The translations under genes and the position numbers were made by a program. The notes beneath the pieces are model-generated. The model searched no databases. It was not told the origin of the DNA and worked only from the letters and a program-made list of their open reading frames with translations. Shown piece by piece: positions 1-64,000 of a DNA stretch of 64,000 bases. How positions within the stretch are numbered: the stretch's first letter is position 1; each line of letters begins with the position of its first letter. The DNA is from a virus (taxonomy: Duplodnaviria > Caudoviricetes), in IMG/VR virus record IMGVR_UViG_3300037010_001838. One strand, 5' to 3'.

Positions 1-38
1 TGGTATAGTGTTCTCACTAAATCAACAAAGGTATCAAA

Positions 39-329
39 ATGTTAGTTAACTCAAGTTGTTTCACCTACGACAAATATGGTAAACAGTTTAGCTCTGAAAT
101 CTCTAGTTTGGGTAAAGGTTTCCGGATGGAACGCGTTTACCCTGACGCTTGTGATGTTGGGTTCACGATGGTAAGTGATAAGACTGGCAAACAAGTTGTC
201 TTTGTCGAAGAAGATGAAGTTCGAGATGTTGATAACGATATACTGTACTGGTTATTCGTTCCAACCAAAAACTCAATTCGACAAAATCCAGAACTGATGG
301 GCGTTACTGTTCTCCTCTTTAATGATTAA
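39..329 (+). CDS. hypothetical protein (early region)
   Basis: 96-aa ORF in a co-oriented string of small genes; no recognisable motif. Confidence 0.6.
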   Translation: MLVNSSCFTYDKYGKQFSSEISSLGKGFRMERVYPDACDVGFTMVSDKTGKQVVFVEEDEVRDVDNDILYWLFVPTKNSIRQNPELMGVTVLLFND

Positions 330-570
330 GGAACCCAAAATGAAACATTTCCCCCAATCTGTTTCACTAGAAACTGCGATTCAAACTCGTATCGCTGAAT
401 CTCGGGCAGCTATGAAGTTAATCGAGATTGAATTGGAACAAGTTGAAGCTACTCTTGAAGAAGAACCGAATAAGTTGAACTGGGCAGATGCCGGTTCCGT
501 GTTCCATGTAACTGAAATTTTGGAAGCTCTTGTTTCTTTTCTCAATTGTAGTATAGAAGTTGACAAATGA
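322..570 (+). CDS. hypothetical protein
   Basis: 82-aa ORF overlapping upstream stop; internal AAGGA Shine-Dalgarno suggests start at second Met. Confidence 0.55.
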   Translation: MIKEPKMKHFPQSVSLETAIQTRIAESRAAMKLIEIELEQVEATLEEEPNKLNWADAGSVFHVTEILEALVSFLNCSIEVDK

Positions 571-618
571 CCCTAATTGTGAGACAATAGTCTTACTGAC
601 TAAACAAACGGAACAAAA

Positions 619-1023
619 ATGACTGCAACACTTGCAAAATATTTGGAAGATCCTTCTTCGAGTATTTTCGCTCGCTGCAACAATTTTTACGATTGGTTCT
701 GTAGTGACAAGGCCCTTGTCGCAAAACAGAAGTCTCTTGATGCGAAGGTTCGCAAGATTGCGAAGTCACCCAAAATTGATGTTGATACAATGTATGTGTG
801 GTACAAGAATAACTGTCCCGTAATGGGTAAGTTATATGACGATATTCGAATCAGTGACGTGATTACTGGTGATGTGATCTACAACATCTGTCCCAAGAAT
901 GGTCACAATTCGAAGATTGGTCTGTCCGAAGTGTATTGTCGGGACAACGGTTTTGAGGCCCCTGTTGTGTCGGGCACCTGGAAAGATGTTCTGAATTATT
1001 TTGAAGTAGGTAGTAAAAAGTAG
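619..1023 (+). CDS. hypothetical phage protein
   Basis: 134-aa ORF with SD (GGAAC); FYDWFC...WYKNNCP pattern recalled from other phage hypotheticals, unverified. Confidence 0.65.
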   Translation: MTATLAKYLEDPSSSIFARCNNFYDWFCSDKALVAKQKSLDAKVRKIAKSPKIDVDTMYVWYKNNCPVMGKLYDDIRISDVITGDVIYNICPKNGHNSKIGLSEVYCRDNGFEAPVVSGTWKDVLNYFEVGSKK

Positions 1024-1052
1024 TTGACGTTGTTTGTGATATAGGGTAAGAT
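1024..1052 (+). promoter_or_regulatory. sigma70-like promoter
   Basis: TTGACG-17 nt-TAAGAT upstream of 1088 ORF. Confidence 0.6.
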
Positions 1053-1087
1053 GTTCTTGTTGTTAACCAAACCGTAAGGAGAATCAA

Positions 1088-1477
1088 ATGTCTAAGAAGA
1101 ATGATTTCGTTGTAAAGTATGTGGCCCTGAAGAGCAATTCGGCTTTCAAGGATGCCAAGCGTGGTCAAGTGGTTGCTGAATTGGCCAAGGAAGTGGGTAT
1201 TTCGGTCGCTTGTGCATCCACCTACCTGTCCAACGTGGCAAGTGGTAAGTGGAAGCTGGACGGTTCCGATGTCAAGGAAAAGGCTGTAAAGGCTCCCAAG
1301 ACGCCCAAGGCCCCTCGTGCCAAGAAGAACGCAATGACTGCTGAAGCTATCGCCGCCATGGACACCAAGACTCTGGTCGCGACCTACAACGGCAAAGCTG
1401 AAAAGCCTGTCAAGAAGTTTACCAACCGTGAAGCTGGTATCAAGCGTGTAATGGGCCTGTTCGGTCTGACTGCCTAA
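1088..1477 (+). CDS. basic Lys/Ala-rich putative DNA-binding protein
   Basis: Strong SD (AAGGAGA); HTH-like segment VAELAKEVGISVACASTYLS; KAPK repeats; codon usage distinct from neighbours. Confidence 0.65.
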   Translation: MSKKNDFVVKYVALKSNSAFKDAKRGQVVAELAKEVGISVACASTYLSNVASGKWKLDGSDVKEKAVKAPKTPKAPRAKKNAMTAEAIAAMDTKTLVATYNGKAEKPVKKFTNREAGIKRVMGLFGLTA

Positions 1478-1488
1478 CCGGTCATCAA

Positions 1489-1512
1489 GAGGGTGATCAT
1501 TCGGTCACCCTC
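1489..1512 (+). terminator. hairpin after 1088 gene, possible terminator
   Basis: GAGGGTGA...TCACCCTC stem, no clear U-tract. Confidence 0.4.
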
Positions 1513-1738
1513 AACTTACCAAAGGATACAGATGAAACAACCTCGCTAAATTACAATCGTATCAACTGTTGTAACCACATTCACATATGATCGATATGAT
1601 AACGATCTTAGTGACGATGCTGTGTGTACATGAACACATACCTATCACAGCGTCGCAATTTACAGATGGAAGTTACTGTGAAGCTCGAAAACTTGAAGTG
1701 GTTGATGGACAATCGGGATTGGTACCAGGAGTTGATTA

Positions 1739-2335
1739 CTAATTGATAAACTGGTTACCTTTGTGTTGGTTCTCCTTTTTGGAGAGAATTTGAAGATTAC
1801 CTTCCCAGTGTAAACCACACACGAGTTTGTGTTGAAGTGGTACGATGTGGTCTACTTGATACATTATTCCAGTTTCTCTTGACATAGAAACAGACTGTTC
1901 ATAAATCACAATCATCTTTCCGATATCCGCCCAATCAACGGAAGCACGTTTTATCTGTGCTCTTCGTTTAGAATTATAGTATTGAAGGAGTGGTTTGTTT
2001 CGCTCTCGCCACAGTTTGTTGAATTGAAGTTTGGTTTCTTTGTGAGTGGTGTAATACCGTTTGTGTGTTTCTTTGGCTGACTGTGGATTATTCTTTCTCC
2101 AATCACGAGTTCCAGTATTCACAACATCTTTATTTTTCTGTTGCCATTTGCCTATAATAGAAAGAGCCTGTTCTTTATTCTTCTCATACCAACTATAATG
2201 TCGAAGCCGAGTACATTCTCCGCAATGCCCAGTTGATGTCAATCGTTGTGAAATGTGACCATATTTGCAAGGTTGACCAGTATAATAATGTTTATGACCC
2301 TGTTCTTTTGCATGTTTACGTGATATTAGTTCCAA
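1739..2335 (-). CDS. HNH (homing) endonuclease
   Basis: C-terminal VDHIVPLQ...GLHWEGNLQILSKKENQHKGN; N-terminal CKYGH...CGEC Zn motif; TTG start at 2335 follows AGGGGA SD. Confidence 0.85.
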   Translation of the reverse strand: MELISRKHAKEQGHKHYYTGQPCKYGHISQRLTSTGHCGECTRLRHYSWYEKNKEQALSIIGKWQQKNKDVVNTGTRDWRKNNPQSAKETHKRYYTTHKETKLQFNKLWRERNKPLLQYYNSKRRAQIKRASVDWADIGKMIVIYEQSVSMSRETGIMYQVDHIVPLQHKLVCGLHWEGNLQILSKKENQHKGNQFIN

Positions 2336-2423
2336 TATAATCCCCTGTTGTCTTTTGGGTAAATCTATGTATAATGTATTTATGACATCACGAAGCAACG
2401 ACCACATTCCTCATGGAGAGATC

Positions 2424-3515
2424 ATGATTGACGAAGCCCCCGTTGAAAATTCGAATGAATTTAACATTGATGAATTTTATGGTGAAAAACAAATTCGCTG
2501 GTATCAAGTTGCTGCTCGCAATGCAGTGGCAGATGCGGTTGAACGTGGCGTTCAACGTATTCTTGTAGTTCTTCCTACTGGTGCTGGTAAAACAATTACT
2601 ATCGCTGCATCTTTGTCTTTCCCTCGCATACGAAAAGCGTTGGGAGTAGAAGGTGATCGTCCTCTTCGTGTGTTATTCGTCGCCCACAAACATCGCCTGC
2701 TTACTCAAGCAGAACAAACTTTCACGAAAGAAAGTAACGTAGAATTGATCCTTCAATCTATGTTTACGGATATTCCGGAAGATGTTCTAAAAAACGGTTG
2801 GGACGTCGCAGTTCTTGACGAAAGCCATCACGAATCTTGCATGTCTATGCAGTACCAACTTGAAAAGGTTGGTGATAAAGTGATTATTGGTTTGACGGCT
2901 ACACCTGACCGAGCTGATGGTTGTTTGATCAAATTTGAAGAGATCATTGAACCAATCTCTCGTCAACAGGCAGTTGAAGAAGGTTTTCTTGCTCCAACCA
3001 AAATCTATTCATTTGTTGACGCTCCTGAAAAGAATAAAACTCGTGTGGTCAAAGACATTCTCGATGGCTACATCCATCTGATGGGTCAGACAATGGTTTT
3101 CATGAGAACGAAGAAAGAAGCCAGTGAGATTCATCATTATATCCAATCTCTCGGTTACAAGTCTGTTTTCGTTGACAGCCAACCCAGTCATGAGCTTGAC
3201 CAGATCCTCGACGACTTTAGTGCAGGTCAATACAACTTCGTGGTCAACTGTTCACGTATAAGTGAGGGGGTTGATGTTAAAAAATGTGAGAGTGTCCTAC
3301 TAGGACGAACGTTTGCAAGTTACCCCCTTCTAAATCAGGTCATTGGAAGAGCAGCAAGACCTGACAGTGATTGCAGGGTATGGGAAATTATCAATCCGCT
3401 ATCGGGTTATAACTTGGAAACAACAGCGATTGTTGGAGAACCTGAAATCCATGTTCTGTCTTACCGCAAAAACGGCAAGTGGTTTGAAGAGCAGTTCGAT
3501 TACACTACTGTGTAA
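2424..3515 (+). CDS. superfamily 2 DNA helicase (DExH, UvsW/Res-like)
   Basis: Walker A LPTGAGKT, DESHH, LTATPDR, motif VI QVIGRAAR; ATG 2424 follows GGAGAG SD. Confidence 0.9.
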   Translation: MIDEAPVENSNEFNIDEFYGEKQIRWYQVAARNAVADAVERGVQRILVVLPTGAGKTITIAASLSFPRIRKALGVEGDRPLRVLFVAHKHRLLTQAEQTFTKESNVELILQSMFTDIPEDVLKNGWDVAVLDESHHESCMSMQYQLEKVGDKVIIGLTATPDRADGCLIKFEEIIEPISRQQAVEEGFLAPTKIYSFVDAPEKNKTRVVKDILDGYIHLMGQTMVFMRTKKEASEIHHYIQSLGYKSVFVDSQPSHELDQILDDFSAGQYNFVVNCSRISEGVDVKKCESVLLGRTFASYPLLNQVIGRAARPDSDCRVWEIINPLSGYNLETTAIVGEPEIHVLSYRKNGKWFEEQFDYTTV

Positions 3516-3830
3516 AAGTAAACCTGGATTAAACACTCCTGTAGGTATAATGCTTATGGAGCGAAACGAAGAGCAACACTGAAGGTTGGGTTGAAATAAA
3601 CGAAATTCAATCATTATGTGAACTATGCACTCAACTTTCAGTTCAAACAAATACACCATATGGAGTTGACCACATCGAACCACTAAACAGTAATGAAGTG
3701 TGCGGCTTACATTGTATGTCCAATTTACGGATAATACCTCGAACGGAAAACCGCTAAAAAGGTAACAGTCGTGTTGACATTCAGGGTAAAATATGAGACA
3801 ATGTCTCTGTTAAAACGTAAGGAGTAATAA

Positions 3831-4499
3831 ATGTCTCGAATTGGTGATATCCGTGCAGTAATCGTTGCTCATGGTGGTAACCCCAACTTCACGTATTATG
3901 CAGATGGTCCATCTTCCAACATGCGTGGACATAAAGGTACCCGCCCACGAACCAAGAATGTTGTATACAAAATTGAACGATATTCCGATGGACTGACTCA
4001 CAAAAAACGGGAAAAATGTATTCCTGATTTGATGAAAATTCCTGGTGTTGAAAAGGTCTACATTTCCAAACAACTCAAGCCAGCATATACCGACTATATG
4101 GTTGGTGGACACTTGAAAATTGTATTCAGTAGTGTTGCATCAGTAATTCCAAAAAGTGCTCCAAATATTCCAGTGGTCACTCCTACTGTCATGCCAACGC
4201 AAACAACTAGTGACCTCTCGAACTTTGTAAAAGTGTTTGGAACATTCAAAGCTGAATCTGCTTTTGCAAAATTCGCGATTGAAATGATGGCAGAATCTGT
4301 TGTTTTGATGTGCGAAGATGACCCAACTCAACCAATCCCTAACTCACAAGATGTGGCAAATATGGCAAAGGACTACGCAAACGATATAATAGAAGATTTT
4401 CGTGTTGGTGTTCTTGAACAGATTGATGAACTAATTCTCGAAAATCCAGTGAAATTCGAAGCAAAACGAACAATCAAGATGCACATTAATTTCGACTAA
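3831..4499 (+). CDS. hypothetical protein
   Basis: 222-aa ORF with AAGGAG SD and upstream TTGACA-17-GACAAT promoter (3774-3802). Confidence 0.75.
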   Translation: MSRIGDIRAVIVAHGGNPNFTYYADGPSSNMRGHKGTRPRTKNVVYKIERYSDGLTHKKREKCIPDLMKIPGVEKVYISKQLKPAYTDYMVGGHLKIVFSSVASVIPKSAPNIPVVTPTVMPTQTTSDLSNFVKVFGTFKAESAFAKFAIEMMAESVVLMCEDDPTQPIPNSQDVANMAKDYANDIIEDFRVGVLEQIDELILENPVKFEAKRTIKMHINFD

Positions 4500-4536
4500 A
4501 GGTCCACGAAAGACCATGTTTTGAGGGGAAAAGTAG

Positions 4537-4565
4537 TTGACTTTCCCCTCATTTTCATTTATAAT
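4537..4565 (+). promoter_or_regulatory. sigma70-like promoter
   Basis: TTGACT-17 nt-TATAAT. Confidence 0.75.
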
Positions 4566-4600
4566 GGTTGTGTTCTGTCAATCAGCACATGGAGAAGTAA

Positions 4601-5752
4601 ATGATTCTACCTTTTGATCATTCAAAAGTTCGGTTCCAAAATGTAAAAATCAAACGTGTGTCCACAGCTCTTGGTGGTTCAATGTCCATCCTCGATGAGA
4701 AGGTGTTTGCTGATACTGGCAAAGAGAAATTCATCAAAATTGATATTCCTTTATCTCTTGCTCGTATGTTCAAAGTGAAATATGGAATGTCCCAGTTCTT
4801 CATCCCACATGAAGGTCTAATCATGTGGTACGGTGACAAAGTTATAACGATCGAAAAAGCCAACGAAAACAGTCGGGTAATTGAATCTATTGATGGAACT
4901 GAACGTGTTTGGACTTCAAACACGGAAATTCATTTTCGTAATGCAGTCAGTACTTTCTTTGATAATTCCAATGTTGATTGGCTCTTTGATGGACTATACG
5001 TCTATAACTTTGGAGTACATTGGGACAACCAAACAATGCTTGATTTGGTAAAGTCAAGTAAACAGATTGATGAACATGGACTATTTCGTTCAGTTCCTTG
5101 TGAAGCGATTCATTTCACTTATCTGAATTTCAAACCTGCAGAACAAGAAAGTCGTGCGTGTGTTGCAATTCTTCCGAATTTGGACACATTCAGTATCTCT
5201 GCTCCAATATGGAAGACGCTTGGAACTGAAAATGCACGAATCTTGCATTCATCAGACGTGGAGTCAGATAGTGGAAAACCAGCATCTTTGGTTTCATCTC
5301 TGAAAGGTGTTGACAAACAAATTGCTGTTAATTTGAACTTTGCTCTTCGGTCAGCAAAAGAACTCACTGATCAATTTGGTTACGAGAGTATTCAACCACT
5401 CCAACTTCCAAAAATGATGATTCAACTGAAGACAGTGAACATTCCAAGACTTCCGAAAGAGGTCAAGGCAACAACTGATATTGGTTTGAAATTCACACAT
5501 GCACTGTCGTGGTTATTGGGAATGCAGTACAATGCTACCACTCCTAATCAAATCTTTGCTCTTCGTCAGATTATCAAGTACTTGATGTCGAAAGGTCATT
5601 TTTGGAAAGACAAAACAAAACGGAAATCGATTATCCGTGATACATCCAAAATTGCAATTCCCCTACTGTCAGTTCAAGAATTGGAGACGAGATATAATGA
5701 AAGTTTCGTTGTGAGTTCCCCAAAGATAGTAGATAATGTCTCTGTTGTGTAG
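4601..5752 (+). CDS. hypothetical protein
   Basis: 383-aa ORF with GGAG SD; no motif recognised. Confidence 0.75.
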   Translation: MILPFDHSKVRFQNVKIKRVSTALGGSMSILDEKVFADTGKEKFIKIDIPLSLARMFKVKYGMSQFFIPHEGLIMWYGDKVITIEKANENSRVIESIDGTERVWTSNTEIHFRNAVSTFFDNSNVDWLFDGLYVYNFGVHWDNQTMLDLVKSSKQIDEHGLFRSVPCEAIHFTYLNFKPAEQESRACVAILPNLDTFSISAPIWKTLGTENARILHSSDVESDSGKPASLVSSLKGVDKQIAVNLNFALRSAKELTDQFGYESIQPLQLPKMMIQLKTVNIPRLPKEVKATTDIGLKFTHALSWLLGMQYNATTPNQIFALRQIIKYLMSKGHFWKDKTKRKSIIRDTSKIAIPLLSVQELETRYNESFVVSSPKIVDNVSVV

Positions 5753-5806
5753 ATCACAACAAACGCATCAAAACTTTACTAATCCTTTGAAACGAAAGGT
5801 CACAAA

Positions 5807-6919
5807 ATGCAACTCGAACAACGTGTTCTTACCCCCAAACAACATCAACCTCTCGAGGTGAATGATTGGGCAGTAGTTCAAGCCCAAAAAGTTGAAATCT
5901 CTGAACTGAAGTCCGAAAAAAAGACTTCTGCAATAATCTCCATCAATGACGGTGAAATCATTCATCAATTCAAACCAACGTCACGTGTATCTCAATCACT
6001 CTCTTTTACTCCTCCAGAAGCTTTGGCTAAACGAATGGTCGGTGGAAAATTCTTCACCATCAACAACACACTCGTTGATTTCCGTGATGGATCGTACAAC
6101 GGTTTTATTCAAGATAACACTGCGATCCAACAACTGATTGATACAATCGGTGTTGCTAAAGTCAATCCTTTGGCTCGGGCAATCAAAGTTGATACCACTC
6201 AAAGTGATATTTTGTTGTCCAATCCATGGGGTGAACAAACTCTCGACATCACCGAGTATCAACAAGGTGGATTATTCACGTCACAGTTGAGTTACAGCTG
6301 GTCTCCGTTCAGTCAACATATTCGTGGTGTATTTGAACTGATTCGCCAGATCTGCACGAACGGTATGGTTGGTCTTACTGAATTCTTTAACGCAAAAATT
6401 CCTATGATCAATCGATGGGAAGAACATATGGACATCTCGTACACCCAGATCCAAAACAAAGTCCAGAGTCGTGTCAAAGCTCGGATTCTTGAAATGGGTC
6501 GAGAACGTGCAACAGTTGGTGAGTTACTTGCTATCACCGACCACGCCAATCTTCGGATTAAACAGATGCACGACATACATCCAGATGAACTTCATCGTCT
6601 TCGTACAATCAGTAACATCGCTAATCCACAGATCCATTTGGCTGATATCTATCTTCCAAACGTGTTTGATGATCGTTCAGTTGCACAACGAGTTGTCGGT
6701 CACTTGTCATCTTTTGATGCTTGGAATTTGGTGACTGAAATGTATTCACACACGACCGCATCGACCAACTCTTCCGACATTGGTCTTCAACGGATGGCAA
6801 ATGCATTTTTGCTTGAAGGTGAACAACGTAATAAGAGGCTGTTACATGTTGAACGTGATACTCGTGTTCCAAATGCATTTCTGGACCCAACTCAAGCGTT
6901 TTATGGTGTAATGCAGTAA
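5807..6919 (+). CDS. DUF932-like protein
   Basis: 370-aa ORF; RQICTNGMVG resembles the R-x-x-C-x-NG signature of DUF932. Confidence 0.5.
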   Translation: MQLEQRVLTPKQHQPLEVNDWAVVQAQKVEISELKSEKKTSAIISINDGEIIHQFKPTSRVSQSLSFTPPEALAKRMVGGKFFTINNTLVDFRDGSYNGFIQDNTAIQQLIDTIGVAKVNPLARAIKVDTTQSDILLSNPWGEQTLDITEYQQGGLFTSQLSYSWSPFSQHIRGVFELIRQICTNGMVGLTEFFNAKIPMINRWEEHMDISYTQIQNKVQSRVKARILEMGRERATVGELLAITDHANLRIKQMHDIHPDELHRLRTISNIANPQIHLADIYLPNVFDDRSVAQRVVGHLSSFDAWNLVTEMYSHTTASTNSSDIGLQRMANAFLLEGEQRNKRLLHVERDTRVPNAFLDPTQAFYGVMQ

Positions 6920-6938
6920 ACAACAAGGGTGAAGAGGG

Positions 6939-6967
6939 TTGACTTCTTCACCCTTTTGGTATACAAT
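6939..6967 (+). promoter_or_regulatory. sigma70-like promoter
   Basis: TTGACT-17 nt-TACAAT. Confidence 0.65.
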
Positions 6968-6992
6968 ACATTATACCGTTGAAGGAGTTGAA

Positions 6993-7298
6993 ATGACACA
7001 GTTTGCTGTTAGTGATTCGATTATTCGGTTATTATCGAATCTACATTTCGTAAGCGCGTACGCGAATTCTGATGAAACATTGGAACATTACAAACCCAAC
7101 CAGAATACAGTGATCATGTTTGGGACAGAATATGTTGATGCAGTCAGCCTAGCTGACATCATTGATCCAAGATGTGACCCTGAAGATCGTGGTTTGTATT
7201 TAATATTCAAACTTCGTGGATTGGAAGATGCTGATTGGATTTCATTCAACAATTTCAACTCCAAAATGTTTAGTGTTTATAAAAAGGATCTATCATGA
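6993..7298 (+). CDS. hypothetical protein
   Basis: ATG after AAGGAG SD within 6939 ORF. Confidence 0.6.
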   Translation: MTQFAVSDSIIRLLSNLHFVSAYANSDETLEHYKPNQNTVIMFGTEYVDAVSLADIIDPRCDPEDRGLYLIFKLRGLEDADWISFNNFNSKMFSVYKKDLS

Positions 7299-7492
7299 AA
7301 GACCAACAAATGACTCAACAGATTTTTGACAATGGTGATTCAACACCTGAATTCACCAATAATGAAATTCAACAACTGATGTTTACAGCAGAAGCTTTGA
7401 CAACTTTCTATGATGATCTCATCGTAAGGTCCACCAAAGATTTCAACTTCTTTATTGCACCTCCGACAAACTTCTCATATGGGGTCAACTGA
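7295..7492 (+). CDS. hypothetical protein
   Basis: ATGA overlap with upstream gene. Confidence 0.55.
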   Translation: MKDQQMTQQIFDNGDSTPEFTNNEIQQLMFTAEALTTFYDDLIVRSTKDFNFFIAPPTNFSYGVN

Positions 7493-7746
7493 TGTACAAA
7501 GTAAGCATCGTCGATAAGAAGACCAAATTAATATACGAAGGGTCAGAGAAGACCTTTGATTCCTTCGATGACGCATCAACTGATGCTTTGACAAGATTTG
7601 CACTAAATTTCGGATACGATGTTAATGCGACGTTTGAGTTCATAGACTCTTATACTTCCCCACTCGAAATCTCCAGCGTTGAACTTTTCCCCAAATTCGG
7701 GGATGATGGGGTATTCCTTTTTAAAGATACAGAAGTGATACACTAA
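7492..7746 (+). CDS. hypothetical protein
   Basis: TGATG translational coupling. Confidence 0.55.
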   Translation: MYKVSIVDKKTKLIYEGSEKTFDSFDDASTDALTRFALNFGYDVNATFEFIDSYTSPLEISSVELFPKFGDDGVFLFKDTEVIH

Positions 7747-7747
7747 A

Positions 7748-7957
7748 ATGCGAATGACCAATTACGCTCATATGGAAAAACCGAATCCATACAACGTTCG
7801 GATGTATATTCCATCAATGAACGCCGAACTCAATTACACCCAATACTGCAAACTTGTTAGAACAATGGGTCTCATTAAAGATCCAGCGAATCTATTCTTC
7901 ATCGGGGGATGGCCTGTTTATAATCTTCCTGATGGTACTATTTTTCAATGTGAATAA
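7748..7957 (+). CDS. hypothetical protein
   Basis: Tightly packed ORF in operon. Confidence 0.5.
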   Translation: MRMTNYAHMEKPNPYNVRMYIPSMNAELNYTQYCKLVRTMGLIKDPANLFFIGGWPVYNLPDGTIFQCE

Positions 7958-7971
7958 GGAAAGGAAGTAAA

Positions 7972-8178
7972 ATGAACAATTCTTTTGTAAATCTCAATAT
8001 GTATCCCCTTTACAAGGTAACGATGATTAAGATGGGGGCATGCACAGAAGGACCAACTCAAATTACTGAATACATTCGAGCTTCAGGTATCGGTAACGTA
8101 GCTGAAGAAGCTAAACGCCGCCACCCCGGATATTTACCTTCAGGTCGATACGACAAGATTGACGACGGTATTCGTTAA
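7972..8178 (+). CDS. hypothetical protein
   Basis: AAGGAA SD; followed by terminator. Confidence 0.55.
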   Translation: MNNSFVNLNMYPLYKVTMIKMGACTEGPTQITEYIRASGIGNVAEEAKRRHPGYLPSGRYDKIDDGIR

Positions 8179-8199
8179 CAATCCAAACATTCAACACAC

Positions 8200-8230
8200 A
8201 AAGCCTGGAACTCCCAGGCTTTTTCTTTTT
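8200..8230 (+). terminator. rho-independent terminator
   Basis: AAGCCTGG-AACTC-CCAGGCTT followed by T-tract. Confidence 0.85.
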
Positions 8231-8301
8231 CTTTTTCTGTCGTATGTTAGGGTCAAATGTGGTATAGTGTTCACACTTACTGCTCAAACGGATAAAATCA
8301 A

Positions 8302-8586
8302 ATGAATTCAATTAACCTTATCGAGATTGCTGAAGAGATATCATATGATGAAATGGCAGAATTACTTGCGCGGTTTATCCTGAATGAAGAGCAGTCCTTT
8401 GCGAAGCAGATGATCGGTTCTTCAGACGATACTACAAAAATGATATATCGGAAGGTGTTATCAAATTCAAGCCAATTGGGTCTCGAAGCAGAGGATTTAC
8501 TGCGTGATGTATATTCAAAGAATTTTCTTGAAACTGTAAAAATAACGATTGGATCTGTTGCCGAAGAATACGTAAGGGATGTATAG
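8302..8586 (+). CDS. hypothetical protein
   Basis: 94-aa ORF after promoter-like region. Confidence 0.6.
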   Translation: MNSINLIEIAEEISYDEMAELLARFILNEEQSFAKQMIGSSDDTTKMIYRKVLSNSSQLGLEAEDLLRDVYSKNFLETVKITIGSVAEEYVRDV

Positions 8587-8720
8587 TCTCTTTAGCGTTT
8601 GTGTTCAGACGACATAACAGGTCAGGACTACTATAAACATCACAGTAGAAGCGATTGGGTTGCTCGTACCGCAGCACAAACCTTTATAGGGTCCTGCAAT
8701 GGGGCCCTCTTTTTTATCTG

Positions 8721-8784
8721 TTGTCTTTAGGGTAACAAAAAGGTATAATACTTACATGACATCAGGGGTCAGTGGGGAGGTATA
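8721..8784 (+). repeat. duplicated promoter/leader cassette, copy 1
   Basis: TTGTCT-17-TATAAT then ATAATACTTACATGACATCAGGGGTCAGT(G/A)GGGAGGTATA, repeated at 10257-10296. Confidence 0.8.
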
Positions 8785-8795
8785 GAACAAACGTT

Positions 8796-8861
8796 TTAGG
8801 CCAACCTACCAGGTCAACAGTTGATCTTATTAGGCCAACCTACCAAGTCAACGGTTGATCT
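8796..8861 (+). repeat. tandem duplication of about 34 bp
   Basis: TTAGGCCAACCTACCA(G/A)GTCAAC(A/G)GTTGATCT twice. Confidence 0.85.
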
Positions 8862-8910
8862 CATGTCACATTTGTGAGATAATGTTCACATCAAGTTAAG
8901 GAGAACGTAG

Positions 8911-9249
8911 ATGTCATTTCATATTATGAATTCAGATTTATTTGAATTTGGTTGTTCACCAAGAGCACTGAATATGTATGGTTTCAATATTTCCTCAACG
9001 CTTCTCTCATCAGAAGCCAGTGACAATATATTCTTCAGTAAGACCAAATGTTTGAACTTTATGATTCGTACGATGGAAATTCTCCAACAGGAAATTCTCC
9101 AACAATCGAGTGAAGAATCAACTATCATCTACCAACGTCCTGTTAATAGACTCCCTGTTGTTACATGTATGAACAACGAGAACGTTCCGCTATACACATT
9201 CAGTATGATCAAATTCACAACCCAAGATAGCCCATCGGAGGAACTCTAA
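8911..9249 (+). CDS. hypothetical protein
   Basis: AAGGAG SD, 112 aa. Confidence 0.6.
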   Translation: MSFHIMNSDLFEFGCSPRALNMYGFNISSTLLSSEASDNIFFSKTKCLNFMIRTMEILQQEILQQSSEESTIIYQRPVNRLPVVTCMNNENVPLYTFSMIKFTTQDSPSEEL

Positions 9250-9545
9250 TGTCTTTTATAATCTACAACACAACAAATTTTTCTCTTTATCGGCCCAATT
9301 ATTCTGCAAAGACGTATTCAACAGAACGTAGCGCAAAGGGGGCTCTAACGAAGCTCATCAAACAACAAGAAGAGAATCAATGGTTCATTCCAGAACATTG
9401 GGCCGTAACCACATATGACCACTTCCGATCTATTGAACCAATGGTCGAAGTTAAAAGTTTAATGACCGGGGCACCTGTTCAAATTAGAGCATCAGATGTT
9501 GATTCATGTGTTGACCCATCCACGGAACGATTTTGGAGTATGTAA
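9249..9545 (+). CDS. hypothetical protein
   Basis: TAATG coupling, 98 aa. Confidence 0.65.
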   Translation: MSFIIYNTTNFSLYRPNYSAKTYSTERSAKGALTKLIKQQEENQWFIPEHWAVTTYDHFRSIEPMVEVKSLMTGAPVQIRASDVDSCVDPSTERFWSM

Positions 9546-9549
9546 TTTT

Positions 9550-9595
9550 ACTCTACACCGGTCTCAAACTAAACAAACTCCACTATTCATGCGGA
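9550..9595 (+). repeat. 46-bp perfect direct repeat, copy 1
   Basis: ACTCTACACCGGTCTCAAACTAAACAAACTCCACTATTCATGCGGA identical at 9918-9963. Confidence 0.95.
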
Positions 9596-9649
9596 TCATT
9601 AAAAACGAAAATCGGTCGACTTTCTTCAGTAATTGGGTATAATAGTCTT

Positions 9650-9907
9650 TAGTGAGTTGAGTGGTGGGTATTCACTGATAGGTAAAGGGTTCGAGTACTC
9701 GCTTCGTTAATATGCCAAGTGGTGTAATAGTAAGCACACCTTTCGGCCGCGTTGCTCGTGGTGTTGAGAGGCCGGGAGACGGTTCCAGAATTTCGGACGG
9801 CGCTATGAAAATAGAGGTGTAAGTGGGCGGACGTCCATGAGAGAGAAGCCGTATGACAGAGAATAGAGCTTGGGGCAGGTGTCCACCTTCCCAGGCTCTT
9901 TCTTTTT
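9650..9907 (+). ncRNA. candidate small RNA with own promoter and terminator
   Basis: TCGACT-16-TATAAT (9616-9643); GC-richer non-coding body; terminator AGAGCTTGGG/CCCAGGCTCT plus T-tract (9865-9907). Confidence 0.5.
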
Positions 9908-9917
9908 GTAAAAATCG

Positions 9918-9963
9918 ACTCTACACCGGTCTCAAACTAAACAAACTCCACTATTCATGCGGA
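9918..9963 (+). repeat. 46-bp perfect direct repeat, copy 2
   Basis: Identical to 9550-9595. Confidence 0.95.
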
Positions 9964-10232
9964 ATTGAAAAATTCAAAGTCCTAATAGGGTCACAACTTT
10001 ACAACACATCTTTTACCCTATTACAAAAAGTTCGTAAAAAAATCTCCTGTATAATCAACTAACTACGTTCCAATTTTTTCAACAATCTCTTTATAATCAA
10101 AGAGTTATGATTTCATTTTTTCATGGAAAAACACCAAATTATTTTTCCTTCAATTCTTACTAAAAATAAATATTGTTTATAATCAAAGAGTTACAACGGG
10201 AATCCAAATGTATACCTTTGGTGAACTTTTTG

Positions 10233-10296
10233 TTGACTTTAGGGTAATGATATGAGATAATACTTACATGACATCAGGGGTCAGTAGGGAGGTATA
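10233..10296 (+). repeat. duplicated promoter/leader cassette, copy 2
   Basis: TTGACT-17-GATAAT and a 40-nt segment matching 8745-8784 with one mismatch. Confidence 0.8.
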
Positions 10297-10443
10297 CAAC
10301 TCTTATTTTAGAGCAATTCAGCAGTCAACAAAATTCTTTCTATCAGCACATCAAAACATTCAATGCTCACAACAAGGTGTTCCACAGTATAATGGGCACT
10401 CGTCAACCCACTATTGACGGGGTGGTTCTTTGTGTCAACCTTC

Positions 10444-10721
10444 GCATGGATAGTGGGGTCTGACGCGCTTCAAATCGCGCATCAATAGTGGGTTCAGGCA
10501 CACCCAACCTTCGCATGAATAGTGGGGTTTGATGCGCTTCAAATCCCGGATCAATAGTGGGGTTTGATGCGCTTCAAATCCCGGATCAATAGTGGGGTTT
10601 GATGCGCTTCAAACACCGCATGAACAGTGGGGTTTGATGCGCTTCAAATCCCGCATGAATCGTGGGTTCAGACACACTCAAACCCCGCATGAACAGTGGG
10701 GTTTGACGATCGTCCAAAACC
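10444..10721. repeat. tandem array of eight 34-35 bp palindromic units
   Basis: Consensus GCATGAATAGTGGGGTTTGATGCGCTTCAAATCCC; no unique spacers; GGGGTTTGA/TCAAATCCC internal inverted repeat. Confidence 0.9.
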
Positions 10722-10894
10722 GTTTTGGAACGACATTGATCCGAATTTAACGTTGATTTCCTTGGAAAAATGCGAGATAATGATAGGTTATAGTTTGGAA
10801 CTGGACGACCCTATTACAAACTATAAAAAGGGTAACCGAATCGTTTGTTGACTTTACCCTAATACCCCTCCCCTTTTCAAACCAAAACCAAATA

Positions 10895-11239
10895 CTATTT
10901 AACAGGATGATTATTAGTATGAGATGTACTATAGCCATAAACATCAGTAAGAATAACCGTTTCACCAGGGTTAACAAGATAATCATGTGTAACTTTATGT
11001 ATAGAGATGATACGATATACACTATAAGCAGATACTGTTGAATATGAATCACATACAGTAACAACAGAAGTGTGAGGATCATTGGATATTACAACATTAA
11101 CAACTTCAATAGGTTGGAACACTATCAAACCATCTGTAATATCGTGGATAATACCAACACATTGAATACTATTATCGTTGTTTGTATCATAGTTCATCGT
11201 TATTGGTATACCAATCAAACTTTTCAAAGAATAATCCAT
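10895..11239 (-). CDS. hypothetical protein, possible Sm-like fold
   Basis: Start MDYSLKSLIGIPITM after GAGAAC SD; beta-rich LKSLIG..V....VGIIHD pattern. Confidence 0.5.
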   Translation of the reverse strand: MDYSLKSLIGIPITMNYDTNNDNSIQCVGIIHDITDGLIVFQPIEVVNVVISNDPHTSVVTVCDSYSTVSAYSVYRIISIHKVTHDYLVNPGETVILTDVYGYSTSHTNNHPVK

Positions 11240-11251
11240 TTTGTTCTCTTT

Positions 11252-11336
11252 TTGTTTACTAGTAAACAATAAATCATTTCAAAAAATATGTCAAATTATT
11301 GTTTTCTTCTTTGTTAAGATAAGTTTACTAGTAAAC
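11252..11336. promoter_or_regulatory. two copies of palindrome GTTTACTAGTAAAC
   Basis: 18-bp perfect palindrome 11252-11269 and 14-bp copy 11323-11336. Confidence 0.6.
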
Positions 11337-12028
11337 AAATAAGTATTTTCTCCAATTTCCTTTTAACTCTTTGTTTATTCGAGGATATAAAATTGTCCCA
11401 ACTACCATTAAAGTCACAAAAACCTAGTTACATTGTACCAACCGTGTATTCATGCGGGTTTTCAATCCATCAAACCCCTGTATTGACGCGGGTTATTTCT
11501 TCTGTTAAAACAACAGATTATCTGTGTGTTGACATATTCCTCACACTAATATACAATGACGTTAATAATATATTGATATCATAACAAAGAGGTATAAAAC
11601 AAATACTTCATTCACTTGTGACATCATGAACTTTTGTAAAAAGTAGATAACCCTTTAAGTAATTTTTAATTGGTGAACTGCTTGAAAAAATTTTAACTTA
11701 TATCACATTAGAGTATTCATCTAAAGAACAACAAGTCTACAATGAATGGCATGAGCGTGATGTAATAGATGGATATCAACAAAGAAGCAATTAAGCCTAA
11801 TTCGTATTTTAATCAGGCAACAATAGCGAATGGACTTGATTCGAAAGTGGGATAAGATTTGGGATACTAGTAGTGGCCCGTGTTAGTTCCTGTATCACCA
11901 CCAACAAGGTATTTTTGTAACAGCACACAGGGAAGCAGAGATATAATACATTGATTAACCTTCTTTATTTAATAACAGGAGAAAATGTGAAATGAATATT
12001 AATTTAAACAAAGAATTGGGTTCACGAA

Positions 12029-12310
12029 ATGACTGAAACTGGTTATCGATATCTTGGGTATTACGTTCCCCAAAACACAATTGATGAACTACGTCGATAT
12101 GCGTTTAATGGAGTCCCGTTGGGAGGCTTTTTAGAAGCAGTCGTGTCTAATGATTTAGTTAGTGCAGTCAGTAGAGCCGACTCCTATAATCAAAATAATC
12201 TTCCAGCTCTTGTTGTGTATGTATACAATGAACTTCCTGCCGAATGTTGGGGTTCTAGAGAAACGTATGAACATTGGCTTGATAAATTTAGAGAAAATAC
12301 AAATGAATGA
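12029..12310 (+). CDS. hypothetical phage protein
   Basis: 93 aa; GGFLEAVVSNDL..AVSRAD..N pattern recalled from phage hypotheticals. Confidence 0.7.
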   Translation: MTETGYRYLGYYVPQNTIDELRRYAFNGVPLGGFLEAVVSNDLVSAVSRADSYNQNNLPALVVYVYNELPAECWGSRETYEHWLDKFRENTNE

Positions 12311-12696
12311 TCAACAAAGACAAATCACTACTCTTATTGTGATAGATTTGGTGTTTATAGAATTTGCAGCAGTTGAGTTAGAACAAGAATAGCAACCGAT
12401 TAGTACAGATCCTCTGAACGGTACAAACATTTTACTTTCGGGTGAAATGTATTTGTCCAGGTGATTGGTGAATTAAGACAGGTTACTGGTCTTACATAGA
12501 TAAACAATTTATTTTATATGGAGGGTTGTGGACACCAAGATGCTCAGGCTTATTGGGGTAAAGTTGTTCTCGTATCAGGAGAGTGGTGGGATATTAAAAG
12601 ATGGACAGGATGTTCGGAAACGATTGGTGATAACAACATTGCATCTACCAGATGAGCAATTGTTAGAGCTGCGGCAGAAATTGGAAAGGAAGTTAA

Positions 12697-13164
12697 ATGA
12701 GTGGAAGCATTCGACCCCCAGATGGATATGTTGGAGAATCAATGTTCTTCAACCCACGGAAAGAAACTGCAACATATCTTGTAACTAAAGATGATTTGCT
12801 CCTTGTGGAAAATCAACTTATACACGAATGTGAGTGGACGTCAGCTGATTGTACAGTTAGTGGAATGGAATTTAAGGATGTCCTTAAACTGTATCCTAAC
12901 GTTAAGGGTATAGCAATTCCTATGAAATTTAAATTTGATACACAAGACATCCACTATTTAACAGCGCATTTTGGTTGGAGTTGTTTAGGAATAGGGTTCG
13001 GTCAAATGTTTTTTGAAAAAATTGGGGTCAACGAACCACCAACGTTTGACACGGAATGTATGGGTCGTGAAACTACAAGAAAGATGTTGCATGATTTTGT
13101 TGACTTTATTGTTGACAATGGAATCAGTGATGATTGGAAATCAAAGGAGAACAAAGATGACTAA
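12697..13164 (+). CDS. hypothetical protein
   Basis: AAGGAAG SD, 155 aa. Confidence 0.65.
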   Translation: MSGSIRPPDGYVGESMFFNPRKETATYLVTKDDLLLVENQLIHECEWTSADCTVSGMEFKDVLKLYPNVKGIAIPMKFKFDTQDIHYLTAHFGWSCLGIGFGQMFFEKIGVNEPPTFDTECMGRETTRKMLHDFVDFIVDNGISDDWKSKENKDD

Positions 13165-13466
13165 AGAAGTTTATACAAACAATGGAGATGGTTCTAGTTC
13201 GTTACATTGATTTAAAGACACTCCAATTGAAAAGTTAAAAAACTTGGATGAGGTGTCTGGTGACTACGAATAAATATTGGGGTTCGGGTGATGGGGTTCA
13301 GATTACAACACTAACGTTCCCAGATGATTTTGATTTGAGTATTTTGGGTCTTTCGGAGTATGATTGGGACGATGCTTCAGTTGAAGACATATATGCAGGT
13401 TTAGATGTGTAAACATGTTGTAATTACCTCATTAATAAATACAATATATTAATGGAGTAACTACTA

Positions 13467-13694
13467 ATGATTCCAGGTGGATATGTTTCTTTTTTTAAAG
13501 GTGTTCCAATTCATTCTATTGTAACAAACTCTGTTAATTTAATATGGGATGTTTCAGCAACTCAACAAAAGAACACTGTTAATTTAAGCTGGGATGTTTC
13601 AGCAACTCAACAAAAGAACACTGTTAATTTAAGCTGGGATGTTTCAGCAACTCAACAAACGAACTCTGTTAATTTAATATGGAACGTAGATTAA
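13467..13694 (+). CDS. small protein with 15-aa tandem repeats
   Basis: GGAG SD; (NTVNLSWDVSATQQK)n encoded by 45-bp repeats at 13528-13685. Confidence 0.65.
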   Translation: MIPGGYVSFFKGVPIHSIVTNSVNLIWDVSATQQKNTVNLSWDVSATQQKNTVNLSWDVSATQQTNSVNLIWNVD

Positions 13695-13711
13695 TATAAA
13701 GGAAAACACTT

Positions 13712-14266
13712 ATGGCATTAATTGGAACCGATTTAAAATTTGTAACGGCTGGAAATACTAGTTCGACTCTTGGTGATATGTTAGGTGGGAATTGTTTCTA
13801 TGGAGCGTCTTCAGGAACTTATAGAGCTCTGTTAAGCTCTTCTCTTAACGCTGTGTTCCCAGAAATTACACTTGCTCAAGCTTCTACTGGACAAATAGAC
13901 TATTTTTGCGTAGGGGTGGTAAACACCAACGCAGCGTCAGTTTCCGATAATACAAGAGTATGGTTATCTGCTGATTCGACATCACCCGACACATCTATTC
14001 AAATAGGACTTGGAACCAGTGGAATAGTTACGTGGTCTTCTGGATACAATACTACTATTATAGAACCGAGAACTGCAAATCATTTCGTTGTACCATCTGG
14101 TGTAACATTTGCAAATTATACCGGAACCATAGCAAATTCACTGTTGCTTGGAACACTCCAACCTGGGTATAGTAGAATGTTTTGGATTAAACGAACAGTT
14201 AATCCAGGGGCAGCAACATATTCAGGTGATAATTTTACATTGAACGTCGCAAATGCAACATCATGA
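13712..14266 (+). CDS. putative virion structural protein
   Basis: AAAGGA SD; Ser/Thr/Gly-rich beta protein with IDYFCVGVVNT and WIKRTV motifs typical of jumbo-phage structural proteins. Confidence 0.55.
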   Translation: MALIGTDLKFVTAGNTSSTLGDMLGGNCFYGASSGTYRALLSSSLNAVFPEITLAQASTGQIDYFCVGVVNTNAASVSDNTRVWLSADSTSPDTSIQIGLGTSGIVTWSSGYNTTIIEPRTANHFVVPSGVTFANYTGTIANSLLLGTLQPGYSRMFWIKRTVNPGAATYSGDNFTLNVANATS

Positions 14267-14575
14267 TAAAATAATATTGATGGTTTCGTATTAAACGGTC
14301 AGTTTCTCGTGTCGTTTGATGTTGGGTATGGGATATTCTCCACAAAACTCAATTTTTGGTTTTGTTTATATTGTTTAGAACTTTAACGTGAAGAGTGTAA
14401 CTCATTATGATGTTTACTTATTGTGTAATATATAGGTAATTATATACAAAAGACGATAAAGTATTAACAGAAATTTAACTGGGAACGTTTTGTGTAGATT
14501 ATCGTATATACAGAACAATCACCTCTTTTTATTTTGAGGTGTGTGTTCCAATAAATGGTCTGAAACGAAGAATAA

Positions 14576-14908
14576 CTATCTCCTCATTTTTGCAATGTCT
14601 TCTGCTTCTTCTTGAGAGAAAACTGGAATAGCGTTACTTTTGTGCATTGTACTAATCCCTACAATCTTATCACCTGTATAAACGGGTGATGGAATTTTTG
14701 CTGTATCTCCAATCGTTGGTTTGTGACTATTAATTGGAGGTGGTAGTCTGTCTTCAGGGATTCCTAATTTATATGTTGATTTTGGAGGAGGAGAATCTGG
14801 ATTACATTTCCATTTCTGGTTAATGTAATCCGTCATCGCCTTATCGGCCTTTTGTTTCGCTGATGATTTCTTTTTCCGTTTAGATGAAGACTTCATGTAC
14901 ACAATCAT
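14576..14908 (-). CDS. conserved T4-like phage hypothetical protein
   Basis: C-terminal YTGDKIVGISTMHKSNAIPV...AKMRR motif. Confidence 0.7.
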   Translation of the reverse strand: MIVYMKSSSKRKKKSSAKQKADKAMTDYINQKWKCNPDSPPPKSTYKLGIPEDRLPPPINSHKPTIGDTAKIPSPVYTGDKIVGISTMHKSNAIPVFSQEEAEDIAKMRR

Positions 14909-14909
14909 A

Positions 14910-15656
14910 TCAAACCTCCACTATGAAGTTTGGATTAAACAATACACTTTCATTTCCATATCCCCTTTGGTTTGAAATAATTCGCGTTTTCCCAATCATT
15001 CCATCAAAATTGCTGTGAGTGTGTCCATAGAACCATATACCTTCCCAACCCATAAACTCCTCCATGTTTTCAGTGAAATATGAATTTAAAACATTCGAGC
15101 CATATTTCGGGTCCACGGTTATGGGGTGAGGAGCAAAATGAGAAATTACAACTCGTTTCTGCCCTTCAGTTTCTTTAATCCAATGAGCCAATTCCCGACG
15201 AAAGATTTCATGTTGTTCGATATGGTTTTGTGTTTTCCAAAGAATACGAGGGTCATCCGATACCCGAATTAAAATAAAATCATTGATTCCCCGTTCCACC
15301 TGAAGTCGGGCCAATGCGTCTGTGGTTCCATTCAATGTGAATTGAGTAAACATTGTTCCGCCAAAGAAGTTAATATCATCAATCTTCGTTGAAGAGTTAT
15401 TGAGAAAATGAAAGTTCGGAAACTTGGTTTCTAATTCTGTGTGATAAGAAATAACATCATCCACCAAAGAATGGTAAAATTCATGGTTCCCTATTACACA
15501 CAAAATTTTAACACTAGAAGGAATTTGAATTAAAAACTTATCAAGTCGATTCCTAGTATGTATATCACCAGACAGAATGAGTACATCTTCTCCGTCGTAA
15601 GAATACTTCATATCATATCCTTCAAGGTGGAGGTCTGACAATTGTTTAATTTTCAT
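14910..15656 (-). CDS. calcineurin-like metallophosphoesterase
   Basis: SDLH, GDI, GNHEFY, SHFAP, GHTH motifs. Confidence 0.9.
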   Translation of the reverse strand: MKIKQLSDLHLEGYDMKYSYDGEDVLILSGDIHTRNRLDKFLIQIPSSVKILCVIGNHEFYHSLVDDVISYHTELETKFPNFHFLNNSSTKIDDINFFGGTMFTQFTLNGTTDALARLQVERGINDFILIRVSDDPRILWKTQNHIEQHEIFRRELAHWIKETEGQKRVVISHFAPHPITVDPKYGSNVLNSYFTENMEEFMGWEGIWFYGHTHSNFDGMIGKTRIISNQRGYGNESVLFNPNFIVEV

Positions 15657-15782
15657 ATATAATTCCCTTTAATAAATTTAAACTAAAAGATTATTACACA
15701 TGCTTCACCAAAATTTATCAACAGGCAATGTTGTATTTTTATTAAAACAGTATAAAATGTGTTTTTTGAGGGGCGATATATT

Positions 15783-16127
15783 ATGAAACGATGGGTAGTA
15801 AAATACACTAATGCTAACACACAGACAACTAAATGGGTTACTCTCAATGGTGGAACGTCTGAAAAGGAAGATTCAGCGTTTATGTATACAAAAAAAGGTG
15901 TAGCAGAGAACAGAGTAAAAGATATAAAAAAGTACCATTATGGATGTATAGACGTTGAAATGGTTGAATACGAATTCTATCCAGTAGATGGTAAAACTTC
16001 AAGAGTTTCAAGACAGATGACACCAAAGATGAGAGAGATAATGTTGAGGTGTGAAGAATTTACTGTTGATGAAATGTGGACTATGTTGTTGGCGCTTGCT
16101 GAATCAAATGTAAATGAAAATGAATGA
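15783..16127 (+). CDS. hypothetical protein
   Basis: ATG after GAGGGG SD. Confidence 0.6.
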   Translation: MKRWVVKYTNANTQTTKWVTLNGGTSEKEDSAFMYTKKGVAENRVKDIKKYHYGCIDVEMVEYEFYPVDGKTSRVSRQMTPKMREIMLRCEEFTVDEMWTMLLALAESNVNENE

Positions 16128-16389
16128 TGCTCCATTGTGTATTAATTGTAAACATGAATTTAAAATTTGGGTTATATCATATTGTGACCTACGTCTGTCG
16201 TTGGTTAATGGTAAGCCTGATACGTCATGTTCAGTAATGCGGTTGAGTTTTGGAGAATGTGGACTGAAGGGGCAGTTATTCGAACCAAAAACACCAACAC
16301 CTGACACCAAAGTTGAATCCACTTTAACACAGAAACTAACTTCATGGTGGAAATCATTTTTCATAAATATTAAATCCAAATGGAAATGA
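16114..16389 (+). CDS. hypothetical Cys-rich protein
   Basis: CINCKH...C...C...C pattern. Confidence 0.55.
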   Translation: MKMNDAPLCINCKHEFKIWVISYCDLRLSLVNGKPDTSCSVMRLSFGECGLKGQLFEPKTPTPDTKVESTLTQKLTSWWKSFFINIKSKWK

Positions 16390-16391
16390 TA

Positions 16392-16604
16392 ATGAAATTA
16401 GCAGACTTGTTTGAAAAAGATAACGATTTTGATGCTCAAAATTCAATTGACCACAAAGCTAAAGAGATGACATTCCCTTCTGTTTACGATAAACATGACT
16501 ATGGGAAAGATACTAAACCCAAAAGAGAAAAACTACTTGTCAAAAATACGAAAACAGGTAAAGTGTATGGGGCAAGAATGATTTGGCAACGCGATATAGA
16601 TTAA
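16392..16604 (+). CDS. hypothetical protein with MKLADLFE N-terminus
   Basis: ORF within 16380 frame; shares N-terminal motif with several other genes. Confidence 0.55.
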   Translation: MKLADLFEKDNDFDAQNSIDHKAKEMTFPSVYDKHDYGKDTKPKREKLLVKNTKTGKVYGARMIWQRDID

Positions 16605-16822
16605 ACTAACTTAATCTTCACGATAGAATTAATAGGAACGATAATCGTTTGTTCTATTGGGTTTGTCGTAAACCTTTGACGTTCCTCTGTTTTAATAGCC
16701 ACAAAAACTTCATCATATAATTCAATTGTTCCCACCAGTGATGTCCCATCTATTAATGAAAGAGACAATGTTTTATCAATCAAAAGATTTAGTACATCTT
16801 TTACCTGACCTGTTATATTCAT
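16601..16822 (-). CDS. Sm/Hfq-like small protein
   Basis: LIDKTLSLSLIDGTSLVGTIELYDEVFVAI...IIVPINSIVKI matches Sm1/Sm2 spacing. Confidence 0.55.
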   Translation of the reverse strand: MNITGQVKDVLNLLIDKTLSLSLIDGTSLVGTIELYDEVFVAIKTEERQRFTTNPIEQTIIVPINSIVKIKLV

Positions 16823-16984
16823 AATTAATACTCCATCGTTTAACTTATTTAGATATTTGCTGAAAAGCCATACTTTGAAAAATAATTTAAATAACCCTGT
16901 TGTGTTTCGTTGCTAAATAGTGTTCTTCTATAGTAATATAGAATGGTGATAAAGAAATCACATAACCTAAGGAGATTTAAAAAT

Positions 16985-17644
16985 ATGAAAAATTCAATGC
17001 TTATTGCTTTACTTTTGGGTTCTGTTGTTGCGTCGTCCGCTTTTGCAGGTGGTTTATCAGGTAGTGTTGGTGTTGCATCTGACTACGTTTTCCGTGGTGC
17101 TTCACTTTCAAACAACGACCCGAGTATTCAGGGTAACGTTAAATACACTCTTAATAATTTGACAGTTGGCGCAACCGCAACTTCTGTAAAGAATTCAGGT
17201 GACGACGTTGAACTGGACGCCATGATTAACTATAACATTCCTGTAACCAATGATGTTTCAGTTGATGTGGGTGCTATTAGTTACAACTTTCCTGGTGTTT
17301 CATCTCTCCAAACCACAGAGTATAGTGTTGCTGGAAATTTGAAGTTTGATAATGTCACAACACAGTTGAAAACGTCTTATTCTTCTGACTATTTTGGTTC
17401 TGGAAAACATTCTTTTTATACAGAAGTTAATGGAACATATCAACTTCCTTATGGGTTGATTGGTGTTGGTCACATTGGACATCTTGACCTTGATGGTGCT
17501 TCCAACAAAGCAAATGACTACAAACTTGGACTTAATAAGCAGTTCACCAAGAATATCGTTGGAGAGCTTGCTTGGGTTGACAGTAACAACCTAACTCTTA
17601 CGTCTGGTAAGAGGTGGACAGTTAGTGCCAAGTACAACTTCTAA
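16985..17644 (+). CDS. TorF-family (TIGR02001-like) outer-membrane beta-barrel protein
   Basis: Signal peptide; SDYVFRGASLSNNDPSIQG motif; C-terminal aromatic YNF. Confidence 0.85.
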   Translation: MKNSMLIALLLGSVVASSAFAGGLSGSVGVASDYVFRGASLSNNDPSIQGNVKYTLNNLTVGATATSVKNSGDDVELDAMINYNIPVTNDVSVDVGAISYNFPGVSSLQTTEYSVAGNLKFDNVTTQLKTSYSSDYFGSGKHSFYTEVNGTYQLPYGLIGVGHIGHLDLDGASNKANDYKLGLNKQFTKNIVGELAWVDSNNLTLTSGKRWTVSAKYNF

Positions 17645-17660
17645 CTCTTTGTTTTAACAC

Positions 17661-17692
17661 GAAAAAGGGGGAAGATTATCTTCCCCCTTTTC
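17661..17692 (+). terminator. bidirectional rho-independent terminator
   Basis: AAAAGGGGGAAGA-TTA-TCTTCCCCCTTTT. Confidence 0.85.
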
Positions 17693-17731
17693 TATGTTTG
17701 ATAAATATAGTAACTTTAAAGGGGTTCTATT

Positions 17732-18550
17732 GTGAATAAGGCAAACATCTTAATGTGTGAACCAACTCACTATTCAGTTGATTATGAGATTAATTGTTGG
17801 ATGAATGGGAATGTTGATTGCGTAGATACTGATTTAGCACACAAACAATGGACAGACTTTAAACGAATACTTGAACAACATGCGACAGTTCAAGTTATAT
17901 CTGGTCAACAAGGATTACCAGATATGGTGTTTACTGCTAATGCTGGTTTGGTTGTAGGAAACAGTGTAGTTGTGTCTCAATTTAAAAATAAAGAACGAAA
18001 AGGGGAAACACCTCATTTCCGTAAGTGGTTTAAATGTAACAACTTTGAAGTTGTTCCAATTAATAATCAAATTGTGTTCGAGGGTGCTGGGGATTGTCTG
18101 TTAGGGAACAAAATATATTGGTGTGGGTATGGGTTTAGAACATCAAGAGGTGCTGCCGTCCACCTTCAAAATGTTTTAACGTGGTGGTATAATAAACAAG
18201 TCGTGCCCATTGAGTTGGTAGACGACAGATTTTACCATCTTGATACGTGTTTCTGTCCTTTGAATGATGGAAGTGTTATGTTATATCGTCCTGCGTTGGG
18301 AGATAACAGTTTCAAACACATAGAAACAATATTCGGTAAAGACAATATCATTGAAGTTAGTGAAGAAGATGCTTTAAACTTCGCTTGTAATGCAGTTAAC
18401 GTTGACAAACAAGTAATTACTAATTATGTAAGTGATGAGTTAAGGATGAAGTTAATCACACGAGGTTTTGAAGTCATCACAACACCAATGAGTGAGTTCA
18501 TTAAAAGTGGTGGTGGGTGTAAATGTTTAACTCTACAATTAAGCAATTAA
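17732..18550 (+). CDS. amidinotransferase / dimethylargininase family (pentein) protein
   Basis: PDMVFTANAG, FEGAGD, FYHLDTCFCPL, GGGCKCLTL motifs. Confidence 0.9.
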   Translation: MNKANILMCEPTHYSVDYEINCWMNGNVDCVDTDLAHKQWTDFKRILEQHATVQVISGQQGLPDMVFTANAGLVVGNSVVVSQFKNKERKGETPHFRKWFKCNNFEVVPINNQIVFEGAGDCLLGNKIYWCGYGFRTSRGAAVHLQNVLTWWYNKQVVPIELVDDRFYHLDTCFCPLNDGSVMLYRPALGDNSFKHIETIFGKDNIIEVSEEDALNFACNAVNVDKQVITNYVSDELRMKLITRGFEVITTPMSEFIKSGGGCKCLTLQLSN

Positions 18551-19495
18551 TAGTAACACGCTTAATTGAAACGTCAGTTCGTGAATATTAGACACAAGTT
18601 GTTTGCTTGAATCTTCCCACCACGGTGAACAATTCGATGTAACTATTTGATTCGCTGCGGATATTTCCGATGAATTAACAAAAAACATTTTAACAATTTT
18701 AAAGTTGGTTCGTTGACGTTTTTCGTTTACAGCTAACTTTCCTCCTTGTTCTAGTCTAATTTCAAAAACATTAGATGGGTCGTGATTATAGTGAGCAATA
18801 TACAAAACAGACACGTCTATATTCTGAACCACTTCTATTTTATCGGAGATAGATTTTCCAAGGAACATTCTCCACCCCGGCCAATTCTCAAACACACCTT
18901 CTGGAGAAAGAGGAATATTCAACTGTGGATGTTCTCGGACCCACAACTTATATTCCTCTGGTGAAGACAAGTTTAAAGAATGAACAAACTTCATTGTTTC
19001 TTCTAATGAAAGTCTTGGTTCCGTTTGTTTAGAATAGTGGATATACTTTGAACCTAAAAAATCTTTCCATATCGTCCATTCTGGATAAACGAATTCTGGA
19101 TATCGTGGAATAAAACAGGTATTTGTCTCTTTGTGCCAAGCCCTCCATTGATGACTAGAACCAAGTTCTAATTTCAAAGCAAACTGTTTCGCGTCTTCAT
19201 AAGATAGGTATGGAATGGGTCTTGTTCCCAAAAAGTCAGTATCAGATTTCCACTCTCCGCGTATTGCATATGAACACTGGGGATTAGCTGGAATAAACTT
19301 TGGACGAATCAAACGTCCTTTAAGTGGACCCTTCTTATATCGTAGTTTTGCAAATTTTAACCACTGACGATAGTTCTCAAATCCCAAACGATTTACCCAC
19401 ACTTTTGCGTCTTGATATGGTATAAAATCTTTTTTGGGTTGTCCATTATTGTTTCTTACTTTCATAAAATCAAATGGTTCTTTGTTTTCTGACAT
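18539..19495 (-). CDS. integrase-repeat-unit containing protein
   Basis: Three repeats of YEDAK.F...L.L.S...W..W...P..P...Y..W..W..FLG. Confidence 0.7.
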   Translation of the reverse strand: MSENKEPFDFMKVRNNNGQPKKDFIPYQDAKVWVNRLGFENYRQWLKFAKLRYKKGPLKGRLIRPKFIPANPQCSYAIRGEWKSDTDFLGTRPIPYLSYEDAKQFALKLELGSSHQWRAWHKETNTCFIPRYPEFVYPEWTIWKDFLGSKYIHYSKQTEPRLSLEETMKFVHSLNLSSPEEYKLWVREHPQLNIPLSPEGVFENWPGWRMFLGKSISDKIEVVQNIDVSVLYIAHYNHDPSNVFEIRLEQGGKLAVNEKRQRTNFKIVKMFFVNSSEISAANQIVTSNCSPWWEDSSKQLVSNIHELTFQLSVLLLIA

Positions 19496-19594
19496 AATTA
19501 AAATGTGAAAGTTGATAATATTTATCCTGGAAAACCAACGTTTGTCTTATTTTACATAAATAGATTCATAATATACATTTTATAGGAGTTTATT

Positions 19595-20236
19595 ATGGAC
19601 ATCGGACGTTTAAAAAATCTTGCAGGTATAATGGAATCAGCACCTTCTTCTGGTATGTCTAAGGGAGAAAAGTCAGAAGTTGTAAGCAAAGCAAAGAAAG
19701 GTGAAGACCTTGGTTCTAAAGGAAAAAACTTTAAGAAAATCGAAAAGAAAGCTGCTGCTCGTTATGGCTCTGAAGAAGCGGGTAAGAAAGTTGCTGCAGC
19801 CGTTATGTGGAAGAAAATGGCTAAAGAGGGTATTGATTACTCCGATGAAGACATTGTTCGAATTTTAGAAGCCGCTGAAGAAGCAGATGCTGAAGATACA
19901 GACAAGGATGATAAAAAAGACAAAAAAGAAGAAAATAAGGACGAAGAAAAGAAAGACAAAAAAGAAGATAAAGATAAAGATGAAGATGAAGATGAAGATA
20001 AAGATGAAGAAGATAAAGATGACGTAGAAGAAAGTTTTATGTCTGACATTCGTCGAACTGCTGGAATTGAAACCGACCCAAGCATTGAATCTATGGAAGA
20101 AGAGTCTGATACTTTCATCGTTTTTGAATCCAAAAAGTCTCCAACTGTCATTGGTGTTTTTCATAAAGCAGAAGACGCAAAACAGATTATGAAAAAATAC
20201 AAAAAAGCAGTTTCACGTGGATACAAATCAAAATAA
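19595..20236 (+). CDS. acidic/basic low-complexity protein, probable internal head protein
   Basis: AGGAG SD, ATAAATA upstream, long D/E/K tract. Confidence 0.75.
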   Translation: MDIGRLKNLAGIMESAPSSGMSKGEKSEVVSKAKKGEDLGSKGKNFKKIEKKAAARYGSEEAGKKVAAAVMWKKMAKEGIDYSDEDIVRILEAAEEADAEDTDKDDKKDKKEENKDEEKKDKKEDKDKDEDEDEDKDEEDKDDVEESFMSDIRRTAGIETDPSIESMEEESDTFIVFESKKSPTVIGVFHKAEDAKQIMKKYKKAVSRGYKSK

Positions 20237-20610
20237 TGTCAAAATTTAGTTTGCTCTCTCAAATTACGGAGTCATTGAACGATTCTTTTGACTCCGTAAG
20301 ATATAAATTAAAAAGCAAATATCAGGATAAAGAAGTCGGACCAGTTGTTTGGCAAGTGTTTGGAACTAATGATTTTATTGGTGTGGGGTTCGATTTAACA
20401 TATCGTAGAATGACACCATCTCAAGCGTGGACTCATTTTGCATCCAGGATTACACAAGCCAACGATGTATTAAATTCTATTAACACAGAATTTAAAAACA
20501 AATTTCGTACCGAAATTCATTTAGCGAAGAAACCTTCAGGTGGAAAATATTCCGAATATGAACAAGAATTTGGTGGCGAAATTAAATTATATAAAAAGGA
20601 TTCCAAGTGA
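20236..20610 (+). CDS. hypothetical protein
   Basis: TAATG coupling, 124 aa. Confidence 0.65.
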   Translation: MSKFSLLSQITESLNDSFDSVRYKLKSKYQDKEVGPVVWQVFGTNDFIGVGFDLTYRRMTPSQAWTHFASRITQANDVLNSINTEFKNKFRTEIHLAKKPSGGKYSEYEQEFGGEIKLYKKDSK

Positions 20611-21101
20611 TTGATATAGGACAACTTCGTGTTTATGTAGTCCGTCCAGTCCTTACATATCTTAATATGTGGAGTGATGTGGCTGAAAATTTGGTGATTG
20701 GGACAGCCATTCAGGAATCCCATGCCACATACTTAAAACAAGTTGGTGGTGGTCCAGCAGTTGGAATCTTTCAAATGGAACCATTTACACACGACGATAC
20801 ATGGTCCAATTATATCAATTACCACCCTGATTTAGCTCGACTTCTTCATGGGTTAACAATGTCTATTAGTTCTATTCATCCAAACACAATCAACTCTATT
20901 TCAGCAAATGAAATGATTGGAAACTTATACTATGCCACAGCAATGTGTAGAGTACGATATATGCGTGTTCCAGCAGCATTACCGAACAACGATGTTAATG
21001 GTTTGGCGGCATATTGGAAACAATGGTATAACACACCAAACGGTGCTGGAACAATTCAAGAGTTTGTTAATAATTACAACACATATAATAAAACCGCTTG
21101 A
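20607..21101 (+). CDS. lysozyme-like peptidoglycan hydrolase (putative)
   Basis: GTAIQES...GPAVGIFQMEP...YWKQWYNT pattern of phage lysozyme-fold proteins. Confidence 0.7.
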   Translation: MIDIGQLRVYVVRPVLTYLNMWSDVAENLVIGTAIQESHATYLKQVGGGPAVGIFQMEPFTHDDTWSNYINYHPDLARLLHGLTMSISSIHPNTINSISANEMIGNLYYATAMCRVRYMRVPAALPNNDVNGLAAYWKQWYNTPNGAGTIQEFVNNYNTYNKTA

Positions 21102-21177
21102 GTTGACATAACCTTTAGAATGTAGGATAATTCTCCGCAAAGGTTAAATGCCTATAATATTTCTAAGGAACACAATA

Positions 21178-21618
21178 ATGCAACGCACAGACAACCCAAG
21201 TATTCTTAATAGAGCGGGTCTCATTCCGTTTTATGTGGATGATAAAAACAATATACAAATGATGTTCATGATTCCAACCGAAAATGAGTGGGTAGAAAGT
21301 ATCCCTCAAATTAGTAAGGGTCGGATTGAGCCAGGTGAAATGGTCTTACTTTCGGCAATTCGTGAAGCATCTGAAGAATTAGGACTTAAACGTTCTAATT
21401 TATCACGCATTGAACCGATTGGTCAGTATTCTACAATTATGTTTTATATTGGGCAAATTAAAGATCCAACTGACTTTGATGATTTTGATTCAACAGAAAC
21501 AAAAGCAACTGTTTGGATGACACTGGAACAATATTTAAGTGACGGTAGACAATTACACTCTGTCGTAGTTCGGGATGCTGTTGAAAAGATTGAGGAATTA
21601 GTAAATGTAGCCGAATGA
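21178..21618 (+). CDS. NUDIX hydrolase
   Basis: Nudix box GRIEPGEMVLLSAIREASEELGL. Confidence 0.9.
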   Translation: MQRTDNPSILNRAGLIPFYVDDKNNIQMMFMIPTENEWVESIPQISKGRIEPGEMVLLSAIREASEELGLKRSNLSRIEPIGQYSTIMFYIGQIKDPTDFDDFDSTETKATVWMTLEQYLSDGRQLHSVVVRDAVEKIEELVNVAE

Positions 21619-21824
21619 ATATCCAAACGACTATCACAAATGAACAACCGTTATAGTTCGTCCTACGTTCTAGTGGAGGTTAAAATTGTTGTTTAACCCT
21701 CGCGAGTTAATCTTTTGCTGGAGTGATGAAGCGTGGATATTGGATGGATTCACAAGGGAAGATTATTTTTCATATGATGGATTGCCAGATAAAATAAGAC
21801 ACCGTTTAAAACAAGGAAAATAAA

Positions 21825-22322
21825 ATGAAATTGAATGAAATCACAGAAACTCAACCTGAGATGGTTATGTTGGTAGGACTTCCTGGTTCAGGCAAATCCA
21901 CATATATCGCTCAGTTAAAAAAACATAAGAATTATGTTGTTATCTCAACAGATGATATTTTGGAACAAATTGCGAAAGACTCTGGTATTAGTTATTCGGA
22001 TGCTTTCAACAGTTATTACAAAGAATCAGAAAAGAAAATGTTTATACAGTTGAAACAAGCTATCAACAAAAAACAGAATATTATTATTGACCAAACGAAC
22101 ATGACAGTTGGGTCTCGTAGTCGGAAGTTGGGACTTGTTCCAAACAGTTATACGAAGATTGCTGTGGTGTTTAGTGTGGATTCAGCAGAACTTCAGCGTC
22201 GATTGGATAATAGAGAAAAAGAAACTGGAAAACGTATTCCTTCTTCCGTAATCAAGAGTATGAGAGAAGCATACCAAGAGCCAACAAAAAGCGAAGGTTT
22301 TGCGGAAATTATTAAAGTTTAA
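21825..22322 (+). CDS. P-loop kinase (AAA_33 / polynucleotide kinase-like)
   Basis: GLPGSGKST, ISTDD, IIDQTN, R..R. Confidence 0.85.
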   Translation: MKLNEITETQPEMVMLVGLPGSGKSTYIAQLKKHKNYVVISTDDILEQIAKDSGISYSDAFNSYYKESEKKMFIQLKQAINKKQNIIIDQTNMTVGSRSRKLGLVPNSYTKIAVVFSVDSAELQRRLDNREKETGKRIPSSVIKSMREAYQEPTKSEGFAEIIKV

Positions 22323-22327
22323 AATAT

Positions 22328-22540
22328 TTAATTTGAAACTGTTAGAAGAGCGGGGCACCACTCAGGTGCTCTATCTCTTTCATACCAACAATTTGAAATT
22401 ATTTTATTGTTAACTCCACAGACTACTTGTATTCCTCGGTCATATTCTTCTGGCGTATTACAGTAGTAATCAGTTATTAATTGAGTACATCCTTTACAGT
22501 GATATGTAATTGTCATTGATGGTCCAAAATTGTTTTCCAT
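22328..22540 (-). CDS. hypothetical Cys-rich protein
   Basis: Coupled to guaC stop (TAATG). Confidence 0.55.
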   Translation of the reverse strand: MENNFGPSMTITYHCKGCTQLITDYYCNTPEEYDRGIQVVCGVNNKIISNCWYERDRAPEWCPALLTVSN

Positions 22541-24798
22541 TATCTCACCTTTGTTGTTATGTCTTCATACACCCGATTGTGAGTGTTATTCACTCTAATA
22601 AACGTTGCACGTTTTGAAAGTTCCTTTAGTGTTTTACTTCCTGTATATGTACACGTACTCCGAACCCCACCTAGAATATGGTTAATTGTATCTTTAACTG
22701 GTCCTCGATATGGAAGTTCGATTGTTCGTCCTTCACTCGAGCGATATTCAGCCAAACCCCCACTGTGAGCTTCCATTGCTGTAGATGAACTCATCCCGTA
22801 GAATTGGACAAACTTACGCTCTACTTCCAAACACTCAAGAGAAGAACCATCAATATCTTTTATAACTTCGTTAGTTTTATACCACTTCGAACTTACTTCA
22901 CCTCCACCTTCGTCGTGTCCAGCGAACATTCCACCACTCATTACAAAATCAGCGCCACCTGCAAATGCTTTTGCAAAGTCTCCAGGAGTATTACATCCCC
23001 CATCGGAACACAACCTTCCGCCTAATCCATGAACAGCATCAGCACATTCTATAATTGCACTCAATTGGGGAAAACCAATTCCAGACACTAACCTTGTGGT
23101 ACAAACTGAATTGTGAACAATCATGTTGTTTGCAATGAAACTGTGGGTTGGGTGATCAATTTCCAAATCGTAGACGGGAACCTCACACTCTGTTGGGTTT
23201 TCAATTTCAAGTATTTTTATAACCTGATAATGTGAAAGATGTCTTTTTTTGTGAGAGGTCGCCAGAAAACTTCGATATCCATCTTTTCGGGGGTGTTGCA
23301 TAGGATATGAAGACCGTTTCCCGTTGTTTGACATATTTGGGAAACTCCCAAATATATTAAACGTAATCCAGCTGAATAGTTCCATGAGTTGTTGTGACGT
23401 GTTGTTAAAATTAACCTGGCCTTCTTTTGTAATGTGGCCGTCACTATCAACTAATCCATCATACAATCCCCGCAAATATTCTGTGTTGGTGCACATGAAT
23501 TGGTCTGGAAGATGTTTTTCATGGAACTTTCCAAACTGTTGGAAAAATTCTTCCCACTGTTTACTATACAAGGTGATCGTGGTCAACGTTTTCCGTTTAT
23601 TAGAACATACTGGGATTTTACCCGTAACCATCTCAACAGCAGACATTAATTTAACTACATGATGTTGATCTCTTGAGTTTATATACCACTCAACACCTTC
23701 AGAAAAACTTGAAAATCCCCTGCTGTTGGTTCCTTTTGTTTTTCTTGAAGTACCATCTCCAAGAAAAAAACCAAACACATAACCAGTGTTGTAATCAGAT
23801 TTAACAATAGTGTTATAATTATCCAAATGCTCTTCTCGTATAAAATAACTTGAAATATCGATATGAAAACTATCTGGTGTTTCCCAATTAATATTGATGG
23901 GAAGTAAAGCTACATCTTGTCGTATTTCACTCACCGGTTTCCATTTTATTTTTTCCTCTCCCAAACGAGTAGGAACCTCCAGCGCCTTTTTATACCCTTT
24001 GCTTTGTAGTGTTGTAATACTAATAGAATTTAGATCACCTACGTAACAATGATGGTCAGGAGTTAGTCTCAACGGAATGTTGAAGTGATCATGTTTTATC
24101 TGTGTTGTTTTCTTATATCCTGTGGTATAAGCGGATAACACAGTTGCTGGTTCTCCAGTACTCGTAATTATACGATCCCCAGGTTGAACATCTTTGATAT
24201 TTTTATAAACACCACTGGACATTAAAATTCGAGCATCACCCGTTAAACACCCACTGCCTACTCCAACCTTGATGATATCTGCACCAGATAATACTAATTG
24301 TTCTGCCATTTCAGGTGTAACAACGTTACCAACAAGAAGAGTTGTGTTTGGATATTTGTCTCGTAATTTAGTTACAGTAGATACAAAAGTTTCTGTATAC
24401 CCATTAGCAACGTCAACACACACATTTAAAGGAGGTCTGCCAAACATTTCGATGAAGTGTTCAAGCTTATCGAGGTCACTTTGAGACGTTCCAACTGAAT
24501 AAAAAATATATTGTTCAAATGAGGGATTGTTTTTATAAAAATCTACAAGTTGAACTACTGGATAATGTTTATGTAATGCTACCATCATTTTAAATTCAGC
24601 AAATCGTTCCGCCATTTCAAAAGTTCCAACTCCATCCATATTTGACGCTATAATTGGAATACCAGTCCATTGTTGGTGAGAGTATTTGAATGTGAACGAC
24701 CTTTCAAGAGACACGTCTTTGCGTGAAGTTAGTGATGACCTTTTTGGAATAAGTAGCACATCACCAAAATCCAATTTAACATCCTCTACTATTCTCAT
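22540..24798 (-). CDS. guaC: GMP reductase containing an intein
   Basis: KLDFGDVLLIPKRS, IIASNMDGVG, VDVANGY, KVGVGSG|SVCTTR, FAGGADFVMSGGMFAG, FYGMSS. Confidence 0.92.
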   Translation of the reverse strand: MRIVEDVKLDFGDVLLIPKRSSLTSRKDVSLERSFTFKYSHQQWTGIPIIASNMDGVGTFEMAERFAEFKMMVALHKHYPVVQLVDFYKNNPSFEQYIFYSVGTSQSDLDKLEHFIEMFGRPPLNVCVDVANGYTETFVSTVTKLRDKYPNTTLLVGNVVTPEMAEQLVLSGADIIKVGVGSGCLTGDARILMSSGVYKNIKDVQPGDRIITSTGEPATVLSAYTTGYKKTTQIKHDHFNIPLRLTPDHHCYVGDLNSISITTLQSKGYKKALEVPTRLGEEKIKWKPVSEIRQDVALLPININWETPDSFHIDISSYFIREEHLDNYNTIVKSDYNTGYVFGFFLGDGTSRKTKGTNSRGFSSFSEGVEWYINSRDQHHVVKLMSAVEMVTGKIPVCSNKRKTLTTITLYSKQWEEFFQQFGKFHEKHLPDQFMCTNTEYLRGLYDGLVDSDGHITKEGQVNFNNTSQQLMELFSWITFNIFGSFPNMSNNGKRSSYPMQHPRKDGYRSFLATSHKKRHLSHYQVIKILEIENPTECEVPVYDLEIDHPTHSFIANNMIVHNSVCTTRLVSGIGFPQLSAIIECADAVHGLGGRLCSDGGCNTPGDFAKAFAGGADFVMSGGMFAGHDEGGGEVSSKWYKTNEVIKDIDGSSLECLEVERKFVQFYGMSSSTAMEAHSGGLAEYRSSEGRTIELPYRGPVKDTINHILGGVRSTCTYTGSKTLKELSKRATFIRVNNTHNRVYEDITTKVR
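23110..24249 (-). mobile_element. 380-aa intein with LAGLIDADG homing endonuclease
   Basis: Begins CLTGD, ends IVHN followed by Ser; internal FGFFLGDG and LYDGLVDSDG motifs. Confidence 0.92.
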
Positions 24799-24885
24799 TT
24801 TATCCCCTTTTGTGTTGTCTTTTATGTAATTATTAATTATACTATACGTAACTTAAATTATCTTTACAACATACTGGAGAAACAA

Positions 24886-25194
24886 ATGTGTTATATTATT
24901 CTCATTGTTATTTTAATTAATGGGTTCTTTTTCTTTAATAATTATCGGTTGAATGTTGCTTATCGTTATCGAGATCAAGCGATAGATAAAGTCAGTGAGA
25001 TGAACCACGAAGACGTTGACAATACTTACGCTAATGTTGGTTATACACAAAGAGACATTTGGGAGTTGGAACTCCGTATGAATAAAAGGTGGGATAAGTT
25101 TCATAGTTATTCGGCTGATAAAATGATATGGGAACTTACAAAGTGGAAGTATGATGATTTTTACCCCAAAGGCTTTTTTGAATTAGAGGAATAA
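24886..25194 (+). CDS. hypothetical membrane-anchored protein
   Basis: GGAG SD; hydrophobic N-terminus. Confidence 0.6.
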   Translation: MCYIILIVILINGFFFFNNYRLNVAYRYRDQAIDKVSEMNHEDVDNTYANVGYTQRDIWELELRMNKRWDKFHSYSADKMIWELTKWKYDDFYPKGFFELEE

Positions 25195-25198
25195 CACA

Positions 25199-25624
25199 AT
25201 GACATTACCAGCAAATAATATTAGTTACACACATCGTTTTAGAAATGGACGGATGCACAACTGGGTAGCACTGAATGCACAGTGTCAATGTCATAGCGAT
25301 GAACACCAACACAAATTGATTATCGAGTATGATAACGAGTTTGATTTGTTGTCTTTGACGTTGTATTTTAAAACATGGACTCCAAATTATTGGAACCACC
25401 AAACAGGATTTTTTGGTTGGTTTAAGGACGTTTGGGCAAGTGTTAAATTCCGATTGGAGTGTGTATTCAAGGGATATAATACATTGTCTTATGATTTTAT
25501 TTTTAATGGTGAAGAAGCTATCCAAGATTACATTGATGCTCTTCAAGCGTCTCTAAATCAAATCAAACAGGTAAAAATGGAAGCACAACAAAAAAGGAGC
25601 AACAGAAGTGATAAGCAGCAATGA
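25199..25624 (+). CDS. hypothetical protein
   Basis: GAGGA SD, 141 aa. Confidence 0.65.
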   Translation: MTLPANNISYTHRFRNGRMHNWVALNAQCQCHSDEHQHKLIIEYDNEFDLLSLTLYFKTWTPNYWNHQTGFFGWFKDVWASVKFRLECVFKGYNTLSYDFIFNGEEAIQDYIDALQASLNQIKQVKMEAQQKRSNRSDKQQ

Positions 25625-25834
25625 TGTTTTAGTTGGAACAGTGATTTTGATTTTTTGTTTGTCTGCTATATTCCCATTGATCATATGGGTAGAGTCAACA
25701 GACACATGTGGTTTCAACTTGAAGAATACGAAATAGTAGAGGATCACAGTGGTATTATAATCAAAAAGTAGTTGTTAAAAGCATTGAATACTTTTATAAT
25801 AATTTCACTCTGAATATTTTAAAGGAAACACACA

Positions 25835-26335
25835 ATGAAAATACATTCTGTTGTGATAGGTTTAACCGTTGGTGTTATGTTGTCTGGTTGTGTCGATAGT
25901 GGTAATGGCAATAAGGTTGGTTCAGTCACAAAGTTAGCCCAGGAAGGAGTTTTCTGTAAAACATGGGAAGGTCAACTCATTCGTGGTGGATTTAGTAATG
26001 GTTCTGGTGTAATGGGAGCTCCATTCGAATTTACTATCGAAAACAATCCTGAACTGGTTAAAAAAGTTGCTGAACTTATGGATTCTCAACAAGAAGTCAA
26101 AATCACATACCGAACTGAAGCTATGACTTGGTGTCGTTCAGATTCCAACAATCACTTTTTGACAGATATTGAAGTTCTCGGAAAACAAGCTGAACACCCC
26201 GTGAAGATAGATTCCACTGAACCTATTAAAGTGGAGCCTGTTAAGTCTGACCCAGTGTCTTCGCACGATAAAGTACTCAAATTACTTCAGACGCAACAAC
26301 AAATAATTACTGAACTTGTTAATGAAAAAAACTGA
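25835..26335 (+). CDS. putative lipoprotein
   Basis: Lipobox LSGC; KLAQEGVFCKTWEGQL motif seen in phage lipoproteins. Confidence 0.75.
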   Translation: MKIHSVVIGLTVGVMLSGCVDSGNGNKVGSVTKLAQEGVFCKTWEGQLIRGGFSNGSGVMGAPFEFTIENNPELVKKVAELMDSQQEVKITYRTEAMTWCRSDSNNHFLTDIEVLGKQAEHPVKIDSTEPIKVEPVKSDPVSSHDKVLKLLQTQQQIITELVNEKN

Positions 26336-26497
26336 TAAAAAAGATACAAATGACCCCATTTGATGAAGATATGAAAATATTGTCTGACCTTAGTTTCAAA
26401 CTTTATAATTTAACCAAAGACCCACAACCAGGTTTGTTTATGTGGAAACATGTGTTGGGTACAGTAATGACAGACATGAAAAACACGTTGGAACGAA

Positions 26498-26839
26498 TTG
26501 GTGTTGGTGAGAATGTTTGATTTTAATCTGAATCCACAATCATCTGAACCAACGTCTAAGTGTGTTGTGCGTTTAAAGACATCTGTATGGAACGATAGTC
26601 GTGGTATTCATATTAAAAAAGATATCACATATCTCCGAAGAAAAAGTTTTGGTTTTAATATTTTAGAAGAAGATGTTAGTAATATTGGACCTGAGTTCGT
26701 TGTTTCTGATATCATAAACCTTAACAGTTGTTCTGATGGAATTTACGAAGTAGTTATTTGTAACGAAAGTCATGACTGGGAAACTGGATATGTTGATGCG
26801 TACAACTATAAATTAATAAAGGTGGTAAATGATGAGTGA
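26498..26839 (+). CDS. hypothetical protein
   Basis: 113 aa; HDWETGYVD motif. Confidence 0.6.
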   Translation: MVLVRMFDFNLNPQSSEPTSKCVVRLKTSVWNDSRGIHIKKDITYLRRKSFGFNILEEDVSNIGPEFVVSDIINLNSCSDGIYEVVICNESHDWETGYVDAYNYKLIKVVNDE

Positions 26840-27116
26840 AGAAAACACAATTTGGAAACGTCGTACGAACCTTGATACACATGAAAGAGAATTACGAAAA
26901 GGGTGGATGTACCAATATCACAATACACCTGAATATAAACAATATCAACAGGATATGAAATCTCTCCAAGAAGAATGTGGAAAACTTGGACATGTTCGTG
27001 GGAAGTTTTGGGATAATGGGTTGGGAACAACTTGGTATTATTGTGCCCACTGTGGAGCAACTTTTGATATCGAAAAGTATGATTTGGGTTTATCAGACGC
27101 GGAGGAAGATGAATGA
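26829..27116 (+). CDS. hypothetical Zn-finger protein
   Basis: C..GH and CAHC motifs. Confidence 0.6.
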   Translation: MMSEENTIWKRRTNLDTHERELRKGWMYQYHNTPEYKQYQQDMKSLQEECGKLGHVRGKFWDNGLGTTWYYCAHCGATFDIEKYDLGLSDAEEDE

Positions 27117-27289
27117 CATTTATCAATCTCTCGACTAAGAAAACCCCCAGATGCTTCAGCACCGGGGGTGAACTACCCGATTGCTAAAACAATTGGGTAG
27201 TTCACATGATATCATTGAACAATTAATCGATAATAACACGGAATGTCAGAAATTTGTTGGTGGTATTTCTGATGGAATAGAATGATTCG

Positions 27290-27318
27290 TTGACTTTTAT
27301 AAATAAGTCATATATACT
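27290..27318 (+). promoter_or_regulatory. tRNA-operon promoter 1
   Basis: TTGACT-17-TATACT, identical 29 nt at 50045 and 63401; contains TATAAATA and TGACTT/AAGTCA inverted repeat. Confidence 0.9.
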
Positions 27319-27354
27319 TATAACACTGAATTAATTACTTAAAGGATTTACAAA

Positions 27355-27450
27355 ATGAACACAAACGGATTAGGTTATTGTCTATCACTCGGGTCTTTAT
27401 CCATATTGGATAAGAGCCAGGTCGCCGTTTGGGGAATTACCAAGATGTAA
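27355..27450 (+). CDS. leader (attenuator) peptide 1, MNTNGLGYCLSLGSLSILDKSQVAVWGITKM
   Basis: AAAGGA SD; 31 codons between promoter and terminator; codons 5-18 are only Gly/Leu/Tyr/Cys/Ser/Ile. Confidence 0.8.
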   Translation: MNTNGLGYCLSLGSLSILDKSQVAVWGITKM

Positions 27451-27469
27451 AGAGAAAAAATCCCAAAAG

Positions 27470-27500
27470 AAAGCCTGGCTCGAAAGACCCAGGCTTTTTT
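27470..27500 (+). terminator. attenuator terminator 1
   Basis: AAAGCCTGG...CCAGGCTTT plus T-tract; 5' arm also pairs with GAGCCAGGT (27414-27422). Confidence 0.9.
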
Positions 27501-27506
27501 GTTGTA

Positions 27507-27526
27507 AACTGTTATTTAAAAATTTG
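27507..27526 (+). promoter_or_regulatory. boxA-like antitermination site 1
   Basis: AACTGTTATTTAAAAATTTG, conserved at 50308 and 63748, resembles rrn boxA TGCTCTTTAACAATTT. Confidence 0.6.
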
Positions 27527-27536
27527 AAATATTTTG

Positions 27537-27655
27537 GGGCATGCGGCGAAGTTGGAGAGTCGCGGCGGACTGACTAGAGAGCATTGGTTTTCCAGTGTTC
27601 TCGACTAAATCCGTTCCCTCGTGGTGAGTAGGTTCGATTCCTACCATGCCCACCA
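27537..27655 (+). tRNA. tRNA-Tyr(GTA) with 33-nt insertion in the anticodon
   Basis: GGGCATG/CATGCCC-A-CCA; GCGGA-CTG|insert 27573-27605|TAAA-TCCGT; long variable arm; GGTTCGATTCC. Confidence 0.8.
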
Positions 27656-27661
27656 ATTTAT

Positions 27662-27747
27662 GCGCTAGTGCCGGAGTAGACGAACGGAACTGCCTGCAAA
27701 GCAGATGGTGAAAGCCCACGTGGGTGCAAATCCTACCTAGCGTTCCA
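27662..27747 (+). tRNA. tRNA-Cys(GCA), long variable arm
   Basis: CTGC-CTGCAAA-GCAG arm; U73; CCA. Confidence 0.85.
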
Positions 27748-27754
27748 AAATAAA

Positions 27755-27844
27755 GGGGAGTGAAATAAGGCTAGGTGGTCCTGGCGCAGGGTTGTAGCTC
27801 CTGTCCCTCGTGGCAAGAAGTTCGATTCTGTCCTCTCCCCACCA
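27755..27844 (+). tRNA. atypical tRNA, GTA anticodon (Tyr-like)
   Basis: CAGGG-TTGTAGC-TCCTG; GGGGAG/CTCCCC-A-CCA; weak T-stem. Confidence 0.5.
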
Positions 27845-27853
27845 AAATTTAAT

Positions 27854-27930
27854 ACCCTTCTACGCTAATTGGTAACGCGGCAACGCTTAGAACGTTGTGG
27901 TTCTCAGTTCGAATCTGAGGTTGGGTACCA
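27854..27930 (+). tRNA. tRNA-Leu(TAG), short variable arm
   Basis: CAACG-CTTAGAA-CGTTG; CTCAG-TTCGAAT-CTGAG; CCA; two acceptor mismatches. Confidence 0.75.
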
Positions 27931-28061
27931 AGTTTGTCCTGTTGTGTGTTGTTTGGAACAATCGCTTTGTTGGTGGTATCTGGCTATTCAAACGAACCAT
28001 AATTCGATACACAAGAAAACAGTTAGAACGTACATTTATAAAGATTAAAACATGATAAATT

Positions 28062-28144
28062 GCCCTGGTGACAAATGCAAATTGGTACAGCTACTGCGCT
28101 AAGAACGCAGGTTTTTACGGGTTCGACTCCCGTCTGGGGCACCA
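28062..28144 (+). tRNA. tRNA-Leu(AAG)
   Basis: CTGCG-CTAAGAA-CGCAG; GCCCTGG/CTGGGGC-A-CCA. Confidence 0.85.
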
Positions 28145-28152
28145 AAAATATT

Positions 28153-28248
28153 ACCGTATCATTCCAGTAGGTGCTGGTAAGAATCCATAAGAGTTGTACT
28201 TGGAGTCCAGGTGCAACACAGGCAGAGCGTGACTGCAATACGGTTCCA
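28153..28248 (+). ncRNA. tRNA-like RNA ending in TCCA
   Basis: Terminal 7-bp stem ACCGTAT/ATACGGT plus TCCA; internal hairpins; no canonical T-loop. Confidence 0.45.
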
Positions 28249-28257
28249 AAATTTAAT

Positions 28258-28330
28258 GCGGGTTGTCAAGTGGTGTACGTTTGGCCTTCCAAGCCGAAAG
28301 AGGTGAGTTCGAATCTCATAGCCCGCTCCA
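28258..28330 (+). tRNA. tRNA-Gly(TCC)
   Basis: TTGGC-CTTCCAA-GCCGA; GCGGGTT/AGCCCGC-T-CCA. Confidence 0.9.
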
Positions 28331-28339
28331 AAATATTAT

Positions 28340-28441
28340 GGCGCAGATAGGTGTAGTTGAAACAGCACTGTGGGAGATTCCTCGAGGCGTAGCTCCCATT
28401 CCTCTGGATAAGTGGGTTAAATTCCCATCCTGTGGCCACCA
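28340..28441 (+). tRNA. tRNA-like gene with enlarged 16-nt anticodon loop, isotype unclear
   Basis: GGGAG/CTCCC stem around ATTCCTCGAGGCGTAG; GTGGG-TTAAATT-CCCAT; ACCA. Confidence 0.5.
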
Positions 28442-28509
28442 AACACGTTTGTCTCATTAATCTATATGACAAGGTGAGCGAGGGTTTGAATCCCTCTTTG
28501 GATACTAGT

Positions 28510-28594
28510 CGGCAAGTGGCTTAGGTAAATTGGTACAGCCCCTGGATTTAAGTTCCAGTGCTCTTGGTTGGGTTCGAATCCCCCTTGCCGACCA
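28510..28594 (+). tRNA. tRNA-Leu(TAA), short variable arm
   Basis: CTGGA-TTTAAGT-TCCAG; CGGCAAG/CTTGCCG-A-CCA. Confidence 0.75.
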
Positions 28595-28600
28595 AATATT

Positions 28601-28691
28601 GGAGAGTAGCGTCCATGGTGGACAAACTGCCTAGAAAGCAGTCGCCGGCATCTAAGTAGAGCCGCTGGTTCGATTCCTGTACTCTCCGCCA
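28601..28691 (+). tRNA. tRNA-Ser(AGA)
   Basis: ACTGC-CTAGAAA-GCAGT; long variable arm; G73; CCA. Confidence 0.85.
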
Positions 28692-28696
28692 CATTT

Positions 28697-28780
28697 CCGC
28701 AGGTGGCTTAGGTAAATTGGTACAGCCCCTATCTTCAAACGGTAGTGCTTTTGTGGGTTCGAATCCCTCCCTGCGGACCA
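28697..28780 (+). tRNA. tRNA-Leu(CAA), short variable arm
   Basis: CTATC-TTCAAAC-GGTAG; paralogue of 28510; CCA. Confidence 0.75.
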
Positions 28781-28792
28781 GACAGTTAAATT

Positions 28793-28876
28793 GCCCCCGG
28801 TGACAAATGCAAATTGGTACAGCTACTGCGCTAAGAACACAGGTTTTTACGGGTTTGACTCCCGTCTGGGGCACCA
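28793..28876 (+). tRNA. tRNA-Leu(AAG), degenerate duplicate
   Basis: Near copy of 28062-28144 with anticodon-stem mismatch and T-loop TTTGACT. Confidence 0.6.
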
Positions 28877-28881
28877 AAATT

Positions 28882-28970
28882 ACGAGTGTGGTGTAATTAG
28901 GTAGATGTAACAGGCTTAAACCCTGCCTGCCTGCCGAAAGGTCGTACCGGTTCGAATCCGGTCACTCGGA
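28882..28970 (+). tRNA. tRNA-Leu(TAA), class II, no encoded CCA
   Basis: CAGG-CTTAAAC-CCTG; long variable arm; ACCGG-TTCGAAT-CCGGT. Confidence 0.8.
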
Positions 28971-29029
28971 CTTTTGTTGATATTTTCGTCATTTTAATAT
29001 ATCATTTAATATATGATGAGAGACTAAAA

Positions 29030-29533
29030 ATGAACAGACATTATCAGAATTATCTTTTTAAGAAGTATCCTGCTCTATATAAAGAACACACTCTTCCGAT
29101 GAGTGAAACTTGTATGTGTTGGGGGGTTACTTGTGGAGATGGTTGGTTTAATCTTATTAATCAATTGTCTGAATTTTTGTGCAGCGATTGGATCTATGAG
29201 AAATACACATACGATCGTATGGTGACTAACCTTGGTCAACTTTTGTATCCAGGTAGTCCTGAAAGTGATTTTAACCCTATTATCACAACTGAGTTGATTG
29301 CCGCAGTCAAAGTAAGGATGGATGATGCAGAACTTTCGATTCCTGTTGCTCGGCAAGTGAAAGAAAAATTTGGAACTCTTCGGTTTTATGTTTCTAACGC
29401 AACTGAAGAACAATATTCAGCAATTCAGTTTGCTGAATATCAAAGTAAAATGATTTGTGAAGTGTGTGGTGCACGAGGAACTGTGGGTGGCCGGGGTTGG
29501 ATTTCAACTCGGTGTATTAAACACAGAAAGTGA
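29030..29533 (+). CDS. conserved phage hypothetical protein
   Basis: CGDGWFNLI...QVKEKFGTLRFY...CEVCG motif. Confidence 0.8.
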   Translation: MNRHYQNYLFKKYPALYKEHTLPMSETCMCWGVTCGDGWFNLINQLSEFLCSDWIYEKYTYDRMVTNLGQLLYPGSPESDFNPIITTELIAAVKVRMDDAELSIPVARQVKEKFGTLRFYVSNATEEQYSAIQFAEYQSKMICEVCGARGTVGGRGWISTRCIKHRK

Positions 29534-29538
29534 TATAT

Positions 29539-29629
29539 GGAAGGTAGTGTCTATGGCAGACAAACTGTTTTGAAAGCAGTCGCCGGCATCTAAGTAGAGC
29601 CGCTGGTTCGATTCCTGTACCTTCCGCCA
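29539..29629 (+). tRNA. tRNA-Ser(TGA)
   Basis: ACTGT-TTTGAAA-GCAGT; variable and T arms identical to 28601; G73 CCA. Confidence 0.85.
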
Positions 29630-29648
29630 GTTTTAAAGTTTTAAATTT

Positions 29649-29733
29649 GTCTCGGTGCAGGGAATTGGTAGACTGAATTGTTTCAAAAACAATTGACCGA
29701 AAGGTGGGAGTTCGAGTCTCCCTCGAGACACCA
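29649..29733 (+). tRNA. tRNA-Leu(CAA)
   Basis: ATTGT-TTCAAAA-ACAAT; long variable arm; CCA. Confidence 0.9.
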
Positions 29734-29741
29734 AACAAATT

Positions 29742-29834
29742 GGTCCTGTAGTTTAAAGAAAACAAGATGATTTATAAACATCCAAGGTCCTAGATGAGGG
29801 CAAGTAGTGGGAGCGTTACCCACCAGGACTACCA
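29742..29834 (+). tRNA. atypical tRNA-Ile(TAT)
   Basis: GGTCCTG/CAGGACT-A-CCA; GATG-A-TTTATAA-A-CATC; long variable region; T-loop AGCGTTA. Confidence 0.55.
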
Positions 29835-29837
29835 AAT

Positions 29838-29960
29838 TGTTGTGTGAGGGGGATTGGTATACCCCGGCGGTGGAATCATAGTGGGGAGCTCTGTGAAAAC
29901 AGACTAAAATAGTAACCCTTCCAGTAGCTTGTGTAGGTTCGAGTCCTACCACAACAACCA
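29838..29960 (+). tRNA. tRNA-like gene with structured insertion in anticodon arm
   Basis: TGTTGTG/CACAACA-A-CCA; D-arm; GTAGG-TTCGAGT-CCTAC; about 43 nt between TGGAA/TTCCA. Confidence 0.55.
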
Positions 29961-30176
29961 ATTGTTGACTTTTACTCTCCATTAGTGTAAAGTATCTTTA
30001 CTTTAAATGTTTGTTGATAAGGTGAACTGTGTCGGAACGTGATTATAAAGAACTTCGAAAAATCGCAAACCAGTTTGTTGATTACAACCTAATACAGTGT
30101 TGCGCAGAACTTGCAGCTATAAGTAACAGGACAGGGGGGAAAACCCCGTTCTTTTGGACTTAAATTAAAAACAGGA

Positions 30177-30452
30177 TTGAATATGACTCATACTGATTTA
30201 TTATATGCTCCACCAGGAACGAAAGTAAGGTTTCTTGATGAACACGGTCTTGATTATAATCGCATTCAAGCTAGAAAACTTGGATTGGTTGAAGGTGGAG
30301 AGTATACACTATCATATATGATTATAAGTGATTATCATACAAATATCTTTCTTGAAGAGTTCCCCGGAAAATCCTTTAATTCTGTAATGTTTAGTTGTAA
30401 ATATGAACATCCGAACAGTCTTTGGATAAATACTACAACAATTAAAGGATAA
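30177..30452 (+). CDS. hypothetical protein
   Basis: 91 aa with AGGA SD. Confidence 0.6.
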   Translation: MNMTHTDLLYAPPGTKVRFLDEHGLDYNRIQARKLGLVEGGEYTLSYMIISDYHTNIFLEEFPGKSFNSVMFSCKYEHPNSLWINTTTIKG

Positions 30453-30456
30453 TATT

Positions 30457-30708
30457 ATGACAACAACATCAAGACTCATGGAACTCGCTGGAATTGGTCA
30501 ATCGGAAATGCTTATTGAAGCAGTCGAGATTCCTGATAACGTTTCTTTGGACCAAATTGCATCAATGATGGATGCTGCAAAACGTGGTTTGGGAATTGTT
30601 AACAAGATGAAAAACCCCGTAGATAAGAAGAAACACGCCTCTGCTGTTCTATCTAATATGAATAAAATCCGTTCTGCACTTCAACGTGTAATAAGTTCGA
30701 TGGAGTAA
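30457..30708 (+). CDS. hypothetical protein, probable internal virion protein
   Basis: ATAAATA upstream; RLMELAGI N-terminus shared with 19595. Confidence 0.65.
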   Translation: MTTTSRLMELAGIGQSEMLIEAVEIPDNVSLDQIASMMDAAKRGLGIVNKMKNPVDKKKHASAVLSNMNKIRSALQRVISSME

Positions 30709-30709
30709 T

Positions 30710-31068
30710 ATGTTGTTATAGGAACTATATCAAGAAGATTCGAGCATTATTCGCTCTGAAGGAAATGATTATAGTGTTAATAAATTATTATGAATAATTA
30801 AAAACGTCAAGCCCCAAGAGTTTGAAGTATCTGATTTAATTTGGATTCCCCATACACTAAAACAGAAAAACAGCGAACAATCAAGGCAGATACTTCACAT
30901 CCTATAATTGTTATCAAATCGAGAGGTAAATTGGTAGTATTAGATGGGGTTCATAGACTAGTTAAATCAGTTCAACAACACAAAAAACAAATATTGGGCA
31001 AATTAATTACACAGGACCAACTCAATAAAGCCAAAAATATAAATACCCTTTTTGGAGTTATTGTATGA
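30710..31068 (+). pseudogene. disrupted ParB-like (VLDGVHRL) gene
   Basis: ATG 30710 frame contains TAG (30719) and TGA, then a frameshift near 30850 into the ORF with VVLDGVHRLVK. Confidence 0.6.
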
Positions 31069-31694
31069 AATTTCTATTTGGGCTTCTTTTAGTTTCTTCT
31101 TTCGCGTTTGCAGACTGTCCTCAACTATACCCAGATCATAAACCTTTTAACATTCCTAATACTACTGAACTTTGTAATAGTTTTTACGTATCGGATTATG
31201 ACACTATCAACCACAAGGTAATTGCTGTATCAGAATTATTGAAACACAATTTCCCAGTAGGGTCAGTAAAACGAACAAACAATTTTCATTCTGATGATAG
31301 GGTTGGTTCTGTTCCTAACAACCGCCAATATTTAAAAACACATTATGACAAAGGTCATATGGCACCTGCTGATGATGCATCTTCTTTAGAAGAAATGAAA
31401 GAAACTTTTTTGTTGACAAATATGACTCCACAATCTCCAACTTTAAATAGAGTTGAGTGGAAGTTACTAGAAGAAAAAGTAAGAGGTATTTTTGATTCTT
31501 CAAAAACAGATGTTTATGTTGTAACGATAGCAGTATACGAAAACAAACAAACAATTAATGGTCTTCCAATTCCGTCTGGATATTGGAAAATTGTGTATGC
31601 TGATAACTCTCAATACTTTTTTTATGCTGATAATAATGATGACGCAGTTGTTGTTCAACGTGGTTCAGTTGCATTACCCTCTTTATTTAAATAG
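31065..31694 (+). CDS. DNA/RNA non-specific endonuclease (Serratia Nuc family) with signal peptide
   Basis: YDKGHMAPA, NMTPQSPTLNR..W. Confidence 0.9.
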   Translation: MKFLFGLLLVSSFAFADCPQLYPDHKPFNIPNTTELCNSFYVSDYDTINHKVIAVSELLKHNFPVGSVKRTNNFHSDDRVGSVPNNRQYLKTHYDKGHMAPADDASSLEEMKETFLLTNMTPQSPTLNRVEWKLLEEKVRGIFDSSKTDVYVVTIAVYENKQTINGLPIPSGYWKIVYADNSQYFFYADNNDDAVVVQRGSVALPSLFK

Positions 31695-32162
31695 TTATTG
31701 ACGTTTATTCACTTTTAAGTTAATCTGACCACACAGTGTTCAGGCAGGTGTATGAACGTATATCGGTCTGCTGTGGACAATTTGAAGACTCCAACTAATG
31801 GGGAATAATCATGAAATTTAATTTAACATTTAAAGACCCCCGATGGTGTATCTGAAAGTATTGCTAACGCCGTTAAACAGAGTATGGTAGACGTAACAGG
31901 TCTTTCATCACAAGAAATTGAATCAATACGTGATGACCGAAGTGAAGAACTTTATGATATCATATCACCGTGGGTTAGATATGGAGAATATTTAATTATT
32001 ATCGACACTGATGCTGAAACGGCTGAAGTGAAAATTAATAATAAATGTTGACACCAACTGATGTTTAATAGATAATGGGTTATCTTTTGTTCCATGTGTT
32101 CGCAAAACACAAAGGTTCGCCAAACCACGAGCAAGAATTCTTAACTTTAAAGGTAAAAATAA

Positions 32163-32612
32163 ATGTCTCTTATTGAACAAATTAAAACTGACCAAATTGT
32201 TGCACGTAAATCTAAATCCGACGCTGCAAGTTTGTTGACCACACTTTACAGTGAAGCGTTGATGGTTGGAAAAAATGCTACACCACCTAGAGACCCAACC
32301 GATGCAGAAGTTATAAACACAATTAAAAAATTCCTTAAAGGTGTCAACGAAAATATATCTTACGCTGGTGACCGACAGGATGCTGACTGGCGTGACGCGT
32401 TAGAAATTGAACGAGAAATTTTGGAATATTACCTTCCGAAACAACTTTCCGTTGAAGAATTGACTTCTATTATTACTAAATTTATTTTAAATGGTGGGAT
32501 TGCAACCCCAAAAGGAACAGGTCTTATTATGCAATATCTAAAAAATACATACGAGGGCATGTATGACGGGAAAGTTGCATCTGATATTATTAAAGGATTA
32601 CTAAAACAATGA
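32163..32612 (+). CDS. GatB/YqeY domain protein
   Basis: MSLIEQIKTDQIVARK...LLTTL...YLPKQLS.EEL...G.IM...Y.G..DGK. Confidence 0.85.
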   Translation: MSLIEQIKTDQIVARKSKSDAASLLTTLYSEALMVGKNATPPRDPTDAEVINTIKKFLKGVNENISYAGDRQDADWRDALEIEREILEYYLPKQLSVEELTSIITKFILNGGIATPKGTGLIMQYLKNTYEGMYDGKVASDIIKGLLKQ

Positions 32613-32878
32613 TAACTCAATATTACAAAATAAAAGCAACTCAAGAGAATATTGAGCATGGATATCCTGGATGTTTCGTCCTAGACGATTCTGATGATAA
32701 AATCGTCGGTTTCGTTGATTTTGTTTCTGATTGTGAAATGGCTATTATGTTATTTGAACCAATGGATATAAACGTCCCAGGAATGGTAAATATTAGTTCA
32801 ACATGTGACTGGGAAAAACGTCTTGTTGATATATTAGAGAACGATGTCGATATGGCACTCCAGTGGCTTTCACACTGA
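32609..32878 (+). CDS. hypothetical protein
   Basis: ATGA overlap. Confidence 0.6.
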   Translation: MITQYYKIKATQENIEHGYPGCFVLDDSDDKIVGFVDFVSDCEMAIMLFEPMDINVPGMVNISSTCDWEKRLVDILENDVDMALQWLSH

Positions 32879-32884
32879 ATTCTG

Positions 32885-33217
32885 ATGAATGAAGAAAAAA
32901 CTTTTGACTATTGGATGAATCTATTCAAGGATAATCCAACAGAGTTCAACAAACAACGTAATGAAGCAATTCATGATGCTGTTATGGGGTGGCAAGAAGA
33001 CCCCGATAAACAGAAACAAATGGAAGCTAAAATATTCAACATGAACCTCCGATTAGACCGTATTCATGATTCAACAGAACGGTTCAATAAGGTTCAATCT
33101 ATATTTTGGACCCAATTCTATGCGTTTCAGTATGAGATGCAAGTGTTTAGTGGGGAAATTCGTTCCAATGTAGAACAGTCAAGATTAAGGATTGTTGTTG
33201 ACAACACAAAACAGTAA
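32885..33217 (+). CDS. DUF3135-like protein
   Basis: FDYWMNLFKDNPTEF...R...I pattern. Confidence 0.5.
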   Translation: MNEEKTFDYWMNLFKDNPTEFNKQRNEAIHDAVMGWQEDPDKQKQMEAKIFNMNLRLDRIHDSTERFNKVQSIFWTQFYAFQYEMQVFSGEIRSNVEQSRLRIVVDNTKQ

Positions 33218-33226
33218 AGGAAAATC

Positions 33227-33691
33227 ATGCTTGAAATGAAAGATGGCTCACCAATAGAAGTTTCAATATCAAACGGCTTTAAATTAACCGAAGCACTCCC
33301 CGTTGTTCGAAAGTTCTTGCGGGGTCGTGATTATATTCGCCTATACGGAACTACAGTAATTTCACTTGAAGGTGTTCAAACAGTTGTTGATGATTGTGTT
33401 GTTATGTTTGACGATTTTAATACAATGACCGGTTATCCTGTTGGCCAAAGCTCTTTTGACAAATATGAAATTATGAACGATTCGAATGGAACAAACCCCG
33501 GAACAGCAACAAAAAGAGATACTACGATTTATCTTTCCAAACAATTCAAAGAAGACACATTTAGGTGTTCTATTTGGAATGGTAGTGTTTTGGAAAGTAT
33601 TCCAAGTGATTATCTGGTTGCAAATGTAAGCAATGAAGACTATCGAGTTTTAAAAAGCAATATTTTTGATATTTCGTACAAAGCAATATAA
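33227..33691 (+). CDS. hypothetical protein
   Basis: AAAGGA SD, 154 aa. Confidence 0.65.
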   Translation: MLEMKDGSPIEVSISNGFKLTEALPVVRKFLRGRDYIRLYGTTVISLEGVQTVVDDCVVMFDDFNTMTGYPVGQSSFDKYEIMNDSNGTNPGTATKRDTTIYLSKQFKEDTFRCSIWNGSVLESIPSDYLVANVSNEDYRVLKSNIFDISYKAI

Positions 33692-33815
33692 CAATTTCAA
33701 TGTATAACTGGCCGCCTTGGTTATATTGGATTTGGGGACAAACGATTCGAACGATTCTTTTACCCTTGGTGTTGATTGTTAGATTGTTTGAGTGGGTTTA
33801 TAAATACACTAACAT

Positions 33816-33892
33816 GCGGGAGTAGCTCAGTTGGTTAGAGCGCAACTTTGCCAAAGTTGAGGTCGAGAGTTCAAGTCTCTTTTCCCGCTCCA
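33816..33892 (+). tRNA. tRNA-Gly(GCC)
   Basis: Canonical cloverleaf, CAACT-TTGCCAA-AGTTG, CCA; TATAAATA at 33799 upstream. Confidence 0.95.
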
Positions 33893-33939
33893 AAAATTCT
33901 TTCTTAATGGAGATAAACATTAAGTGGTGGGTTGACTTT

Positions 33940-33963
33940 AAACGGGCTTCGGTCCGTTTTTTG
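33940..33963 (+). terminator. rho-independent terminator
   Basis: AAACGGGC-TTCG-GTCCGTTT plus T-tract. Confidence 0.85.
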
Positions 33964-34083
33964 TTATCTGTTGACATCACAGTGATTTAAGTGTAAAATT
34001 CAGTTATGTTCAAAATTACAGAGATAATCTGATGATTCGTTACGCCGTTCAATATACGCACACTTCCTCAAATAAGATTTGTT

Positions 34084-34545
34084 ATGAGTCCATTGGTAAG
34101 GGTTCATCAGAGAACCGCCAAGATGCTCACCTTTACACAAACTCCAACCTCGCTAACGACAAAGTTAGGTATTATTCAACAACACCCCCAGTGGTATACA
34201 AACGTCGAGGTTGTTCCCGTTGAAGCAATTTGTCTTGACGACAAATTTCATTTAATGAATGATGAACTAATGATGATTAATCACAAATGTATGAAAGAAG
34301 AGTGGCACGATCGCTGTTGTTGTAACTGTTTCTGGCGATGGACAGATTATGGTCACCCCTGGACAAACAAAACTAGCGTTACTACTCCAAGAGGTTATGT
34401 TTGTGCTAGTCCTGAGCTTTGGCGTGATGGTGAAATGAGTGTGTTGAGTGAATGGGGTGAACACGGACTTTGTGAAGTTTGGACTGGAAAAGATGAAGTA
34501 GTGTTAACGATTGATTATAAACAAAGAAACAAAAATGAATCTTGA
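34084..34545 (+). CDS. hypothetical Cys-rich protein (true start probably downstream)
   Basis: CCCNC and C...W motifs in 3' half. Confidence 0.5.
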   Translation: MSPLVRVHQRTAKMLTFTQTPTSLTTKLGIIQQHPQWYTNVEVVPVEAICLDDKFHLMNDELMMINHKCMKEEWHDRCCCNCFWRWTDYGHPWTNKTSVTTPRGYVCASPELWRDGEMSVLSEWGEHGLCEVWTGKDEVVLTIDYKQRNKNES

Positions 34546-35017
34546 AATCGAACGAAAGTTTCTAGTAAAAAACGATAATTGGAAGAACAATATCGTTCGA
34601 ACTTTTCATATTAAACAAGCATACATTGCTCCGAATACTCGAGTTCGGATAAAGACTGAATCTGTTCCCCAGGTCCTGTCTTGGTACAGAATGACTATTA
34701 AAAAAGACACTGGTGATATGTTGAGGCGGGAGGAATTCGAATTTGATATCGAACCAACGTTAGCCAAGGAGTTATTTTCAGCCTTTGAACATAATTCCAT
34801 AGAGAAGGTTCGCTACATTGTTAAAAATAATTATCACTTGTGGGAAGTTGATGTGTTTAGGGGAAAACACGAGGGGCTTATCGTAGCCGAAATCGAGTTT
34901 AATCAAAACAAATCTCAGCTAGAAATTGATAGTTTAATTTTACCAGATTGGGTTGGTGAAGAAGTTACGAACGACCACCAATACACTAACAGTTGTATTG
35001 CTTTTAATAGGGTCTAA
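34535..35017 (+). CDS. CYTH domain (triphosphate tunnel metalloenzyme) protein
   Basis: EIERKFLV, IEKVRY, WEVDVF, GLIVAEIE, W.G.EVT.D..Y.N. Confidence 0.9.
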   Translation: MNLEIERKFLVKNDNWKNNIVRTFHIKQAYIAPNTRVRIKTESVPQVLSWYRMTIKKDTGDMLRREEFEFDIEPTLAKELFSAFEHNSIEKVRYIVKNNYHLWEVDVFRGKHEGLIVAEIEFNQNKSQLEIDSLILPDWVGEEVTNDHQYTNSCIAFNRV

Positions 35018-35018
35018 T

Positions 35019-35273
35019 ATGATGAATACAGAAATTTTTAAATTTGCGGCTCAATATACCATATTCGACCCTTCTAATCGTGAACATAGGACAATTGTTT
35101 ATGAATTTTTACGAACGAAATCCTGGCGGCACACAAATGTTCGTTTTGTGTTGGAACGTTCCTATTCGGATGTAATCCGCATGATTACAGAAAAATTGGC
35201 TGACTATTACATGAAAAACGAGTTTAATTTTTCCAAAAATGAACCCACTATTCATGCGGGAATTGGTATTTAA
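35019..35273 (+). CDS. hypothetical protein
   Basis: ATG directly after CYTH stop. Confidence 0.6.
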   Translation: MMNTEIFKFAAQYTIFDPSNREHRTIVYEFLRTKSWRHTNVRFVLERSYSDVIRMITEKLADYYMKNEFNFSKNEPTIHAGIGI

Positions 35274-35364
35274 AGTCAGCGAACTCCTTGTTTATAGTAA
35301 ATAAATTCAATGAGAAACATTTGTTGACATTATTTAAAAGAACAAGTAATATTAGCAAATGATT

Positions 35365-35436
35365 GCTCAATTGGCTTAATGGTAAAGCAGGTGCTTCTAA
35401 AACACTTGACCGTCGGTTCGATTCCGACATTGGGCA
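35365..35436 (+). tRNA. amber suppressor tRNA (anticodon CTA)
   Basis: GCTCAAT/ATTGGGC-A; canonical D and T arms; GGTGC-TTCTAAA-ACACT puts CTA at 35397-35399. Confidence 0.75.
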
Positions 35437-35443
35437 CCGAGAA

Positions 35444-35603
35444 GTTAGAAAAGGGTGTGGTTCAATTCCACAGGAAGGGATCCGAAGCTCTATAAAGGAC
35501 CGAGCGTTTCTAACGATGATTAAAAGTGTAGTAAATTGGAGATAACATCAATGATCAGGACTGGTACGCCATTCTTTAGTGAAAAACAGACCGTCTACAC
35601 TTT
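35444..35603 (+). ncRNA. structured non-coding elements between tRNAs
   Basis: Stems GTTAGAAA/TTTCTAAC (enclosing T-arm-like TGTGG-TTCAATT-CCACA) and AAAGTGTAG/CTACACTTT. Confidence 0.4.
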
Positions 35604-35612
35604 CGTATTAAT

Positions 35613-35688
35613 TGCGGGGTAGAGGAGGTAGTTCATCACCGGTCTCATAAGCCGAAATAGGTCAGTGCAAGTCTGACCCCCGCTACCA
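35613..35688 (+). tRNA. tRNA-Met(CAT), initiator-like
   Basis: Unpaired 1-72, CTCATAA loop, CCA. Confidence 0.8.
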
Positions 35689-35959
35689 ATTTCTTACTAT
35701 AGAAAGATGAATGGTATATGACGACCCGTCTTGGTACGAAAAAGTGTGAAATGAAGGACCGTTTTTATTTCACGTGTGAACGTGAGTTTACATCGGTTTT
35801 ATCAAAGATTAGAGAATACCATAATGTAGTTGTGGAAATTGGGCGACTGGTTACGTAACAGACGATGAAGAAATAGAATGTGATTTTGAAGTTAGTACAA
35901 AATTAGTTGTTGACAATACGAAATAAAGTAGTAAAATAGACTTTGAGTTGTTTTTGTTG

Positions 35960-36075
35960 TGTTGTGCTCTCGCAAGGAGCTCACCCAGGTTGGGTTAGTT
36001 TGGATTGTTCTTCGAAATCAACCAGGAGAAGGCAAGGTGGTTACTCCAAGTGTAAGAGAACATGAGGAGTAAACA
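35960..36075 (+). ncRNA. candidate small structured RNA or 5' module of the large RNA
   Basis: GCTC-TCGCAAG-GAGC and TACTC/GAGTA stems downstream of TTGACA promoter at 35910. Confidence 0.35.
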
Positions 36076-36179
36076 ATACAACAAAAATAATTTAAATATC
36101 TGTTGACTTAATGAAGAAGTTAGTATAAAGTATACAGATAGTATTAAGAAAGTCACTCTTTTAATTAGTTCTGTGAATT

Positions 36180-37056
36180 CAGAACGTTTCATCAGAAACA
36201 ATTTAAAAGATAAAGAATTACGCGCTTGTGCAAAGTAACCAACAGCGATGTTGTGAAAGCGGTAGGTCCTACAACTACCGCGCCCTGTAAGGGGTACAAA
36301 CAAGCAAGCCTGACCTACTCCGAAAGGAGCTGATTATCGCCAACGGTAGTCATATGAGGGAAGTTAGGGGTGTGGAAAGAACGAATGTTTACAAGCCTGC
36401 TCTGCAGGGAACTTGGGCATTTGGAGAGTAACGGGTTGTGCCGACCTCACGCCTACACAAACTAGCCATCTCAAAAGGTAAAGGGTAGTACAGTGGTCCG
36501 AACCCGCAAGTAAGGGCTGTTGTGCAAGTTGAGGGGGTTTTGGTACCTGTAATAGGGTGTCACGATTCCTGAAAACTGGTTGAGTAGTCGGCAGATGAAA
36601 AACATGAGGAGTGTGGTATTTTTATACTCAAAAGGTATGAAATCCACTGGAAACGCACTTCTTGGTAGGTTTAACAATGTTAGGGTTAACAGCCCATATA
36701 AATTTGGATTATATTACATAAAACGCAAAGACGTTTCCAGTGTAAAGTGAAAATGGCTTAATCCTTCAGCCGCAAGGTAATGAAGGCGTCCAAAACTCGC
36801 AAGGTCGAGGATGTTGAAAGAAAGTCGCACGCAGAGAGTTAGCGCTCTTGTACAGCTCGCAAGGTTGGCGGTAGACAGATAATCGAGTAGCTTTACATGT
36901 TGGTGGAAAAGCAACCACTTAAAAAATGCAGTCATGTTGATAGACATAGTTGTGCGAAAGCTGATTATGTGGATAAGAGAAGAACTCTAGCTGTAGCAGG
37001 TGATGAGATAATGTCTCGAAGGTATCAATAGTATAGGTTTAATCTCAACCTTATAC
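36180..37056 (+). ncRNA. large structured RNA, GOLLD-like
   Basis: About 880 nt non-coding, many GNRA-capped hairpins (CTCC-GAAA-GGAG, GCC-GCAA-GGT, CTC-GCAA, TGC-GAAA-GC); terminal hairpin with TAATCTC loop; next to phage tRNAs. Confidence 0.65.
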
Positions 37057-37079
37057 AAAGTAAATGCCTCGATTGGGGT

Positions 37080-37159
37080 GTCTGCTTTAAACAATCTGTG
37101 TAGAACCTCCCTTGTAAAAGGGGTTAGAGAGTTGGTAATGTAGATTGTTTAAAGCAGAC
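37080..37159. other. 18-bp perfect inverted repeat hairpin
   Basis: GTCTGCTTTAAACAATCT / AGATTGTTTAAAGCAGAC. Confidence 0.85.
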
Positions 37160-37179
37160 TTATGAACTGCCACTTTGAA

Positions 37180-37580
37180 AAAAGAGAGTACACGCTCTTG
37201 ATAAATCGTGTCAATGGGCCAGACCATTGGGAAAAATTTTCCGATAACTGCGAATAATATCGTTGATTTTTGATTTTAATCACCGTAAAATGTCTTTATT
37301 GAAGTTTGAGACACATATAGCAAACCAAAATTCTGCGCTTCACGGCGCACATTGGAGTGTGATCCACTTAAAACATCGGCTGATTGGACCTTCCAGTTGG
37401 TGTCTCGTAAAAAGTTTAAGACGCACACAGCAATCTTTTGACTTTGAGAAGTTGTGGAGAATCTGGGAAGTGGAGGAGCTTGCTCTTGTGAAGCTTCCCA
37501 GTGGAGACTACAACAAAAACGTGCTACCGTGTTTCAATACGGTAGGTGTTGACCGAGCTTCGGTTGGCGTCTTGTTAAAT
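37180..37580 (+). ncRNA. candidate structured RNA of about 400 nt
   Basis: Stems CTGGGAAG/CTTCCCAG, TACCGTG/TACGGTA, GCGC/GCGC, GAGACAC/GTGTCTC. Confidence 0.4.
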
Positions 37581-37597
37581 TAACGAAAAGGATCAAA

Positions 37598-37819
37598 ATG
37601 ACTACCAAAAAAGCAAAGAAAGATCAAGCAGTTGCAGTGATTATTGGAAAACCCAACCGGCATTTTAAGTTACCAGGATCAATTAAGCGTGTGATGGTTT
37701 CAATTGAAGATAAGCATGCACGTGGAGCATATAAACGTGCTATGATTTCAGCTGAATTGACATACCAAGCAAACAAAAAGAAGCGTGTTGAACGAACTGA
37801 TACTAGTAAAGATGAATAA
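37598..37819 (+). CDS. conserved small basic phage protein
   Basis: AAAGGA SD; KPNRHFKL...KR...RGAYKRAMI.AEL. Confidence 0.65.
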   Translation: MTTKKAKKDQAVAVIIGKPNRHFKLPGSIKRVMVSIEDKHARGAYKRAMISAELTYQANKKKRVERTDTSKDE

Positions 37820-38043
37820 TGGATTCTCAACCAGTTATTAATTTTAACACCGTATTGGTGGAAATTTCAAAACTGGAACTTAATCCAGGTGATGTTTTAG
37901 TCATAAAAGTTCATGACGATTCTCTATTTAAGAAGAGTAACATAATAGAAATTTCGAACGCACTTGACAAAGCGTTGCCTAAAGACGTAAAAGCAGTTAT
38001 AGTTCCATCACAATATGAATTTCAAGTTATAAGAAATCTTTAA
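37819..38043 (+). CDS. hypothetical protein
   Basis: TAATG coupling. Confidence 0.6.
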   Translation: MDSQPVINFNTVLVEISKLELNPGDVLVIKVHDDSLFKKSNIIEISNALDKALPKDVKAVIVPSQYEFQVIRNL

Positions 38044-38050
38044 TAGTTTA

Positions 38051-38112
38051 AAGACACTAACAGCAATCGCATAATACATTAGACATTTAATCTAACCAGT
38101 AAAATGTGTCTT
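38051..38112 (+). ncRNA. AAGACAC-TAACAGCAA...GTGTCTT stem-loop motif, copy 1
   Basis: 7-bp closing stem with conserved TAACAGCAA; second copy 52387-52442. Confidence 0.55.
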
Positions 38113-38129
38113 GATAAAAGGAGAAACAA

Positions 38130-39632
38130 GTGAGCAAAGAATTTGTGGATGCCCTTTCTATTACAACCAATGTAGCGCACACGGAAAATGGTGCTGTTGC
38201 ATTTGATACAACCAAATCAGCTATGTTGGATTTGTTTGCACAAGGGGGTGCACTCCGCAATCGTGCTGATGATGAAATTCTTCGTTTGTTTTCAAAAGCT
38301 TATGCAGAAAATGCATTGTTTGCCACTCGTGCTATGTTCTATTTCAGGGACGCTCGTGGTGGTCAAGGTGAACGCGATACATTTAGAAAGCAATTAAAGT
38401 GGTTGATTAACGTTAACCCTGACGCTGTCCGTAAAAACATTAAACTTATTCCATACTTTGGACGTTGGGATGATTTGTATGTGTTATTTGATACAGAACT
38501 TGAAACAGATGCAATTACACTAATCTTTACACAGATTGCCGAAGACACGGCATCTGAACATCCCTCGTTGCTTGCAAAATGGTTGAAAAGTGAAAACGCT
38601 TCTTCAAAAGAAACGAAACGACTTGCAACAAAAACTCGTATAGGTCTTAAATTAAGTTCCAAAGCATATCGCTTGATGTTGAGCACTCTTCGTAAGAAAA
38701 TTAACATCGTTGAACGGTTGGTGTCTGCCAATCAGTGGGATAGTATTGAATACAGTGCCGTTCCTTCTCAAGCTAACTTGTTATATGGGAAAGCTTTCTT
38801 CACGCATGACGCTGAACGCCGTAAGAAATTCTTGGATTCTTTAAAGACTGGCGAAAAGAAAATCAATGCGAGTGTTCTTTTTCCATATGAAATCGTCCAT
38901 AAAGCACTTACGGTGGGCAGGAACACACCACAACACGAACGCCAACTCATAGATGCGTTGTGGGACGCTCTTCCAAACTATATTGGAGATAAACAAGAAA
39001 ATGCTCTTGCTGTAGTTGATGTGTCTGGTTCTATGGCTGGTCTTCCATTGGAAGTTGCTATTTCGGTTGGAATGTATTTGGCTGAACGTAACACTTGTGA
39101 AGCTTATCATAACAAGTTCATTACTTTTAGCTCTACACCTCAACTACTTAAAATTCAGGGAGCTGACCTTGTTGAAAAAATAGCTAATATGAATAGTTCT
39201 GCATGGGAAATGAATACAGATATTCAAGCTGTGTTCCGTTTGATTCTTACTGTTGCCAAACAAAACAAGTTAGCACAATCTGAATTACCACAGAAGTTGT
39301 ATATCATTTCTGATATGGAATTTGATGCCGCTATAAGCAACGCTAGATATTCTTATAAGAATCAATGTCGGGGTGTGGTTGACGAAAAATTTTTCCAAAC
39401 AATTTCTAAAGAATTTAGTGAGTGTGGATATACAATGCCCAATTTGGTGTTTTGGAATGTTGATGCTCGGAACCAACAGTTTCCAATGAGTATGGATGAG
39501 CGTGGTTTTCAAATGGTTAGTGGATGTAGTCCGTCTATCTTTAAGCACACAATAGGTGGAGAATTTATGTCTGCTTATGATTTGATGCTTGATGTTATTA
39601 ACAGTGAACGTTATCAACTCGTTACAATTTAA
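38130..39632 (+). CDS. DUF2828 / TROVE-like vWA domain protein (Ro60-related)
   Basis: TENGA, RDARGGQGER, GRWDDL, AKWLKSE, MIDAS VVDVSGSM, FITFS, ISDMEFD, LVFWNV. Confidence 0.85.
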   Translation: MSKEFVDALSITTNVAHTENGAVAFDTTKSAMLDLFAQGGALRNRADDEILRLFSKAYAENALFATRAMFYFRDARGGQGERDTFRKQLKWLINVNPDAVRKNIKLIPYFGRWDDLYVLFDTELETDAITLIFTQIAEDTASEHPSLLAKWLKSENASSKETKRLATKTRIGLKLSSKAYRLMLSTLRKKINIVERLVSANQWDSIEYSAVPSQANLLYGKAFFTHDAERRKKFLDSLKTGEKKINASVLFPYEIVHKALTVGRNTPQHERQLIDALWDALPNYIGDKQENALAVVDVSGSMAGLPLEVAISVGMYLAERNTCEAYHNKFITFSSTPQLLKIQGADLVEKIANMNSSAWEMNTDIQAVFRLILTVAKQNKLAQSELPQKLYIISDMEFDAAISNARYSYKNQCRGVVDEKFFQTISKEFSECGYTMPNLVFWNVDARNQQFPMSMDERGFQMVSGCSPSIFKHTIGGEFMSAYDLMLDVINSERYQLVTI

Positions 39633-39635
39633 CTT

Positions 39636-40001
39636 TTGAAATATAATATGAGTAAATATACACCAGATTGTTGGGTTAAGGTCAAATTCACAAATGATGA
39701 ATTTGGAGAAATAGAAAAGATTTTTGCAGGTTGGTATGGTGGATACCTTAATGGTGACAGTTGGAAGTTAAGTTCAGGTATTACACAACAAGAAGAATTC
39801 GATGACCGTTATGAATTTACAAATTCTTCTGGTTCCGTGTATGTTTGTTATAAGGGGTCTGAACGTATGAGTGGTATAATGGGTAGTGTGTATGCGTCAT
39901 TTGCGGAACAGATTCGAGAAGCAAATGAAAAAAACTCAACGAACAAAACTTTAATGGAAATTATTCCTGTAACAGGAGATGGCGATGTTGTAACGAGTTA
40001 A
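39636..40001 (+). CDS. conserved T4-like hypothetical protein
   Basis: YTPDCWV...GWYGGYLNGDSWKLSSGI...SGSVYVC. Confidence 0.8.
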   Translation: MKYNMSKYTPDCWVKVKFTNDEFGEIEKIFAGWYGGYLNGDSWKLSSGITQQEEFDDRYEFTNSSGSVYVCYKGSERMSGIMGSVYASFAEQIREANEKNSTNKTLMEIIPVTGDGDVVTS

Positions 40002-40089
40002 AGAGGGAGATTGGTTTGGAAAGAAACTAGTCGATGTGTTGGAGAAAGAATTTGTTGTTGGGGACAAAGTTGTTCGAGTAAATAGTATC

Positions 40090-40177
40090 GGAAGTATGCC
40101 AGAGCGGCTTATTGGCGCTGCCTTGAAAGCAGATGGTCCGAAAGGGCACGTGGGTTCAAATCCTACTACTTCCGCCA
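40090..40177 (+). tRNA. tRNA-Ser(TGA)
   Basis: CTGC-CTTGAAA-GCAG, long variable arm, G73 CCA. Confidence 0.9.
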
Positions 40178-40383
40178 AACACAACAGAAGTAAATCATGC
40201 AAATAAATCAAGATTGTCGTCCTTGATGTATCAACAAAGACAAAATTCGCCCTGGATACGAAATTCACGATTGTCCAAATATGAAAAGAGACCCAAAAGA
40301 TAAAGACATGGACACAGAAGGATATAAATGTGATGTGTGCGGACGGCGCGATTGGTTATATTATAGTGAGATGAGTTAAATAG

Positions 40384-41172
40384 ATGAAATTTCTTATTCA
40401 ACACAATTTAATGGATAAAGAACAACTTCAGTTAACAAAAGCTGCTGTTGAACAATACCCACATGAATTTGTTGGATTAATTCCTTTCTCTCGAGAAATA
40501 ACTTCAACCGAACCATTAACAGGAACCAAATACATTCCTTATGGTTCAACACTATTAACAAACCTTGCTTATGAATTAAAATGGGAAGGTCTCTATTTTG
40601 ATTTAGCTAAATTCAATTACGAAGCTGCTGCATCCAACCGTGACGATATGATGAATGCACAGTTCATTAAACCATTGAACGTGACGATTGAGTTTTTACA
40701 CACGAGACCAGATAACGAACTTTGGTTTATTCGTCCTTCAGAAGATCTGAAACAATTTTCTGGACAAATTATTGAAGCGAAAGAATGTAGAGAATGGCTC
40801 AAAGATGCAATGGAATGTGACATGTCTGGTACTTATAAAATGGAACCGGAAACGATGATTGTTCTTGCTGAACCACAGACGATTCAAGCTGAATGGCGTT
40901 GGTTTGTTGTTGGAGGGGAAATTGTTGACGGTTCCATGTACCGTGCAAATGGACAATTAATTAAAAATCATGAAACGGAAACTGGCGTTATAAAAGAAGC
41001 ACAAAAATTCGCCGATAAATGGGTACCAAGTCCGTGTTGTGTTATGGACACAGCTCTTGTCGATGACAAAATAAAGGTTATAGAATTTAACTGTATTAAC
41101 TCATCAGGTTTTTACAATCATAACGTATCAAAAATATTTTCAGCCTTATATGATTACTCAATCAATCGTTGA
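40384..41172 (+). CDS. ATP-grasp domain protein (DUF4343-like)
   Basis: WFIRPSEDLKQFSG, EWRWFVVGGEIV, VMDTA, IEFNCINSSGFY. Confidence 0.8.
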   Translation: MKFLIQHNLMDKEQLQLTKAAVEQYPHEFVGLIPFSREITSTEPLTGTKYIPYGSTLLTNLAYELKWEGLYFDLAKFNYEAAASNRDDMMNAQFIKPLNVTIEFLHTRPDNELWFIRPSEDLKQFSGQIIEAKECREWLKDAMECDMSGTYKMEPETMIVLAEPQTIQAEWRWFVVGGEIVDGSMYRANGQLIKNHETETGVIKEAQKFADKWVPSPCCVMDTALVDDKIKVIEFNCINSSGFYNHNVSKIFSALYDYSINR

Positions 41173-41207
41173 AAGGTTTGCGGTGTTAGTTTAAAATGTA
41201 ATTTTTT

Positions 41208-41800
41208 ATGGAGTTTCTTGAAAATAAGACAAACGAATTTGAATTAAATAATAAATTTGCTGACTTAAGTAGGTTATTTGTTTATTACAATGAACGCAAC
41301 ATGGAAGGAACAATTACTAAAGATGCTGGTGCAAGAATTTGTGATGGAATCCAAACGTTAGCAACATTTGGTGTGTGTTCAGAAGATGTTTGGCCATACT
41401 TAACTTAGCGTTTCGCCATTAAACCTGTTGATTCCGCTTATTCTGGTGCACTCTCAAGAAAAAATTTCAGCTTATGCTCGTGTGGATCGTTCAAACGGTG
41501 TAAACGGTATTAAACAAGTTTTGGCTTCAGGTTATCCTATCATATTCGGGTTTACAGTTTTCGGTAGTTTTGAAAGTGATCAAGTAGCCCAAACGGGAAT
41601 ACTGAATATGCCTGTTGATGGTGAACAATGTCAAGGAGGACACGCTGTTCTTATGGTGGGATATGATAATGCTACTCAACGAGTAATCGTCCGCAATTTT
41701 TTGGGGGGCAAGTTGGGGGCAGGGTGGATACTTTACAATGCCATATCAATACGTGGTAGATCGAAATTTAGCAAGCGATTTGTGGACAATAACCAAATAA
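41208..41800 (+). pseudogene. disrupted papain-like (C1) cysteine peptidase
   Basis: SRLFVYYNER, GVCSE..WPY, GGHAVLMVGYD, VRN; split by stop and frameshifts; catalytic Cys region missing. Confidence 0.7.
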
Positions 41801-41819
41801 AATATAACATTACTCACAC

Positions 41820-41844
41820 AAAAAGGCGCTTTGGCGCCTTTTTT
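41820..41844 (+). terminator. rho-independent terminator
   Basis: AAAAGGCGC-TTTG-GCGCCTTTT. Confidence 0.8.
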
Positions 41845-41938
41845 GTTGATCACTGCGTTGACCTTAAATATTTTTTAATATATTATATTAACAATGAGAA
41901 CTAACCTCATTTAACCAGCAACGAAAGGAAAACAAATT

Positions 41939-42424
41939 ATGACGAACATTTCAATTACAAATCTCTCTTGGGGTCAGCGTTTTGCCCTAATTAACGCATA
42001 CCATCCATCTGACGATCAAGCATGTACGGTTCTTGGGGTTACTTCTCAAGAACTTAATACTGCAAAAGCACTAATTTCAAAGGGCGTTTTTCAAGTAGAT
42101 ACAACTTTAAACGTTGAACCTTATGGAGTTTTATTTGGGCGTGTAAGTTCCAATAAACCAAAAATCAAAAACATAGCTTCCACGACTACCGAAAAAAAGC
42201 GCGGGCGTAAGGGTGATAAAATTCAAACAGCGTTCTTAGCCATCACCGAAACTCCTGTTCCTGCAGAACAATTCATCGAAAAATATGGAATTTCGATGCC
42301 TGTTCTTCGCCAATTCAAACGGTTTGATAAAACAGGACTTCCAGGGCACGTAAACGTTCGAAAACAGGAAGGTGTTTTAATGGTTTGGCGCAGTGTGGAT
42401 CCAACACCCGAAACACAAACGTAA
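41939..42424 (+). CDS. hypothetical protein, possible HTH DNA-binding
   Basis: AAAGGA SD; DQACTVLGVTSQELN helix-turn-helix-like. Confidence 0.65.
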   Translation: MTNISITNLSWGQRFALINAYHPSDDQACTVLGVTSQELNTAKALISKGVFQVDTTLNVEPYGVLFGRVSSNKPKIKNIASTTTEKKRGRKGDKIQTAFLAITETPVPAEQFIEKYGISMPVLRQFKRFDKTGLPGHVNVRKQEGVLMVWRSVDPTPETQT

Positions 42425-42475
42425 CCAAGCGTTATGTTGGAGAGTGGATTTATTTAAACAACTGTTTGACTTTAG

Positions 42476-42483
42476 TATAAATA
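42476..42483 (+). promoter_or_regulatory. T4-like late promoter TATAAATA
   Basis: Exact T4 late consensus, also at 33799 and 43345; ATAAATA precedes many structural-type genes. Confidence 0.55.
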
Positions 42484-42509
42484 CGTTCACTCTCTATACT
42501 GGAAACAAA

Positions 42510-42746
42510 ATGAAATTAAACCAACTCCTCGAAACCACCAAAGATGAATACTCAAATGTATCAGAAGCAGACTATAAGTTATGGGTCGAGACATTAGCGG
42601 ACATGATCGAGAATGATAAAATGTCCTTCGACGAAGCGATAGACGTAATGCTTGACAATGATCCTAAATTCGAACACCTATCTACATCTGCTCAAAAGAA
42701 ATGTATTTCTAACATAAAGAAACGATACTACGATTCTATTCATTAA
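42510..42746 (+). CDS. hypothetical protein with MKLNQLLE N-terminus
   Basis: ATG after late promoter and GGAAAC. Confidence 0.65.
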   Translation: MKLNQLLETTKDEYSNVSEADYKLWVETLADMIENDKMSFDEAIDVMLDNDPKFEHLSTSAQKKCISNIKKRYYDSIH

Positions 42747-42931
42747 GGAGTTTATATGCGGGATAGGGTAAGTTGTGATATTTTACAGCTATACCTCGCG
42801 AAGGGAATTGCTCTTCATCCAACGTATTACTCTGATTTTCTTAACCAAATATGTTTTTTACATAGAAAGGGACTGGTTTCACCAGTCCCTATTGCTTTAC
42901 TTGATAGTTACAACATGAAAACCAAACACGG

Positions 42932-43282
42932 TTAATACATGTAATCAGAACCAATCGAAAAATTATCAAAATTACTTCCACTCCAATCATCAGACGTCCA
43001 ACGAGTTGTTGAATAACTATCCATCACGGAACCATAATCTTCTTCTATTTCAGGTAAAGAATTTTTTGATATACCCTTTTCAGGGAATTCTTCTAAATTT
43101 GTATTAGGTTGAACTTTTAAATTAATTTGATTCTTACGAGGACGTCCTCGAGGACGCTTTTCTTTAACTTCAACCAACTCTATTGGTATTTTACGAGGAC
43201 GTCCTCGAGGACGTTTTTCTGTTTGAACTACTTCGATAACATTTTCTTTATTTCTGTTCTTGCTACCTTTTGGTCTAGCCAT
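42932..43282 (-). CDS. AT-hook containing DNA-binding protein
   Basis: Two RPRGRPRK motifs plus ARPKGSKN. Confidence 0.75.
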   Translation of the reverse strand: MARPKGSKNRNKENVIEVVQTEKRPRGRPRKIPIELVEVKEKRPRGRPRKNQINLKVQPNTNLEEFPEKGISKNSLPEIEEDYGSVMDSYSTTRWTSDDWSGSNFDNFSIGSDYMY

Positions 43283-43385
43283 ACACAACTCCTAAATGTC
43301 AAATTAAATGATAAAACATATAAATTAAAACGTCAACATAATTTTATAAATATCTTATGTGAAGTGTAATGATTAGGAGCCGTAT

Positions 43386-46300
43386 ATGCAGTTATCTTTT
43401 AGACAGGGGTTGGTTCAATATCAATCAAATTTTTTATCTTGGTCAACTGTTAGAAGTGATAGTATCTCTCTTTCAACAACGAACAAACCTGTAACCGTAA
43501 CATTTTCTCAACAAAGTTCAGAATATCTTCTCGTTGAACCATTGGGCCAGAATGCGACTGTACGTTGGACTGGTCTTCCTGTTTCTAACAGTTCCGATTT
43601 TTGGATTTTTTGGGACATAGATAATCTTACAGCTCTCGTAACGTATGGTTTCACGACAGTAGCTCCCGTGTTCGGTCCTATTGACCCATTTCAAACTACT
43701 ATCCCGTTCCCAACAATTCCAGCAACTGGACAACATTGGTTTGATACTTCTTCAATGACAATGAAGGTATGGAGTGGTTCGTCTTGGACTCCAAAGATTA
43801 GAGTATTTGCTGCAAAAATTGAAAATGGTTCTATCATTGTTCCATATCCTCCTGGAACACAAGTGGGGGTTGCGTCTCCTATTAAATCAGGACGCATTTT
43901 ACGAGACGGTACTGGAACTCCAATTAAAAAAGCTAACAAGACTTTCGTCACATCAGAAGATAGGTTTTTTATAGAAAATTCTGATGTTCGGACGGCAGAA
44001 CTTGAAACTTCTATTGTTGTCGGGATTGCAAGAGAAAGTATTCCTTCTTATTCAGCAGTGAAGTTAGAAGATTTCAATGATTATTATTTGGCTAACTATG
44101 AAGACACAACAGCTGGGTTTATAGGTATGGCTATTGATAGTGCAACATACGGAGAAAGTTTATTTGTTACAATCCAAGGAATGATTACTAATCCTGCTTG
44201 GGATTGGCAAACACCAAATGCAAAAATATGGATTGACTCTAACGGTCAACTAACTGATGTAAATCCCGGGATAGCCACCCCTACGAGAGGTTTTCAACAG
44301 CCAATTGCCAGAGTGATATCACCAACCTCAATTATATTTGGTCAAGGATATTTCAATGATGCGGGTACTGTAACCAATACTGTCGTAACTCAAAAAGCTT
44401 CTGGTTCTATTATTGGTATCACTGAATTATCTCTAGATCCACTTAATTTAAACACTCCAATCGCTGTTGGAGATAATGACCCAAGAATGTCGGATGCGAG
44501 AACACCACTGGCTCACACACACCAATCAACTGATGTTTTCTATCAAGGAACCCCCTTAGATACAACGTTAAATCTAATTATGTCAGACCTCTCTGGTAAG
44601 GTCTCCAAATCTGGCGACACGATGACGGGTTTCTTGACTTTGAATGCAAACCCAGTTGCTAATCTACAAGCTGCTACAAAACAGTACGTCGATAGTGCCG
44701 CTAATCAAACAATTACCTTGTCGGGTGATATTAGTGGTTCGGGTACAAGTGGTATTACAACTACTCTTTCAAACAGCGGAGTTACAGCTGGAACATATAA
44801 CAACAGTGCTCTAACTTCTACCCCATTTACCGTCGACGCGAAAGGACGTGTAACAGCAACAGGAACCCCTATTACAATTACTCCTGATTGGGCTTCTGTA
44901 TTATGGAAACCTACAACTCTTGCTGGTTATGGGATAACCGACGGTCAACCACTCAACGTTGATTTAACAGCAATTTCTAATCTCGCAACCGGAACAACAG
45001 GTGTATTAACAAAAACCGGACCAGGAACTTGGACACTTGGAGCTGCATCATCCGGTGCAAGTAACACGATTTTTCAAGAAGATACATCATTAACGATTAC
45101 AGATTCTGGAACTAATGGAACTATGTCATACGTTGTTGATGGTAGACTCGTTATGACAACTGATACAAGAAATATTCGGTTTTTCAGTGGAGCACCAGAT
45201 TCTTGGGTATCTGTTGTTGAAAGTGGAGCATTTACATTGGACAACACTGGAGGTTCAACTGTAAAAATTGACAGTTTGGGAAACATTATAACTCTTGGTT
45301 CTGTAAATCAAAGTTCTCTTACAAGTGTATTGGTAATTAAGGTCGATTCTACAGGAAATACTATATGGCAACGACTTATAAGTGATAATAATGGGACATC
45401 TGGAGCAACAGCAGATGCTAGTGCGATTGACTCTCAAGATAACATAATTATGGCAGTAAATGTTAATCATTATGGTACATCGGATACGCAACCCATACTT
45501 AAATTAGATTCAGATGGTAACATCTTATGGCAGGTAGGTGTTACTCAAAACATTGATATAAATTCTCCCCCAGGAACGTATCAACCCCAAATCACAGACA
45601 TTGTAGTCGATTCCTCAAATGACGTTTACGCTGGTGGATTTTTAATAATTCAAAATCCAGACAATCCAGGACTTCGAACGAACGCTGGTTTAATTGTAAA
45701 ACTGTCGGGTATCGATGGTTCCGTTATGTGGCAACAGTTGATTCAAGATTCAACATCATCGAGGGGTGATTGTCATTTAACAGGAATAACATATAATCCT
45801 TCTCTGAATCAGATATATGTGTGTGGAAATTTACTTACTAAGGATTCATTTTCCAATTCCAGTAACAACGGTTTTGTTGCAGCTTATGATTCTGCAGGAA
45901 ATAGACAGTGGATTAGCTTAAGTGATGTATCTGGAGACACTACTCACATAAACGATCAAGCGTATGATGCGCATGGTAACTTAGTTAACTATAAGACATT
46001 TTCGGGTATAACTCTTGGGGTTGGAAGTACATTACACAACTCTGGGGGAACTTCAATTTATGTGTGTGGACAAGCTTTCACTCCAAGATTGACCAACTTC
46101 TGTATATGTGAATATATTGCCACACAAGGTGCAGGAATAACAGCTACGATAGGTGAGTTGGTGACATCTCGAACATATGACAATTCTTATGGAAATCATA
46201 GTCAACTCTATGAAATTGTGGCAACTCCAACTGAATTAATAGCTGTTGGAAATCCTCAAACGAATACATTTGGTAGTGACTGGTCAATACTAAAAATAAG

Positions 46301-46520
46301 TCTTCCAAGTCTAACTCTTGATTGGTCTTCCGATATAGGTTTTGCAAGTTCAGAAGGTTTGTTATGGAATTTCTCAAATCGTTGTTTGGATGTTCGTAAT
46401 AATCAAGTAGCAGTTACAGGATACACGTACCAAAATGGAGCAGGAACAAATAATAGCCAAATGATGACTGTGAAAATACCGGTTGCCAACGTATTATTTT
46501 CTGTGGGGAATTGTAAATAA
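43386..46520 (+). CDS. large virion tail/fibre structural protein
   Basis: 1044 aa, Ser/Thr/Gly-rich; GDTMTG.L.L..NP...LQAATKQYVD fibre motif; C-terminal propeller-like repeats. Confidence 0.8.
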   Translation: MQLSFRQGLVQYQSNFLSWSTVRSDSISLSTTNKPVTVTFSQQSSEYLLVEPLGQNATVRWTGLPVSNSSDFWIFWDIDNLTALVTYGFTTVAPVFGPIDPFQTTIPFPTIPATGQHWFDTSSMTMKVWSGSSWTPKIRVFAAKIENGSIIVPYPPGTQVGVASPIKSGRILRDGTGTPIKKANKTFVTSEDRFFIENSDVRTAELETSIVVGIARESIPSYSAVKLEDFNDYYLANYEDTTAGFIGMAIDSATYGESLFVTIQGMITNPAWDWQTPNAKIWIDSNGQLTDVNPGIATPTRGFQQPIARVISPTSIIFGQGYFNDAGTVTNTVVTQKASGSIIGITELSLDPLNLNTPIAVGDNDPRMSDARTPLAHTHQSTDVFYQGTPLDTTLNLIMSDLSGKVSKSGDTMTGFLTLNANPVANLQAATKQYVDSAANQTITLSGDISGSGTSGITTTLSNSGVTAGTYNNSALTSTPFTVDAKGRVTATGTPITITPDWASVLWKPTTLAGYGITDGQPLNVDLTAISNLATGTTGVLTKTGPGTWTLGAASSGASNTIFQEDTSLTITDSGTNGTMSYVVDGRLVMTTDTRNIRFFSGAPDSWVSVVESGAFTLDNTGGSTVKIDSLGNIITLGSVNQSSLTSVLVIKVDSTGNTIWQRLISDNNGTSGATADASAIDSQDNIIMAVNVNHYGTSDTQPILKLDSDGNILWQVGVTQNIDINSPPGTYQPQITDIVVDSSNDVYAGGFLIIQNPDNPGLRTNAGLIVKLSGIDGSVMWQQLIQDSTSSRGDCHLTGITYNPSLNQIYVCGNLLTKDSFSNSSNNGFVAAYDSAGNRQWISLSDVSGDTTHINDQAYDAHGNLVNYKTFSGITLGVGSTLHNSGGTSIYVCGQAFTPRLTNFCICEYIATQGAGITATIGELVTSRTYDNSYGNHSQLYEIVATPTELIAVGNPQTNTFGSDWSILKISLPSLTLDWSSDIGFASSEGLLWNFSNRCLDVRNNQVAVTGYTYQNGAGTNNSQMMTVKIPVANVLFSVGNCK

Positions 46521-46581
46521 TAGCCAAACGATGACTGTAAAAATACCGGTTGCCAACGTATTATTTTCTGTGGGGAATTGT
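46448..46581 (+). repeat. 67-bp tandem duplication at end of tail gene
   Basis: 46448-46514 and 46515-46581, two mismatches. Confidence 0.9.
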
Positions 46582-46622
46582 GCGGTTGGTGGCGGTGGAT
46601 AACAATAAAAGGAGAATGACAA

Positions 46623-47471
46623 GTGCCAATATCAGTACCACCAACAAGTCCAATAGTAGGATCTTTTAATTTTTGCTCTTTTCACATTTTACCAGATGAT
46701 TTTATTGAAACAAGTGTAGATACACTACTTTCCAATAACATAAATTCGTTAATATCGGGGGAAGAGTGGTTATTAACAGCTGTAGCGTCAGGACCTACAA
46801 CCTTTGTAACTCCTTCAGCAGTGTCATATTCAATTGATGCTTCTCAATATAGCACATTAGAGATTGACACTTTACCTTTCTCTTCAACGGTTTATACATT
46901 AACCGTTGATACAATTAACTCTTCAACTATTGTTAATGGAACTTTAACTTCTGATAATATAACATCTACTAATATAACCAATTCAGGAATTATAAGCACT
47001 AATACATTGAATGTTACTACTGGTATTAATTTTGGAACAAATACAACAAGTCCTCCAAACACAGTTATAATATCTGATTCAGGTGGACACCAACTTTGGG
47101 CAAATCCAAGTAGTTTGATAACGTCTCAATCTAATATATGGACAGCAGGCCAACGTGGACAATATGTTTATTTGGTTTCTTCTGGAGGAATTATCAATCT
47201 AGATATGGATTCAGGAAACAACTTCTCCGTTGTTATGACAGAAAATTCAACACTCAACTCTCCTGTTAATTCTGGTGCTGGTCAGAGTGGAATAATCGTA
47301 ATTCAAAATGGAACAACTCCGAGCACTTTAACCTTTAATTCATACTGGAAGTTTGCTGGTGGTGTTGCTCCAACGTTAACACCAACAGCAAACGCAGTTG
47401 ATGTGTTGAGTTATATGGTAAGTCCATCAGGAAATTTTGCAATTTGTCAAATTCTGAATGATATAAAATGA
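46623..47471 (+). CDS. tail fibre-related protein
   Basis: C-terminal WTAGQRG...GNNF...GQSG.I.I......LTFNSYWKFAGGVAPTLT....VDVLSY domain. Confidence 0.75.
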   Translation: MPISVPPTSPIVGSFNFCSFHILPDDFIETSVDTLLSNNINSLISGEEWLLTAVASGPTTFVTPSAVSYSIDASQYSTLEIDTLPFSSTVYTLTVDTINSSTIVNGTLTSDNITSTNITNSGIISTNTLNVTTGINFGTNTTSPPNTVIISDSGGHQLWANPSSLITSQSNIWTAGQRGQYVYLVSSGGIINLDMDSGNNFSVVMTENSTLNSPVNSGAGQSGIIVIQNGTTPSTLTFNSYWKFAGGVAPTLTPTANAVDVLSYMVSPSGNFAICQILNDIK

Positions 47472-47706
47472 TACCTGGAATCTTTGTACCACTTTGGGGG
47501 AAAATCAGGAACATGTGATAAACTTTGGAACAAAGTTTTCTATTGTTTATGGAAATGGAAAATTTGTAACTGTTGGTTATGGAGCAACAAAAGTTTCAGC
47601 TGTAAGTCCTGATGGAATAAATTGGACGCAATCTGGGTTACCTGTTGCAAGTACATATAGTTCTATTGCACACGGAAACGGACATAAATATCCTTGTCCT
47701 TTATGA
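47468..47706 (+). pseudogene. truncated tail beta-propeller gene remnant
   Basis: SIVYGNGKFVTVG...SPDGINWT repeat in a short broken frame. Confidence 0.45.
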
Positions 47707-47812
47707 AAGATAGAACTCAATATGTTAATTATGAAACTCATACGAGCACATTTGACGTTTATTATTCCTCCATACTGTCAAACATGTTCTTATTTAAAAG
47801 GTAAAAAATAAA

Positions 47813-48448
47813 ATGAATAAAATAGACGTTCACATATGTAGGTTTGGTGATTATGATAAAAAACTATATGAACAGTGTCTAAAATCTATAGAACCTGCTT
47901 CACATTTAATAAACATACATTTCGTTGATGATATATCACCTCTCAAAAAAGCCCGATACGTAGGCTATGGTACAGGTTCGGCTGAATACATTTGTCACGT
48001 AGACCACGACGATTATGTGTTTCCAGAAGCATTTCAAGCGTGTTTGGAAGAAATAGAAAAAGATAAAACGCTTTCAGGTGTATATACTAACTCTTTTATA
48101 GTCAATCCGTATAAAAACATAAGAAGACAATTTTACAGTGAAACAACAGAGTGGACAAGAGAGTATCACATTCAAACACCAATTCCTGTTCATCCATTAT
48201 GCATAATGAGACGTTCTGTGTTCGATAAAGTGAAAGACGAATATTTAGAACATGGGTTAGAATTTCGTACAGACCAATATCTTTTTACGTTGATGGCTCG
48301 AGAAGGAGATTTTAAATTTCTTGGAAAAAAATATGGATACGCATGGAGAGATTTTAAAACCGGACACCATGTAAAAAACAACTCCCCAAAAGATAAACAA
48401 CATTTGATAGAATTCAAGAGACAAGTTCTTGGACCTTCCAAAAATTAA
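47813..48448 (+). CDS. glycosyltransferase family 2
   Basis: YICHVDHDDY DxD motif, GT-A pattern. Confidence 0.8.
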   Translation: MNKIDVHICRFGDYDKKLYEQCLKSIEPASHLINIHFVDDISPLKKARYVGYGTGSAEYICHVDHDDYVFPEAFQACLEEIEKDKTLSGVYTNSFIVNPYKNIRRQFYSETTEWTREYHIQTPIPVHPLCIMRRSVFDKVKDEYLEHGLEFRTDQYLFTLMAREGDFKFLGKKYGYAWRDFKTGHHVKNNSPKDKQHLIEFKRQVLGPSKN

Positions 48449-48507
48449 TCATTGACAGATAACTATAAAACGAGTACAATATTAAAAATTTTATAGACTG
48501 AATTGAT

Positions 48508-48885
48508 GTGTCTGATATACTTGAACAAAATTCGAATACCGAAAACGTCGAAGATATAGATTTAAACATTCAACGTTTTATACAAGCATTTAACAAAGCA
48601 CGAACCGTTATTTTAACGGCTATAGTATATCTGTATCCAGAAAACTGGTCTGCAAGGTGTTCATTAGCAGACACCAAATTTGATAACACAATTTGGGCTT
48701 TTGATATTTTAAATGAAAACGGTGAAGTTCACGCGCAATACCTTATTGATGATATTGTGGCTGTATTAAATACGGCGCGTGAAGAAGCAACAGAATTACT
48801 CGAAAAGAACCCACACTATAAAGATACAAAATATCTTATTGGTGTGGGAACTGAAAGAGCGTTACAACAATTTAATGTTAACTGA
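48508..48885 (+). CDS. hypothetical protein
   Basis: 125-aa ORF. Confidence 0.6.
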   Translation: MSDILEQNSNTENVEDIDLNIQRFIQAFNKARTVILTAIVYLYPENWSARCSLADTKFDNTIWAFDILNENGEVHAQYLIDDIVAVLNTAREEATELLEKNPHYKDTKYLIGVGTERALQQFNVN

Positions 48886-49157
48886 ACACCAAGAATGAAG
48901 ACCCTGGACCGGCGTCGGTTGTTACTTGATTTTCATAATGCAATACCCTAAATACAGATGTGGTAATTGACCCTACGGTATACAGCAAAAACGACCGATG
49001 GTGTTCCAATAACATAATATCTGGATACGGATGTATATGTTGGAATAGTACCAAATGTTTGGAGTGGGGTTGTGTTTATTGCTGGCATGATGTATTTTTC
49101 TTAAAACTTAATAATAAATATAAAGGTATAAACGACAAACTTAAAAGGAACAATCAA

Positions 49158-49709
49158 ATGAAATTAAAAGACCTAATTCCTCTAACAGAAAATACTACAG
49201 ACTGGGTTGTGTATAAAGTTACCAACTCTAACAACCATAGCACTTATTATGGGTATGGAAAGGGTAATTTAAGACAGACGTTCTTAGCTGGTGCTAATCG
49301 GAACGCTGCCGATAGAACAGAAGCAAAATATGTGAACGCAGCAGGTGGAATTGATAATTGCAAATTTAAAGAGATGGAAATTTTTGATAGCGAATATGAA
49401 GCTTTTATGGAACGAAACGATCTTCGTTCAAAAGATCCAGATTCAATCACAGGGCCATCACGTTTACCATCAGGAATGTTCGAACGTGCCCTAAAAGAAA
49501 ATCCAAAACGAGTTAGTGGATGGAAATTAGGAGCTAGTATTAATGACGAGACTGCAAGAGGAGCCATGAAGAATTTTCCTGAAGAATGTGTGTATGATAC
49601 TAAGAGACTGAGAGATCTTGTTGGAACAGATAAAAAATTAGAAGCTCAAGTTAAAAAAGATTTGGACAGTATGACTTATCCTGCATTTATAAAGAAGTAC
49701 AACCTGTAA
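49158..49709 (+). CDS. GIY-YIG-like protein with MKLKDL N-terminus
   Basis: AAAGGA SD; VVYKVTN...YYGY...E.FM.E pattern. Confidence 0.55.
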   Translation: MKLKDLIPLTENTTDWVVYKVTNSNNHSTYYGYGKGNLRQTFLAGANRNAADRTEAKYVNAAGGIDNCKFKEMEIFDSEYEAFMERNDLRSKDPDSITGPSRLPSGMFERALKENPKRVSGWKLGASINDETARGAMKNFPEECVYDTKRLRDLVGTDKKLEAQVKKDLDSMTYPAFIKKYNL

Positions 49710-49789
49710 CTTATATTATTATAGTGAACTGGACATCAACGGATGTATCAAGTTGACTCTTTGATTAAAAAGATATATAATATTTTATT

Positions 49790-50030
49790 GATTTGTGGTG
49801 CCCGAATCCCTTTATGGTAAAGACACCACGAAAATAGTCCAGTGGACCTCAGAAACGGTGTATGTGTAGTGGTAGGCGCTAAACGTTGATACATACACTA
49901 GCCGTAAGGACCTCCTGAAGTAACAGGACACCTTGGATATTGCGGGTTAAGAACCTGTTGCCAAGGATGCGATAGTGTGAAGCCGACGAAGACGGGCTCA
50001 AACCTGGCAAGGAAGTGGAAAGCTTCCAAA
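49790..50030 (+). ncRNA. candidate structured small RNA of about 240 nt
   Basis: TTGACT-17-TATAAT (49753-49781); stems GTGGTG/CACCAC, GTGTATGT/ACATACAC, CCTTGG/CCAAGG, GGAAG/CTTCC. Confidence 0.6.
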
Positions 50031-50044
50031 TTTAAACTTTTTTG

Positions 50045-50073
50045 TTGACTTTTATAAATAAGTCATATATACT
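50045..50073 (+). promoter_or_regulatory. tRNA-operon promoter 2
   Basis: Identical to 27290-27318 and 63401-63429. Confidence 0.9.
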
Positions 50074-50127
50074 TGTATCAACAGTTGAGCAAAGTGCTCA
50101 ATAAATTTAATTAATGGAGATTTGCAA

Positions 50128-50226
50128 ATGATTTTTACGACTTTCTTTACAGCGTTTACAACCCCTGAGGCATGGCATGCCCCAGAGATGGCTGTGTGCG
50201 CTCTTGAGGAAGGTTGGAAAAACTAA
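50128..50226 (+). CDS. leader (attenuator) peptide 2, MIFTTFFTAFTTPEAWHAPEMAVCALEEGWKN
   Basis: GGAG SD; 32 codons; codons 3-22 are only Phe/Thr/Ala/Pro/Glu/Trp/His/Met. Confidence 0.8.
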   Translation: MIFTTFFTAFTTPEAWHAPEMAVCALEEGWKN

Positions 50227-50244
50227 AAAGTTTCCAGAAATTCT

Positions 50245-50276
50245 AAAAAGGGCGCTCCGAAAAAGCGCCCTTTTTT
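50245..50276 (+). terminator. attenuator terminator 2
   Basis: AAAAAGGGCGCT/AGCGCCCTTTTT; 5' arm also pairs with GCGCTCTT (50198-50205). Confidence 0.9.
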
Positions 50277-50307
50277 ATTGTTTGTTGATTTTGTAGTAAA
50301 TGTTTTA

Positions 50308-50327
50308 AACTGTTCATTAACAATTTG
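50308..50327 (+). promoter_or_regulatory. boxA-like site 2
   Basis: AACTGTTCATTAACAATTTG. Confidence 0.65.
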
Positions 50328-50338
50328 GATTCGTTTGT

Positions 50339-50412
50339 CAGGGTGTGGGAAAGTTTGGTAATCCGCGAGTTTTGGAAACTCGAGACCACTGGTTCAAATC
50401 CAGTCATCCTGA
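50339..50412 (+). tRNA. tRNA-Pro(TGG)
   Basis: CAGGGTG/CATCCTG-A; CGAGT-TTTGGAA-ACTCG. Confidence 0.9.
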
Positions 50413-50440
50413 CAAACGAATTCTAAACAAAAAATATTAT

Positions 50441-50516
50441 CTCTGTGTGGTGCAATCTGGTAGCATAGCTGGTCCGGAGCCAGGCGATCAAGGTTCAAAT
50501 CCTTGCATGGAGACCA
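50441..50516 (+). tRNA. tRNA-Pro(CGG)
   Basis: CTGG-TCCGGAG-CCAG (C33 atypical); CCA. Confidence 0.7.
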
Positions 50517-50523
50517 AACGAAT

Positions 50524-50602
50524 GGGGTTAGGGACTGCTTGGCGTGGTCGCCGCACTTGCAATACGGAAAACAGCTCGGTTCAAATCCGAGTAGCTCCAC
50601 CA
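50524..50602 (+). tRNA. tRNA-Ala(TGC)
   Basis: GGGGTTA/TAGCTCC with G3-U70; CTTGCAA loop; CCA. Confidence 0.9.
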
Positions 50603-50605
50603 AAT

Positions 50606-50653
50606 GGGTGATTCGGGTGGCTAAGGCGGGTTCGATTCCCGTATGCTCCACCA
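50606..50653 (+). tRNA. truncated tRNA (T-arm plus CCA only)
   Basis: GCGGG-TTCGATT-CCCGT-ATGCTCC-ACCA in 48 nt. Confidence 0.45.
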
Positions 50654-50685
50654 AAAGAACTTTTAAATGTTGAAGTTCTTTTAAT

Positions 50686-50744
50686 GGGGGCATGATGGTT
50701 GCTGCCGACGGGCAAGACGAGTTCGATTCTCGTATCGTCCACCA
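50686..50744 (+). tRNA. truncated tRNA lacking D-arm
   Basis: ACGAG-TTCGATT-CTCGT-ATCGTCC-ACCA in 59 nt. Confidence 0.45.
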
Positions 50745-50793
50745 AAGTTTGTAAACCAAAGTTTGTAATTAGAGTGTGCTAAAACTAAAAAAT

Positions 50794-50880
50794 GCACGGG
50801 AAGTCAGATGGATTGGACACCACCCTTTCAAGGTGGCAGGTGAAAACCGTTTGCGGGTTCGAGTCCCGTTCCGTGCTCCA
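50794..50880 (+). tRNA. tRNA-Glu(TTC) with long variable arm
   Basis: CCACC-CTTTCAA-GGTGG; 16-nt variable region; CCA. Confidence 0.85.
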
Positions 50881-50900
50881 ATTTTCACAAGTAAAACAAC

Positions 50901-50972
50901 TTTCAGTATAGTGTAATGGTTAGCACGACCCCGTTGGTGGGTTAGAGTGTGGTTCGATTCCCACCTGAATAT
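50901..50972 (+). pseudogene. degenerate tRNA
   Basis: D-arm GTGT/GCAC and T-arm GTGG-TTCGATT-CCCAC present; anticodon loop and acceptor degraded. Confidence 0.4.
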
Positions 50973-51042
50973 GACAACTAGAGAGCAAGCTACTCTTTCA
51001 TTGGTGGTCTGATCAACTAAGATGACAAGTGAAACGATTAAC

Positions 51043-51120
51043 GTAACTGTAGCTCCAATCACGCAGAGCATTTGTCTAAAAAGCAAAGTGTTGCGGGTCC
51101 GAATCCTACTGGTTACACCA
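51043..51120 (+). tRNA. tRNA-Phe(AAA)
   Basis: GTAACTG/TGGTTAC-A-CCA; GCTC/GAGC; TTTGT-CTAAAAA-GCAAA. Confidence 0.75.
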
Positions 51121-51149
51121 AACGAATTTACTTACAAATTCGTTATAAA

Positions 51150-51225
51150 GCCGCTATAGCAAAGATGGTCTATGCGACGGACTGAAAATCCGAGGATCTC
51201 CGATCGTTACGGAGTGGCGGCGCCA
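51150..51225 (+). tRNA. tRNA-Phe(GAA)
   Basis: CGGA-CTGAAAA-TCCG; atypical T-loop ATCGTTA; CCA. Confidence 0.8.
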
Positions 51226-51230
51226 AACAA

Positions 51231-51356
51231 CGCTCCAACAAGTGCTGTGGGTAAGCCTATCGTTAAAAAACGAGATTGAAATCTCGGCTGAGGTTTCATT
51301 GAGTTTTACAAAACGGTGAAAATTCTAGACAGGGTTCGATTCCCTACGAGTGACCA
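51231..51356 (+). ncRNA. 126-nt tRNA-like RNA ending in ACCA
   Basis: CGCTC/GAGTG terminal stem, AGGG-TTCGATT-CCCT, internal CGAGAT/ATCTCG hairpin. Confidence 0.45.
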
Positions 51357-51490
51357 ACAACGGACACTAGACATTTGACATAGTGTCCACTGAATTAAAT
51401 CTTGGTTTTCTAGTATACTAAGAGTATAATTAACATTATATTTGTAATTTGCGTTTTCGAATAAATATACCACTTGTTGGAAAAATTAAC

Positions 51491-52093
51491 ATGATCAAAA
51501 ATTTTATGTTTTTAATGATGCTGGTTGTTTCAACACATGTTTACGCTCTTAGTTATTCTATTGTAAATTGGAGACTGATATTGTCGGGTGATATCACGAA
51601 AAAAGATTTAACCGAAATGCCAAAATATCTGACAAATCAAATAGATACAGTTGTGTTTGATAGTGTAAATGGAGGAGATGCTGGAACGACTTTAGAGTTG
51701 CTTCCATTATTTGAAGCAAGACCGAGAGTTCATATCGTTTCTGGGTTTTGTGAAAGTTCCTGTGTAATTATGTTTTTAGCCGGAACAGATAGAATATCTT
51801 ATGGTATAATTGGACTCCATTCTGTATATTCGTATGACACAAACAAGATAAACCCCCATCTAAGCCATCTCTTTAATAAGTATGTTGAAAAAAGACTTGG
51901 TTCAAAGTATGACAAGCAGTTATTTTCTTTTGTTTTTAATAAAATGATAGACCACAATGAATTGTTGATTTTTAGCAAAAATGATTTTGGAAAATTGTGT
52001 GGTTCTGATTCTTGTGGGACACCAATCGCAAGAACTGCTGAAGAACTGGGATTGACAACAGATAAACATTTTATGTTAACATCCAACTGGTAA
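51491..52093 (+). CDS. secreted protein with ClpP/crotonase-like motifs
   Basis: Signal peptide; FDSVNGGD, CESSCVIMFLAG, IGLHS. Confidence 0.6.
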   Translation: MIKNFMFLMMLVVSTHVYALSYSIVNWRLILSGDITKKDLTEMPKYLTNQIDTVVFDSVNGGDAGTTLELLPLFEARPRVHIVSGFCESSCVIMFLAGTDRISYGIIGLHSVYSYDTNKINPHLSHLFNKYVEKRLGSKYDKQLFSFVFNKMIDHNELLIFSKNDFGKLCGSDSCGTPIARTAEELGLTTDKHFMLTSNW

Positions 52094-52098
52094 CAAAC

Positions 52099-52172
52099 GC
52101 CGCCTTCGTATAATGGTATTACGCAACCTTTGTAACGTTGATATGTCAGTTCGATTCTGACAGGTGGCTCCA
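52099..52172 (+). tRNA. tRNA-Thr(TGT)
   Basis: TTTGTAA loop; GCCGCCT/AGGTGGC-T-CCA. Confidence 0.9.
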
Positions 52173-52266
52173 AATTGATTGTAAAATTTGACTTGCAAGC
52201 AACCGAGTTGGAATAGCTGGAGTGACTCTGGTAGACGGTTCAATTCCGTATCAATCAATTAACAAT

Positions 52267-52342
52267 GGTGACCATAGTGTAAAGGTAGCATTTCTCGCTG
52301 TGAACGAGGAGGAGTGGGTTCAATTTCCCACTGGTCACCCCA
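52267..52342 (+). tRNA. tRNA-His(GTG)
   Basis: 8-bp acceptor with G-1, CTGTGAA loop, CCA. Confidence 0.9.
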
Positions 52343-52386
52343 ATTCAATCGTTGACTTTTTATAATAAATCTGTAAAATTAGTTTT

Positions 52387-52442
52387 AAGACACTAACAGC
52401 AACTCAAAAAACTTTCTATGCTAAGGAAACTAAACGTGTCTT
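52387..52442 (+). ncRNA. AAGACAC-TAACAGCAA...GTGTCTT motif, copy 2
   Basis: Same ends as 38051-38112 with a different loop. Confidence 0.55.
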
Positions 52443-52567
52443 GTTCACAAAAACAGTAACTAAAACAAGGAGGGTAGGGAAATGCTAAACGCAAACAAAA
52501 ATGGAAGAAACACTTCGGTCTAAGACAAGTAGGAATAACTACCGACAACAAACCAGTTATCAGTGGT

Positions 52568-52804
52568 TTGGATGTATTCAAACACACAGAAACTCTTGGT
52601 ATCCCTCTCGAATTTATAATTGACCATATTAAAGAAAACAACTGTGTTGTAAATTGGTTGGAGTTTTTAACTGTGTCGATTGAGCACGGGTGGAACATAA
52701 AATCAACAATAACAAAAATTGAATATGCTCTCGTTGATGTATACGATAAGGTGTATGCAAACGAAGTAATTTCAAGGTTAAAACAACTAATCGCTTTCAA
52801 TTAG
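52568..52804 (+). CDS. hypothetical protein (F...T.G.PL motif, AlaRS-like fragment)
   Basis: FKHTETLGIPLEFI; start uncertain, frame opens near 52485. Confidence 0.5.
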   Translation: MDVFKHTETLGIPLEFIIDHIKENNCVVNWLEFLTVSIEHGWNIKSTITKIEYALVDVYDKVYANEVISRLKQLIAFN

Positions 52805-52899
52805 TAAGGAACATTAAATTCAAATTTCCCCTAAACTGGTTTGATAAATATAAAATGGTTTGATAAATAGTGCTACAATATCGACCCAAAGGAAATCAA

Positions 52900-53946
52900 A
52901 TGTCAAAAGTTCTATTTATATTGAAGCGAAAAGAAAATTACGGTGTGGCTAATTTTCATGAACCAAGAGGATTGTCAACGGGTTTACTAAATTCAGCGTC
53001 ATATGTAAGTGATATGTTAAACAGTATTGGAATTTCATCAGAGATTGAAATTGCTGTCGATAATAATTGCATTGACAGGATTGTAACACAACACAAACCT
53101 TCCGTTGTGATTATAGAAGCTTTGTGGGTTGTTCCAGAAAAATTTGAAATTCTTCAAAAACTTCATCCTAGTATTCGTTGGATTGTAAGACTTCACAGTG
53201 AAGTTCCGTTTATGGCTCAAGAAGGAATTGCATTCGCTTGGATTACTGACTATTTAAAATATAAAAACGTTTACGTTGGTGTCAATTCACTAAGAATGGT
53301 TAAAAGTTTAATAAACCTTCATTTGAATAGTGAGGGGGCTGAAGATAAGTTTTTGTTTATGCCAAACTATTATCCAATTTTAAACACAAAAACAAAAGTT
53401 CCTGATTATAAATCAGAGGAACTCAACATTGGATGCTTTGGGGCTGTTAGACCATTGAAAAATCATATACACCAAGCACTAGCAGCAATTCACTTTGCTG
53501 ACAAAGAAAACAAAAAACTTAATTTTCACATTAACGCTAACAGACTTGAAATGAAAGGGGAACCAATTCTCCACAATTTACGAAGAATGTTTGACCGTCA
53601 GAAACAACATGGTCATAAATTAGTCGAACACGCATGGCAACCAAGAGAAGAATTTTTGGAATTGTGCGGGCAAGTGGATGTTGGAATGCAGGTGTCTTTT
53701 AGTGAAACGTTTAATATTGTTGGGGCGGACCTTATAAATCAAGGGATTCCAGTTGTTTCTTCAAGTGAAATTCCATGGGCAGTAGGATTTTTTGGTGCAA
53801 GTCCAGTAGACCAAGATTCCATCGAACGTGGGTTAAGTAGAGCATATCATTGTCCGAGAACGAATAGATATCTCAACTTCTTGAAATTACATTCTTATTC
53901 AGAAAATAGTTTAAGTGTGTGGAAAAAATTATTTTCTAATGTGTAA
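52900..53946 (+). CDS. glycosyltransferase (GT-B, family 4-like)
   Basis: GCFGAVRPLKN, SFSETFNIVGAD, GIPVVSS. Confidence 0.8.
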   Translation: MSKVLFILKRKENYGVANFHEPRGLSTGLLNSASYVSDMLNSIGISSEIEIAVDNNCIDRIVTQHKPSVVIIEALWVVPEKFEILQKLHPSIRWIVRLHSEVPFMAQEGIAFAWITDYLKYKNVYVGVNSLRMVKSLINLHLNSEGAEDKFLFMPNYYPILNTKTKVPDYKSEELNIGCFGAVRPLKNHIHQALAAIHFADKENKKLNFHINANRLEMKGEPILHNLRRMFDRQKQHGHKLVEHAWQPREEFLELCGQVDVGMQVSFSETFNIVGADLINQGIPVVSSSEIPWAVGFFGASPVDQDSIERGLSRAYHCPRTNRYLNFLKLHSYSENSLSVWKKLFSNV

Positions 53947-53980
53947 TTAATTGAATTAACCACGAGGAGATTAAAGAACT

Positions 53981-54349
53981 ATGAAGATTGAAGAGTTAAT
54001 GGAAAGTTTGGTTGTTTGGAAACCAATTGACGGTTGGTCAAACTATGAAGTTTCTAACACAGGACAAGTTCGTTCGACTAAAACAAATAAAGTTTTGGCC
54101 CAAGAAGAACACTACGGTCACGACAAAAAATCTCCGTATATGAGAGTTCACTTGTCACAAAATGGAGTCAAAAAACACCTTAGAGTGAACAGGTTAGTTG
54201 CATATGCTTTTATTGGACCACCACCAGATCGTAATATGCACGTAGACCATAAAGATAATAACACCAGAAATAACAAATCAACAAATCTTCAGTGGCTTAC
54301 TCCTACTGAAAATTTAAAAAAACGTCTAGCACATAAGTCAGAACATTAA
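53981..54349 (+). CDS. NUMOD4-HNH homing endonuclease
   Basis: WKPIDGWSNYEVSNTGQVRS; HVDHKDNNTRNNKSTNLQWLT..EN. Confidence 0.9.
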   Translation: MKIEELMESLVVWKPIDGWSNYEVSNTGQVRSTKTNKVLAQEEHYGHDKKSPYMRVHLSQNGVKKHLRVNRLVAYAFIGPPPDRNMHVDHKDNNTRNNKSTNLQWLTPTENLKKRLAHKSEH

Positions 54350-54375
54350 TTACAAAAACTGTTTCTATTTCAAAA

Positions 54376-54450
54376 GCCACATAAGCAGAACTGGTGATGC
54401 GCCTGTTTCGTAATCAGGAAATACGTTGGGTTCAAGTCCCCGATGTGGCA
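54376..54450 (+). tRNA. tRNA-Thr(CGT)
   Basis: CCTG-T-TTCGTAA-T-CAGG; GCCACAT/ATGTGGC. Confidence 0.85.
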
Positions 54451-54459
54451 CCTACACAA

Positions 54460-54760
54460 AAATAACTAAACCTTCTATATCTATAAATTTATCGATAATA
54501 GCGTCTTCAATTAAAGATTTGTTTCCAGAAAAGGTGTCTCATCAAATAGTTGGTCTTGAACTTATTGGTGATGAATTAATCGCAACGCTTGAAACTTTGG
54601 ATACACCAGAAGGAATTGAAGTCAAAACACTGATTGAGAATGTCCCCACTGAATGTCGACCAACCGGAGTTGGGTATATCGTTGATGACCCAACAGGACA
54701 ATCATCTGGAATAATTAAAGAAGAATTTAGGATTTACGAATGTTGCGATAGTTCCAAAAG
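54460..54760 (+). pseudogene. prohead protease (T4 gp21-like) fragment
   Basis: KVSHQIVGLELIGDELIATLETLDTPEG..VK.LI...RPTGVG resembles gp21 core; no clear start. Confidence 0.45.
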
Positions 54761-54766
54761 ATTAAT

Positions 54767-54840
54767 AGACCACAAGTGTTACGGTAGCACAGCGGCCTCC
54801 AAAGCCGCGGGTCGGGGTTCGACTCCCTGGTGGTCTGCCA
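54767..54840 (+). tRNA. tRNA-Trp(CCA)
   Basis: GCGGC-CTCCAAA-GCCGC; G73 CCA. Confidence 0.92.
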
Positions 54841-54918
54841 AATGGATGAAAATGTATAGATTTGAAGTGTACGTGATAGATCGAGAAGGTTTTGGTCCAC
54901 ATGGTGCAAGATAATATT

Positions 54919-54995
54919 GGTGATGTGGGTGAAAAGGTAATACCGCCTTGCTCATAACGAGGAACATTCCAGTTCGATTCTGGACATCACCACCA
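54919..54995 (+). tRNA. tRNA-Met(CAT), elongator (or Ile2)
   Basis: CCTTG-CTCATAA-CGAGG; paired 1-72; CCA. Confidence 0.85.
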
Positions 54996-55028
54996 AGACA
55001 TTAAAACGCAAAAAACGTGTCTTGTTGC

Positions 55029-55102
55029 GCCCTTATAGTATATTGGTATTACTCTTCTCTGGTATAGAAGGAAATGCAGTTCAATTCTGCATGAGGGCAC
55101 CA
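55029..55102 (+). tRNA. tRNA-Thr(GGT)
   Basis: CTTCT-CTGGTAT-AGAAG; CCA. Confidence 0.88.
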
Positions 55103-55129
55103 TAAATAATAAAAACTGGAGAATCTAAC

Positions 55130-55366
55130 ATGAAAATTCGTGATTTCTTAAATGAAACTGTTTACAATTTAAATAAAACTGATGATATAGATAAAGGAAA
55201 TATTGATCCAGAGAAATATTATGTGTTTATCAGAACTGTTGACCCAACACTTGTCGGACCTTTTAACACATCAAGTGAAGCACATAAATACATGAATGGA
55301 GAGTATGTTACTGATCGTGTAGAAAAGATCGTTGTAAGTGGAACTGAAGCAAAAAGATTATTTTAA
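55130..55366 (+). CDS. hypothetical protein with MKIRDFLNE N-terminus
   Basis: GGAG SD, ATAAATA upstream. Confidence 0.65.
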   Translation: MKIRDFLNETVYNLNKTDDIDKGNIDPEKYYVFIRTVDPTLVGPFNTSSEAHKYMNGEYVTDRVEKIVVSGTEAKRLF

Positions 55367-55395
55367 ACGAATCCAACTTGTTTGTTGATATTAGT

Positions 55396-55510
55396 GTTGT
55401 TGTATATCAGTTGGTTAGAGATAACGTCTGCTCGAGGGTGTAGCCCCCGGTAAAGGACCGCAACGCTGCAGATAAAACGTTCGCCGATGGTTCGAGTCCA
55501 TCCAACAACA
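55396..55510 (+). tRNA. tRNA with about 42-nt insertion in the anticodon loop (CTG|TAAA gives GTA; isotype uncertain)
   Basis: GTTGTTG/CAACAAC-A; AACGT/ACGTT stem; GATGG-TTCGAGT-CCATC; insert 55431-55472. Confidence 0.7.
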
Positions 55511-55519
55511 CTAGATTTT

Positions 55520-55593
55520 GGGGCTGTAGTATAAAGGGATTACGGAAGCTTTGCAAGCTTTTTATCGGGGTTCGATTCCCCGCAGTTCCACCA
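55520..55593 (+). tRNA. tRNA-Ala(TGC)
   Basis: GGGGCTG/CAGTTCC-A-CCA with G3-U70; TTTGCAA loop. Confidence 0.9.
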
Positions 55594-55742
55594 AATTTTA
55601 CAATACAGGAAAGTAACGGAACCGAGAGCCTGTATCTCTCCGACGTTCCAGCCTTTTAATTCAGTTGTCTTCAAATTTAACATCTGGTATAATCTCTTAT
55701 AATAAATACTTTACAAATATAACTATAATGGAGAACAATATT

Positions 55743-56096
55743 ATGTCAATAAAAGAACTTGTAGCAATAAGTGATACACCATCAAAGATAGAAAAGGTGG
55801 AAAAGATATCTTCTGACATTTTAATAATTGTTCGAGATATGATAGCAACTATGGAACACCATAACCTCAAATATATTACAGCTCCAGACATTGGTGTTAA
55901 CCAACAAATTATCGCAGTTGATGTTACAGATCACGAACTTGGTATTTTAATAGCAGTAAATCCTGAAGTTGTGTACGATGAAGATGAGGTGTTAATTGTT
56001 GAATATGTTGATTTGTCAGGTCAAGTACAATCATCAGTATTCCACAAAAAACTCGCTAGTTTTATTCGCCACGCGTTATATGAAATTGGGGTATAA
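55743..56096 (+). CDS. peptide deformylase-like protein, catalytic motifs degenerate
   Basis: DMIATM, APDIGVNQQI, VNPEV, VEYVDLSG present; EGCLS absent, HExxH replaced by HALYE. Confidence 0.6.
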   Translation: MSIKELVAISDTPSKIEKVEKISSDILIIVRDMIATMEHHNLKYITAPDIGVNQQIIAVDVTDHELGILIAVNPEVVYDEDEVLIVEYVDLSGQVQSSVFHKKLASFIRHALYEIGV

Positions 56097-56098
56097 CA

Positions 56099-56359
56099 AT
56101 GTTGAAAGTAGCTTTTTTACAAACATGGAAACGTCACAGCTTTGAATTCGTTTTATTAATGATAATATCTGTCCTTTCTTTGAAATTCATTTTCTTGGAA
56201 ATTGACTGTACTAAAGGAATTACTACAGCGGAATTGTTGATAGCAGGGTTTTTTTGGTTAGTAACTGTATTATATCCCATATTGTCGTTTTTAACTTTTT
56301 ATTTTCAAGCTAAAATAGATCGATTACAAGAGGAGATTGACGAAAATGGCAAAGTTTGA
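56099..56359 (+). CDS. small membrane protein
   Basis: Two hydrophobic segments. Confidence 0.6.
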   Translation: MLKVAFLQTWKRHSFEFVLLMIISVLSLKFIFLEIDCTKGITTAELLIAGFFWLVTVLYPILSFLTFYFQAKIDRLQEEIDENGKV

Positions 56360-57218
56360 GTGGAGTGAAGTTTTTACTTCAATAGAAGGTGAAGGACCTT
56401 ATGCTGGTGTACCAACAGCATATATCCGATTCACAAAGTGCAACTTTATGTGTAAAGGTTTTAATAATCCAACCCACATAGATACCGAAACAAACATAGG
56501 GTTAGGATTTGACCCCACGAAATTTAAAACATTAAAAGAACTACCACCAATTACTCTTGGGTGTGATAGCATTTATGCTTGGGACAATCGTTTTGCTCAT
56601 TTGTGGCAGTCTGGAAATGAGGAACAATTAATTGATGCTGTATTAGATACTATTCCCCACAAATCTTGGGTTCATCCTGTAACTGGACAACCAGTCATCT
56701 TGAGTTTAACAGGTGGAGAACCAACTCTCCGTCAAAAACAACTTTCTGCTTTGTTAAATCATCCAAAGATGGACGATTGTAAACATCTATTAATTGAAAC
56801 AAATTGTTCAGTTCCTATACGTGATGATTTCATTAATTTACTAAATTCGTGGTGGAAACCTGGACGAAAGATCACATTTGCCAATTCACCAAAACTCCGG
56901 GCAAGTGGAGAAAAATGGGAAGATGCGATTAAACCAGAGGTCGCGTTAGCGCAACAAAGAGTAAAGCGTGCTGAACAATATTTTAAATTTGTGTGTGATG
57001 CAAATGCAGAAGATTTTGATGAAGTTGAACGAGCGATGAAAGTTTATTGGGATGCTGGTGTTGTTCAACTAAATAATGTTCTAATTATGCCAACCGCGTG
57101 TACTGAAGAGCAACAAACAAACATAGCGGCGACTGTTGCTAATATGTGTATTGAAAAAGGGTATACATTCTGTTATAGAGTGCATGTTCCTGTATTTAAG
57201 AACGCAATTGGAACTTAA
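56346..57218 (+). CDS. queE: 7-carboxy-7-deazaguanine synthase (radical SAM)
   Basis: EVFTSIEGEG..AGVPTAYIRFTKCNFMC...CDS, LTGGEP, IETNC, SPKL. Confidence 0.85.
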   Translation: MAKFEWSEVFTSIEGEGPYAGVPTAYIRFTKCNFMCKGFNNPTHIDTETNIGLGFDPTKFKTLKELPPITLGCDSIYAWDNRFAHLWQSGNEEQLIDAVLDTIPHKSWVHPVTGQPVILSLTGGEPTLRQKQLSALLNHPKMDDCKHLLIETNCSVPIRDDFINLLNSWWKPGRKITFANSPKLRASGEKWEDAIKPEVALAQQRVKRAEQYFKFVCDANAEDFDEVERAMKVYWDAGVVQLNNVLIMPTACTEEQQTNIAATVANMCIEKGYTFCYRVHVPVFKNAIGT

Positions 57219-57331
57219 ATGAGTGACTTATATGAAGTGTCCTGATACTAACCATCAGGCTTCCTTCTGTAGTATTGATTTATGTTGGTATTGATATTTT
57301 ACGAAACAACTCACACAAATATAGGTGAAAT

Positions 57332-58294
57332 GTGTCTCTTTCAAATGTTAAGATTTTCGCTGGAAATTCAAATATTGAATTCGCCACAAAGATAGCAAGT
57401 AGGATGGGGTTAGCACTCGGTAAGGCTAAAGTAAGTAAGTTCAAAGACGGTGAAACATCTGTTGAAATTGAAGAGTCGGTTAGAGGAAGTGTTGTATTTG
57501 TTATTCAGTCAACGTGCAATCCTGTTAACGACAATTTAATGGAATTATTGACAATGACAGACGCATTAAGAAGAGCTGCTGCAAAACGCATTATTGCAGT
57601 TGTTCCTTATTATGGATATTCCAGACAAGATAGGCGTCCAGGATTTAGCCGTGGACCAATTACTTCCCGTCTTGTAGCAGATGTGATTCAAGCAGCTGGT
57701 ATTGACCATTTAGTATCGGTTGATATTCATTCTCTTCAACAACAAGGGTTTTTTACGATTCCCTTTACTAACATTTCCGCTTCCGTTGAATTCATTAAAG
57801 ATATCAGAATGATGTATCGTAAAGAAAAAGAAGAAAAAACACTTATGGTTGTTTCTCCTGATATCGGTGGAGTATTACGTTCTAGACAAATTGCAGAACA
57901 GTTAAACGGTGACACTCAATTAGCTATTGTGGATAAACGTCGCCCACGAGCTGGTGAATCAGAAGTTATGAACATCATCGGTGACGTAGAGGGAAAAGTT
58001 TGTATTATGGTTGATGATATTGTAGATACAGCTGGAACTTTATGTAAGGCTGCGAAATCTTTAAAGGACCATGGTGCTCTTAAAGTTGTTGCTTATGCCA
58101 CTCACCCTGTATTATCAGATAATGCTTACGAGAATTTAACTCATTCAGTGTTAGACGAATTAGTAGTAACAGATACAATTCCACTAATAGGCAATGTTCC
58201 AAATAACATCAGACAATTATCAATTAGTGATTTGGTTGCAGAAACTATACGAAGAATGAGGTCCAAGCAGTCTGTTAGTCAAATATATGTTTAA
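57332..58294 (+). CDS. prs: ribose-phosphate pyrophosphokinase
   Basis: FKDGETSVEI, YGYSRQDRR, DIHS, VSPDIGGV, VDDIVDTAGTL, THPVLS. Confidence 0.96.
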   Translation: MSLSNVKIFAGNSNIEFATKIASRMGLALGKAKVSKFKDGETSVEIEESVRGSVVFVIQSTCNPVNDNLMELLTMTDALRRAAAKRIIAVVPYYGYSRQDRRPGFSRGPITSRLVADVIQAAGIDHLVSVDIHSLQQQGFFTIPFTNISASVEFIKDIRMMYRKEKEEKTLMVVSPDIGGVLRSRQIAEQLNGDTQLAIVDKRRPRAGESEVMNIIGDVEGKVCIMVDDIVDTAGTLCKAAKSLKDHGALKVVAYATHPVLSDNAYENLTHSVLDELVVTDTIPLIGNVPNNIRQLSISDLVAETIRRMRSKQSVSQIYV

Positions 58295-58346
58295 AATATT
58301 TTAAAATTGCTGTATAGTTCTACAACAATTAAATTGGAGAAAAAAA

Positions 58347-59309
58347 ATGATAACACAAATCCCAGATAGTTTCAAAGAACCAGAATCATCAACAATGTTT
58401 CTCAGCAATTTAACCGTTGTTGATCACGCCTATATTGATAACGAAGGCTGTGTTAAAGGTGGGTCTTTCAATCCCAGTTTTATCGTATCTGGTCGTCCTG
58501 ACCCAACAGAAAAAGTCGTTGTAGACTTTTCCACTATTAAAAAAGATATTAAAACTGCTATTGATAAACACGAATTTGATATACACAAAAATGGTTTTGA
58601 TCATAAATTGTGGATAATTGAAGGATATTCGAACGTTGTCTCTATTGATGATAGTTCCGACGATGTTGTTACAATTGTAACACCAAATATGACTTTAATT
58701 TTGGCAAAAGACGCTGTTCGAGTCATAGAACAAGAAATGAACACAAATTCAGAATACAGTGTCTACTATATTGGTGATGCTTTTCAACGACACGTTCAAA
58801 CATATCTACAAACAAAGTATCCAGATATTAATGTAAAGGTTCAATGTTTTAATAATGTGGATGAACATTTAATTGACATTATGGTTGCTACAGCCACATT
58901 TCACTACGTTCACGGATTAAAAGATTCAACATCGTTTGGTTGTCAAAACATTGCTCATGGTCATCGTTCGTTTATCCATACCGATAACGTAAGTTATAAT
59001 AGTTTGGTATATGATGAATTGTGTGAAATTGCTAAAGAGTTGGACGACACAGTGTTTGTTCGTAAAGATAACGTATTATCAATTACACCCAACGAAATAG
59101 TGATTGGTTATTCAACCGAACAGCGTGGACGTTTCAAAATGACACTGAACACTGATTATCATAAAGTTGTAGTTCTTCCTACTGAAACAACCGTTGAGTT
59201 TTTAGCTGCGTATATTAAGCAATATTATAGTACGAAATTGAAAGTCCTTGGAGCACGAGAAATTTATGTTAGCGAAGGACTTTCCAAAGGTGCTGTTGAA
59301 CATCTATAA
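58347..59309 (+). CDS. queD: 6-carboxytetrahydropterin synthase-like (two-domain QueD type)
   Basis: LTVVDHAY, VDFSTIKK.IK..ID...FDHKL, HGLK...GCQNIAHGHRS, ETTVE, EGLSKGA; adjacent to queE. Confidence 0.7.
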   Translation: MITQIPDSFKEPESSTMFLSNLTVVDHAYIDNEGCVKGGSFNPSFIVSGRPDPTEKVVVDFSTIKKDIKTAIDKHEFDIHKNGFDHKLWIIEGYSNVVSIDDSSDDVVTIVTPNMTLILAKDAVRVIEQEMNTNSEYSVYYIGDAFQRHVQTYLQTKYPDINVKVQCFNNVDEHLIDIMVATATFHYVHGLKDSTSFGCQNIAHGHRSFIHTDNVSYNSLVYDELCEIAKELDDTVFVRKDNVLSITPNEIVIGYSTEQRGRFKMTLNTDYHKVVVLPTETTVEFLAAYIKQYYSTKLKVLGAREIYVSEGLSKGAVEHL

Positions 59310-59490
59310 TTATGACAGTTAAAATCTTCAAATATCTAATGTATTTGATGGTTTGTGAAGTGATCGTATGGAATTCTTAAAACTACTACTTCTCATATTT
59401 GAAACTGAAGGAATGGTAATTGTGGTATTTCTATTATTTATGTGGTTAGTTGCACCCAAATTAAGGTTTGAGAAAGACGAAGAAAGTTAA

Positions 59491-59682
59491 ATGCCTCTTT
59501 ATACTTATCAATGTTCATCGTGTCATTCGAAAGAAGATGTGCTCGAAAAAGTCCAAGAATCCAATGAACCAAAAATTTGTCCATCTTGTGGAAAACCAAC
59601 GTTTTTGAGAATTATCTCACAAGGAATACCCTTTCATCTAAAAGGTGAAGGGTATTACGAAACTGACTTTAAAAACAAGTAG
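59491..59682 (+). CDS. FmdB-family zinc ribbon protein
   Basis: MPLYTYQCSSC...CPSCG...FHLKGEGYYETDF. Confidence 0.85.
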   Translation: MPLYTYQCSSCHSKEDVLEKVQESNEPKICPSCGKPTFLRIISQGIPFHLKGEGYYETDFKNK

Positions 59683-59699
59683 TCAATCGCGTTCTTTGT
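59601..59699 (+). repeat. 99-bp perfect direct repeat, copy 1
   Basis: Identical to 60990-61088. Confidence 0.95.
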
Positions 59700-59869
59700 T
59701 CAATGGCTTCGGAGATGAACGTGATCAACTCCGTATACTCTGTCGGATCATACACCATTACTACCGTTGTTTTTAGTGGGCTGGTTTGTCTAAAATAGTC
59801 GTCCACCACCACATCAAACAATTGATTGTCAACATAATCAATTGTCCAAGTGGTTTCCCCAAATAGCAA
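59669..59869 (-). CDS. hypothetical protein (insert cassette)
   Basis: 66-aa ORF ending inside the repeat. Confidence 0.4.
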   Translation of the reverse strand: MLFGETTWTIDYVDNQLFDVVVDDYFRQTSPLKTTVVMVYDPTEYTELITFISEAIEQRTRLTTCF

Positions 59870-59880
59870 ATACTGCGGTA

Positions 59881-60051
59881 CTATTCTGTGGGTGACTTAA
59901 TTTTGATTCTGTATTTTGAGTGAGGTGATCCTGTAGGCTCGGTTCTCACCCAGAGAACAGTTCCTGGTGGGAGGCCTGTATTGTGGGAGGAAAAGTTTAA
60001 CATCTCATACAGAGATGGTTCAAAGTATTCATTCAATTCTGTTAATTTCAT
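59881..60051 (-). CDS. hypothetical protein with MKLTELNE N-terminus
   Basis: ATG at 60051 within 60087 frame. Confidence 0.5.
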   Translation of the reverse strand: MKLTELNEYFEPSLYEMLNFSSHNTGLPPGTVLWVRTEPTGSPHSKYRIKIKSPTE

Positions 60052-60083
60052 GTGGTCATTATACCACCAACTGATGACGAAAG

Positions 60084-60374
60084 TCAACCACCTTCTCTGA
60101 TCTTACGAATTGCTTCGTCTCGGTCAGATGATTCTTTCTTCATCTGGTATGCAGCTTCTGTGCAATCGTCAACGCTGACCATACCCGTTGCAATCGCAAC
60201 CACGCACAGTGCCCGGATTTCATCTGAGTGCAGCGAAATGTGTTTTTGATCGTCAAAGTTGAATGTCAATCCTTCACCGTTCCACCATTCAGAAAAGTGA
60301 ACGCTAACGGGGACGAGGCTTGTGTCATCTTCGAACAATCCGGAGATCGTGTTATATCGTATGTCTTTTGTCAT
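60084..60374 (-). CDS. hypothetical protein
   Basis: ATGA overlap; FSEWWNGEG motif. Confidence 0.6.
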   Translation of the reverse strand: MTKDIRYNTISGLFEDDTSLVPVSVHFSEWWNGEGLTFNFDDQKHISLHSDEIRALCVVAIATGMVSVDDCTEAAYQMKKESSDRDEAIRKIREGG

Positions 60375-60616
60375 TCAGTTGAATCCCGATCGTCTGTTAC
60401 GTGTGCCTTCAACTGTTTAAGAATTTTATTGATAGCTTGTTGGTCGTGCACTCTGCACGACGTTATGATGGTTGGGTGAAATACTCTACCCGAATCACTT
60501 TCTTCTGTCATATCAAGGTAGTAGAAGAATTCTTTCACCAATTGCTTTAATGTGTCCTGACCAGTCGCTGTTACTTCAGCAAGGTCTGTTAGCGTTTTAT
60601 CAGTGTACATATTCAT
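60371..60616 (-). CDS. hypothetical protein
   Basis: LVKEFFYYLD..EESDSGRVFHP motif recalled from phage hypotheticals. Confidence 0.6.
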   Translation of the reverse strand: MNMYTDKTLTDLAEVTATGQDTLKQLVKEFFYYLDMTEESDSGRVFHPTIITSCRVHDQQAINKILKQLKAHVTDDRDSTE

Positions 60617-60989
60617 TTAGAATTCAATTTCAAGTGCGTTTGCAAACACGTTGGCATCTGCAATTGCGCGTGTAGAAAGGTGTTGAAGTTTGATCACAAA
60701 TACTCCAGATAAAATAACAGGATGAAGCAATCATCTCACATTCACCCCATAAAGTCAACAATCACTTTTTCAACGGTAAAAACACAACGGTAAAGGATGT
60801 ATTCCAGAGTATGGTTTTGTTCCTGATGCTTTTTCCACTCATCGTGAAACTTCCACTCAAGAGGTTCACGCGATAAGCGGTGGACGTTCTTACCGTCGTG
60901 CGCCATTACTCTGTAACCTCTTCTTCTGTGAACAGTACCCAAGTTCCTGGTGCGTATGCAACAGCAACCAGGCCAGATTCCATCAAAAT

Positions 60990-61088
60990 GTTTTTGAGAA
61001 TTATCTCACAAGGAATACCCTTTCATCTAAAAGGTGAAGGGTATTACGAAACTGACTTTAAAAACAAGTAGTCAATCGCGTTCTTTGT
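60990..61088 (+). repeat. 99-bp perfect direct repeat, copy 2
   Basis: Identical to 59601-59699. Confidence 0.95.
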
Positions 61089-61608
61089 AAAATGTAAGGT
61101 GCTTTGTTTTTAACACTTCAACAAAACTTGGAGATACTGCCCAAGAAGGTGTAACTCGTTCATCGTGAAAATGTGTAGCACCGTGTGTTATATCTGTACG
61201 TTGTTGAATTACAAATGCGTGCATAATACTTGCAGCAATTTCTTGAGCACTGGCCCATTTATCAGATTCCGTGTTTATGTCTTTATCCCCCTCACATTGA
61301 TATGAGAATTGACACACGTGCTTTCCGGACCGAGTTTTGGTTGTTTGATGTGTAACTGCACACACTGTTTTAGGATAGTCTGAATCTATTACACGATTTA
61401 TTACTACGTTTGCAACAGCAAGTTGTGATTTTTTATAATCTGCAGCTTCAAAATATATTGTTTCAGCTAAACAGTATCGTTGTTTGTCAATAGAGCTTTT
61501 ATTTGTATCAATAAGTTGTTGTAAATTGTTCTGTTTTTCTTGGTATTCAGAACCCGCGTAAACTGTAGATGTAACTAACAAAAAAATGGACAATAGTATC
61601 CCTCTCAT
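61072..61608 (-). CDS. cell wall hydrolase (SleB / Hydrolase_2)
   Basis: CLAETIYFEA, AVANVVINRV, YP.TVC.V, CQFSY.C, GATHFH. Confidence 0.9.
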   Translation of the reverse strand: MRGILLSIFLLVTSTVYAGSEYQEKQNNLQQLIDTNKSSIDKQRYCLAETIYFEAADYKKSQLAVANVVINRVIDSDYPKTVCAVTHQTTKTRSGKHVCQFSYQCEGDKDINTESDKWASAQEIAASIMHAFVIQQRTDITHGATHFHDERVTPSWAVSPSFVEVLKTKHLTFYKERD

Positions 61609-61800
61609 GTTTTCTCCTTAATTAAGAAAATGTATCATCACAAAATCTGATGATGAGAAGGGGCTTGTTGGAGCCCTCTGTTGAAGTATATGGTAATTAT
61701 ATTTTATATTTTATATTTATACAACTAATAAATATGTTGACTTTCATTGGGGAATGTGTATGATTCACTCACTCGAATTAAGATTTAATAAGGAAAATGT

Positions 61801-62106
61801 ATGACGACAAACACAGAAGTATATGATGAAGCTGAATTGGCTGAATTTACAGAACGAGCAGAACGCGAGTCTGGTGTAAATGAAATTCGATCAAAGGTGT
61901 TCCAGGGAACGAAAGAAGAAGCAGCAAAATTGGCCGACCCAAACAAATTATGTCAAGACTGTGAATTACCAATTCCTGTTGAACGACAGTTGGCATATCC
62001 AACAGCAAAATTTTGCATTGATTGCCAAGAGTGGCACGATGCAACAGAAGAACGCAAACGTCGTATGACTGGAACTGGATTTAATGTTTTGGGAGTATTC
62101 GGATGA
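61801..62106 (+). CDS. TraR/DksA C4-type zinc finger protein
   Basis: CQDC..PIPVERQLAYP.AKFCIDCQ; N-terminal DEAELA. Confidence 0.85.
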   Translation: MTTNTEVYDEAELAEFTERAERESGVNEIRSKVFQGTKEEAAKLADPNKLCQDCELPIPVERQLAYPTAKFCIDCQEWHDATEERKRRMTGTGFNVLGVFG

Positions 62107-62366
62107 GTTGTCATTGGAATCATCGATTGGTTCAGTGTGAAAGTGGTGGTGAAGTTTACTTTGAAATTCGTGAAGTATACTACAACAATGCTGGAAATGT
62201 TACAGCAATGACCGAAGACGCTATCGGAGTTGGAGGATACAGTGTTGAAGAAATTCTTGTGACTCTAGAACGAATGAAAGTTGCGTGTTCTAAAGAAGTC
62301 ATTATTGAAAAAGATTTTGTATACGATAAGTGGGATGATGAATTTGAACACGGAGATGATGATTAA
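62103..62366 (+). CDS. conserved phage hypothetical protein
   Basis: WNHRLV...EIREVYY motif. Confidence 0.7.
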   Translation: MSCHWNHRLVQCESGGEVYFEIREVYYNNAGNVTAMTEDAIGVGGYSVEEILVTLERMKVACSKEVIIEKDFVYDKWDDEFEHGDDD

Positions 62367-62426
62367 GACAGCAACGTATCCGACTCAAACTCCTGACACA
62401 ATAAAGCATGTTCTGCTATTAATGAG

Positions 62427-62849
62427 TTGAAAGTTAAACTAAACAATGAGGGAGGACCAGATGAGTTTTGGAACGAATTTTTAGTATCTCTGTCAACAGC
62501 ATCCATGTTTGTTGCTAACAATCTTGAACGGAGATATATGGAGATAACTGAAACTGAACGTCAGATTTTATTGAGAGGTCTTCTCTATTCCATAAAAATG
62601 AGTAATAATTTGATTAAAACTCATAAAGACATAGCGCTGTGGATTGCGTTAGAAGATTTTATCGGAGATAAAGATTTCTCTTTCCGAATAGCTCTAACAG
62701 TGCCGAATGCTTGTGAATATTCAAGAGACGCATCAGGAATTCTCCATTTATATTCTGAAGATAGTGCGCACCGTTTGTTAACAAGGAAAAGAATGTCTTT
62801 TTATGTTCAAGGACGAAGAAGTGAATTTCTTAAAAGGGATGTAATATGA
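62427..62849 (+). CDS. hypothetical protein
   Basis: 140-aa ORF. Confidence 0.55.
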   Translation: MKVKLNNEGGPDEFWNEFLVSLSTASMFVANNLERRYMEITETERQILLRGLLYSIKMSNNLIKTHKDIALWIALEDFIGDKDFSFRIALTVPNACEYSRDASGILHLYSEDSAHRLLTRKRMSFYVQGRRSEFLKRDVI

Positions 62850-62993
62850 GCTGCCCAATGTGCGACGATGGTCATTTTCCAAACAAAGTAATGATTCCTG
62901 TAAAAGACAAAAAGACAGGCGAGTGAATTTGGTTGAGTGTGAAATCAGAAACTTATTCTAAATTAGAAAAATCAATTCAAGAAATATATAAAA

Positions 62994-63296
62994 ATGGCAG
63001 AAAATGATTTATGTCCATTGTGTGGAAGAACACTGGGTGACATTAATGTGGATTTCCACCATTTAATTCCAAAGACGTTTAAAGGGAAAGATGGAGTTAT
63101 GCTCCACCGTGTTTGCCATAGATATATCCACGCCACATTCAGTGAACGTGAATTGGCTAATTATTATCACACGATTGAACGTTTATTGGAGTATGAAAAC
63201 ATCCAAAAGTTTGTTAAGTGGATTACAAAAAAACCACCTGAATATTATGTAAGTGCTAATGAAAGCATTGAACGAAAAAAGAAAAGAAAAAGATAA
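62994..63296 (+). CDS. HNH endonuclease
   Basis: CPLCGR...HHLIPK...LHRVCHRYIH. Confidence 0.85.
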   Translation: MAENDLCPLCGRTLGDINVDFHHLIPKTFKGKDGVMLHRVCHRYIHATFSERELANYYHTIERLLEYENIQKFVKWITKKPPEYYVSANESIERKKKRKR

Positions 63297-63400
63297 ATCG
63301 TTAGTTTAAAAATACTATATCTTTTAAGGAGACATAAGATGTCAACGACGTATATGATGCTCCAAGCACCAGATGTGTTCTTGAGATTGATAAATAAATG

Positions 63401-63429
63401 TTGACTTTTATAAATAAGTCATATATACT
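63401..63429 (+). promoter_or_regulatory. tRNA-operon promoter 3
   Basis: Identical 29 nt to 27290 and 50045; further shares TGTATCAACAGTTGAGCAAAGTGCT with copy 2. Confidence 0.9.
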
Positions 63430-63587
63430 TGTATCAACAGTTGAGCAAAGTGCTTAACTAAATAGTTAGGTGTTGAAAGCTAGGACGTCCCGGTACTAAC
63501 AAAACATAGAAATATGTGGGTGCGTAGAAGCGTATATTAAGCAGACGATAAAGTAGTAAACACCATTTAATTTAAGGAGCTTTACAA

Positions 63588-63683
63588 ATGTTCGTAACCA
63601 GACAACAACAGAGTATTAGTATCATTCGCCGACGCCAAGTGCGTCGCGACAGTGATATTATTATGTCTGGAGGCTGGGTATAG
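63588..63683 (+). CDS. leader (attenuator) peptide 3, MFVTRQQQSISIIRRRQVRRDSDIIMSGGWV
   Basis: AAGGAG SD; 31 codons; codons 5-25 are only Arg/Gln/Ser/Ile/Val/Asp. Confidence 0.8.
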   Translation: MFVTRQQQSISIIRRRQVRRDSDIIMSGGWV

Positions 63684-63705
63684 CATAAAGCTAAATTCTT
63701 AAAAA

Positions 63706-63744
63706 GAAAAACCCAGTTTCCAAAAGAGACTGGGTTTTTCGTTT
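63706..63744 (+). terminator. attenuator terminator 3
   Basis: GAAAAACCCAGTTTC/GAGACTGGGTTTTTC; 5' arm also pairs with TGGAGGCTGGGT (63668-63679). Confidence 0.9.
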
Positions 63745-63747
63745 TAC

Positions 63748-63767
63748 AACTGTTCATTAAAAATTTG
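63748..63767 (+). promoter_or_regulatory. boxA-like site 3
   Basis: AACTGTTCATTAAAAATTTG. Confidence 0.65.
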
Positions 63768-63776
63768 AAAATATAT

Positions 63777-63849
63777 TGGGAAGAAGCCGATTGGTCGAGG
63801 CGGTGCGTTCTGAGCGCATTCGTATAGAGTTCGATTCTCTACTTCCTAG
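63777..63849 (+). tRNA. tRNA-Gln(CTG)
   Basis: TGGGAAG/CTTCCTA-G; GTGCG-TTCTGAG-CGCAT. Confidence 0.85.
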
Positions 63850-63857
63850 CCTTTAAT

Positions 63858-63931
63858 TGGCCCGTGGTGTAGCGGTAGCACAGAAGATTTTGAATCTTCT
63901 AGTCCAAGTTCAACTCTTGGTGGGCTTGCCA
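63858..63931 (+). tRNA. tRNA-Gln(TTG)
   Basis: GAAGA-TTTTGAA-TCTTC; G73 CCA. Confidence 0.88.
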
Positions 63932-63944
63932 TTTGAAGTATAAT

Positions 63945-64000
63945 ACCGTCGTAGCTCTCGGGGAGAGCATCTCACTGTCTATGAGATTCAGGTGGGTTCG
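63945..64000 (+). tRNA. tRNA-Asp(GTC), truncated by window end
   Basis: GCTC/GAGC D-arm; TCTCA-CTGTCTA-TGAGA; start of T-arm GTGGGTTCG. Confidence 0.8.

Follow-up and report, generated by a model that had tools for sequence, protein, structure and literature searches.

The literature tends to treat phage tRNA genes as constitutive aids to codon usage or as spares against tRNA-cleaving defences, and we know of essentially nothing about how their expression is controlled. An uncultured giant phage, represented here by a 64,000-nt stretch of DNA (the window), raises this question three times over: leader units starting at 27290, 50045 and 63401 stand ahead of tRNA arrays. We asked whether these units regulate the arrays and, if so, what they sense.

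Architecture of the leader units and their arrays

All three units run in the same order, from a promoter through a Shine–Dalgarno (SD) sequence and an ORF of 31–32 codons to an intrinsic terminator, an rrn-like boxA and a tRNA array (Table 1). This recurrence, claimed in the original prediction, was confirmed and lies far beyond chance. The promoter is a sigma70-type string (TTGACT, 17-nt spacer, TATACT) that is identical across the window units; as claimed, the copies are the same, with exactly three in the window, all on the plus strand, against zero expected by chance, although the string measures 30 nt and not the 29 nt given at first. A boxA-like motif, GYTCWTTAAMAATT, likewise occurs exactly three times in the window when up to one mismatch is allowed, each time between a terminator and the first tRNA gene, where a conserved site had been proposed. 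The same motif matches the boxA of the E. coli rrnH leader. A near-identical IMG/VR contig, G001, shows one more unit, the fourth, immediately beyond the window's end.

Table 1. Positions of the leader-unit features in the window.
Feature	Position	Strand	Detail
Promoter, unit 1	27290–27319	+	30 nt identical in all three units
Leader ORF 1	27355–27450	+	31 codons; SD AAGGA at 27342–27346
Sensor run, leader ORF 1	27367–27408	+	codons 5–18; G, L, Y, C, S, I only
Antiterminator 5′ strand, unit 1	27413–27423	+	inside ORF; pairs with terminator 5′ arm
Intrinsic terminator, unit 1	27467–27500	+	hairpin and T-run
boxA-like site, unit 1	27511–27524	+	motif match
tRNA array 1	27537–29834	+	Tyr(GTA), Cys, Leu(TAG), Gly(TCC), Ser(AGA), Lys(CTT) call, Leu(TAA), Ser(TGA), Leu(CAA), Ile(TAT)
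tRNA-Gly(GCC) and terminator-like hairpin	33816–33959	+	hairpin at 33940–33959
Promoter, unit 2	50045–50074	+	same 30-nt string
5′-proximal hairpin	50084–50102	+	common to units 2 and 3 and units of relative G008
Leader ORF 2	50128–50226	+	32 codons; SD GGAG
Sensor run, leader ORF 2	50134–50193	+	codons 3–22; F, T, A, P, E, W, H, M only
Antiterminator 5′ strand, unit 2	50197–50206	+	ORF/terminator 5′-arm pairing
Intrinsic terminator, unit 2	50245–50276	+	predicted fold
boxA-like site, unit 2	50312–50325	+	motif match
tRNA array 2	50339–55593	+	Pro ×2, Ala, Glu, Phe(AAA), Phe(GAA), Thr(TGT), His, Thr(CGT), Trp, Met, Thr(GGT), Ser(CGA), Ala
Promoter, unit 3	63401–63430	+	same 30-nt string
Leader ORF 3	63588–63683	+	31 codons; SD AAGGAG; stop TAG
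Sensor run, leader ORF 3	63600–63662	+	codons 5–25; R, Q, S, I, V, D only
Antiterminator 5′ strand, unit 3	63669–63680	+	abuts stop codon
Intrinsic terminator, unit 3	63707–63739	+	predicted fold
boxA-like site, unit 3	63752–63765	+	motif match
tRNA array 3, start	63777–64000	+	Gln(CTG), Gln(TTG), start of Asp

Array 3 lies mostly beyond the window, and its remainder was read in G001, where it continues with Asp, Gln, Arg(TCG), Val(TAC), Ile(GAT), Asp, Arg(ACG), Ser(GCT), Arg(TCT) and Arg(CCT); in G001, ARAGORN calls Ser(GCT) only when run at low threshold, but in the related contig G002 it does so at the default threshold. Several calls in the other arrays call for comment. In array 1, tRNA-Tyr(GTA) carries a 33-nt insert, the Lys(CTT) call is an 84-nt gene, and tRNA-Ile(TAT) at 29742–29834 is a weak call (29.3 bits against an Rfam cut-off of 29) for which the Rfam match needed the permissive 'evalue' scan and the ARAGORN match a low threshold. 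The separate tRNA-Gly(GCC) reads the GGT codon of leader 1 and, with the hairpin behind it, probably marks the end of operon 1. In array 2, the Ser(CGA) call is doubtful and small ORFs are scattered among the tRNA genes.

Leader codons and the tRNAs downstream

Exact coordinates were found for all three predicted leader ORFs, each with an SD sequence (AAGGA, GGAG or AAGGAG) 8–12 nt upstream of its ATG. The leader codons were said to be restricted to the amino acids of the tRNAs downstream. Such runs are present in leaders 1, 2 and 3, with the array 3 match established through G001. Runs of own-array amino acids span 14, 20, 21 and 8 consecutive codons in leaders 1, 2, 3 and 4, respectively, against 12, 9, 12 and 7 for the next-longest non-repetitive runs of the same sets in a six-frame scan of the window (128,000 codons), one Ser/Leu low-complexity stretch apart. 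At the level of single species, 33 of the 36 distinct anticodons find a cognate codon in the leader of their operon, and the other three are all C34 isoacceptors. The division of Ser and Ile by codon box also holds, with TCN Ser and ATA Ile in leader 1, and AGT Ser and ATT/ATC Ile in leader 3. Between them, the four operons provide tRNAs for every one of the 20 amino acids.

In a leader-by-operon matrix, cognate pairs scored far above non-cognate pairs. Matched leader residues totalled 188 and run lengths summed to 128, values reached by only 1–3 of 200,000 permutations, which bears out the proposed codon–anticodon match; one reassignment among orthologous arrays scored slightly above them (189 and 134). 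Codons flanking the sensor runs specify non-cognate amino acids, so some cross-talk is to be expected.

Related phages were proposed as a further source of evidence, and units were indeed found in them, with leader composition tracking the tRNAs that had moved. Across G001, G002 and G008, the leader frame, SD and length are kept despite nucleotide divergence. Unit 4 has the leader core NNVNVNNK followed by tRNAs for Val, Asn and Lys (three genes), an array that fits the prediction from the leader alone. In G008, a 257-kb relative, the tRNAs for Lys, Met and Asn belong to different operons, and leader composition changes accordingly. The leader of its unit C was used to forecast the array ahead of retrieving the array DNA, which turned out to hold tRNAs for Val, Ile, Gln, Asp, Met, Asn and Arg and to lack only the Thr tRNA that had been expected. 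Leader A of the same phage has Ser codons of both the TCN and the AGT type, matched by Ser(TGA) and Ser(GCT) genes in its array. The leader/array match is weak in the G010 unit, and a search for a clean unit in the more distant relatives G003, G004 and G007 and in the cultured phage PA5oct found none; nor did our searches turn up a cultured relative of the window phage or an RNA run with its DNA. A second class, from other phages with one big array each, comprises leaders of 32–42 residues that each contain all 20 amino acids, a content seen in at most ~1% of null windows; these were collected by a scan that used a T-run and boxA as its only criteria and was filtered for a following tRNA.

These comparisons bear on the simplest reading of the locus, that the ORFs are not translated sensors and the units are strong promoters with leaky terminators acting as insulators, their composition matching the arrays incidentally or through sequence in common with the tRNA genes. 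The AT-rich DNA of the window has many promoter-like and terminator-like sites, and translation of the leaders is itself a prediction, both of which suit such a reading. However, runs of this length stand alone among 128,000 codons; the frame, SD and length have outlasted nucleotide divergence; composition follows tRNAs moved between operons; and all-20 leaders occur in independent phages. We therefore consider it very unlikely.

Alternative RNA structures and ribosome position

The 5′ arm of each terminator was predicted to be complementary to a segment late in the ORF, and this pairing is present and co-varies with the terminator across 11 units from five contigs. A hairpin and T-run occur in all 11 (−13 to −19 kcal/mol), and the three window terminators are strong (−17 to −18 kcal/mol). 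Duplexes between the ORF and the 5′ arm average −12.9 kcal/mol for cognate pairs against −8.4 kcal/mol for non-cognate pairs; the cognate ORF ranks between first and third of 11 for every terminator arm, and none of 100,000 permutations reached the observed total. In unit 1, the antiterminator duplex reaches −17.5 kcal/mol, with a z-score of −3.4 against codon shuffles. An upstream 1:2 protector or pause hairpin appears in the minimum-energy folds of the units designated W1, W2 and W3.

Folding the leaders, as had been suggested, gave both alternative structures, and the choice between them depended in silico on where the ribosome was placed. With its footprint masked at the sensor codons, the antiterminator remained intact; masking just past the sensor run abolished it in W3, G2_3 and W4, and a ribosome at the last codons did so in W3 and G2_3. 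The sensor run is thus placed so that a ribosome stalled on it does not obstruct the antiterminator, and it ends where masking begins. In unit 3, the antiterminator strand adjoins the stop codon and would be masked by a terminating ribosome. In about half of the units, the ORF strand lies 13–35 nt upstream of the stop codon, so that a terminating ribosome would block it sterically or kinetically and not by direct masking. In snapshot folds, most units adopt the antiterminator with no ribosome present, so that, unlike trp, untranslated leaders may read through.

With the ribosome at the stop codon, the snapshot folds of W1 and W4 keep part of the antiterminator. This would suit the opposite logic, in which efficient leader translation is needed for read-through, for example by a coupled ribosome that pushes the polymerase through the terminator or excludes Rho, so that the arrays would be expressed while decoding succeeds and silent when it breaks down. 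The same logic could draw on the TAG stop of leader 3, as the phage also carries a tRNA with a CTA anticodon and suppression would carry ribosomes into the terminator. Yet the leader stop codons lie 16–39 nt before the terminator 5′ arm, which leaves a terminating ribosome short of the hairpin, and the loss of the antiterminator in W3 and G2_3 with a ribosome at the last codons points the other way. Feed-forward logic would also give the leaders no reason to sample the codons of their own operon, and we regard positive control as distinctly improbable.

A candidate attenuation circuit and its known counterparts

Taken together, these observations argue that each unit is a ribosome-mediated transcription attenuator ahead of a tRNA operon, a reading to which we assign a probability of roughly 0.8. 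Every sequence-level prediction of this reading that we could check came out as expected, including the conserved frame, codon match, covariation, masking and predicted arrays. Host RNA polymerase would initiate at the near-consensus sigma70 promoter and make a short leader mRNA, whose central codons would offer the translating ribosome one-by-one samples of the codons read by the downstream tRNAs. Fast decoding would bring the ribosome to the stop codon, on or between the antiterminator strands, allowing the terminator to form and transcription to end before the tRNA genes. Where a sampled codon is slow, its aminoacyl-tRNA being scarce, cleaved or uncharged, the ribosome would stall upstream; the late-ORF segment would then pair with the terminator 5′ arm, no terminator would form, and the polymerase would read through. 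It would pass boxA, probably recruiting Nus factors as in rRNA operons, and transcribe the untranslated array. As the tRNA products would restore leader decoding, the loop would constitute a negative-feedback homeostat for decoding capacity, operating in four channels that jointly span all 20 amino acids.

What would trip the switch is a separate matter. The same hardware could answer to amino-acid supply and charging or to general translation stress, not to tRNA abundance, with the phage raising all tRNA output under starvation or globally slowed translation. Classical attenuators sense the charged fraction of a tRNA, not gene dosage, as established for trp and his; any stall within the run frees the antiterminator in our folds; and amino-acid starvation would flip the switch, as would tRNA loss. 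Extra tRNA, however, does nothing for a shortage of amino acids, which would make the response futile, and both the isoacceptor-level sampling (33/36) and the Ser/Ile split between operons fit the sensing of individual tRNA species better. We give a supply or stress signal a small chance.

Beyond the attenuator itself, the units may be codon-resolved sensors of the infected cell's tRNA pool that make the phage tRNA supply inducible, forming an autonomous, multiplexed, putative counter-defence and homeostasis circuit that is widespread in giant phages, the all-20 leader variants included. This broader picture is tentative, and we hold it possible but somewhat doubtful. Certain viruses carry tRNA genes of their own as an answer to tRNA cleavage (PMC12409363). 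For the phage units, anticodon-nuclease defence by the host is one among several possible triggers. If the broader picture is right, cleavage of particular tRNAs by a host defence nuclease, or the decay of host tRNAs after shut-off, would turn on only the operon bearing the replacement, and that operon would go off again after decoding recovers.

Our literature search found no published description of attenuator control of tRNA genes, in agreement with the original prediction for phage arrays. If the attenuation reading is true, this would be the first case found of tRNA transcription gated by the decoding speed of matching codons, isoacceptor by isoacceptor. It would supply a direct, testable model for the timing of tRNA deployment in giant phages, as well as natural biosensors, compact and modular, that report decoding capacity at chosen codons. 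The signature of a leader that spells its array, a terminator and boxA could also serve to locate tRNA operons, and mark their limits, in the genomes of uncultured phages.

The nearest likeness is to the enterobacterial leaders trpL, hisL, leuL, thrL, pheL, ilvGMEDA and ilvBN, which share a short translated leader rich in the sensed codons and a mutually exclusive antiterminator and intrinsic terminator between which ribosome position decides; those of ilvGMEDA and ilvBN also sense several amino acids at once. In contrast, the genes regulated here are tRNAs and not biosynthetic enzymes, and each leader covers three to eight amino acids (all 20 in the second class) with about one codon per isoacceptor in place of a repeated single codon. 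The phage units are moreover phage-borne, present in four copies with an identical promoter, and have boxA after the terminator. None of the Rfam leader families (Thr, Trp, His, Leu, Phe) reached its gathering threshold in the window scan; Thr_leader gave sub-threshold matches on the correct strand to leaders 1, 2 and 3 (25.6, 16.9 and 27.1 bits; gathering score, 55), and the best Trp_leader match scored 18.6 bits against a cut-off of 41.

T-box riboswitches are also terminator/antiterminator leaders that read tRNA status codon-specifically, but they bind uncharged tRNA directly without translation, one tRNA each, and control synthetase, biosynthesis or transport genes; the T-box covariance model had no match in the whole-window or leader scans. 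The pheST attenuator of E. coli, with its pheM leader, is a case of leader-peptide attenuation of a translation-apparatus gene and answers to decoding of the cognate codon. It governs an aminoacyl-tRNA synthetase and one amino acid, whereas the phage units govern tRNA genes through a multiplexed codon set. Finally, the phage boxA resembles rrn-type boxA/Nus antitermination in being close to that of E. coli rrnH and in lying just upstream of a long untranslated RNA operon. Unlike in rrn operons, it follows an attenuator, and only polymerases that have passed this checkpoint are predicted to be modified.

Promoter-leader units and their tRNA arrays

Scanning the window, we found a 30-nt string (TTGACT...TATACTT) in exactly three copies, all on the + strand, against an expectation of 0 by chance. 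The string has the form of a near-consensus sigma70 promoter (TTGACT, a 17-nt gap, TATACT), and the identity of the three copies bears out the earlier claim of one promoter used at three sites. Each copy is followed, in the same order, by a Shine-Dalgarno sequence, an ORF, a spacer, a hairpin with a T-run, a boxA-like motif and the first tRNA gene. The predicted leader ORFs (L1–L3) were confirmed as ATG ORFs of 31–32 codons; the spacer between leader ORF and hairpin measures 16–23 nt, and the boxA-like motif lies 12–13 nt ahead of the first tRNA gene. The degenerate motif GYTCWTTAAMAATT matches these three boxA sites and nowhere else in the window, as expected for the conserved site originally proposed, and as a control it also matches the boxA of the E. 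coli rrnH leader. In type, promoter, Shine-Dalgarno sequence and boxA resemble those of enterobacteria. The 5′ UTR of unit 3 spans 158 nt (63431-63587), versus 36–54 nt in units 1 and 2 and the orthologue in G002, a related IMG/VR contig; within it lie a shared 5′ hairpin and a mini-ORF of 8 codons (MWVRRSVY), partly made up of operon-3 amino acids.

Array contents were determined by combining ARAGORN, with the intron option on and off, and Rfam. Operon 1 carries Tyr (33-nt insert), Cys, Leu(TAG), Gly(TCC), Ser(AGA), Leu(TAA), Ser(TGA), Leu(CAA) and a weak Ile(TAT), with Gly(GCC) farther downstream and then a terminator-like hairpin; operon 2 carries Pro x2, Ala x2, Glu, Phe x2, Thr x3, His, Trp and Met. 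Operon 3 extends past the window end, and its content (Gln x3, Asp x2, Arg x4, Val(TAC), Ile(GAT), Ser(GCT)) was taken from G001, a 178.8-kb IMG/VR contig that has 57% of the window's sampled 31-letter words in common and whose leader 3 differs by one synonymous change. The same contig holds a fourth unit, with a promoter copy (1 mismatch), a 33-codon leader (L4, core NNVNVNNK), a terminator and tRNAs for Val(GAC), Asn and Lys (x3). Since unit 4 lay outside the view of the original prediction, it constitutes an independent prediction, and it came out as forecast. Taken together, operons 1–4 account for all 20 amino acids.

Many of these phage tRNA genes measure 84–119 nt and carry inserts, which lie within or close to the anticodon loop or in other arms; several were detected only under intron-aware or low-threshold settings. 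Protein ORFs lacking a Pfam match lie within the arrays; 55 IMG/VR contigs, as long as 385 kb, carry relatives of a 358-aa array-internal ORF (39–54% identity), often adjoining tRNA genes. A sigma70 promoter scan across the arrays gave matches at chance level and is therefore uninformative on internal promoters. Also in the window are a full-length GOLLD RNA, located between tRNA operons on the tRNA strand, and an intein-interrupted gene for a 752-aa IMP dehydrogenase/GMP reductase-like protein. The intein bears the signature of a LAGLIDADG-type endonuclease; Pfam matches for both intein and endonuclease are weak, at or below cut-offs.

Features of the window and related contigs
Feature	Sequence	Position	Strand	Remarks
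Promoter copies, units 1/2/3	window	27290 / 50045 / 63401	+	identical 30-nt string
Leader ORF 1	window	27355-27450	+	ATG, purine-rich Shine-Dalgarno upstream
Leader ORF 2	window	50128-50226	+	ATG, purine-rich Shine-Dalgarno upstream
Leader ORF 3	window	63588-63683	+	ATG, purine-rich Shine-Dalgarno upstream
Terminators, units 1/2/3	window	3′ ends 27500 / 50276 / 63739	+	strong hairpin and T-run
Mini-ORF, unit 3	window	63515-63541		
Terminator-like hairpin, operon 1	window	33940-33959		
Long tRNA genes with inserts	window	27537-27655, 27662-27747, 50794-50880, 55396-55511		
Long tRNA genes with inserts	locus L007	6483-6568, 6746-6829		
ORFs within arrays	window	29030-29533, 51449-52093, 52870-53946		no Pfam match
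CTA-anticodon tRNA	window	35365-35438	+	Rfam tRNA 63.9 bits; ARAGORN label 'Pyl'
GOLLD RNA	window	36606-37051	+	Rfam RF02032, 198.8 bits (cut-off 150)
IMP dehydrogenase/GMP reductase-like gene	window	22540-24798	-	
Ribose-phosphate pyrophosphokinase	window	57332-58294		
DUF2828/DUF7788 protein	window	38130-39632		
~420-codon ORF	G002 (revcomp of 1-30000) / locus L017	29015-29950		

Leader codons and the tRNAs downstream

The original prediction held that the early and middle leader codons are confined to the amino acids carried by the tRNAs downstream, and a run-length scan bore this out for L1, L2 and L3. Uninterrupted runs of own-array codons (the sensor runs) span codons 5-18 in L1, 3-22 in L2, 5-25 in L3 and 11-18 in L4; leader codons on either side of the runs are non-cognate. 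The next-longest runs for the same four amino-acid sets in a six-frame scan of the window (128,000 codons) were 12, 9, 12 and 7, the single exception being a Ser/Leu low-complexity stretch. In a 4 x 4 leader-by-operon matrix, cognate pairs scored far above the rest at the amino-acid and codon levels alike. Under strict wobble rules, 33 of the 36 distinct anticodons are matched by one or more cognate codons in their own leader; those left over (CGG, CCT and CTT) all belong to C34 isoacceptors, whose codons are also decoded by a U34 partner. The proposed division of Ser and Ile by codon box held as well: L1 uses TCA/TCT/TCC and ATA ahead of Ser(TGA/AGA) and the weakly called Ile(TAT), and L3 uses AGT and ATT/ATC ahead of Ser(GCT) and Ile(GAT).

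This correspondence extends to relatives. Pattern scans identified further IMG/VR contigs with the same promoter type, among them G002 (56 kb), which has diverged orthologues of units 1, 2 and 3: the nucleotides are much changed, with frame, length, amino-acid classes, terminator and boxA kept. Between its unit-1 terminator and the boxA and array lies a ~420-codon ORF with Cys-rich and His-rich motifs, possibly HNH-type, which looks like a mobile-gene insertion at the attenuator-to-array junction. In another contig, G008 (257 kb), the 20 amino acids are shared out among three units, with groupings unlike those of the window lineage: A (G, C, Y, K, L, S), B (H, P, W, A, F, E, T) and C (V, I, Q, D, M, N, R). 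For unit C, the array was forecast from the leader before the DNA was retrieved, as T, Q, I, N, R, M, V and D, and the array found comprises Val, Ile x2, Gln, Asp x2, Met, Asn and Arg. The array contents thus show that the Lys, Met and Asn tRNAs belong to different operons in G008 and in the window lineage, and leader composition shifts with them, as the prediction demands of homologous leaders; Ser is encoded by TCN as well as AGT codons in leader A, whose array contains Ser(TGA) and Ser(GCT). The proposed permutation test of codon–anticodon covariation, across ten units, found only 1–3 of 200,000 random array-to-leader reassignments equalling the observed match; these were orthologue swaps, one of them slightly above the true pairing.

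A second class emerged from a scan that used only the T-run and boxA motif and required a tRNA within 250 nt. In other phages with one big array (IMG/VR loci L125, L129, L141, L147, L154, L166 and L187), a promoter, a 32–42 codon leader, a terminator and a boxA precede the array, in which Gln usually comes first. All 20 amino acids occur in six of six such leaders, as they do in at most ~1% of null windows. At a further locus, L146, a leader rich in Ala, Pro, Leu, Gly and Trp stands ahead of Trp, Pro, Pro, Ala and Ala tRNAs.

An automatic finder recovered no clean unit in 55 related loci or in three complete, more distant clade genomes, G003 (368 kb), G004 (385 kb) and G007 (181 kb), its sole candidate being a doubtful 51-codon ORF in G004; hence not every member of the clade carries the system. 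Searches of 50,697 cultured phage records for close or distant relatives, by DNA or protein, yielded tRNA-only matches. Among cultured jumbo phages, PA5oct has no leader ORF or terminator upstream of its first tRNA cluster, and the annotated tRNAs of CBB are dispersed among small genes. A pattern scan of metagenomes for the promoter gave 0 matches; DNA of this phage was found in microbial-mat, sediment and vent metagenomes, with no RNA run among the listed matches.

Alternative folds of the leader transcripts

Folding of the alternative structures, as the original prediction proposed, supported a switch. Computed terminators of -13 to -19 kcal/mol are present in 11 of 11 units, and 10 of 11 have a late-ORF segment that resembles the terminator 3′ arm and pairs with the 5′ arm. 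The predicted partners are 27413-27423 and 27472-27481 in unit 1, and 63669-63680 and 63707-63718 in unit 3. In the nine analysable units, these ORF:5′-arm duplexes reach -11 to -19 kcal/mol (z = -1.9 to -4.7 versus codon-shuffled ORFs). Terminator stems differ between orthologous units and the ORF segments change in step, with GGGCGCU, GGGCAC and GGCUUCC in the three type-2 units and CCCAG versus CCCCGG in type-3 units. Across an 11 x 11 matrix of ORFs against 5′ arms, mean energies were -12.9 kcal/mol for cognate and -8.4 kcal/mol for non-cognate pairs, every 5′ arm ranked its cognate ORF 1–3 of 11, and 0 of 100,000 permutations equalled the observed total, so that the complementarity first noted between 5′ arm and late ORF covaries across units. 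Against the Rfam Thr_leader model, L1–L3 scored 25.6, 16.9 and 27.1 bits on the correct strand, below the cut-off of 55; these matches are an architectural resemblance, not family membership.

We then folded nascent transcripts with a 30-nt ribosome footprint masked codon by codon. A footprint anywhere within the sensor run left the antiterminator intact, and masking set in within 1–2 codons of the run end; in unit 3 of both the window and G002, a footprint at the last six codons or the stop abolished the antiterminator. According to these folds, the sensor run is exactly the zone where a stalled ribosome would induce read-through. In about half of the units the ORF strand lies 13–35 nt upstream of the stop codon, and there the block by a terminating ribosome must be steric or kinetic. 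Most units are also predicted to form the antiterminator without any ribosome, and untranslated leaders may therefore read through.

A proposed feedback circuit and its nearest known counterparts

Judged from sequence, classical ribosome-mediated attenuation acting on tRNA genes is the best-supported reading of units 1–4. Fast decoding of the sampled codons would cause termination ahead of the array, and a stall at any of them would cause antitermination; polymerase would then cross boxA, probably loading Nus factors in the style of rRNA operons, and transcribe the array. As the tRNA products would relieve the stall, each unit would regulate a quarter of the decoding repertoire by negative feedback. 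Amino-acid starvation would trigger the switch too; candidates for the natural trigger are host tRNA decay, rare-codon demand, starvation and a tRNA-cleaving defence, among which sequence does not discriminate.

Downstream of a promoter-like site of its own at 35324 and upstream of the GOLLD RNA lies a tRNA with the amber-reading CTA anticodon. Since the stop codon of leader 3 is TAG, suppression there would let ribosomes run on into the terminator. Stop-codon reassignment as an account of this tRNA and the L3 TAG was rejected on ORF statistics, which gave no sign of TAG recoding in the window.

A full-text literature search, with thin coverage of subscription journals, returned no description of attenuator-controlled or leader-gated tRNA genes, in keeping with the original prediction, which knew of no such report in phages; absence is not proof. 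Among published systems, the closest counterparts are the amino-acid leaders of enterobacteria, of which the ilv leaders are multivalent, together with the pheST attenuator, T-boxes and rrn boxA antitermination. The attenuation mechanism itself is of an already known kind; what is new is tRNA genes as its target, a multiplexed layout with about one codon per isoacceptor, a boxA placed after the checkpoint, and the partitioning of all 20 amino acids over repeated units.

Follow-up and report, generated by a model that had tools for sequence, protein, structure and literature searches.

Introduction

The closest described relatives of the locus examined here are the leader-peptide attenuators of amino-acid operons (trpL, hisL, leuL, pheL, thrL and ilvL), whose input, as established for trp and his attenuation, is the aminoacyl-tRNA pool. 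A component of the translation apparatus may also be controlled by the decoding of its own codons, as with attenuation of E. coli pheST by the pheM leader, and T-box riboswitches report the state of a specific tRNA through a terminator/antiterminator switch in the 5' leader. Cysteine-rich leaderless short ORFs of mycobacteria reportedly act as Cys-responsive attenuators, and respond to cleavage of tRNA-Cys by VapC4. No published description of leader-attenuator control of tRNA genes was found in the literature. Why phages have tRNA genes, and how these genes are controlled, are long-standing questions; the leading proposals are codon compensation, substitution for host tRNAs that have been degraded, and evasion of anticodon nucleases. 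Here we analyse a 64,000-nucleotide stretch of phage DNA (IMG/VR record IMGVR_UViG_3300037010_001838; hereafter the window), in which the leader beginning at 27355 is probably, judging from its sequence, among four parallel transcription attenuators that act through the ribosome, each gating one tRNA array of a giant uncultured phage.

Results

Layout of leader 1

The features of the first unit, from promoter to boxA-like box, are as follows.

27290..27319, plus strand: sigma-70-type promoter, TTGACT-17-TATACT, 10/12 to consensus
27341..27346, plus strand: Shine-Dalgarno site AAAGGA, 8 nt 5' of the ATG of leader ORF 1
27355..27450, plus strand: leader ORF 1, 31 codons, then TAA
27367..27408, plus strand: control run of leader 1, codons 5-18 (G L G Y C L S L G S L S I L)
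27391..27418, plus strand: 1:2 hairpin, candidate pause or protector, -12 kcal/mol
27414..27434, plus strand: antiterminator 5' strand (GAGCCAGGT ... TTTGGGG), inside leader codons 20-27
27461..27481, plus strand: antiterminator 3' strand (TCCCAAA ... GCCTGGCTC), overlapping the terminator 5' arm
27467..27500, plus strand: intrinsic terminator, core 27473-27494, then T6, -18.3 kcal/mol
27510..27522, plus strand: boxA-like box TGTTATTTAAAAA, repeat family D12, one copy after each of four attenuator terminators

Leader ORF 1 is thus a short, Shine-Dalgarno-led ORF directly downstream of a promoter, with a terminator between it and the genes presumed to be regulated, and with an antiterminator that is both exclusive with that terminator and within reach of a ribosome on the ORF. 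The 30-nt promoter sequence occurs in three exact copies in the window (27290, 50045 and 63401), where none is expected by chance. A purine-rich, Shine-Dalgarno-like stretch lies a few nucleotides before the start codon in all eight leaders compared, as GGAG or AAGGA in seven of them and as a weak AAAGAA in leader 4. Strong plus-strand terminators number only five in the 64 kb, three of which are the attenuators.

Leader 1 codons and tRNA array 1

Array 1 spans 27537-29961, following the terminator and the boxA-like box, and holds these genes.

27537..27655, plus strand: tRNA-Tyr(GTA), 33-nt hairpin insertion in the anticodon loop
27662..27747, plus strand: tRNA-Cys(GCA), by ARAGORN or Rfam, long variable arm
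27854..27930, plus strand: tRNA-Leu(TAG), by ARAGORN or Rfam
28062..28144, plus strand: tRNA-Leu(AAG) copy 1, hand-read anticodon stem-loop, Rfam 20.9 bits (sub-threshold), repeat family D9
28258..28330, plus strand: tRNA-Gly(TCC), by ARAGORN or Rfam
28513..28594, plus strand: tRNA-Leu(TAA) copy 1, hand-read anticodon stem-loop, repeat family D14
28601..28691, plus strand: tRNA-Ser(AGA), by ARAGORN or Rfam
28697..28780, plus strand: tRNA-Leu(CAA) copy 1, hand-read, repeat family D14, CAA from alignment with 28513
28793..28877, plus strand: tRNA-Leu(AAG) copy 2, hand-read, D9, 95% identical to copy 1, anticodon-stem mismatch
28882..28971, plus strand: tRNA-Leu(TAA) copy 2, by ARAGORN or Rfam
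29030..29533, plus strand: 167-aa ORF within the array, own promoter-like site at 28977
29539..29629, plus strand: tRNA-Ser(TGA), by ARAGORN or Rfam
29649..29733, plus strand: tRNA-Leu(CAA) copy 2, by ARAGORN or Rfam
29742..29831, plus strand: tRNA-Ile(TAT), by relaxed ARAGORN, Rfam 29.3 bits

An earlier sequence-only reading had listed these tRNAs, and programs recovered Cys, Leu(TAG), Gly, Ser(AGA), Leu(TAA), Ser(TGA), Leu(CAA) and Ile; the remainder is less secure, as Tyr(GTA) is detected only if its 33-nt anticodon-loop insertion is allowed, and a second Leu(TAA), a second Leu(CAA) and both Leu(AAG) genes are hand-read. ARAGORN calls Leu(CAA) copy 1 as Lys(ctt), in a shifted register. Several members are non-canonical, with insertions or weak scores, and may be unable to act as tRNAs. 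The Tyr gene, first in the array, is missing from a co-occurring strain variant whose leader keeps the TAT codon. The product of the 167-aa ORF is a phage protein of wide distribution with no match in Pfam, and the promoter-like site at 28977 could by itself give rise to transcripts of the distal tRNAs.

Codons 5-18 of leader 1 read GGA TTA GGT TAT TGT CTA TCA CTC GGG TCT TTA TCC ATA TTG, letter for letter as first reported, and encode solely Gly, Leu, Tyr, Cys, Ser and Ile, the amino acids of the array tRNAs. The proposal that they map almost one-to-one onto the array anticodons survives in large part: Watson-Crick or standard wobble pairing with an array tRNA accounts for 11 of the 14 codons, and each of the ten distinct array anticodons has a cognate codon in the leader (10/10; p about 0.003). 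Its soft spots are GGT, which lacks an in-array tRNA (a Gly(GCC) gene is located at 33816), and CTC and TCC, whose decoding by the array requires A34 to act as inosine.

Alternative RNA structures

The 9-bp pairing of 27414-22 with 27473-81, described in the sequence-only reading, is present with one G-U pair, as is its inner TTTGGGG/TCCCAAA stem, and the outer and inner stems combined reach -24.2 kcal/mol. The leader 1 antiterminator is a real element: its duplex (-19.4 against a shuffle mean of -11.2; p = 0.001) beats shuffled sequence, and its pairing is kept through compensatory changes. The 1:2 hairpin claimed to protect it does exist at 27391-27418, but its overlap with the antiterminator (about 5 nt) is confined to the lower stem, and in the predicted fold its upper stem is formed alongside the antiterminator. 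The full 1:2, 2:3, 3:4 arrangement that had been proposed finds no support in that form, the 1:2 hairpin (-12 kcal/mol) being far weaker than the 2:3 pairing (-24) and largely compatible with it. Before the terminator 3' arm exists, folding with no ribosome favours the antiterminator over the 1:2 hairpin by 7.6 kcal/mol. As the protector is weak and only partly exclusive, the ribosome-free state is predicted to be read-through, and since the antiterminator would fold even with no ribosome present, termination would require tight coupling of transcription to translation, a coupling that we assume.

Three sister units

Two further units lie in the window.

50045..50285, plus strand: sister unit 2, same promoter, leader ORF 50128-50226, terminator 50250-50276
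63401..63745, plus strand: sister unit 3, same promoter, leader ORF 63588-63683, terminator 63706-63740

A fourth promoter copy, with leader 4, was found in the near-identical contig G003, and all four units share one order: promoter, Shine-Dalgarno-led ORF of 31-33 codons, terminator, boxA-like box, tRNA array. Codons 3-22 of leader 2 specify exclusively F, T, A, P, E, W, H and M, upstream of a Pro/Ala/Glu/Phe/Thr/His/Trp/Met array, and codons 5-25 of leader 3 specify exclusively R, Q, S, I, V and D, upstream of a Gln/Asp/Arg/Val/Ile/Ser(GCT) array that is complete in G003. The control codons are therefore related to the regulated product at leader 1 and at its three sisters. The fraction of leader residues within the amino-acid set of the leader's own array is 0.60, 0.81, 0.80 and 0.34 for leaders 1-4, against 0.06-0.40 for other arrays, and each leader covers most of its own array's anticodons (10/10, 11/12, 9/10 and 3/4, respectively). 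Leader 4 has the weaker codon-level match, with p = 0.04 for codon fraction and coverage that is not significant.

All eight leaders examined have a segment in the 3' part of the ORF to which the 5' arm of the terminator pairs; shuffling gave antiterminator p values of 0.001, 0.115, 0.005 and 0.024 for the four that are independent. Modelling of a ribosome on leaders 1-4 placed the latest stall still compatible with the antiterminator at codons 15-17, 19-21, 23-25 and 16-18, beside matched-run ends at codons 18, 22, 25 and 18; in all four, the antiterminator is thus predicted to survive stalls only up to the end of the matched run.

On the plus strand, the boxA-like motif TGTT[CA][TA]TTAA[AC]AA occurs only at 27510, 50311, 63751 and 3' of leader 4 (in G003), that is, once per terminator for the four, with one further occurrence when both strands of about 82 kb were searched. 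The box resembles the rrn boxA consensus, TGCTCTTTAACAA, imperfectly, at about 9-11 of 13 positions.

Conservation and comparison with known families

In the relative G002 the leader 1 antiterminator exchanges a G-C pair for A-U and the leader 3 antiterminator a U-A pair for C-G, both compensatory, and a metagenomic variant of leader 1 combines G27414A with a T insertion after 27479, restoring the pairing. All three substitutions in the leader 1 run of G002 remain within G, L, Y, C, S and I, and its 1:2 hairpin is retained in a shifted register. Diverged phages have homologous leaders, and the same design occurs in the distant 379-kb phage G005 and in other IMG/VR lineages. The cultured Caulobacter phage phiCbK has two clear codon-matched units upstream of tRNA arrays, and a third, weaker one. 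Some units in phiCbK, L054 and L005 appear leaderless. Among public RNA runs, a search found none containing the sequence of the window.

No Rfam family reached its gathering score on the leaders: Thr_leader (RF00506) scored 25.6 bits on leader 1 and 27.1 on leader 3 (threshold 55), and His_leader (RF00514) 29.8 on leader 4 (threshold 49). These sub-threshold hits on three leaders amount to a weak likeness to known attenuator leaders. A search of 27200-30100 for a T-box (Rfam model; Stem I with specifier loop, and T-box sequence) gave no match at E up to 10.

Discussion

A leader spelled in the codons of its own array and followed by a switchable stop suggests that the tRNA set is probably made only when those codons are decoded slowly. 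The core of the sequence-only reading, that of a leader-peptide attenuator with control codons matching the tRNAs downstream of it, is supported by four parallel units that each match their own array, by the significant antiterminator and its compensatory changes, and by the homologous leaders of diverged phages. We propose that host RNA polymerase would initiate at the strong sigma-70 promoter, and that a ribosome would load on the 31-codon leader. Fast decoding of codons 5-18 would carry the ribosome to codons 17 and beyond, where, as the terminator is being transcribed, it would cover or melt the 5' strand of the antiterminator (27414-27434); with the antiterminator blocked, the 3:4 hairpin would form and transcription would end at 27500. 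Were the tRNAs for those codons scarce, cleaved or uncharged, the ribosome would be delayed within the run, and the antiterminator (27414-34 with 27461-81) would sequester the terminator 5' arm, allowing the polymerase to enter the array, where the boxA-like site at 27510 probably renders it resistant to termination. As the products are tRNAs that read the sensed codons, the circuit would constitute negative feedback on decoding capacity, with the genetic code partitioned among the four sensors.

The alternative that survives best, while still unlikely, is that these attenuators report amino-acid supply or tRNA charging, as in starvation, and not how abundant or intact particular tRNAs are; their connection with tRNA genes would then be a general response to slow translation. 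Leader-peptide attenuators respond to the aminoacyl-tRNA pool, such that low tRNA and low charging are indistinguishable to them, and the amino-acid-level matches here are stronger than the codon-level matches. However, the serine and isoleucine codons track the isoacceptors of their own arrays: the leader 1 run uses Ser UCN and Ile ATA, and array 1 has tRNAs TGA, AGA and TAT, whereas the leader 3 run uses Ser AGY and Ile ATY, and array 3 has GCT and GAT (Ser codon-box split, p about 0.009). This split points to tRNA sensing over amino-acid sensing. Further, extra tRNA cannot relieve amino-acid starvation, so the output would be mismatched to a starvation signal.

More doubtful still is the possibility that promoter, ORF and terminator yield a short transcript of their own, a small mRNA or sRNA always ending at 27500, with the array transcribed from another, unrecognised promoter in or near the conserved box at 27507-27530. 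The conserved box after the terminator could itself be a promoter, perhaps phage-specific, rather than a boxA; around it one can make out weak -35/-10-like hexamers, and phage-encoded transcription factors are possible. Against this, a promoter scan found no sigma-70 site between 27505 and 27537, the box has the likeness to boxA noted above, and a separate transcript would leave unexplained both the four unrelated peptides that spell the codons of their own arrays and the conserved, compensated partner of the terminator 5' arm inside the ORF. We give slightly less credence again to the units as default-on timers, in which the antiterminator forms unless coupling is tight, and the leaders register mainly overall translation capacity or coupling (after host shut-off, for instance) instead of specific codons. 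The weak 1:2 hairpin, and an antiterminator predicted with no ribosome, are what such timers would have; yet a global sensor would have no use for four distinct codon sets, one per array, or for a matched run whose end falls exactly at the point beyond which stalls lose their effect. A spurious short ORF between promoter and terminator, of the kind common in AT-rich DNA, is effectively refuted and a chance origin of the leader 1 codon match is excluded, given in-set runs of 14, 20, 21 and 8 codons in leaders 1-4, none of which was reached in 200,000 random 30-codon windows from ORFs of the same phage, and given the recurrence of the design in other phages.

If the attenuator reading is true, phages gauge decoding capacity at the level of single codons and provide tRNAs as these are needed, and tRNA genes would for the first time be known to be controlled by attenuation. 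More broadly, and at somewhat less than even confidence, we suggest that phages carry a modular, isoacceptor-resolving tRNA homeostasis, widespread among them, in which leader sensors split the code and each switches on only the replacement tRNAs for slow codons. With such a system a phage could recognize, and offset, the selective loss of host tRNAs, be it through anticodon-nuclease defences or phage-induced tRNA decay. The units are short, self-contained and served by a host-type promoter, and the idea is thus directly testable, not least as phiCbK, which holds equivalent units, grows on the genetically tractable Caulobacter vibrioides. The leaders could also aid annotation, by predicting which odd tRNA-like genes function, and what codons they decode.

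Each known system shares part of this design. T-box riboswitches bind uncharged tRNA directly via a specifier codon and work free of translation, whereas the sensor in the phage would be a translating ribosome. In the mycobacterial Cys-rich ORFs, stalling on a short upstream ORF is likewise reported to signal loss of a tRNA or amino acid and to alter downstream expression, but a single amino acid is sensed and the downstream genes serve Cys metabolism and stress rather than being tRNAs. The pheST system is cellular, responds to a single amino acid, and has a synthetase as its target instead of tRNA genes. With rrn-type boxA (NusB/NusE) antitermination, the units share a downstream transcript that is untranslated structured RNA, as is rRNA, and differ in that the putative phage box departs from the consensus. 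Closest are the amino-acid operon attenuators, which likewise place a promoter-proximal, Shine-Dalgarno-led ORF with a run of control codons before a terminator whose 5' arm can pair alternatively near the ORF end, the position of the ribosome deciding between the two; in thrL and ilvL, moreover, one leader senses several amino acids. Those attenuators regulate biosynthetic enzymes, whereas the phage units would regulate tRNAs, have a boxA-like site after the terminator, and sample 6-8 amino acids and up to 10-11 isoacceptors through a variety of synonymous codons in place of a single repeated one. Unlike the trp-type default of termination, the untranslated state of leader 1 is predicted to be read-through, not super-attenuation.

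Genomic setting and layout of the first unit

The codons of a short ORF lying between a promoter and a terminator correspond closely to the tRNA genes that follow, and this correspondence recurs in sister units serving different arrays. The source is a large uncultured phage whose nearest IMG/VR record is a 178.8-kb contig (CheckV, 52% complete), and the sequence is present in four sequencing runs, all four of them DNA metagenomes, from microbial mat and sediment. The window has a G+C content of 37.5% and at least 25 tRNA genes, with a GOLLD RNA (Rfam RF02032, 198.8 bits) at 36606-37051, between tRNA arrays 1 and 2. Megablast of the region found no close relative among cultured phages, and tblastn with the neighbouring 1044-aa protein gave short matches only; searches with the promoter pattern and with a leader 1 pattern matched only two IMG/VR contigs, and a scan of metagenomes by DNA pattern for further relatives returned no match. 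The first unit is laid out as follows.

27290-27319: near-consensus sigma-70 promoter (TTGACT-17-TATACT)
8 nt 5' of the leader 1 ATG: Shine-Dalgarno sequence AAAGGA
27355-27450: leader 1 ORF, 31 codons
27467-27500: strong intrinsic terminator
27510-27522: conserved box
27537-29961: dense tRNA array 1

Several other features of the window were recorded alongside.

22540-24798 (-): 752-aa IMP dehydrogenase / GMP reductase-like protein, split by an intein with a LAGLIDADG domain
38130-39632: DUF2828/DUF7788 protein
57332-58294: PRPP synthetase
8719-8804 and 10231-10316: two copies (81% identity) of an 86-nt element with promoter-like hexamers inside
9861-9902: strong terminator, with a 36-codon ORF on its 5' side
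46448-46581: tandem duplication of a 67-nt segment (97% identity) where the 1044-aa ORF ends

The elements within 8719-10316 may constitute another small transcription unit, unrelated to the tRNAs.

Fit between leader 1 and its tRNA array

The sequence-only reading had listed leader 1 codons 5-18, which re-reading bears out, and had described them as mapping almost one-to-one onto the anticodons of the downstream tRNAs. Standard tools confirm eight of the tRNAs that it named, namely Cys(GCA), Leu(TAG), Gly(TCC), Ser(AGA), Leu(TAA), Ser(TGA), Leu(CAA) and Ile(TAT). For Tyr(GTA), at 27537-27655, detection requires that the anticodon loop be allowed a hairpin insertion of 33 nt. Four Leu copies (both Leu(AAG) and the second copies of Leu(TAA) and Leu(CAA)) were called from our own reading of anticodon stem-loops, backed by paralogous repeats (families D9 and D14). 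In the direction from anticodon to codon, all 10 distinct anticodons readable in array 1 have a cognate codon in leader 1 (p about 0.003). From codon to tRNA it is softer: 11 of the 14 codons in the run are read by array tRNAs through Watson-Crick or standard wobble pairing, whereas CTC and TCC require A34 to act as inosine, and GGT has no tRNA in array 1 because Gly(GCC) sits at 33816.

Several members of array 1 are non-canonical. The insertion in Tyr(GTA) folds as an 11-bp hairpin between symmetric 7-nt strands and does not look like a group I intron or, in any obvious way, like a bulge-helix-bulge intron; in a co-occurring strain variant the whole gene is absent (a 126-nt skip, 27528 to 27655), yet the leader TAT codon is kept. 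The tRNA-Cys(GCA) gene at 27662-27747 (86 nt) has a long variable arm, unusual for Cys. An ARAGORN call of Lys(ctt) at 28697 was set aside as a register error after comparison with the paralogue at 28513 (79% identity). Four or five further tRNA-like elements, with an acceptor stem, T arm and CCA end, are missed or misread by standard tools, and some are 94-126 nt long with insertions.

27756-27843: tRNA-like element
28158-28251: tRNA-like element
28339-28443: tRNA-like element
29837-29961: tRNA-like element
28447-28512: tRNA-like fragment, T arm only

The distal tRNAs could be transcribed separately, from a promoter-like site at 28977.

Sister units and a possible partition of the genetic code

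Two further exact copies of the 30-nt promoter stand at 50045 and 63401, and a fourth copy with one mismatch occurs in the near-identical contig G003, about 6 kb beyond the window end. Behind all four copies come a Shine-Dalgarno sequence and a 31-33-codon ORF, then a terminator and the conserved box, and finally a tRNA array.

Matched runs of leaders 2-4 and the tRNAs behind them
Leader 2: codons 3-22 (F, T, A, P, E, W, H, M); array 2: Pro, Ala, Glu, Phe, Thr, His, Trp, Met
Leader 3: codons 5-25 (R, Q, S, I, V, D); array 3: Gln, Asp, Arg, Val, Ile, Ser(GCT)
Leader 4: codons 10-18, core NNVNVNNK (I, N, V, K); array 4: Val, Asn, Lys x3

When every leader was compared with every array in a 4 x 4 table, the best fit of each was its own array: the fractions of leader residues within the amino-acid set of their own array were 0.60, 0.81, 0.80 and 0.34 for leaders 1-4, against 0.06-0.40 for the other arrays. 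None of 200,000 random 30-codon windows taken from ORFs of the same phage attained the in-set run lengths of leaders 1-4 (14, 20, 21 and 8 codons). As the four peptides are unrelated in sequence and the architecture is shared, a common function of the peptides themselves is unlikely.

Such leaders might respond either to amino-acid supply or to the abundance or integrity of particular isoacceptors, and the amino acids divided between arrays by codon box (Ser, Ile and Val) bear on this choice. In the run of leader 1, Ser is written with UCN codons and Ile with ATA, and array 1 carries tRNAs with anticodons TGA, AGA and TAT; in the run of leader 3 the Ser codons are AGY and the Ile codons ATY, and array 3 carries GCT and GAT. 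Chance would give this split with a probability of about 0.009 in the case of Ser and 0.06 in that of Ile. Val follows the division only partly, the GTA of leader 4 being decoded by an array 3 tRNA. Since the leaders follow the codon boxes of Ser and Ile, codon usage favours the sensing of isoacceptor tRNAs, rather than of amino-acid supply, as their proposed role.

A tRNA with anticodon CTA at 35365-35438 is of the amber suppressor type (Pyl according to ARAGORN), and the stop codon of leader 3 is TAG (63681-63683). Readthrough of this codon late in infection, should it occur, would carry the leader 3 ribosome across the terminator; this link is not conserved, because leader 3 of the diverged contig G002 stops at TAA.

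Competing RNA structures and modelled stall geometry

The antiterminator described in the sequence-only reading is present: GAGCCAGGT (27414-22) pairs over 9 bp with GCCTGGCTC (27473-81), and together with the inner stem TTTGGGG/TCCCAAA (jointly -24.2 kcal/mol) sequesters the 5' arm of the terminator. Of 1000 dinucleotide shuffles of the ORF, 999 give a weaker duplex than leader 1 does; for the other three independent leaders the corresponding p values are 0.115, 0.005 and 0.024, and in every case the partner of the terminator arm is the 3' part of the ORF. In full-length folds the terminator state (-44.3 kcal/mol) and the antiterminator state (-41.2 kcal/mol) are close, and therefore the choice between them should be kinetic.

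The core of the original interpretation is supported, and its protector (1:2) element needs correction. A hairpin is indeed present at 27391-27418 (about -12 kcal/mol), but its overlap with the antiterminator is limited to the lower stem, and in the fold model the antiterminator wins by 7.6 kcal/mol even without a ribosome, before the 3' arm of the terminator is synthesized. The full trp-type succession of 1:2, 2:3 and 3:4 pairings is accordingly not supported in the form described. As the antiterminator is favoured when no ribosome is present, we read the layout as one of default read-through, in which, on this modelling, termination would be imposed by a ribosome keeping pace with the polymerase. 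The hairpin itself may, we infer, be a pause site.

Stalling was modelled by masking the RNA to 9, 12 or 15 nt past the A-site codon and folding the transcript up to the terminator loop, which presupposes a ribosome footprint and tight coupling of transcription and translation. Under this model, the last stall codon compatible with the antiterminator closely tracks the end of the matched run in all four leaders (codons 15-17, 19-21, 23-25 and 16-18 for leaders 1-4, with runs ending at codons 18, 22, 25 and 18). The leader 1 stop codon lies inside the antiterminator loop, so that a ribosome completing the ORF sits between both strands.

Behind each of the four terminators lies one copy of the box TGTT[CA][TA]TTAA[AC]AA, which occurs only once elsewhere (about 82 kb, both strands). 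At the equivalent position, G002 and the 379-kb phage G005 carry CGCTCTTTAAAAA, GTTCTTTAACAA and TGCTCTTTTAAAA. These boxes resemble the rrn boxA consensus and may function as boxA.

Conservation among relatives

Leader 1 of G003 is identical to that of the window. G002, a 56-kb contig, has homologues of leaders 1, 2 and 3; all three substitutions in its leader 1 run (G to C, C to Y and L to S) remain within the amino-acid set of the array, and at one antiterminator position the G-C pair of the window is replaced by A-U. In the leader 3 antiterminator a U-A pair is C-G in G002. Present in three metagenome runs, with roughly one-tenth of the main depth, the strain variant combines G27414A with a T insertion after 27479 that restores the outermost antiterminator pair. 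In G005, where a neighbouring protein is only 33% identical, the leader 2 homologue has the run AAEHTFAEAFTAPAEP followed by the conserved ALE(D/E)G, and precedes His, Phe, Pro, Glu, Ala and Thr tRNAs; a second leader, rich in Leu, Lys, Trp and Tyr, lies ahead of Lys, Leu, Trp and Tyr tRNAs.

Similar units in other phages

Unrelated IMG/VR phages (loci L054, L055, L056 and L072, and L005 and L007) also place a short, apparently leaderless ORF and a terminator ahead of tRNA arrays.

L054, 8524-8650: short-ORF unit
L056, about 8935-9060: short-ORF unit
L005, 10632-10825: short-ORF unit

These three units have TATAAT 6 nt 5' of the ATG, the terminator arm in these lineages pairs with a segment of the short ORF, and the L005 unit has the boxA-like TGTTCTTTAATAA. 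That the L005 leader holds all 20 amino acids in 41 residues was rejected as evidence, being too common (1.2% of random windows). A search for cultured relatives of L054 and L005 found similarity at the tRNA level only.

Two clear units, with matches judged by eye, and a third with a less clear match occur in the cultured Caulobacter phage phiCbK (NC_019405, locus L114). All three ORFs are apparently leaderless, and each is followed by a terminator and a tRNA group; the first two listed below consist almost wholly of amino acids carried by their downstream tRNAs.

49540-49677: ORF, residues 3-42 nearly all A, L, S, H, T, K or P; before Pro, Pro, Thr, Lys, Lys, Leu x3, His, Ala, Ser x3
51341-51439: ORF with run RQFVRQIQVVRNIRAGRSR; before Phe, Val, Ile, Ile, Val, Gln, Gln, Ile, Arg, Arg, Gly
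48081-48143: third short ORF and terminator; before Glu, Asp

phiCbK offers a cultured, tractable instance of the codon-matched leader design. Phage T5, which has small ORFs among its tRNA genes, was discarded as an example, as its annotated small ORFs are without terminator-linked, codon-matched leaders.

Comparison with known systems

No Rfam leader family was found at threshold, and the region 27200-30100 gave no T-box match at E up to 10. Full-text literature searches, with subscription-only papers outside their reach, returned no description of attenuation of tRNA genes, of a "checklist" leader addressing multiple isoacceptors, or of a partition of the code among parallel sensors. Ribosome-mediated attenuation is itself a textbook mechanism class. 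The codon-matched leaders are a confirmed observation, and the regulatory function predicted for them from sequence would extend that class to the gating of tRNA genes.

Follow-up and report, generated by a model that had tools for sequence, protein, structure and literature searches.

Introns in the tRNA genes of bacteria and of their viruses are thought, to our knowledge, to be self-splicing (group I) only. Group I introns are ~200 nt or longer, contain a P3–P8 core, follow a U that ends the 5′ exon and close with a terminal G; that of cyanobacterial tRNA-Leu(UAA) sits between positions 34 and 35. Protein-catalyzed tRNA splicing is regarded as an archaeal and eukaryotic trait, with the introns cut by EndA/TSEN and the exons joined by RtcB or Trl1, and we know of no protein machinery for tRNA splicing in bacteria. 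Phage T4 uses a related chemistry for repair, in which Pnkp and Rnl1 reseal tRNA-Lys cut by PrrC, Rnl1 being a ligase that reseals breaks in anticodon loops. In the Lak megaphages, “enigmatic introns” have been described in several tRNAs, including Tyr(GTA), together with the statement that phage tRNA introns had been unreported before (Devoto et al. 2019, PMC6784885). Our literature search found no paper on hairpin-type inserts in the tRNAs of T4-like phages. Here we describe what appears to be a T4-like giant phage of a bacterium in which a hairpin mini-intron of 33 nt, incapable of self-splicing, would separate G34 from U35 in a tRNA-Tyr(GUA) gene.

The window, by which we mean the whole 64,000-nt stretch analyzed, is AT-rich phage DNA in which standard ARAGORN finds 25 tRNA genes, none of them at 27537–27655. 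It maps onto positions 10794–74794 of the IMG/VR contig 3300035181_001013 (hereafter G001; 178.8 kb, estimated 52% complete), to which it is ~98% identical. The major capsid protein of G001 is of the T4 gp23 type (E 1e-96), and we therefore count G001 as a T4-like phage. The phage uses the standard genetic code: reading TAG as sense does not lengthen the long ORFs, and TAG is the rarest stop. The window also contains an IMPDH/GMP-reductase-like gene split by an intein that includes a LAGLIDADG endonuclease domain (22540–24798, −), an R2K-clade ATP-grasp protein (40384–41172, +) and a ribose-phosphate pyrophosphokinase (57332–58294, +). In addition, a Ro60/TROVE-like protein with DUF2828 and DUF7788 domains is encoded at 38130–39632 (+; phrog_850 “RNA-binding protein,” E 5e-136), and ~450 nt downstream of its gene lies a tRNA-Ser-like gene (40090–40177, +); a Y-RNA-type partner may be located in the vicinity.

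When introns are allowed, ARAGORN calls a tRNA-Tyr(gta) with a 33-nt insert at 27537–27655; without introns it makes no tRNA call at these positions, and the unspliced gene gives no match to the Rfam tRNA model. The minimum-energy fold of the complete gene (RNAfold) is a cloverleaf. The 5′ exon (27537–27572, +), delimited by ARAGORN and BLASTN, contains the acceptor 5′ strand GGGCATG, the D-arm, the anticodon-stem strand GCGGA (27565–27569) and C32, U33, and G34. The 3′ exon (27606–27655, +) opens with U35, A36, A37, and A38, followed by the anticodon-stem 3′ strand TCCGT (27610–27614), a long variable arm, the T-arm GTAGG/CCTAC, the acceptor 3′ strand CATGCCC, A73 and an encoded CCA. The anticodon stem is thus a 5-bp helix, GCGGA/UCCGU, and all stems of the body are intact (ARAGORN, RNAfold). 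When 27573–27605 are deleted in silico, what remains is a canonical class II tRNA-Tyr of 86 nt, with the long arm, A73, G1-C72 pair, GUA anticodon, 7-nt loop, U33, and A37 that characterize the bacterial molecule.

Homology places the interruption at the same point. In a BLASTN comparison with 50,697 phage records, the gene matched annotated tRNA-Tyr genes only, and did so in two pieces: bases 7–36 of the gene share 96.7% identity with Streptomyces-phage tRNA-Tyr genes, the match stopping at G34, while bases 70–119 share 88% identity with the tRNA-Tyr of Alishewanella phage Slicko01, the match beginning at U35. Full-length alignment with the uninterrupted 86-nt Slicko01 tRNA-Tyr requires a single 33-column gap, between G34 and T35. 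Both acceptor strands have changed relative to Slicko01 with pairing kept (GGGCATG/CATGCCC vs. GGATATG/CATATCC). Since these differences still pair and the exons are homologous to annotated tRNA-Tyr genes, the body looks like that of a working tRNA. The original prediction, which had proposed an otherwise canonical class II tRNA-Tyr with a 33-nt insert at 27573–27605 between G34 and U35, is therefore upheld on both counts: the interrupted gene is a genuine phage tRNA-Tyr gene body, and the predicted coordinates and hairpin sequence are exact by ARAGORN call, alignment and fold.

The insert (27573–27605, +), defined by the gap relative to Slicko01 and by the ARAGORN intron call, has the form ACTA-hairpin-GAC. 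The hairpin itself (27577–27602, +) consists of an 11-bp stem, GAGAGCATTGG/CCAGTGTTCTC, with nine Watson–Crick and two G-U pairs, closed by a TTTT loop at 27588–27591; as RNA it reads GAGAGCAUUGG-UUUU-CCAGUGUUCUC. In the predicted fold of the precursor, the anticodon stem opens into a symmetric 7×7 internal loop (5′ CUGACUA, 3′ GACUAAA) that is capped by this hairpin, whose pairs have probabilities of 0.99–1.0 within the full precursor. The insert by itself has a predicted folding energy of −16.9 kcal/mol (z = −6.3), which none of 200 shuffles matched (RNAfold). Both of the non-Watson–Crick pairs are G-U in the tRNA sense, and the antisense strand consequently folds at only −8.2 kcal/mol compared with −16.9 for the sense strand, which points to a structure at the level of RNA rather than a DNA palindrome. 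The insert is single copy within the window and within the 179 kb of G001, and on this ground we rejected a repeat or MITE as its origin.

A search of 27000–30000 against Rfam returned no intron family at E ≤ 1. A group I intron is ruled out, as the insert is 33 nt long with no Rfam match, the 5′ exon closes with G where a U would be needed, and the last base of the insert is C where a G would be needed. A group II intron is likewise excluded by the 33-nt length and the lack of an Rfam match, as the six-domain ribozyme including domain V takes up several hundred nucleotides. The earlier assertion that the insert falls far below the size of a self-splicing group I or II intron thus stands. A BHB motif, in which a 4-bp central helix separates two 3-nt bulges and either bulge lies on the 3′ side of that helix in its strand, was also rejected: the canonical topology would set CUGA against GACU in the central helix, with zero Watson–Crick pairs, while an apparent 3-4-3 reading with bulges CUG and GAC and the helix ACUA/UAAA has the mirror topology and only two pairs. 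On paper, if RNase P and RNase Z trimmed the transcript at the base of the hairpin, the remaining loop would have 13 nt rather than 7. RNase III products carry a 2-nt 3′ overhang; again on paper, the cuts that would give a 7-nt loop lack this overhang, and the GUA product would need a 1-nt 5′ overhang. The insert is too small for self-splicing, and hence it is cut out and the exons rejoined by proteins, or the transcript is an unspliced tRNA look-alike, or the gene is dead. We tentatively prefer protein-dependent splicing to tRNA-Tyr(GUA), to which we assign a probability of roughly 40%.

The register of such an excision is formally ambiguous, as it could give GUA or, after a one-base shift, CUA. 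If the ancestral loop is assumed to be CTGTAAA, the boundaries of the insert are unique, because the insert begins with A and ends with C. Removal of 27572–27604 instead gives an equally good cloverleaf, with the loop CUCUAAA and the anticodon CUA, which ARAGORN even ranks marginally first. In this register excision would occur after U33 and before C, as would result from a cut behind the second base of each putative 3-nt bulge, and the product would be tRNA-Tyr(CUA), a supF-like amber suppressor; the insert would then end in A, where group I introns have a terminal G. However, the homologous tRNA-Tyr genes have G34, and one insertion event explains the GUA product without an additional substitution, whereas the bulges to which the CUA cuts would correspond belong to the reading with the wrong topology for a BHB motif. 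Recoding of TAG as a motive for a CUA product is ruled out by the standard code described above, and a separate tRNA(CUA) already exists at 35365–35438. Homology thus favors GUA, and we consider a suppressor product very improbable. The gene at 35365–35438 (+) is of note in its own right, as it has an amber-suppressor anticodon though the phage shows no TAG recoding.

The interrupted tRNA-Tyr is the first member of a tRNA array and is preceded by a putative sigma-70-like promoter (27290–27318, +; TTGACT-17-TATACT), identified by consensus match only (10 of 12 positions). Uninterrupted tRNA genes for 19 amino acids are present in G001; Tyr is represented only by the interrupted gene and by a noncanonical, Sec-like gene with a GUA anticodon. 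The latter (27757–27846, +) has G37, a Sec-like long acceptor and a 6-bp D-stem, and scores 21 bits against the Rfam tRNA-Sec model, which is below threshold. Another Tyr-like RNA at 28339–28443 (+), whose 16-nt loop includes the palindrome CCUCGAGG, has the sequence …GUAGC(U/C)CC in common with it.

Scanning for pairs of T-arms and acceptor strands revealed further tRNA bodies in the window, the one at 28339–28443 among them, whose acceptor and T stems pair perfectly and whose expansion is limited to the anticodon region. One of these (55396–55511, +; identical in G001) has 7/7 acceptor and 5/5 T-stem pairs, a 38-nt anticodon “loop” and no encoded CCA. Removal of 42 nt (55431–55472) converts it to a canonical 74-nt class I cloverleaf with the loop CTGTAAA, called as tRNA(gta), so that its interruption may fall at the CUG|UAAA junction that is also split in the tRNA-Tyr gene. 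The parse is ambiguous, as the best-scoring ARAGORN solutions are a class II Ser(cga) or Leu(gag) with inserts of 29–31 nt, and the insert has no significant fold. Another, the last gene of the first array (29838–29960, +), has a perfect acceptor stem, an encoded CCA and ~40 extra nt in the anticodon region. Its T-stem is the same as that of the tRNA-Tyr gene and its T-loop differs by one base; the extra sequence contains the hairpin CUCUGU-GAAA-ACAGA followed by GACUAAA, the heptamer that is also found at the 3′ junction of the Tyr insert. We found no clean anticodon parse for this gene, and BLAST searches of both bodies against phages gave no informative homologues.

Other unusual tRNA-like features are present as well. 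At 50603–50745 (+) there are two short elements, separated by a strong AU-rich hairpin, that terminate with a T-arm, a 7-nt 3′ acceptor strand and ACCA but have no full tRNA body. Several tRNAs whose anticodons are of class I (Cys, Lys, Glu, Ile, and Asn) reach 84–87 nt owing to stem-loop variable arms; they lie at 27662–27747, 28697–28780, and 50794–50880 of the window and at 75691–75775 and 80482–80567 of G001.

Excision by proteins would require enzymes that cut, seal and, if necessary, heal. G001 encodes a full-length homologue of T4 RNA ligase 1 (2886–4109, −), ~7 kb upstream of the point at which the window starts in this relative. Residues 35–381 align to T4 Rnl1 structures with E values of about 1e-63 (7e-63 to 2c5u), and the protein has the tRNA-specific C-terminal domain PF20819 (8e-19). 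A second RNA ligase of G001 is of the Naegleria type (NgrRnl, Rnl5; E 1e-80). The window contains a P-loop kinase of the polynucleotide/tRNA-kinase type (21825–22322, +; Pfam AAA_33, 2e-26), for which Pnkp1 is the best PDB match (4xrp, 1.4e-11), followed by PSTK and mammalian PNKP; its best NCBIfam matches are PNK-3′Pase, PSTK, and bacterial Pnkp, all below the cut-offs. This PNK-like kinase stands alone, and no PNK3P domain was found in G001; a calcineurin-type metallophosphoesterase is encoded at 14910–15656 of the window. Possibly the kinase is an end-healing enzyme. Judged by homology, the sealing half of a cut-and-join pathway is present. As for the cutting half, no RtcB, EndA-type splicing endonuclease (PF01974) or RNase III was found in the 179 kb of G001 (~52% complete), in a search whose EndA and RtcB controls matched in archaea. 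The original prediction had held that an endonuclease and a ligase are needed, or else that the insert may mask the anticodon until activation, and had proposed a search for RtcB, RNA ligase and splicing endonuclease genes; of this, the ligase part was realized twice over, alongside the PNK-like kinase, while RtcB, the endonuclease and a BHB motif for it to recognize were not found. Moreover, Rnl1, PNK, and phosphoesterase form the standard tRNA repair kit of T4-like phages, and their presence is thus not specific.

Two further genes near the array were noted. A Serratia-type DNA/RNA nonspecific endonuclease is encoded at 31065–31694 (+), 1.1 kb downstream of the first array. Within the array, 29030–29533 (+) encodes a 167-aa zinc-ribbon protein that belongs to no Pfam, PHROG or NCBIfam family and has 4197 homologues, most of them on phage contigs; in one relative (L178) its homologue adjoins a PNK-like kinase and a phosphoesterase. 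As a nuclease candidate this protein was rejected: its AlphaFold model is confident (pLDDT 91) and has no PDB fold match, and its neighbors in AFDB are unnamed or DksA-type zinc fingers.

From the anatomy of the gene and the enzymes encoded beside it, we infer the following pathway to tRNA-Tyr(GUA). The interrupted gene would be transcribed as the first member of the array and its ends trimmed normally. A protein endonuclease would cut the 7×7 internal loop on both strands, on the 3′ side of G34 and the 5′ side of U35; where necessary, the phage PNK-like kinase and a phosphoesterase would heal the ends, and the T4-Rnl1-type phage ligase would join the exons into an 86-nt tRNA-Tyr with the loop CUGUAAA. 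Splicing is favored because the exons are homologous up to G34 and from U35, removal gives a canonical tRNA and the hairpin is far more stable than expected by chance; because Tyr is otherwise represented in G001 only by the Sec-like gene; because the ligases, the PNK-like kinase and the metallophosphoesterase are encoded; because other tRNAs of the window expand only in the anticodon loop, one of them readable as a CUG|UAAA split; and because the Lak megaphage tRNA introns, including that in Tyr(GTA), provide a precedent (PMC6784885). It is disfavored because EndA, RtcB, and RNase III were not found in G001, there is no BHB helix and the geometries of trimming and of RNase III do not fit, and also because searches for other carriers, described below, yielded no diverged insert-bearing homologue.

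The tRNA-Tyr gene with its insert is identical in G001, and among the differences listed for the main strain contigs of four mat/sediment metagenomes none falls within 27537–27655. Since the strains differ by only ~1.3% in this region, ~1.5 changes are expected in 119 nt and the conservation is uninformative. The question of whether the insert is conserved in relatives, raised with the original prediction, thus has a divided answer: it is, in G001 and, among the differences listed, in the strain contigs, but at ~98% identity the invariance says little. A more divergent and less abundant relative, seen in two of the four runs, aligns to the leader and to tRNA-Cys and not across 27529–27654. When the exact hairpin was searched in IMG/VR, the 98% relative was the sole match. 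Gapped anticodon-arm patterns gave chance matches only in IMG/VR and the JGI metagenomes, with no further interrupted tRNA among them according to ARAGORN; none of 80 phage loci sharing the 167-aa gene (of its 4197 homologues) had another tRNA-Tyr; synteny via the neighboring nonspecific endonuclease led to the same contig only; and a word scan with tRNA-Cys found only unrelated phages. With no diverged carrier found, there is no covariation for the hairpin. Runs labeled as RNA contain 0.05–0.08 of the sampled words of the stretch, and none of the runs listed as containing the stretch is recorded as RNA.

This distribution suits an account in which a short palindrome was inserted into a once-functional tRNA-Tyr gene, whose nonfunctional transcript has not decayed while the host supplies tRNA-Tyr. 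The insert was seen only in a 98%-identical strain cluster in which so few changes are expected, the alignment of the more divergent co-occurring relative does not extend across the gene, and the pattern scans of IMG/VR and the JGI metagenomes gave no other carrier. Loop remnants summing to 7 nt would be automatic after a recent insertion, and no splicing machinery is known to us in bacteria or was found in G001. Such an inactivated gene would not, however, be expected to have every body stem intact and CCA encoded, and random decay does not predict several tRNAs of the same phage that are expanded only in the anticodon loop. The hairpin is optimized in the RNA sense strand, and the insert is not repeated in 179 kb, which also argue against inactivation. 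We consider this account unlikely, if one to be taken seriously.

A set of tRNA bodies with remodeled anticodon arms, as carried by this phage, is also what might be seen if the hairpin were kept and the RNA did no decoding. Such an unspliced look-alike would serve as a decoy or sponge, capturing host defense nucleases directed at tRNA, or tRNA-binding factors, that recognize the tRNA-Tyr body and the anticodon stem, or would be a nuclease-proof reserve form. The intact body, A73, and CCA agree with this, as does the fact that tRNA-Tyr is a documented target of an anti-phage nuclease, the PtuAB of retron-Eco7 (PMC11555353); AriB of PARIS targets tRNA Lys, Thr, and Asn (PMC12409363), and phage tRNAs are reported to evade anti-phage nucleases by changes in the anticodon loop (PMC10264068). 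By this analogy, a role in conflict over the anticodon loop is plausible. Yet a decoy has no need of loop remnants that restore exactly CUGUAAA, anticodon nucleases and TyrRS lose much of their recognition site once G34 and U35 are separated, and no diverged homologues were found. We accordingly rate the look-alike as distinctly unlikely, below inactivation. Splicing, our preferred reading, could be combined with nuclease evasion in a more general model, which we offer with little confidence: T4-like giant phages would practice protein-dependent tRNA splicing, with hairpin mini-introns placed in the anticodons of nuclease-attacked tRNAs (Tyr here), giving nuclease-proof pro-tRNAs that would be matured by an endonuclease, the PNK-like kinase and Rnl1.

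The locus offers a small, cleanly defined substrate for asking whether protein tRNA splicing exists in bacterial systems. If the RNA is unspliced, it would amount to a novel type of tRNA mimic within the contest of phage and host nucleases over tRNA. In either case, functional-looking phage tRNA genes are being missed by standard tRNA finders.

Comparison with the described systems shows partial likeness to each. The insert resembles the group I tRNA introns, exemplified by that of cyanobacterial tRNA-Leu(UAA), in lying in the anticodon loop at the 34/35 bond, and differs from them in its length of 33 nt, in the G that ends its 5′ exon and in its own final C. With the protein-spliced introns of archaea and eukaryotes it shares a length of tens of nucleotides, a noncatalytic nature and a location in or near the anticodon; these introns, however, have a BHB motif and the 37/38 position, whereas the phage insert is at 34/35 of a bacterial class II tRNA-Tyr with G1-C72. 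Like T4 tRNA repair, the proposed pathway would take place in a T4-like phage with a full Rnl1 homologue and a PNK-like kinase and would make its join in the anticodon loop; but T4 repair reseals one host-inflicted nick with nothing removed, while excision of the insert would take two cuts and discard 33 nt. The Lak introns (PMC6784885) also lie in the anticodon loop, belong to no recognized self-splicing class and are identical among related strains. The insert described here is similarly a nonribozyme insert in the anticodon loop of a phage tRNA, conserved in this case among ~98%-identical strains only. The Lak Tyr insert is 93 nt long and was placed at the canonical 37/38 site by a eukaryote-mode predictor, and a tRNA shape is predicted for at least one Lak insert (PMC6784885); in contrast, the present insert has 33 nt at 34/35 and forms a plain hairpin, in a T4-like phage with the standard code. 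We thus view it as a new variant of a barely described group, the phage tRNA inserts, for which the Lak megaphages provide the only precedent that we found in the literature.
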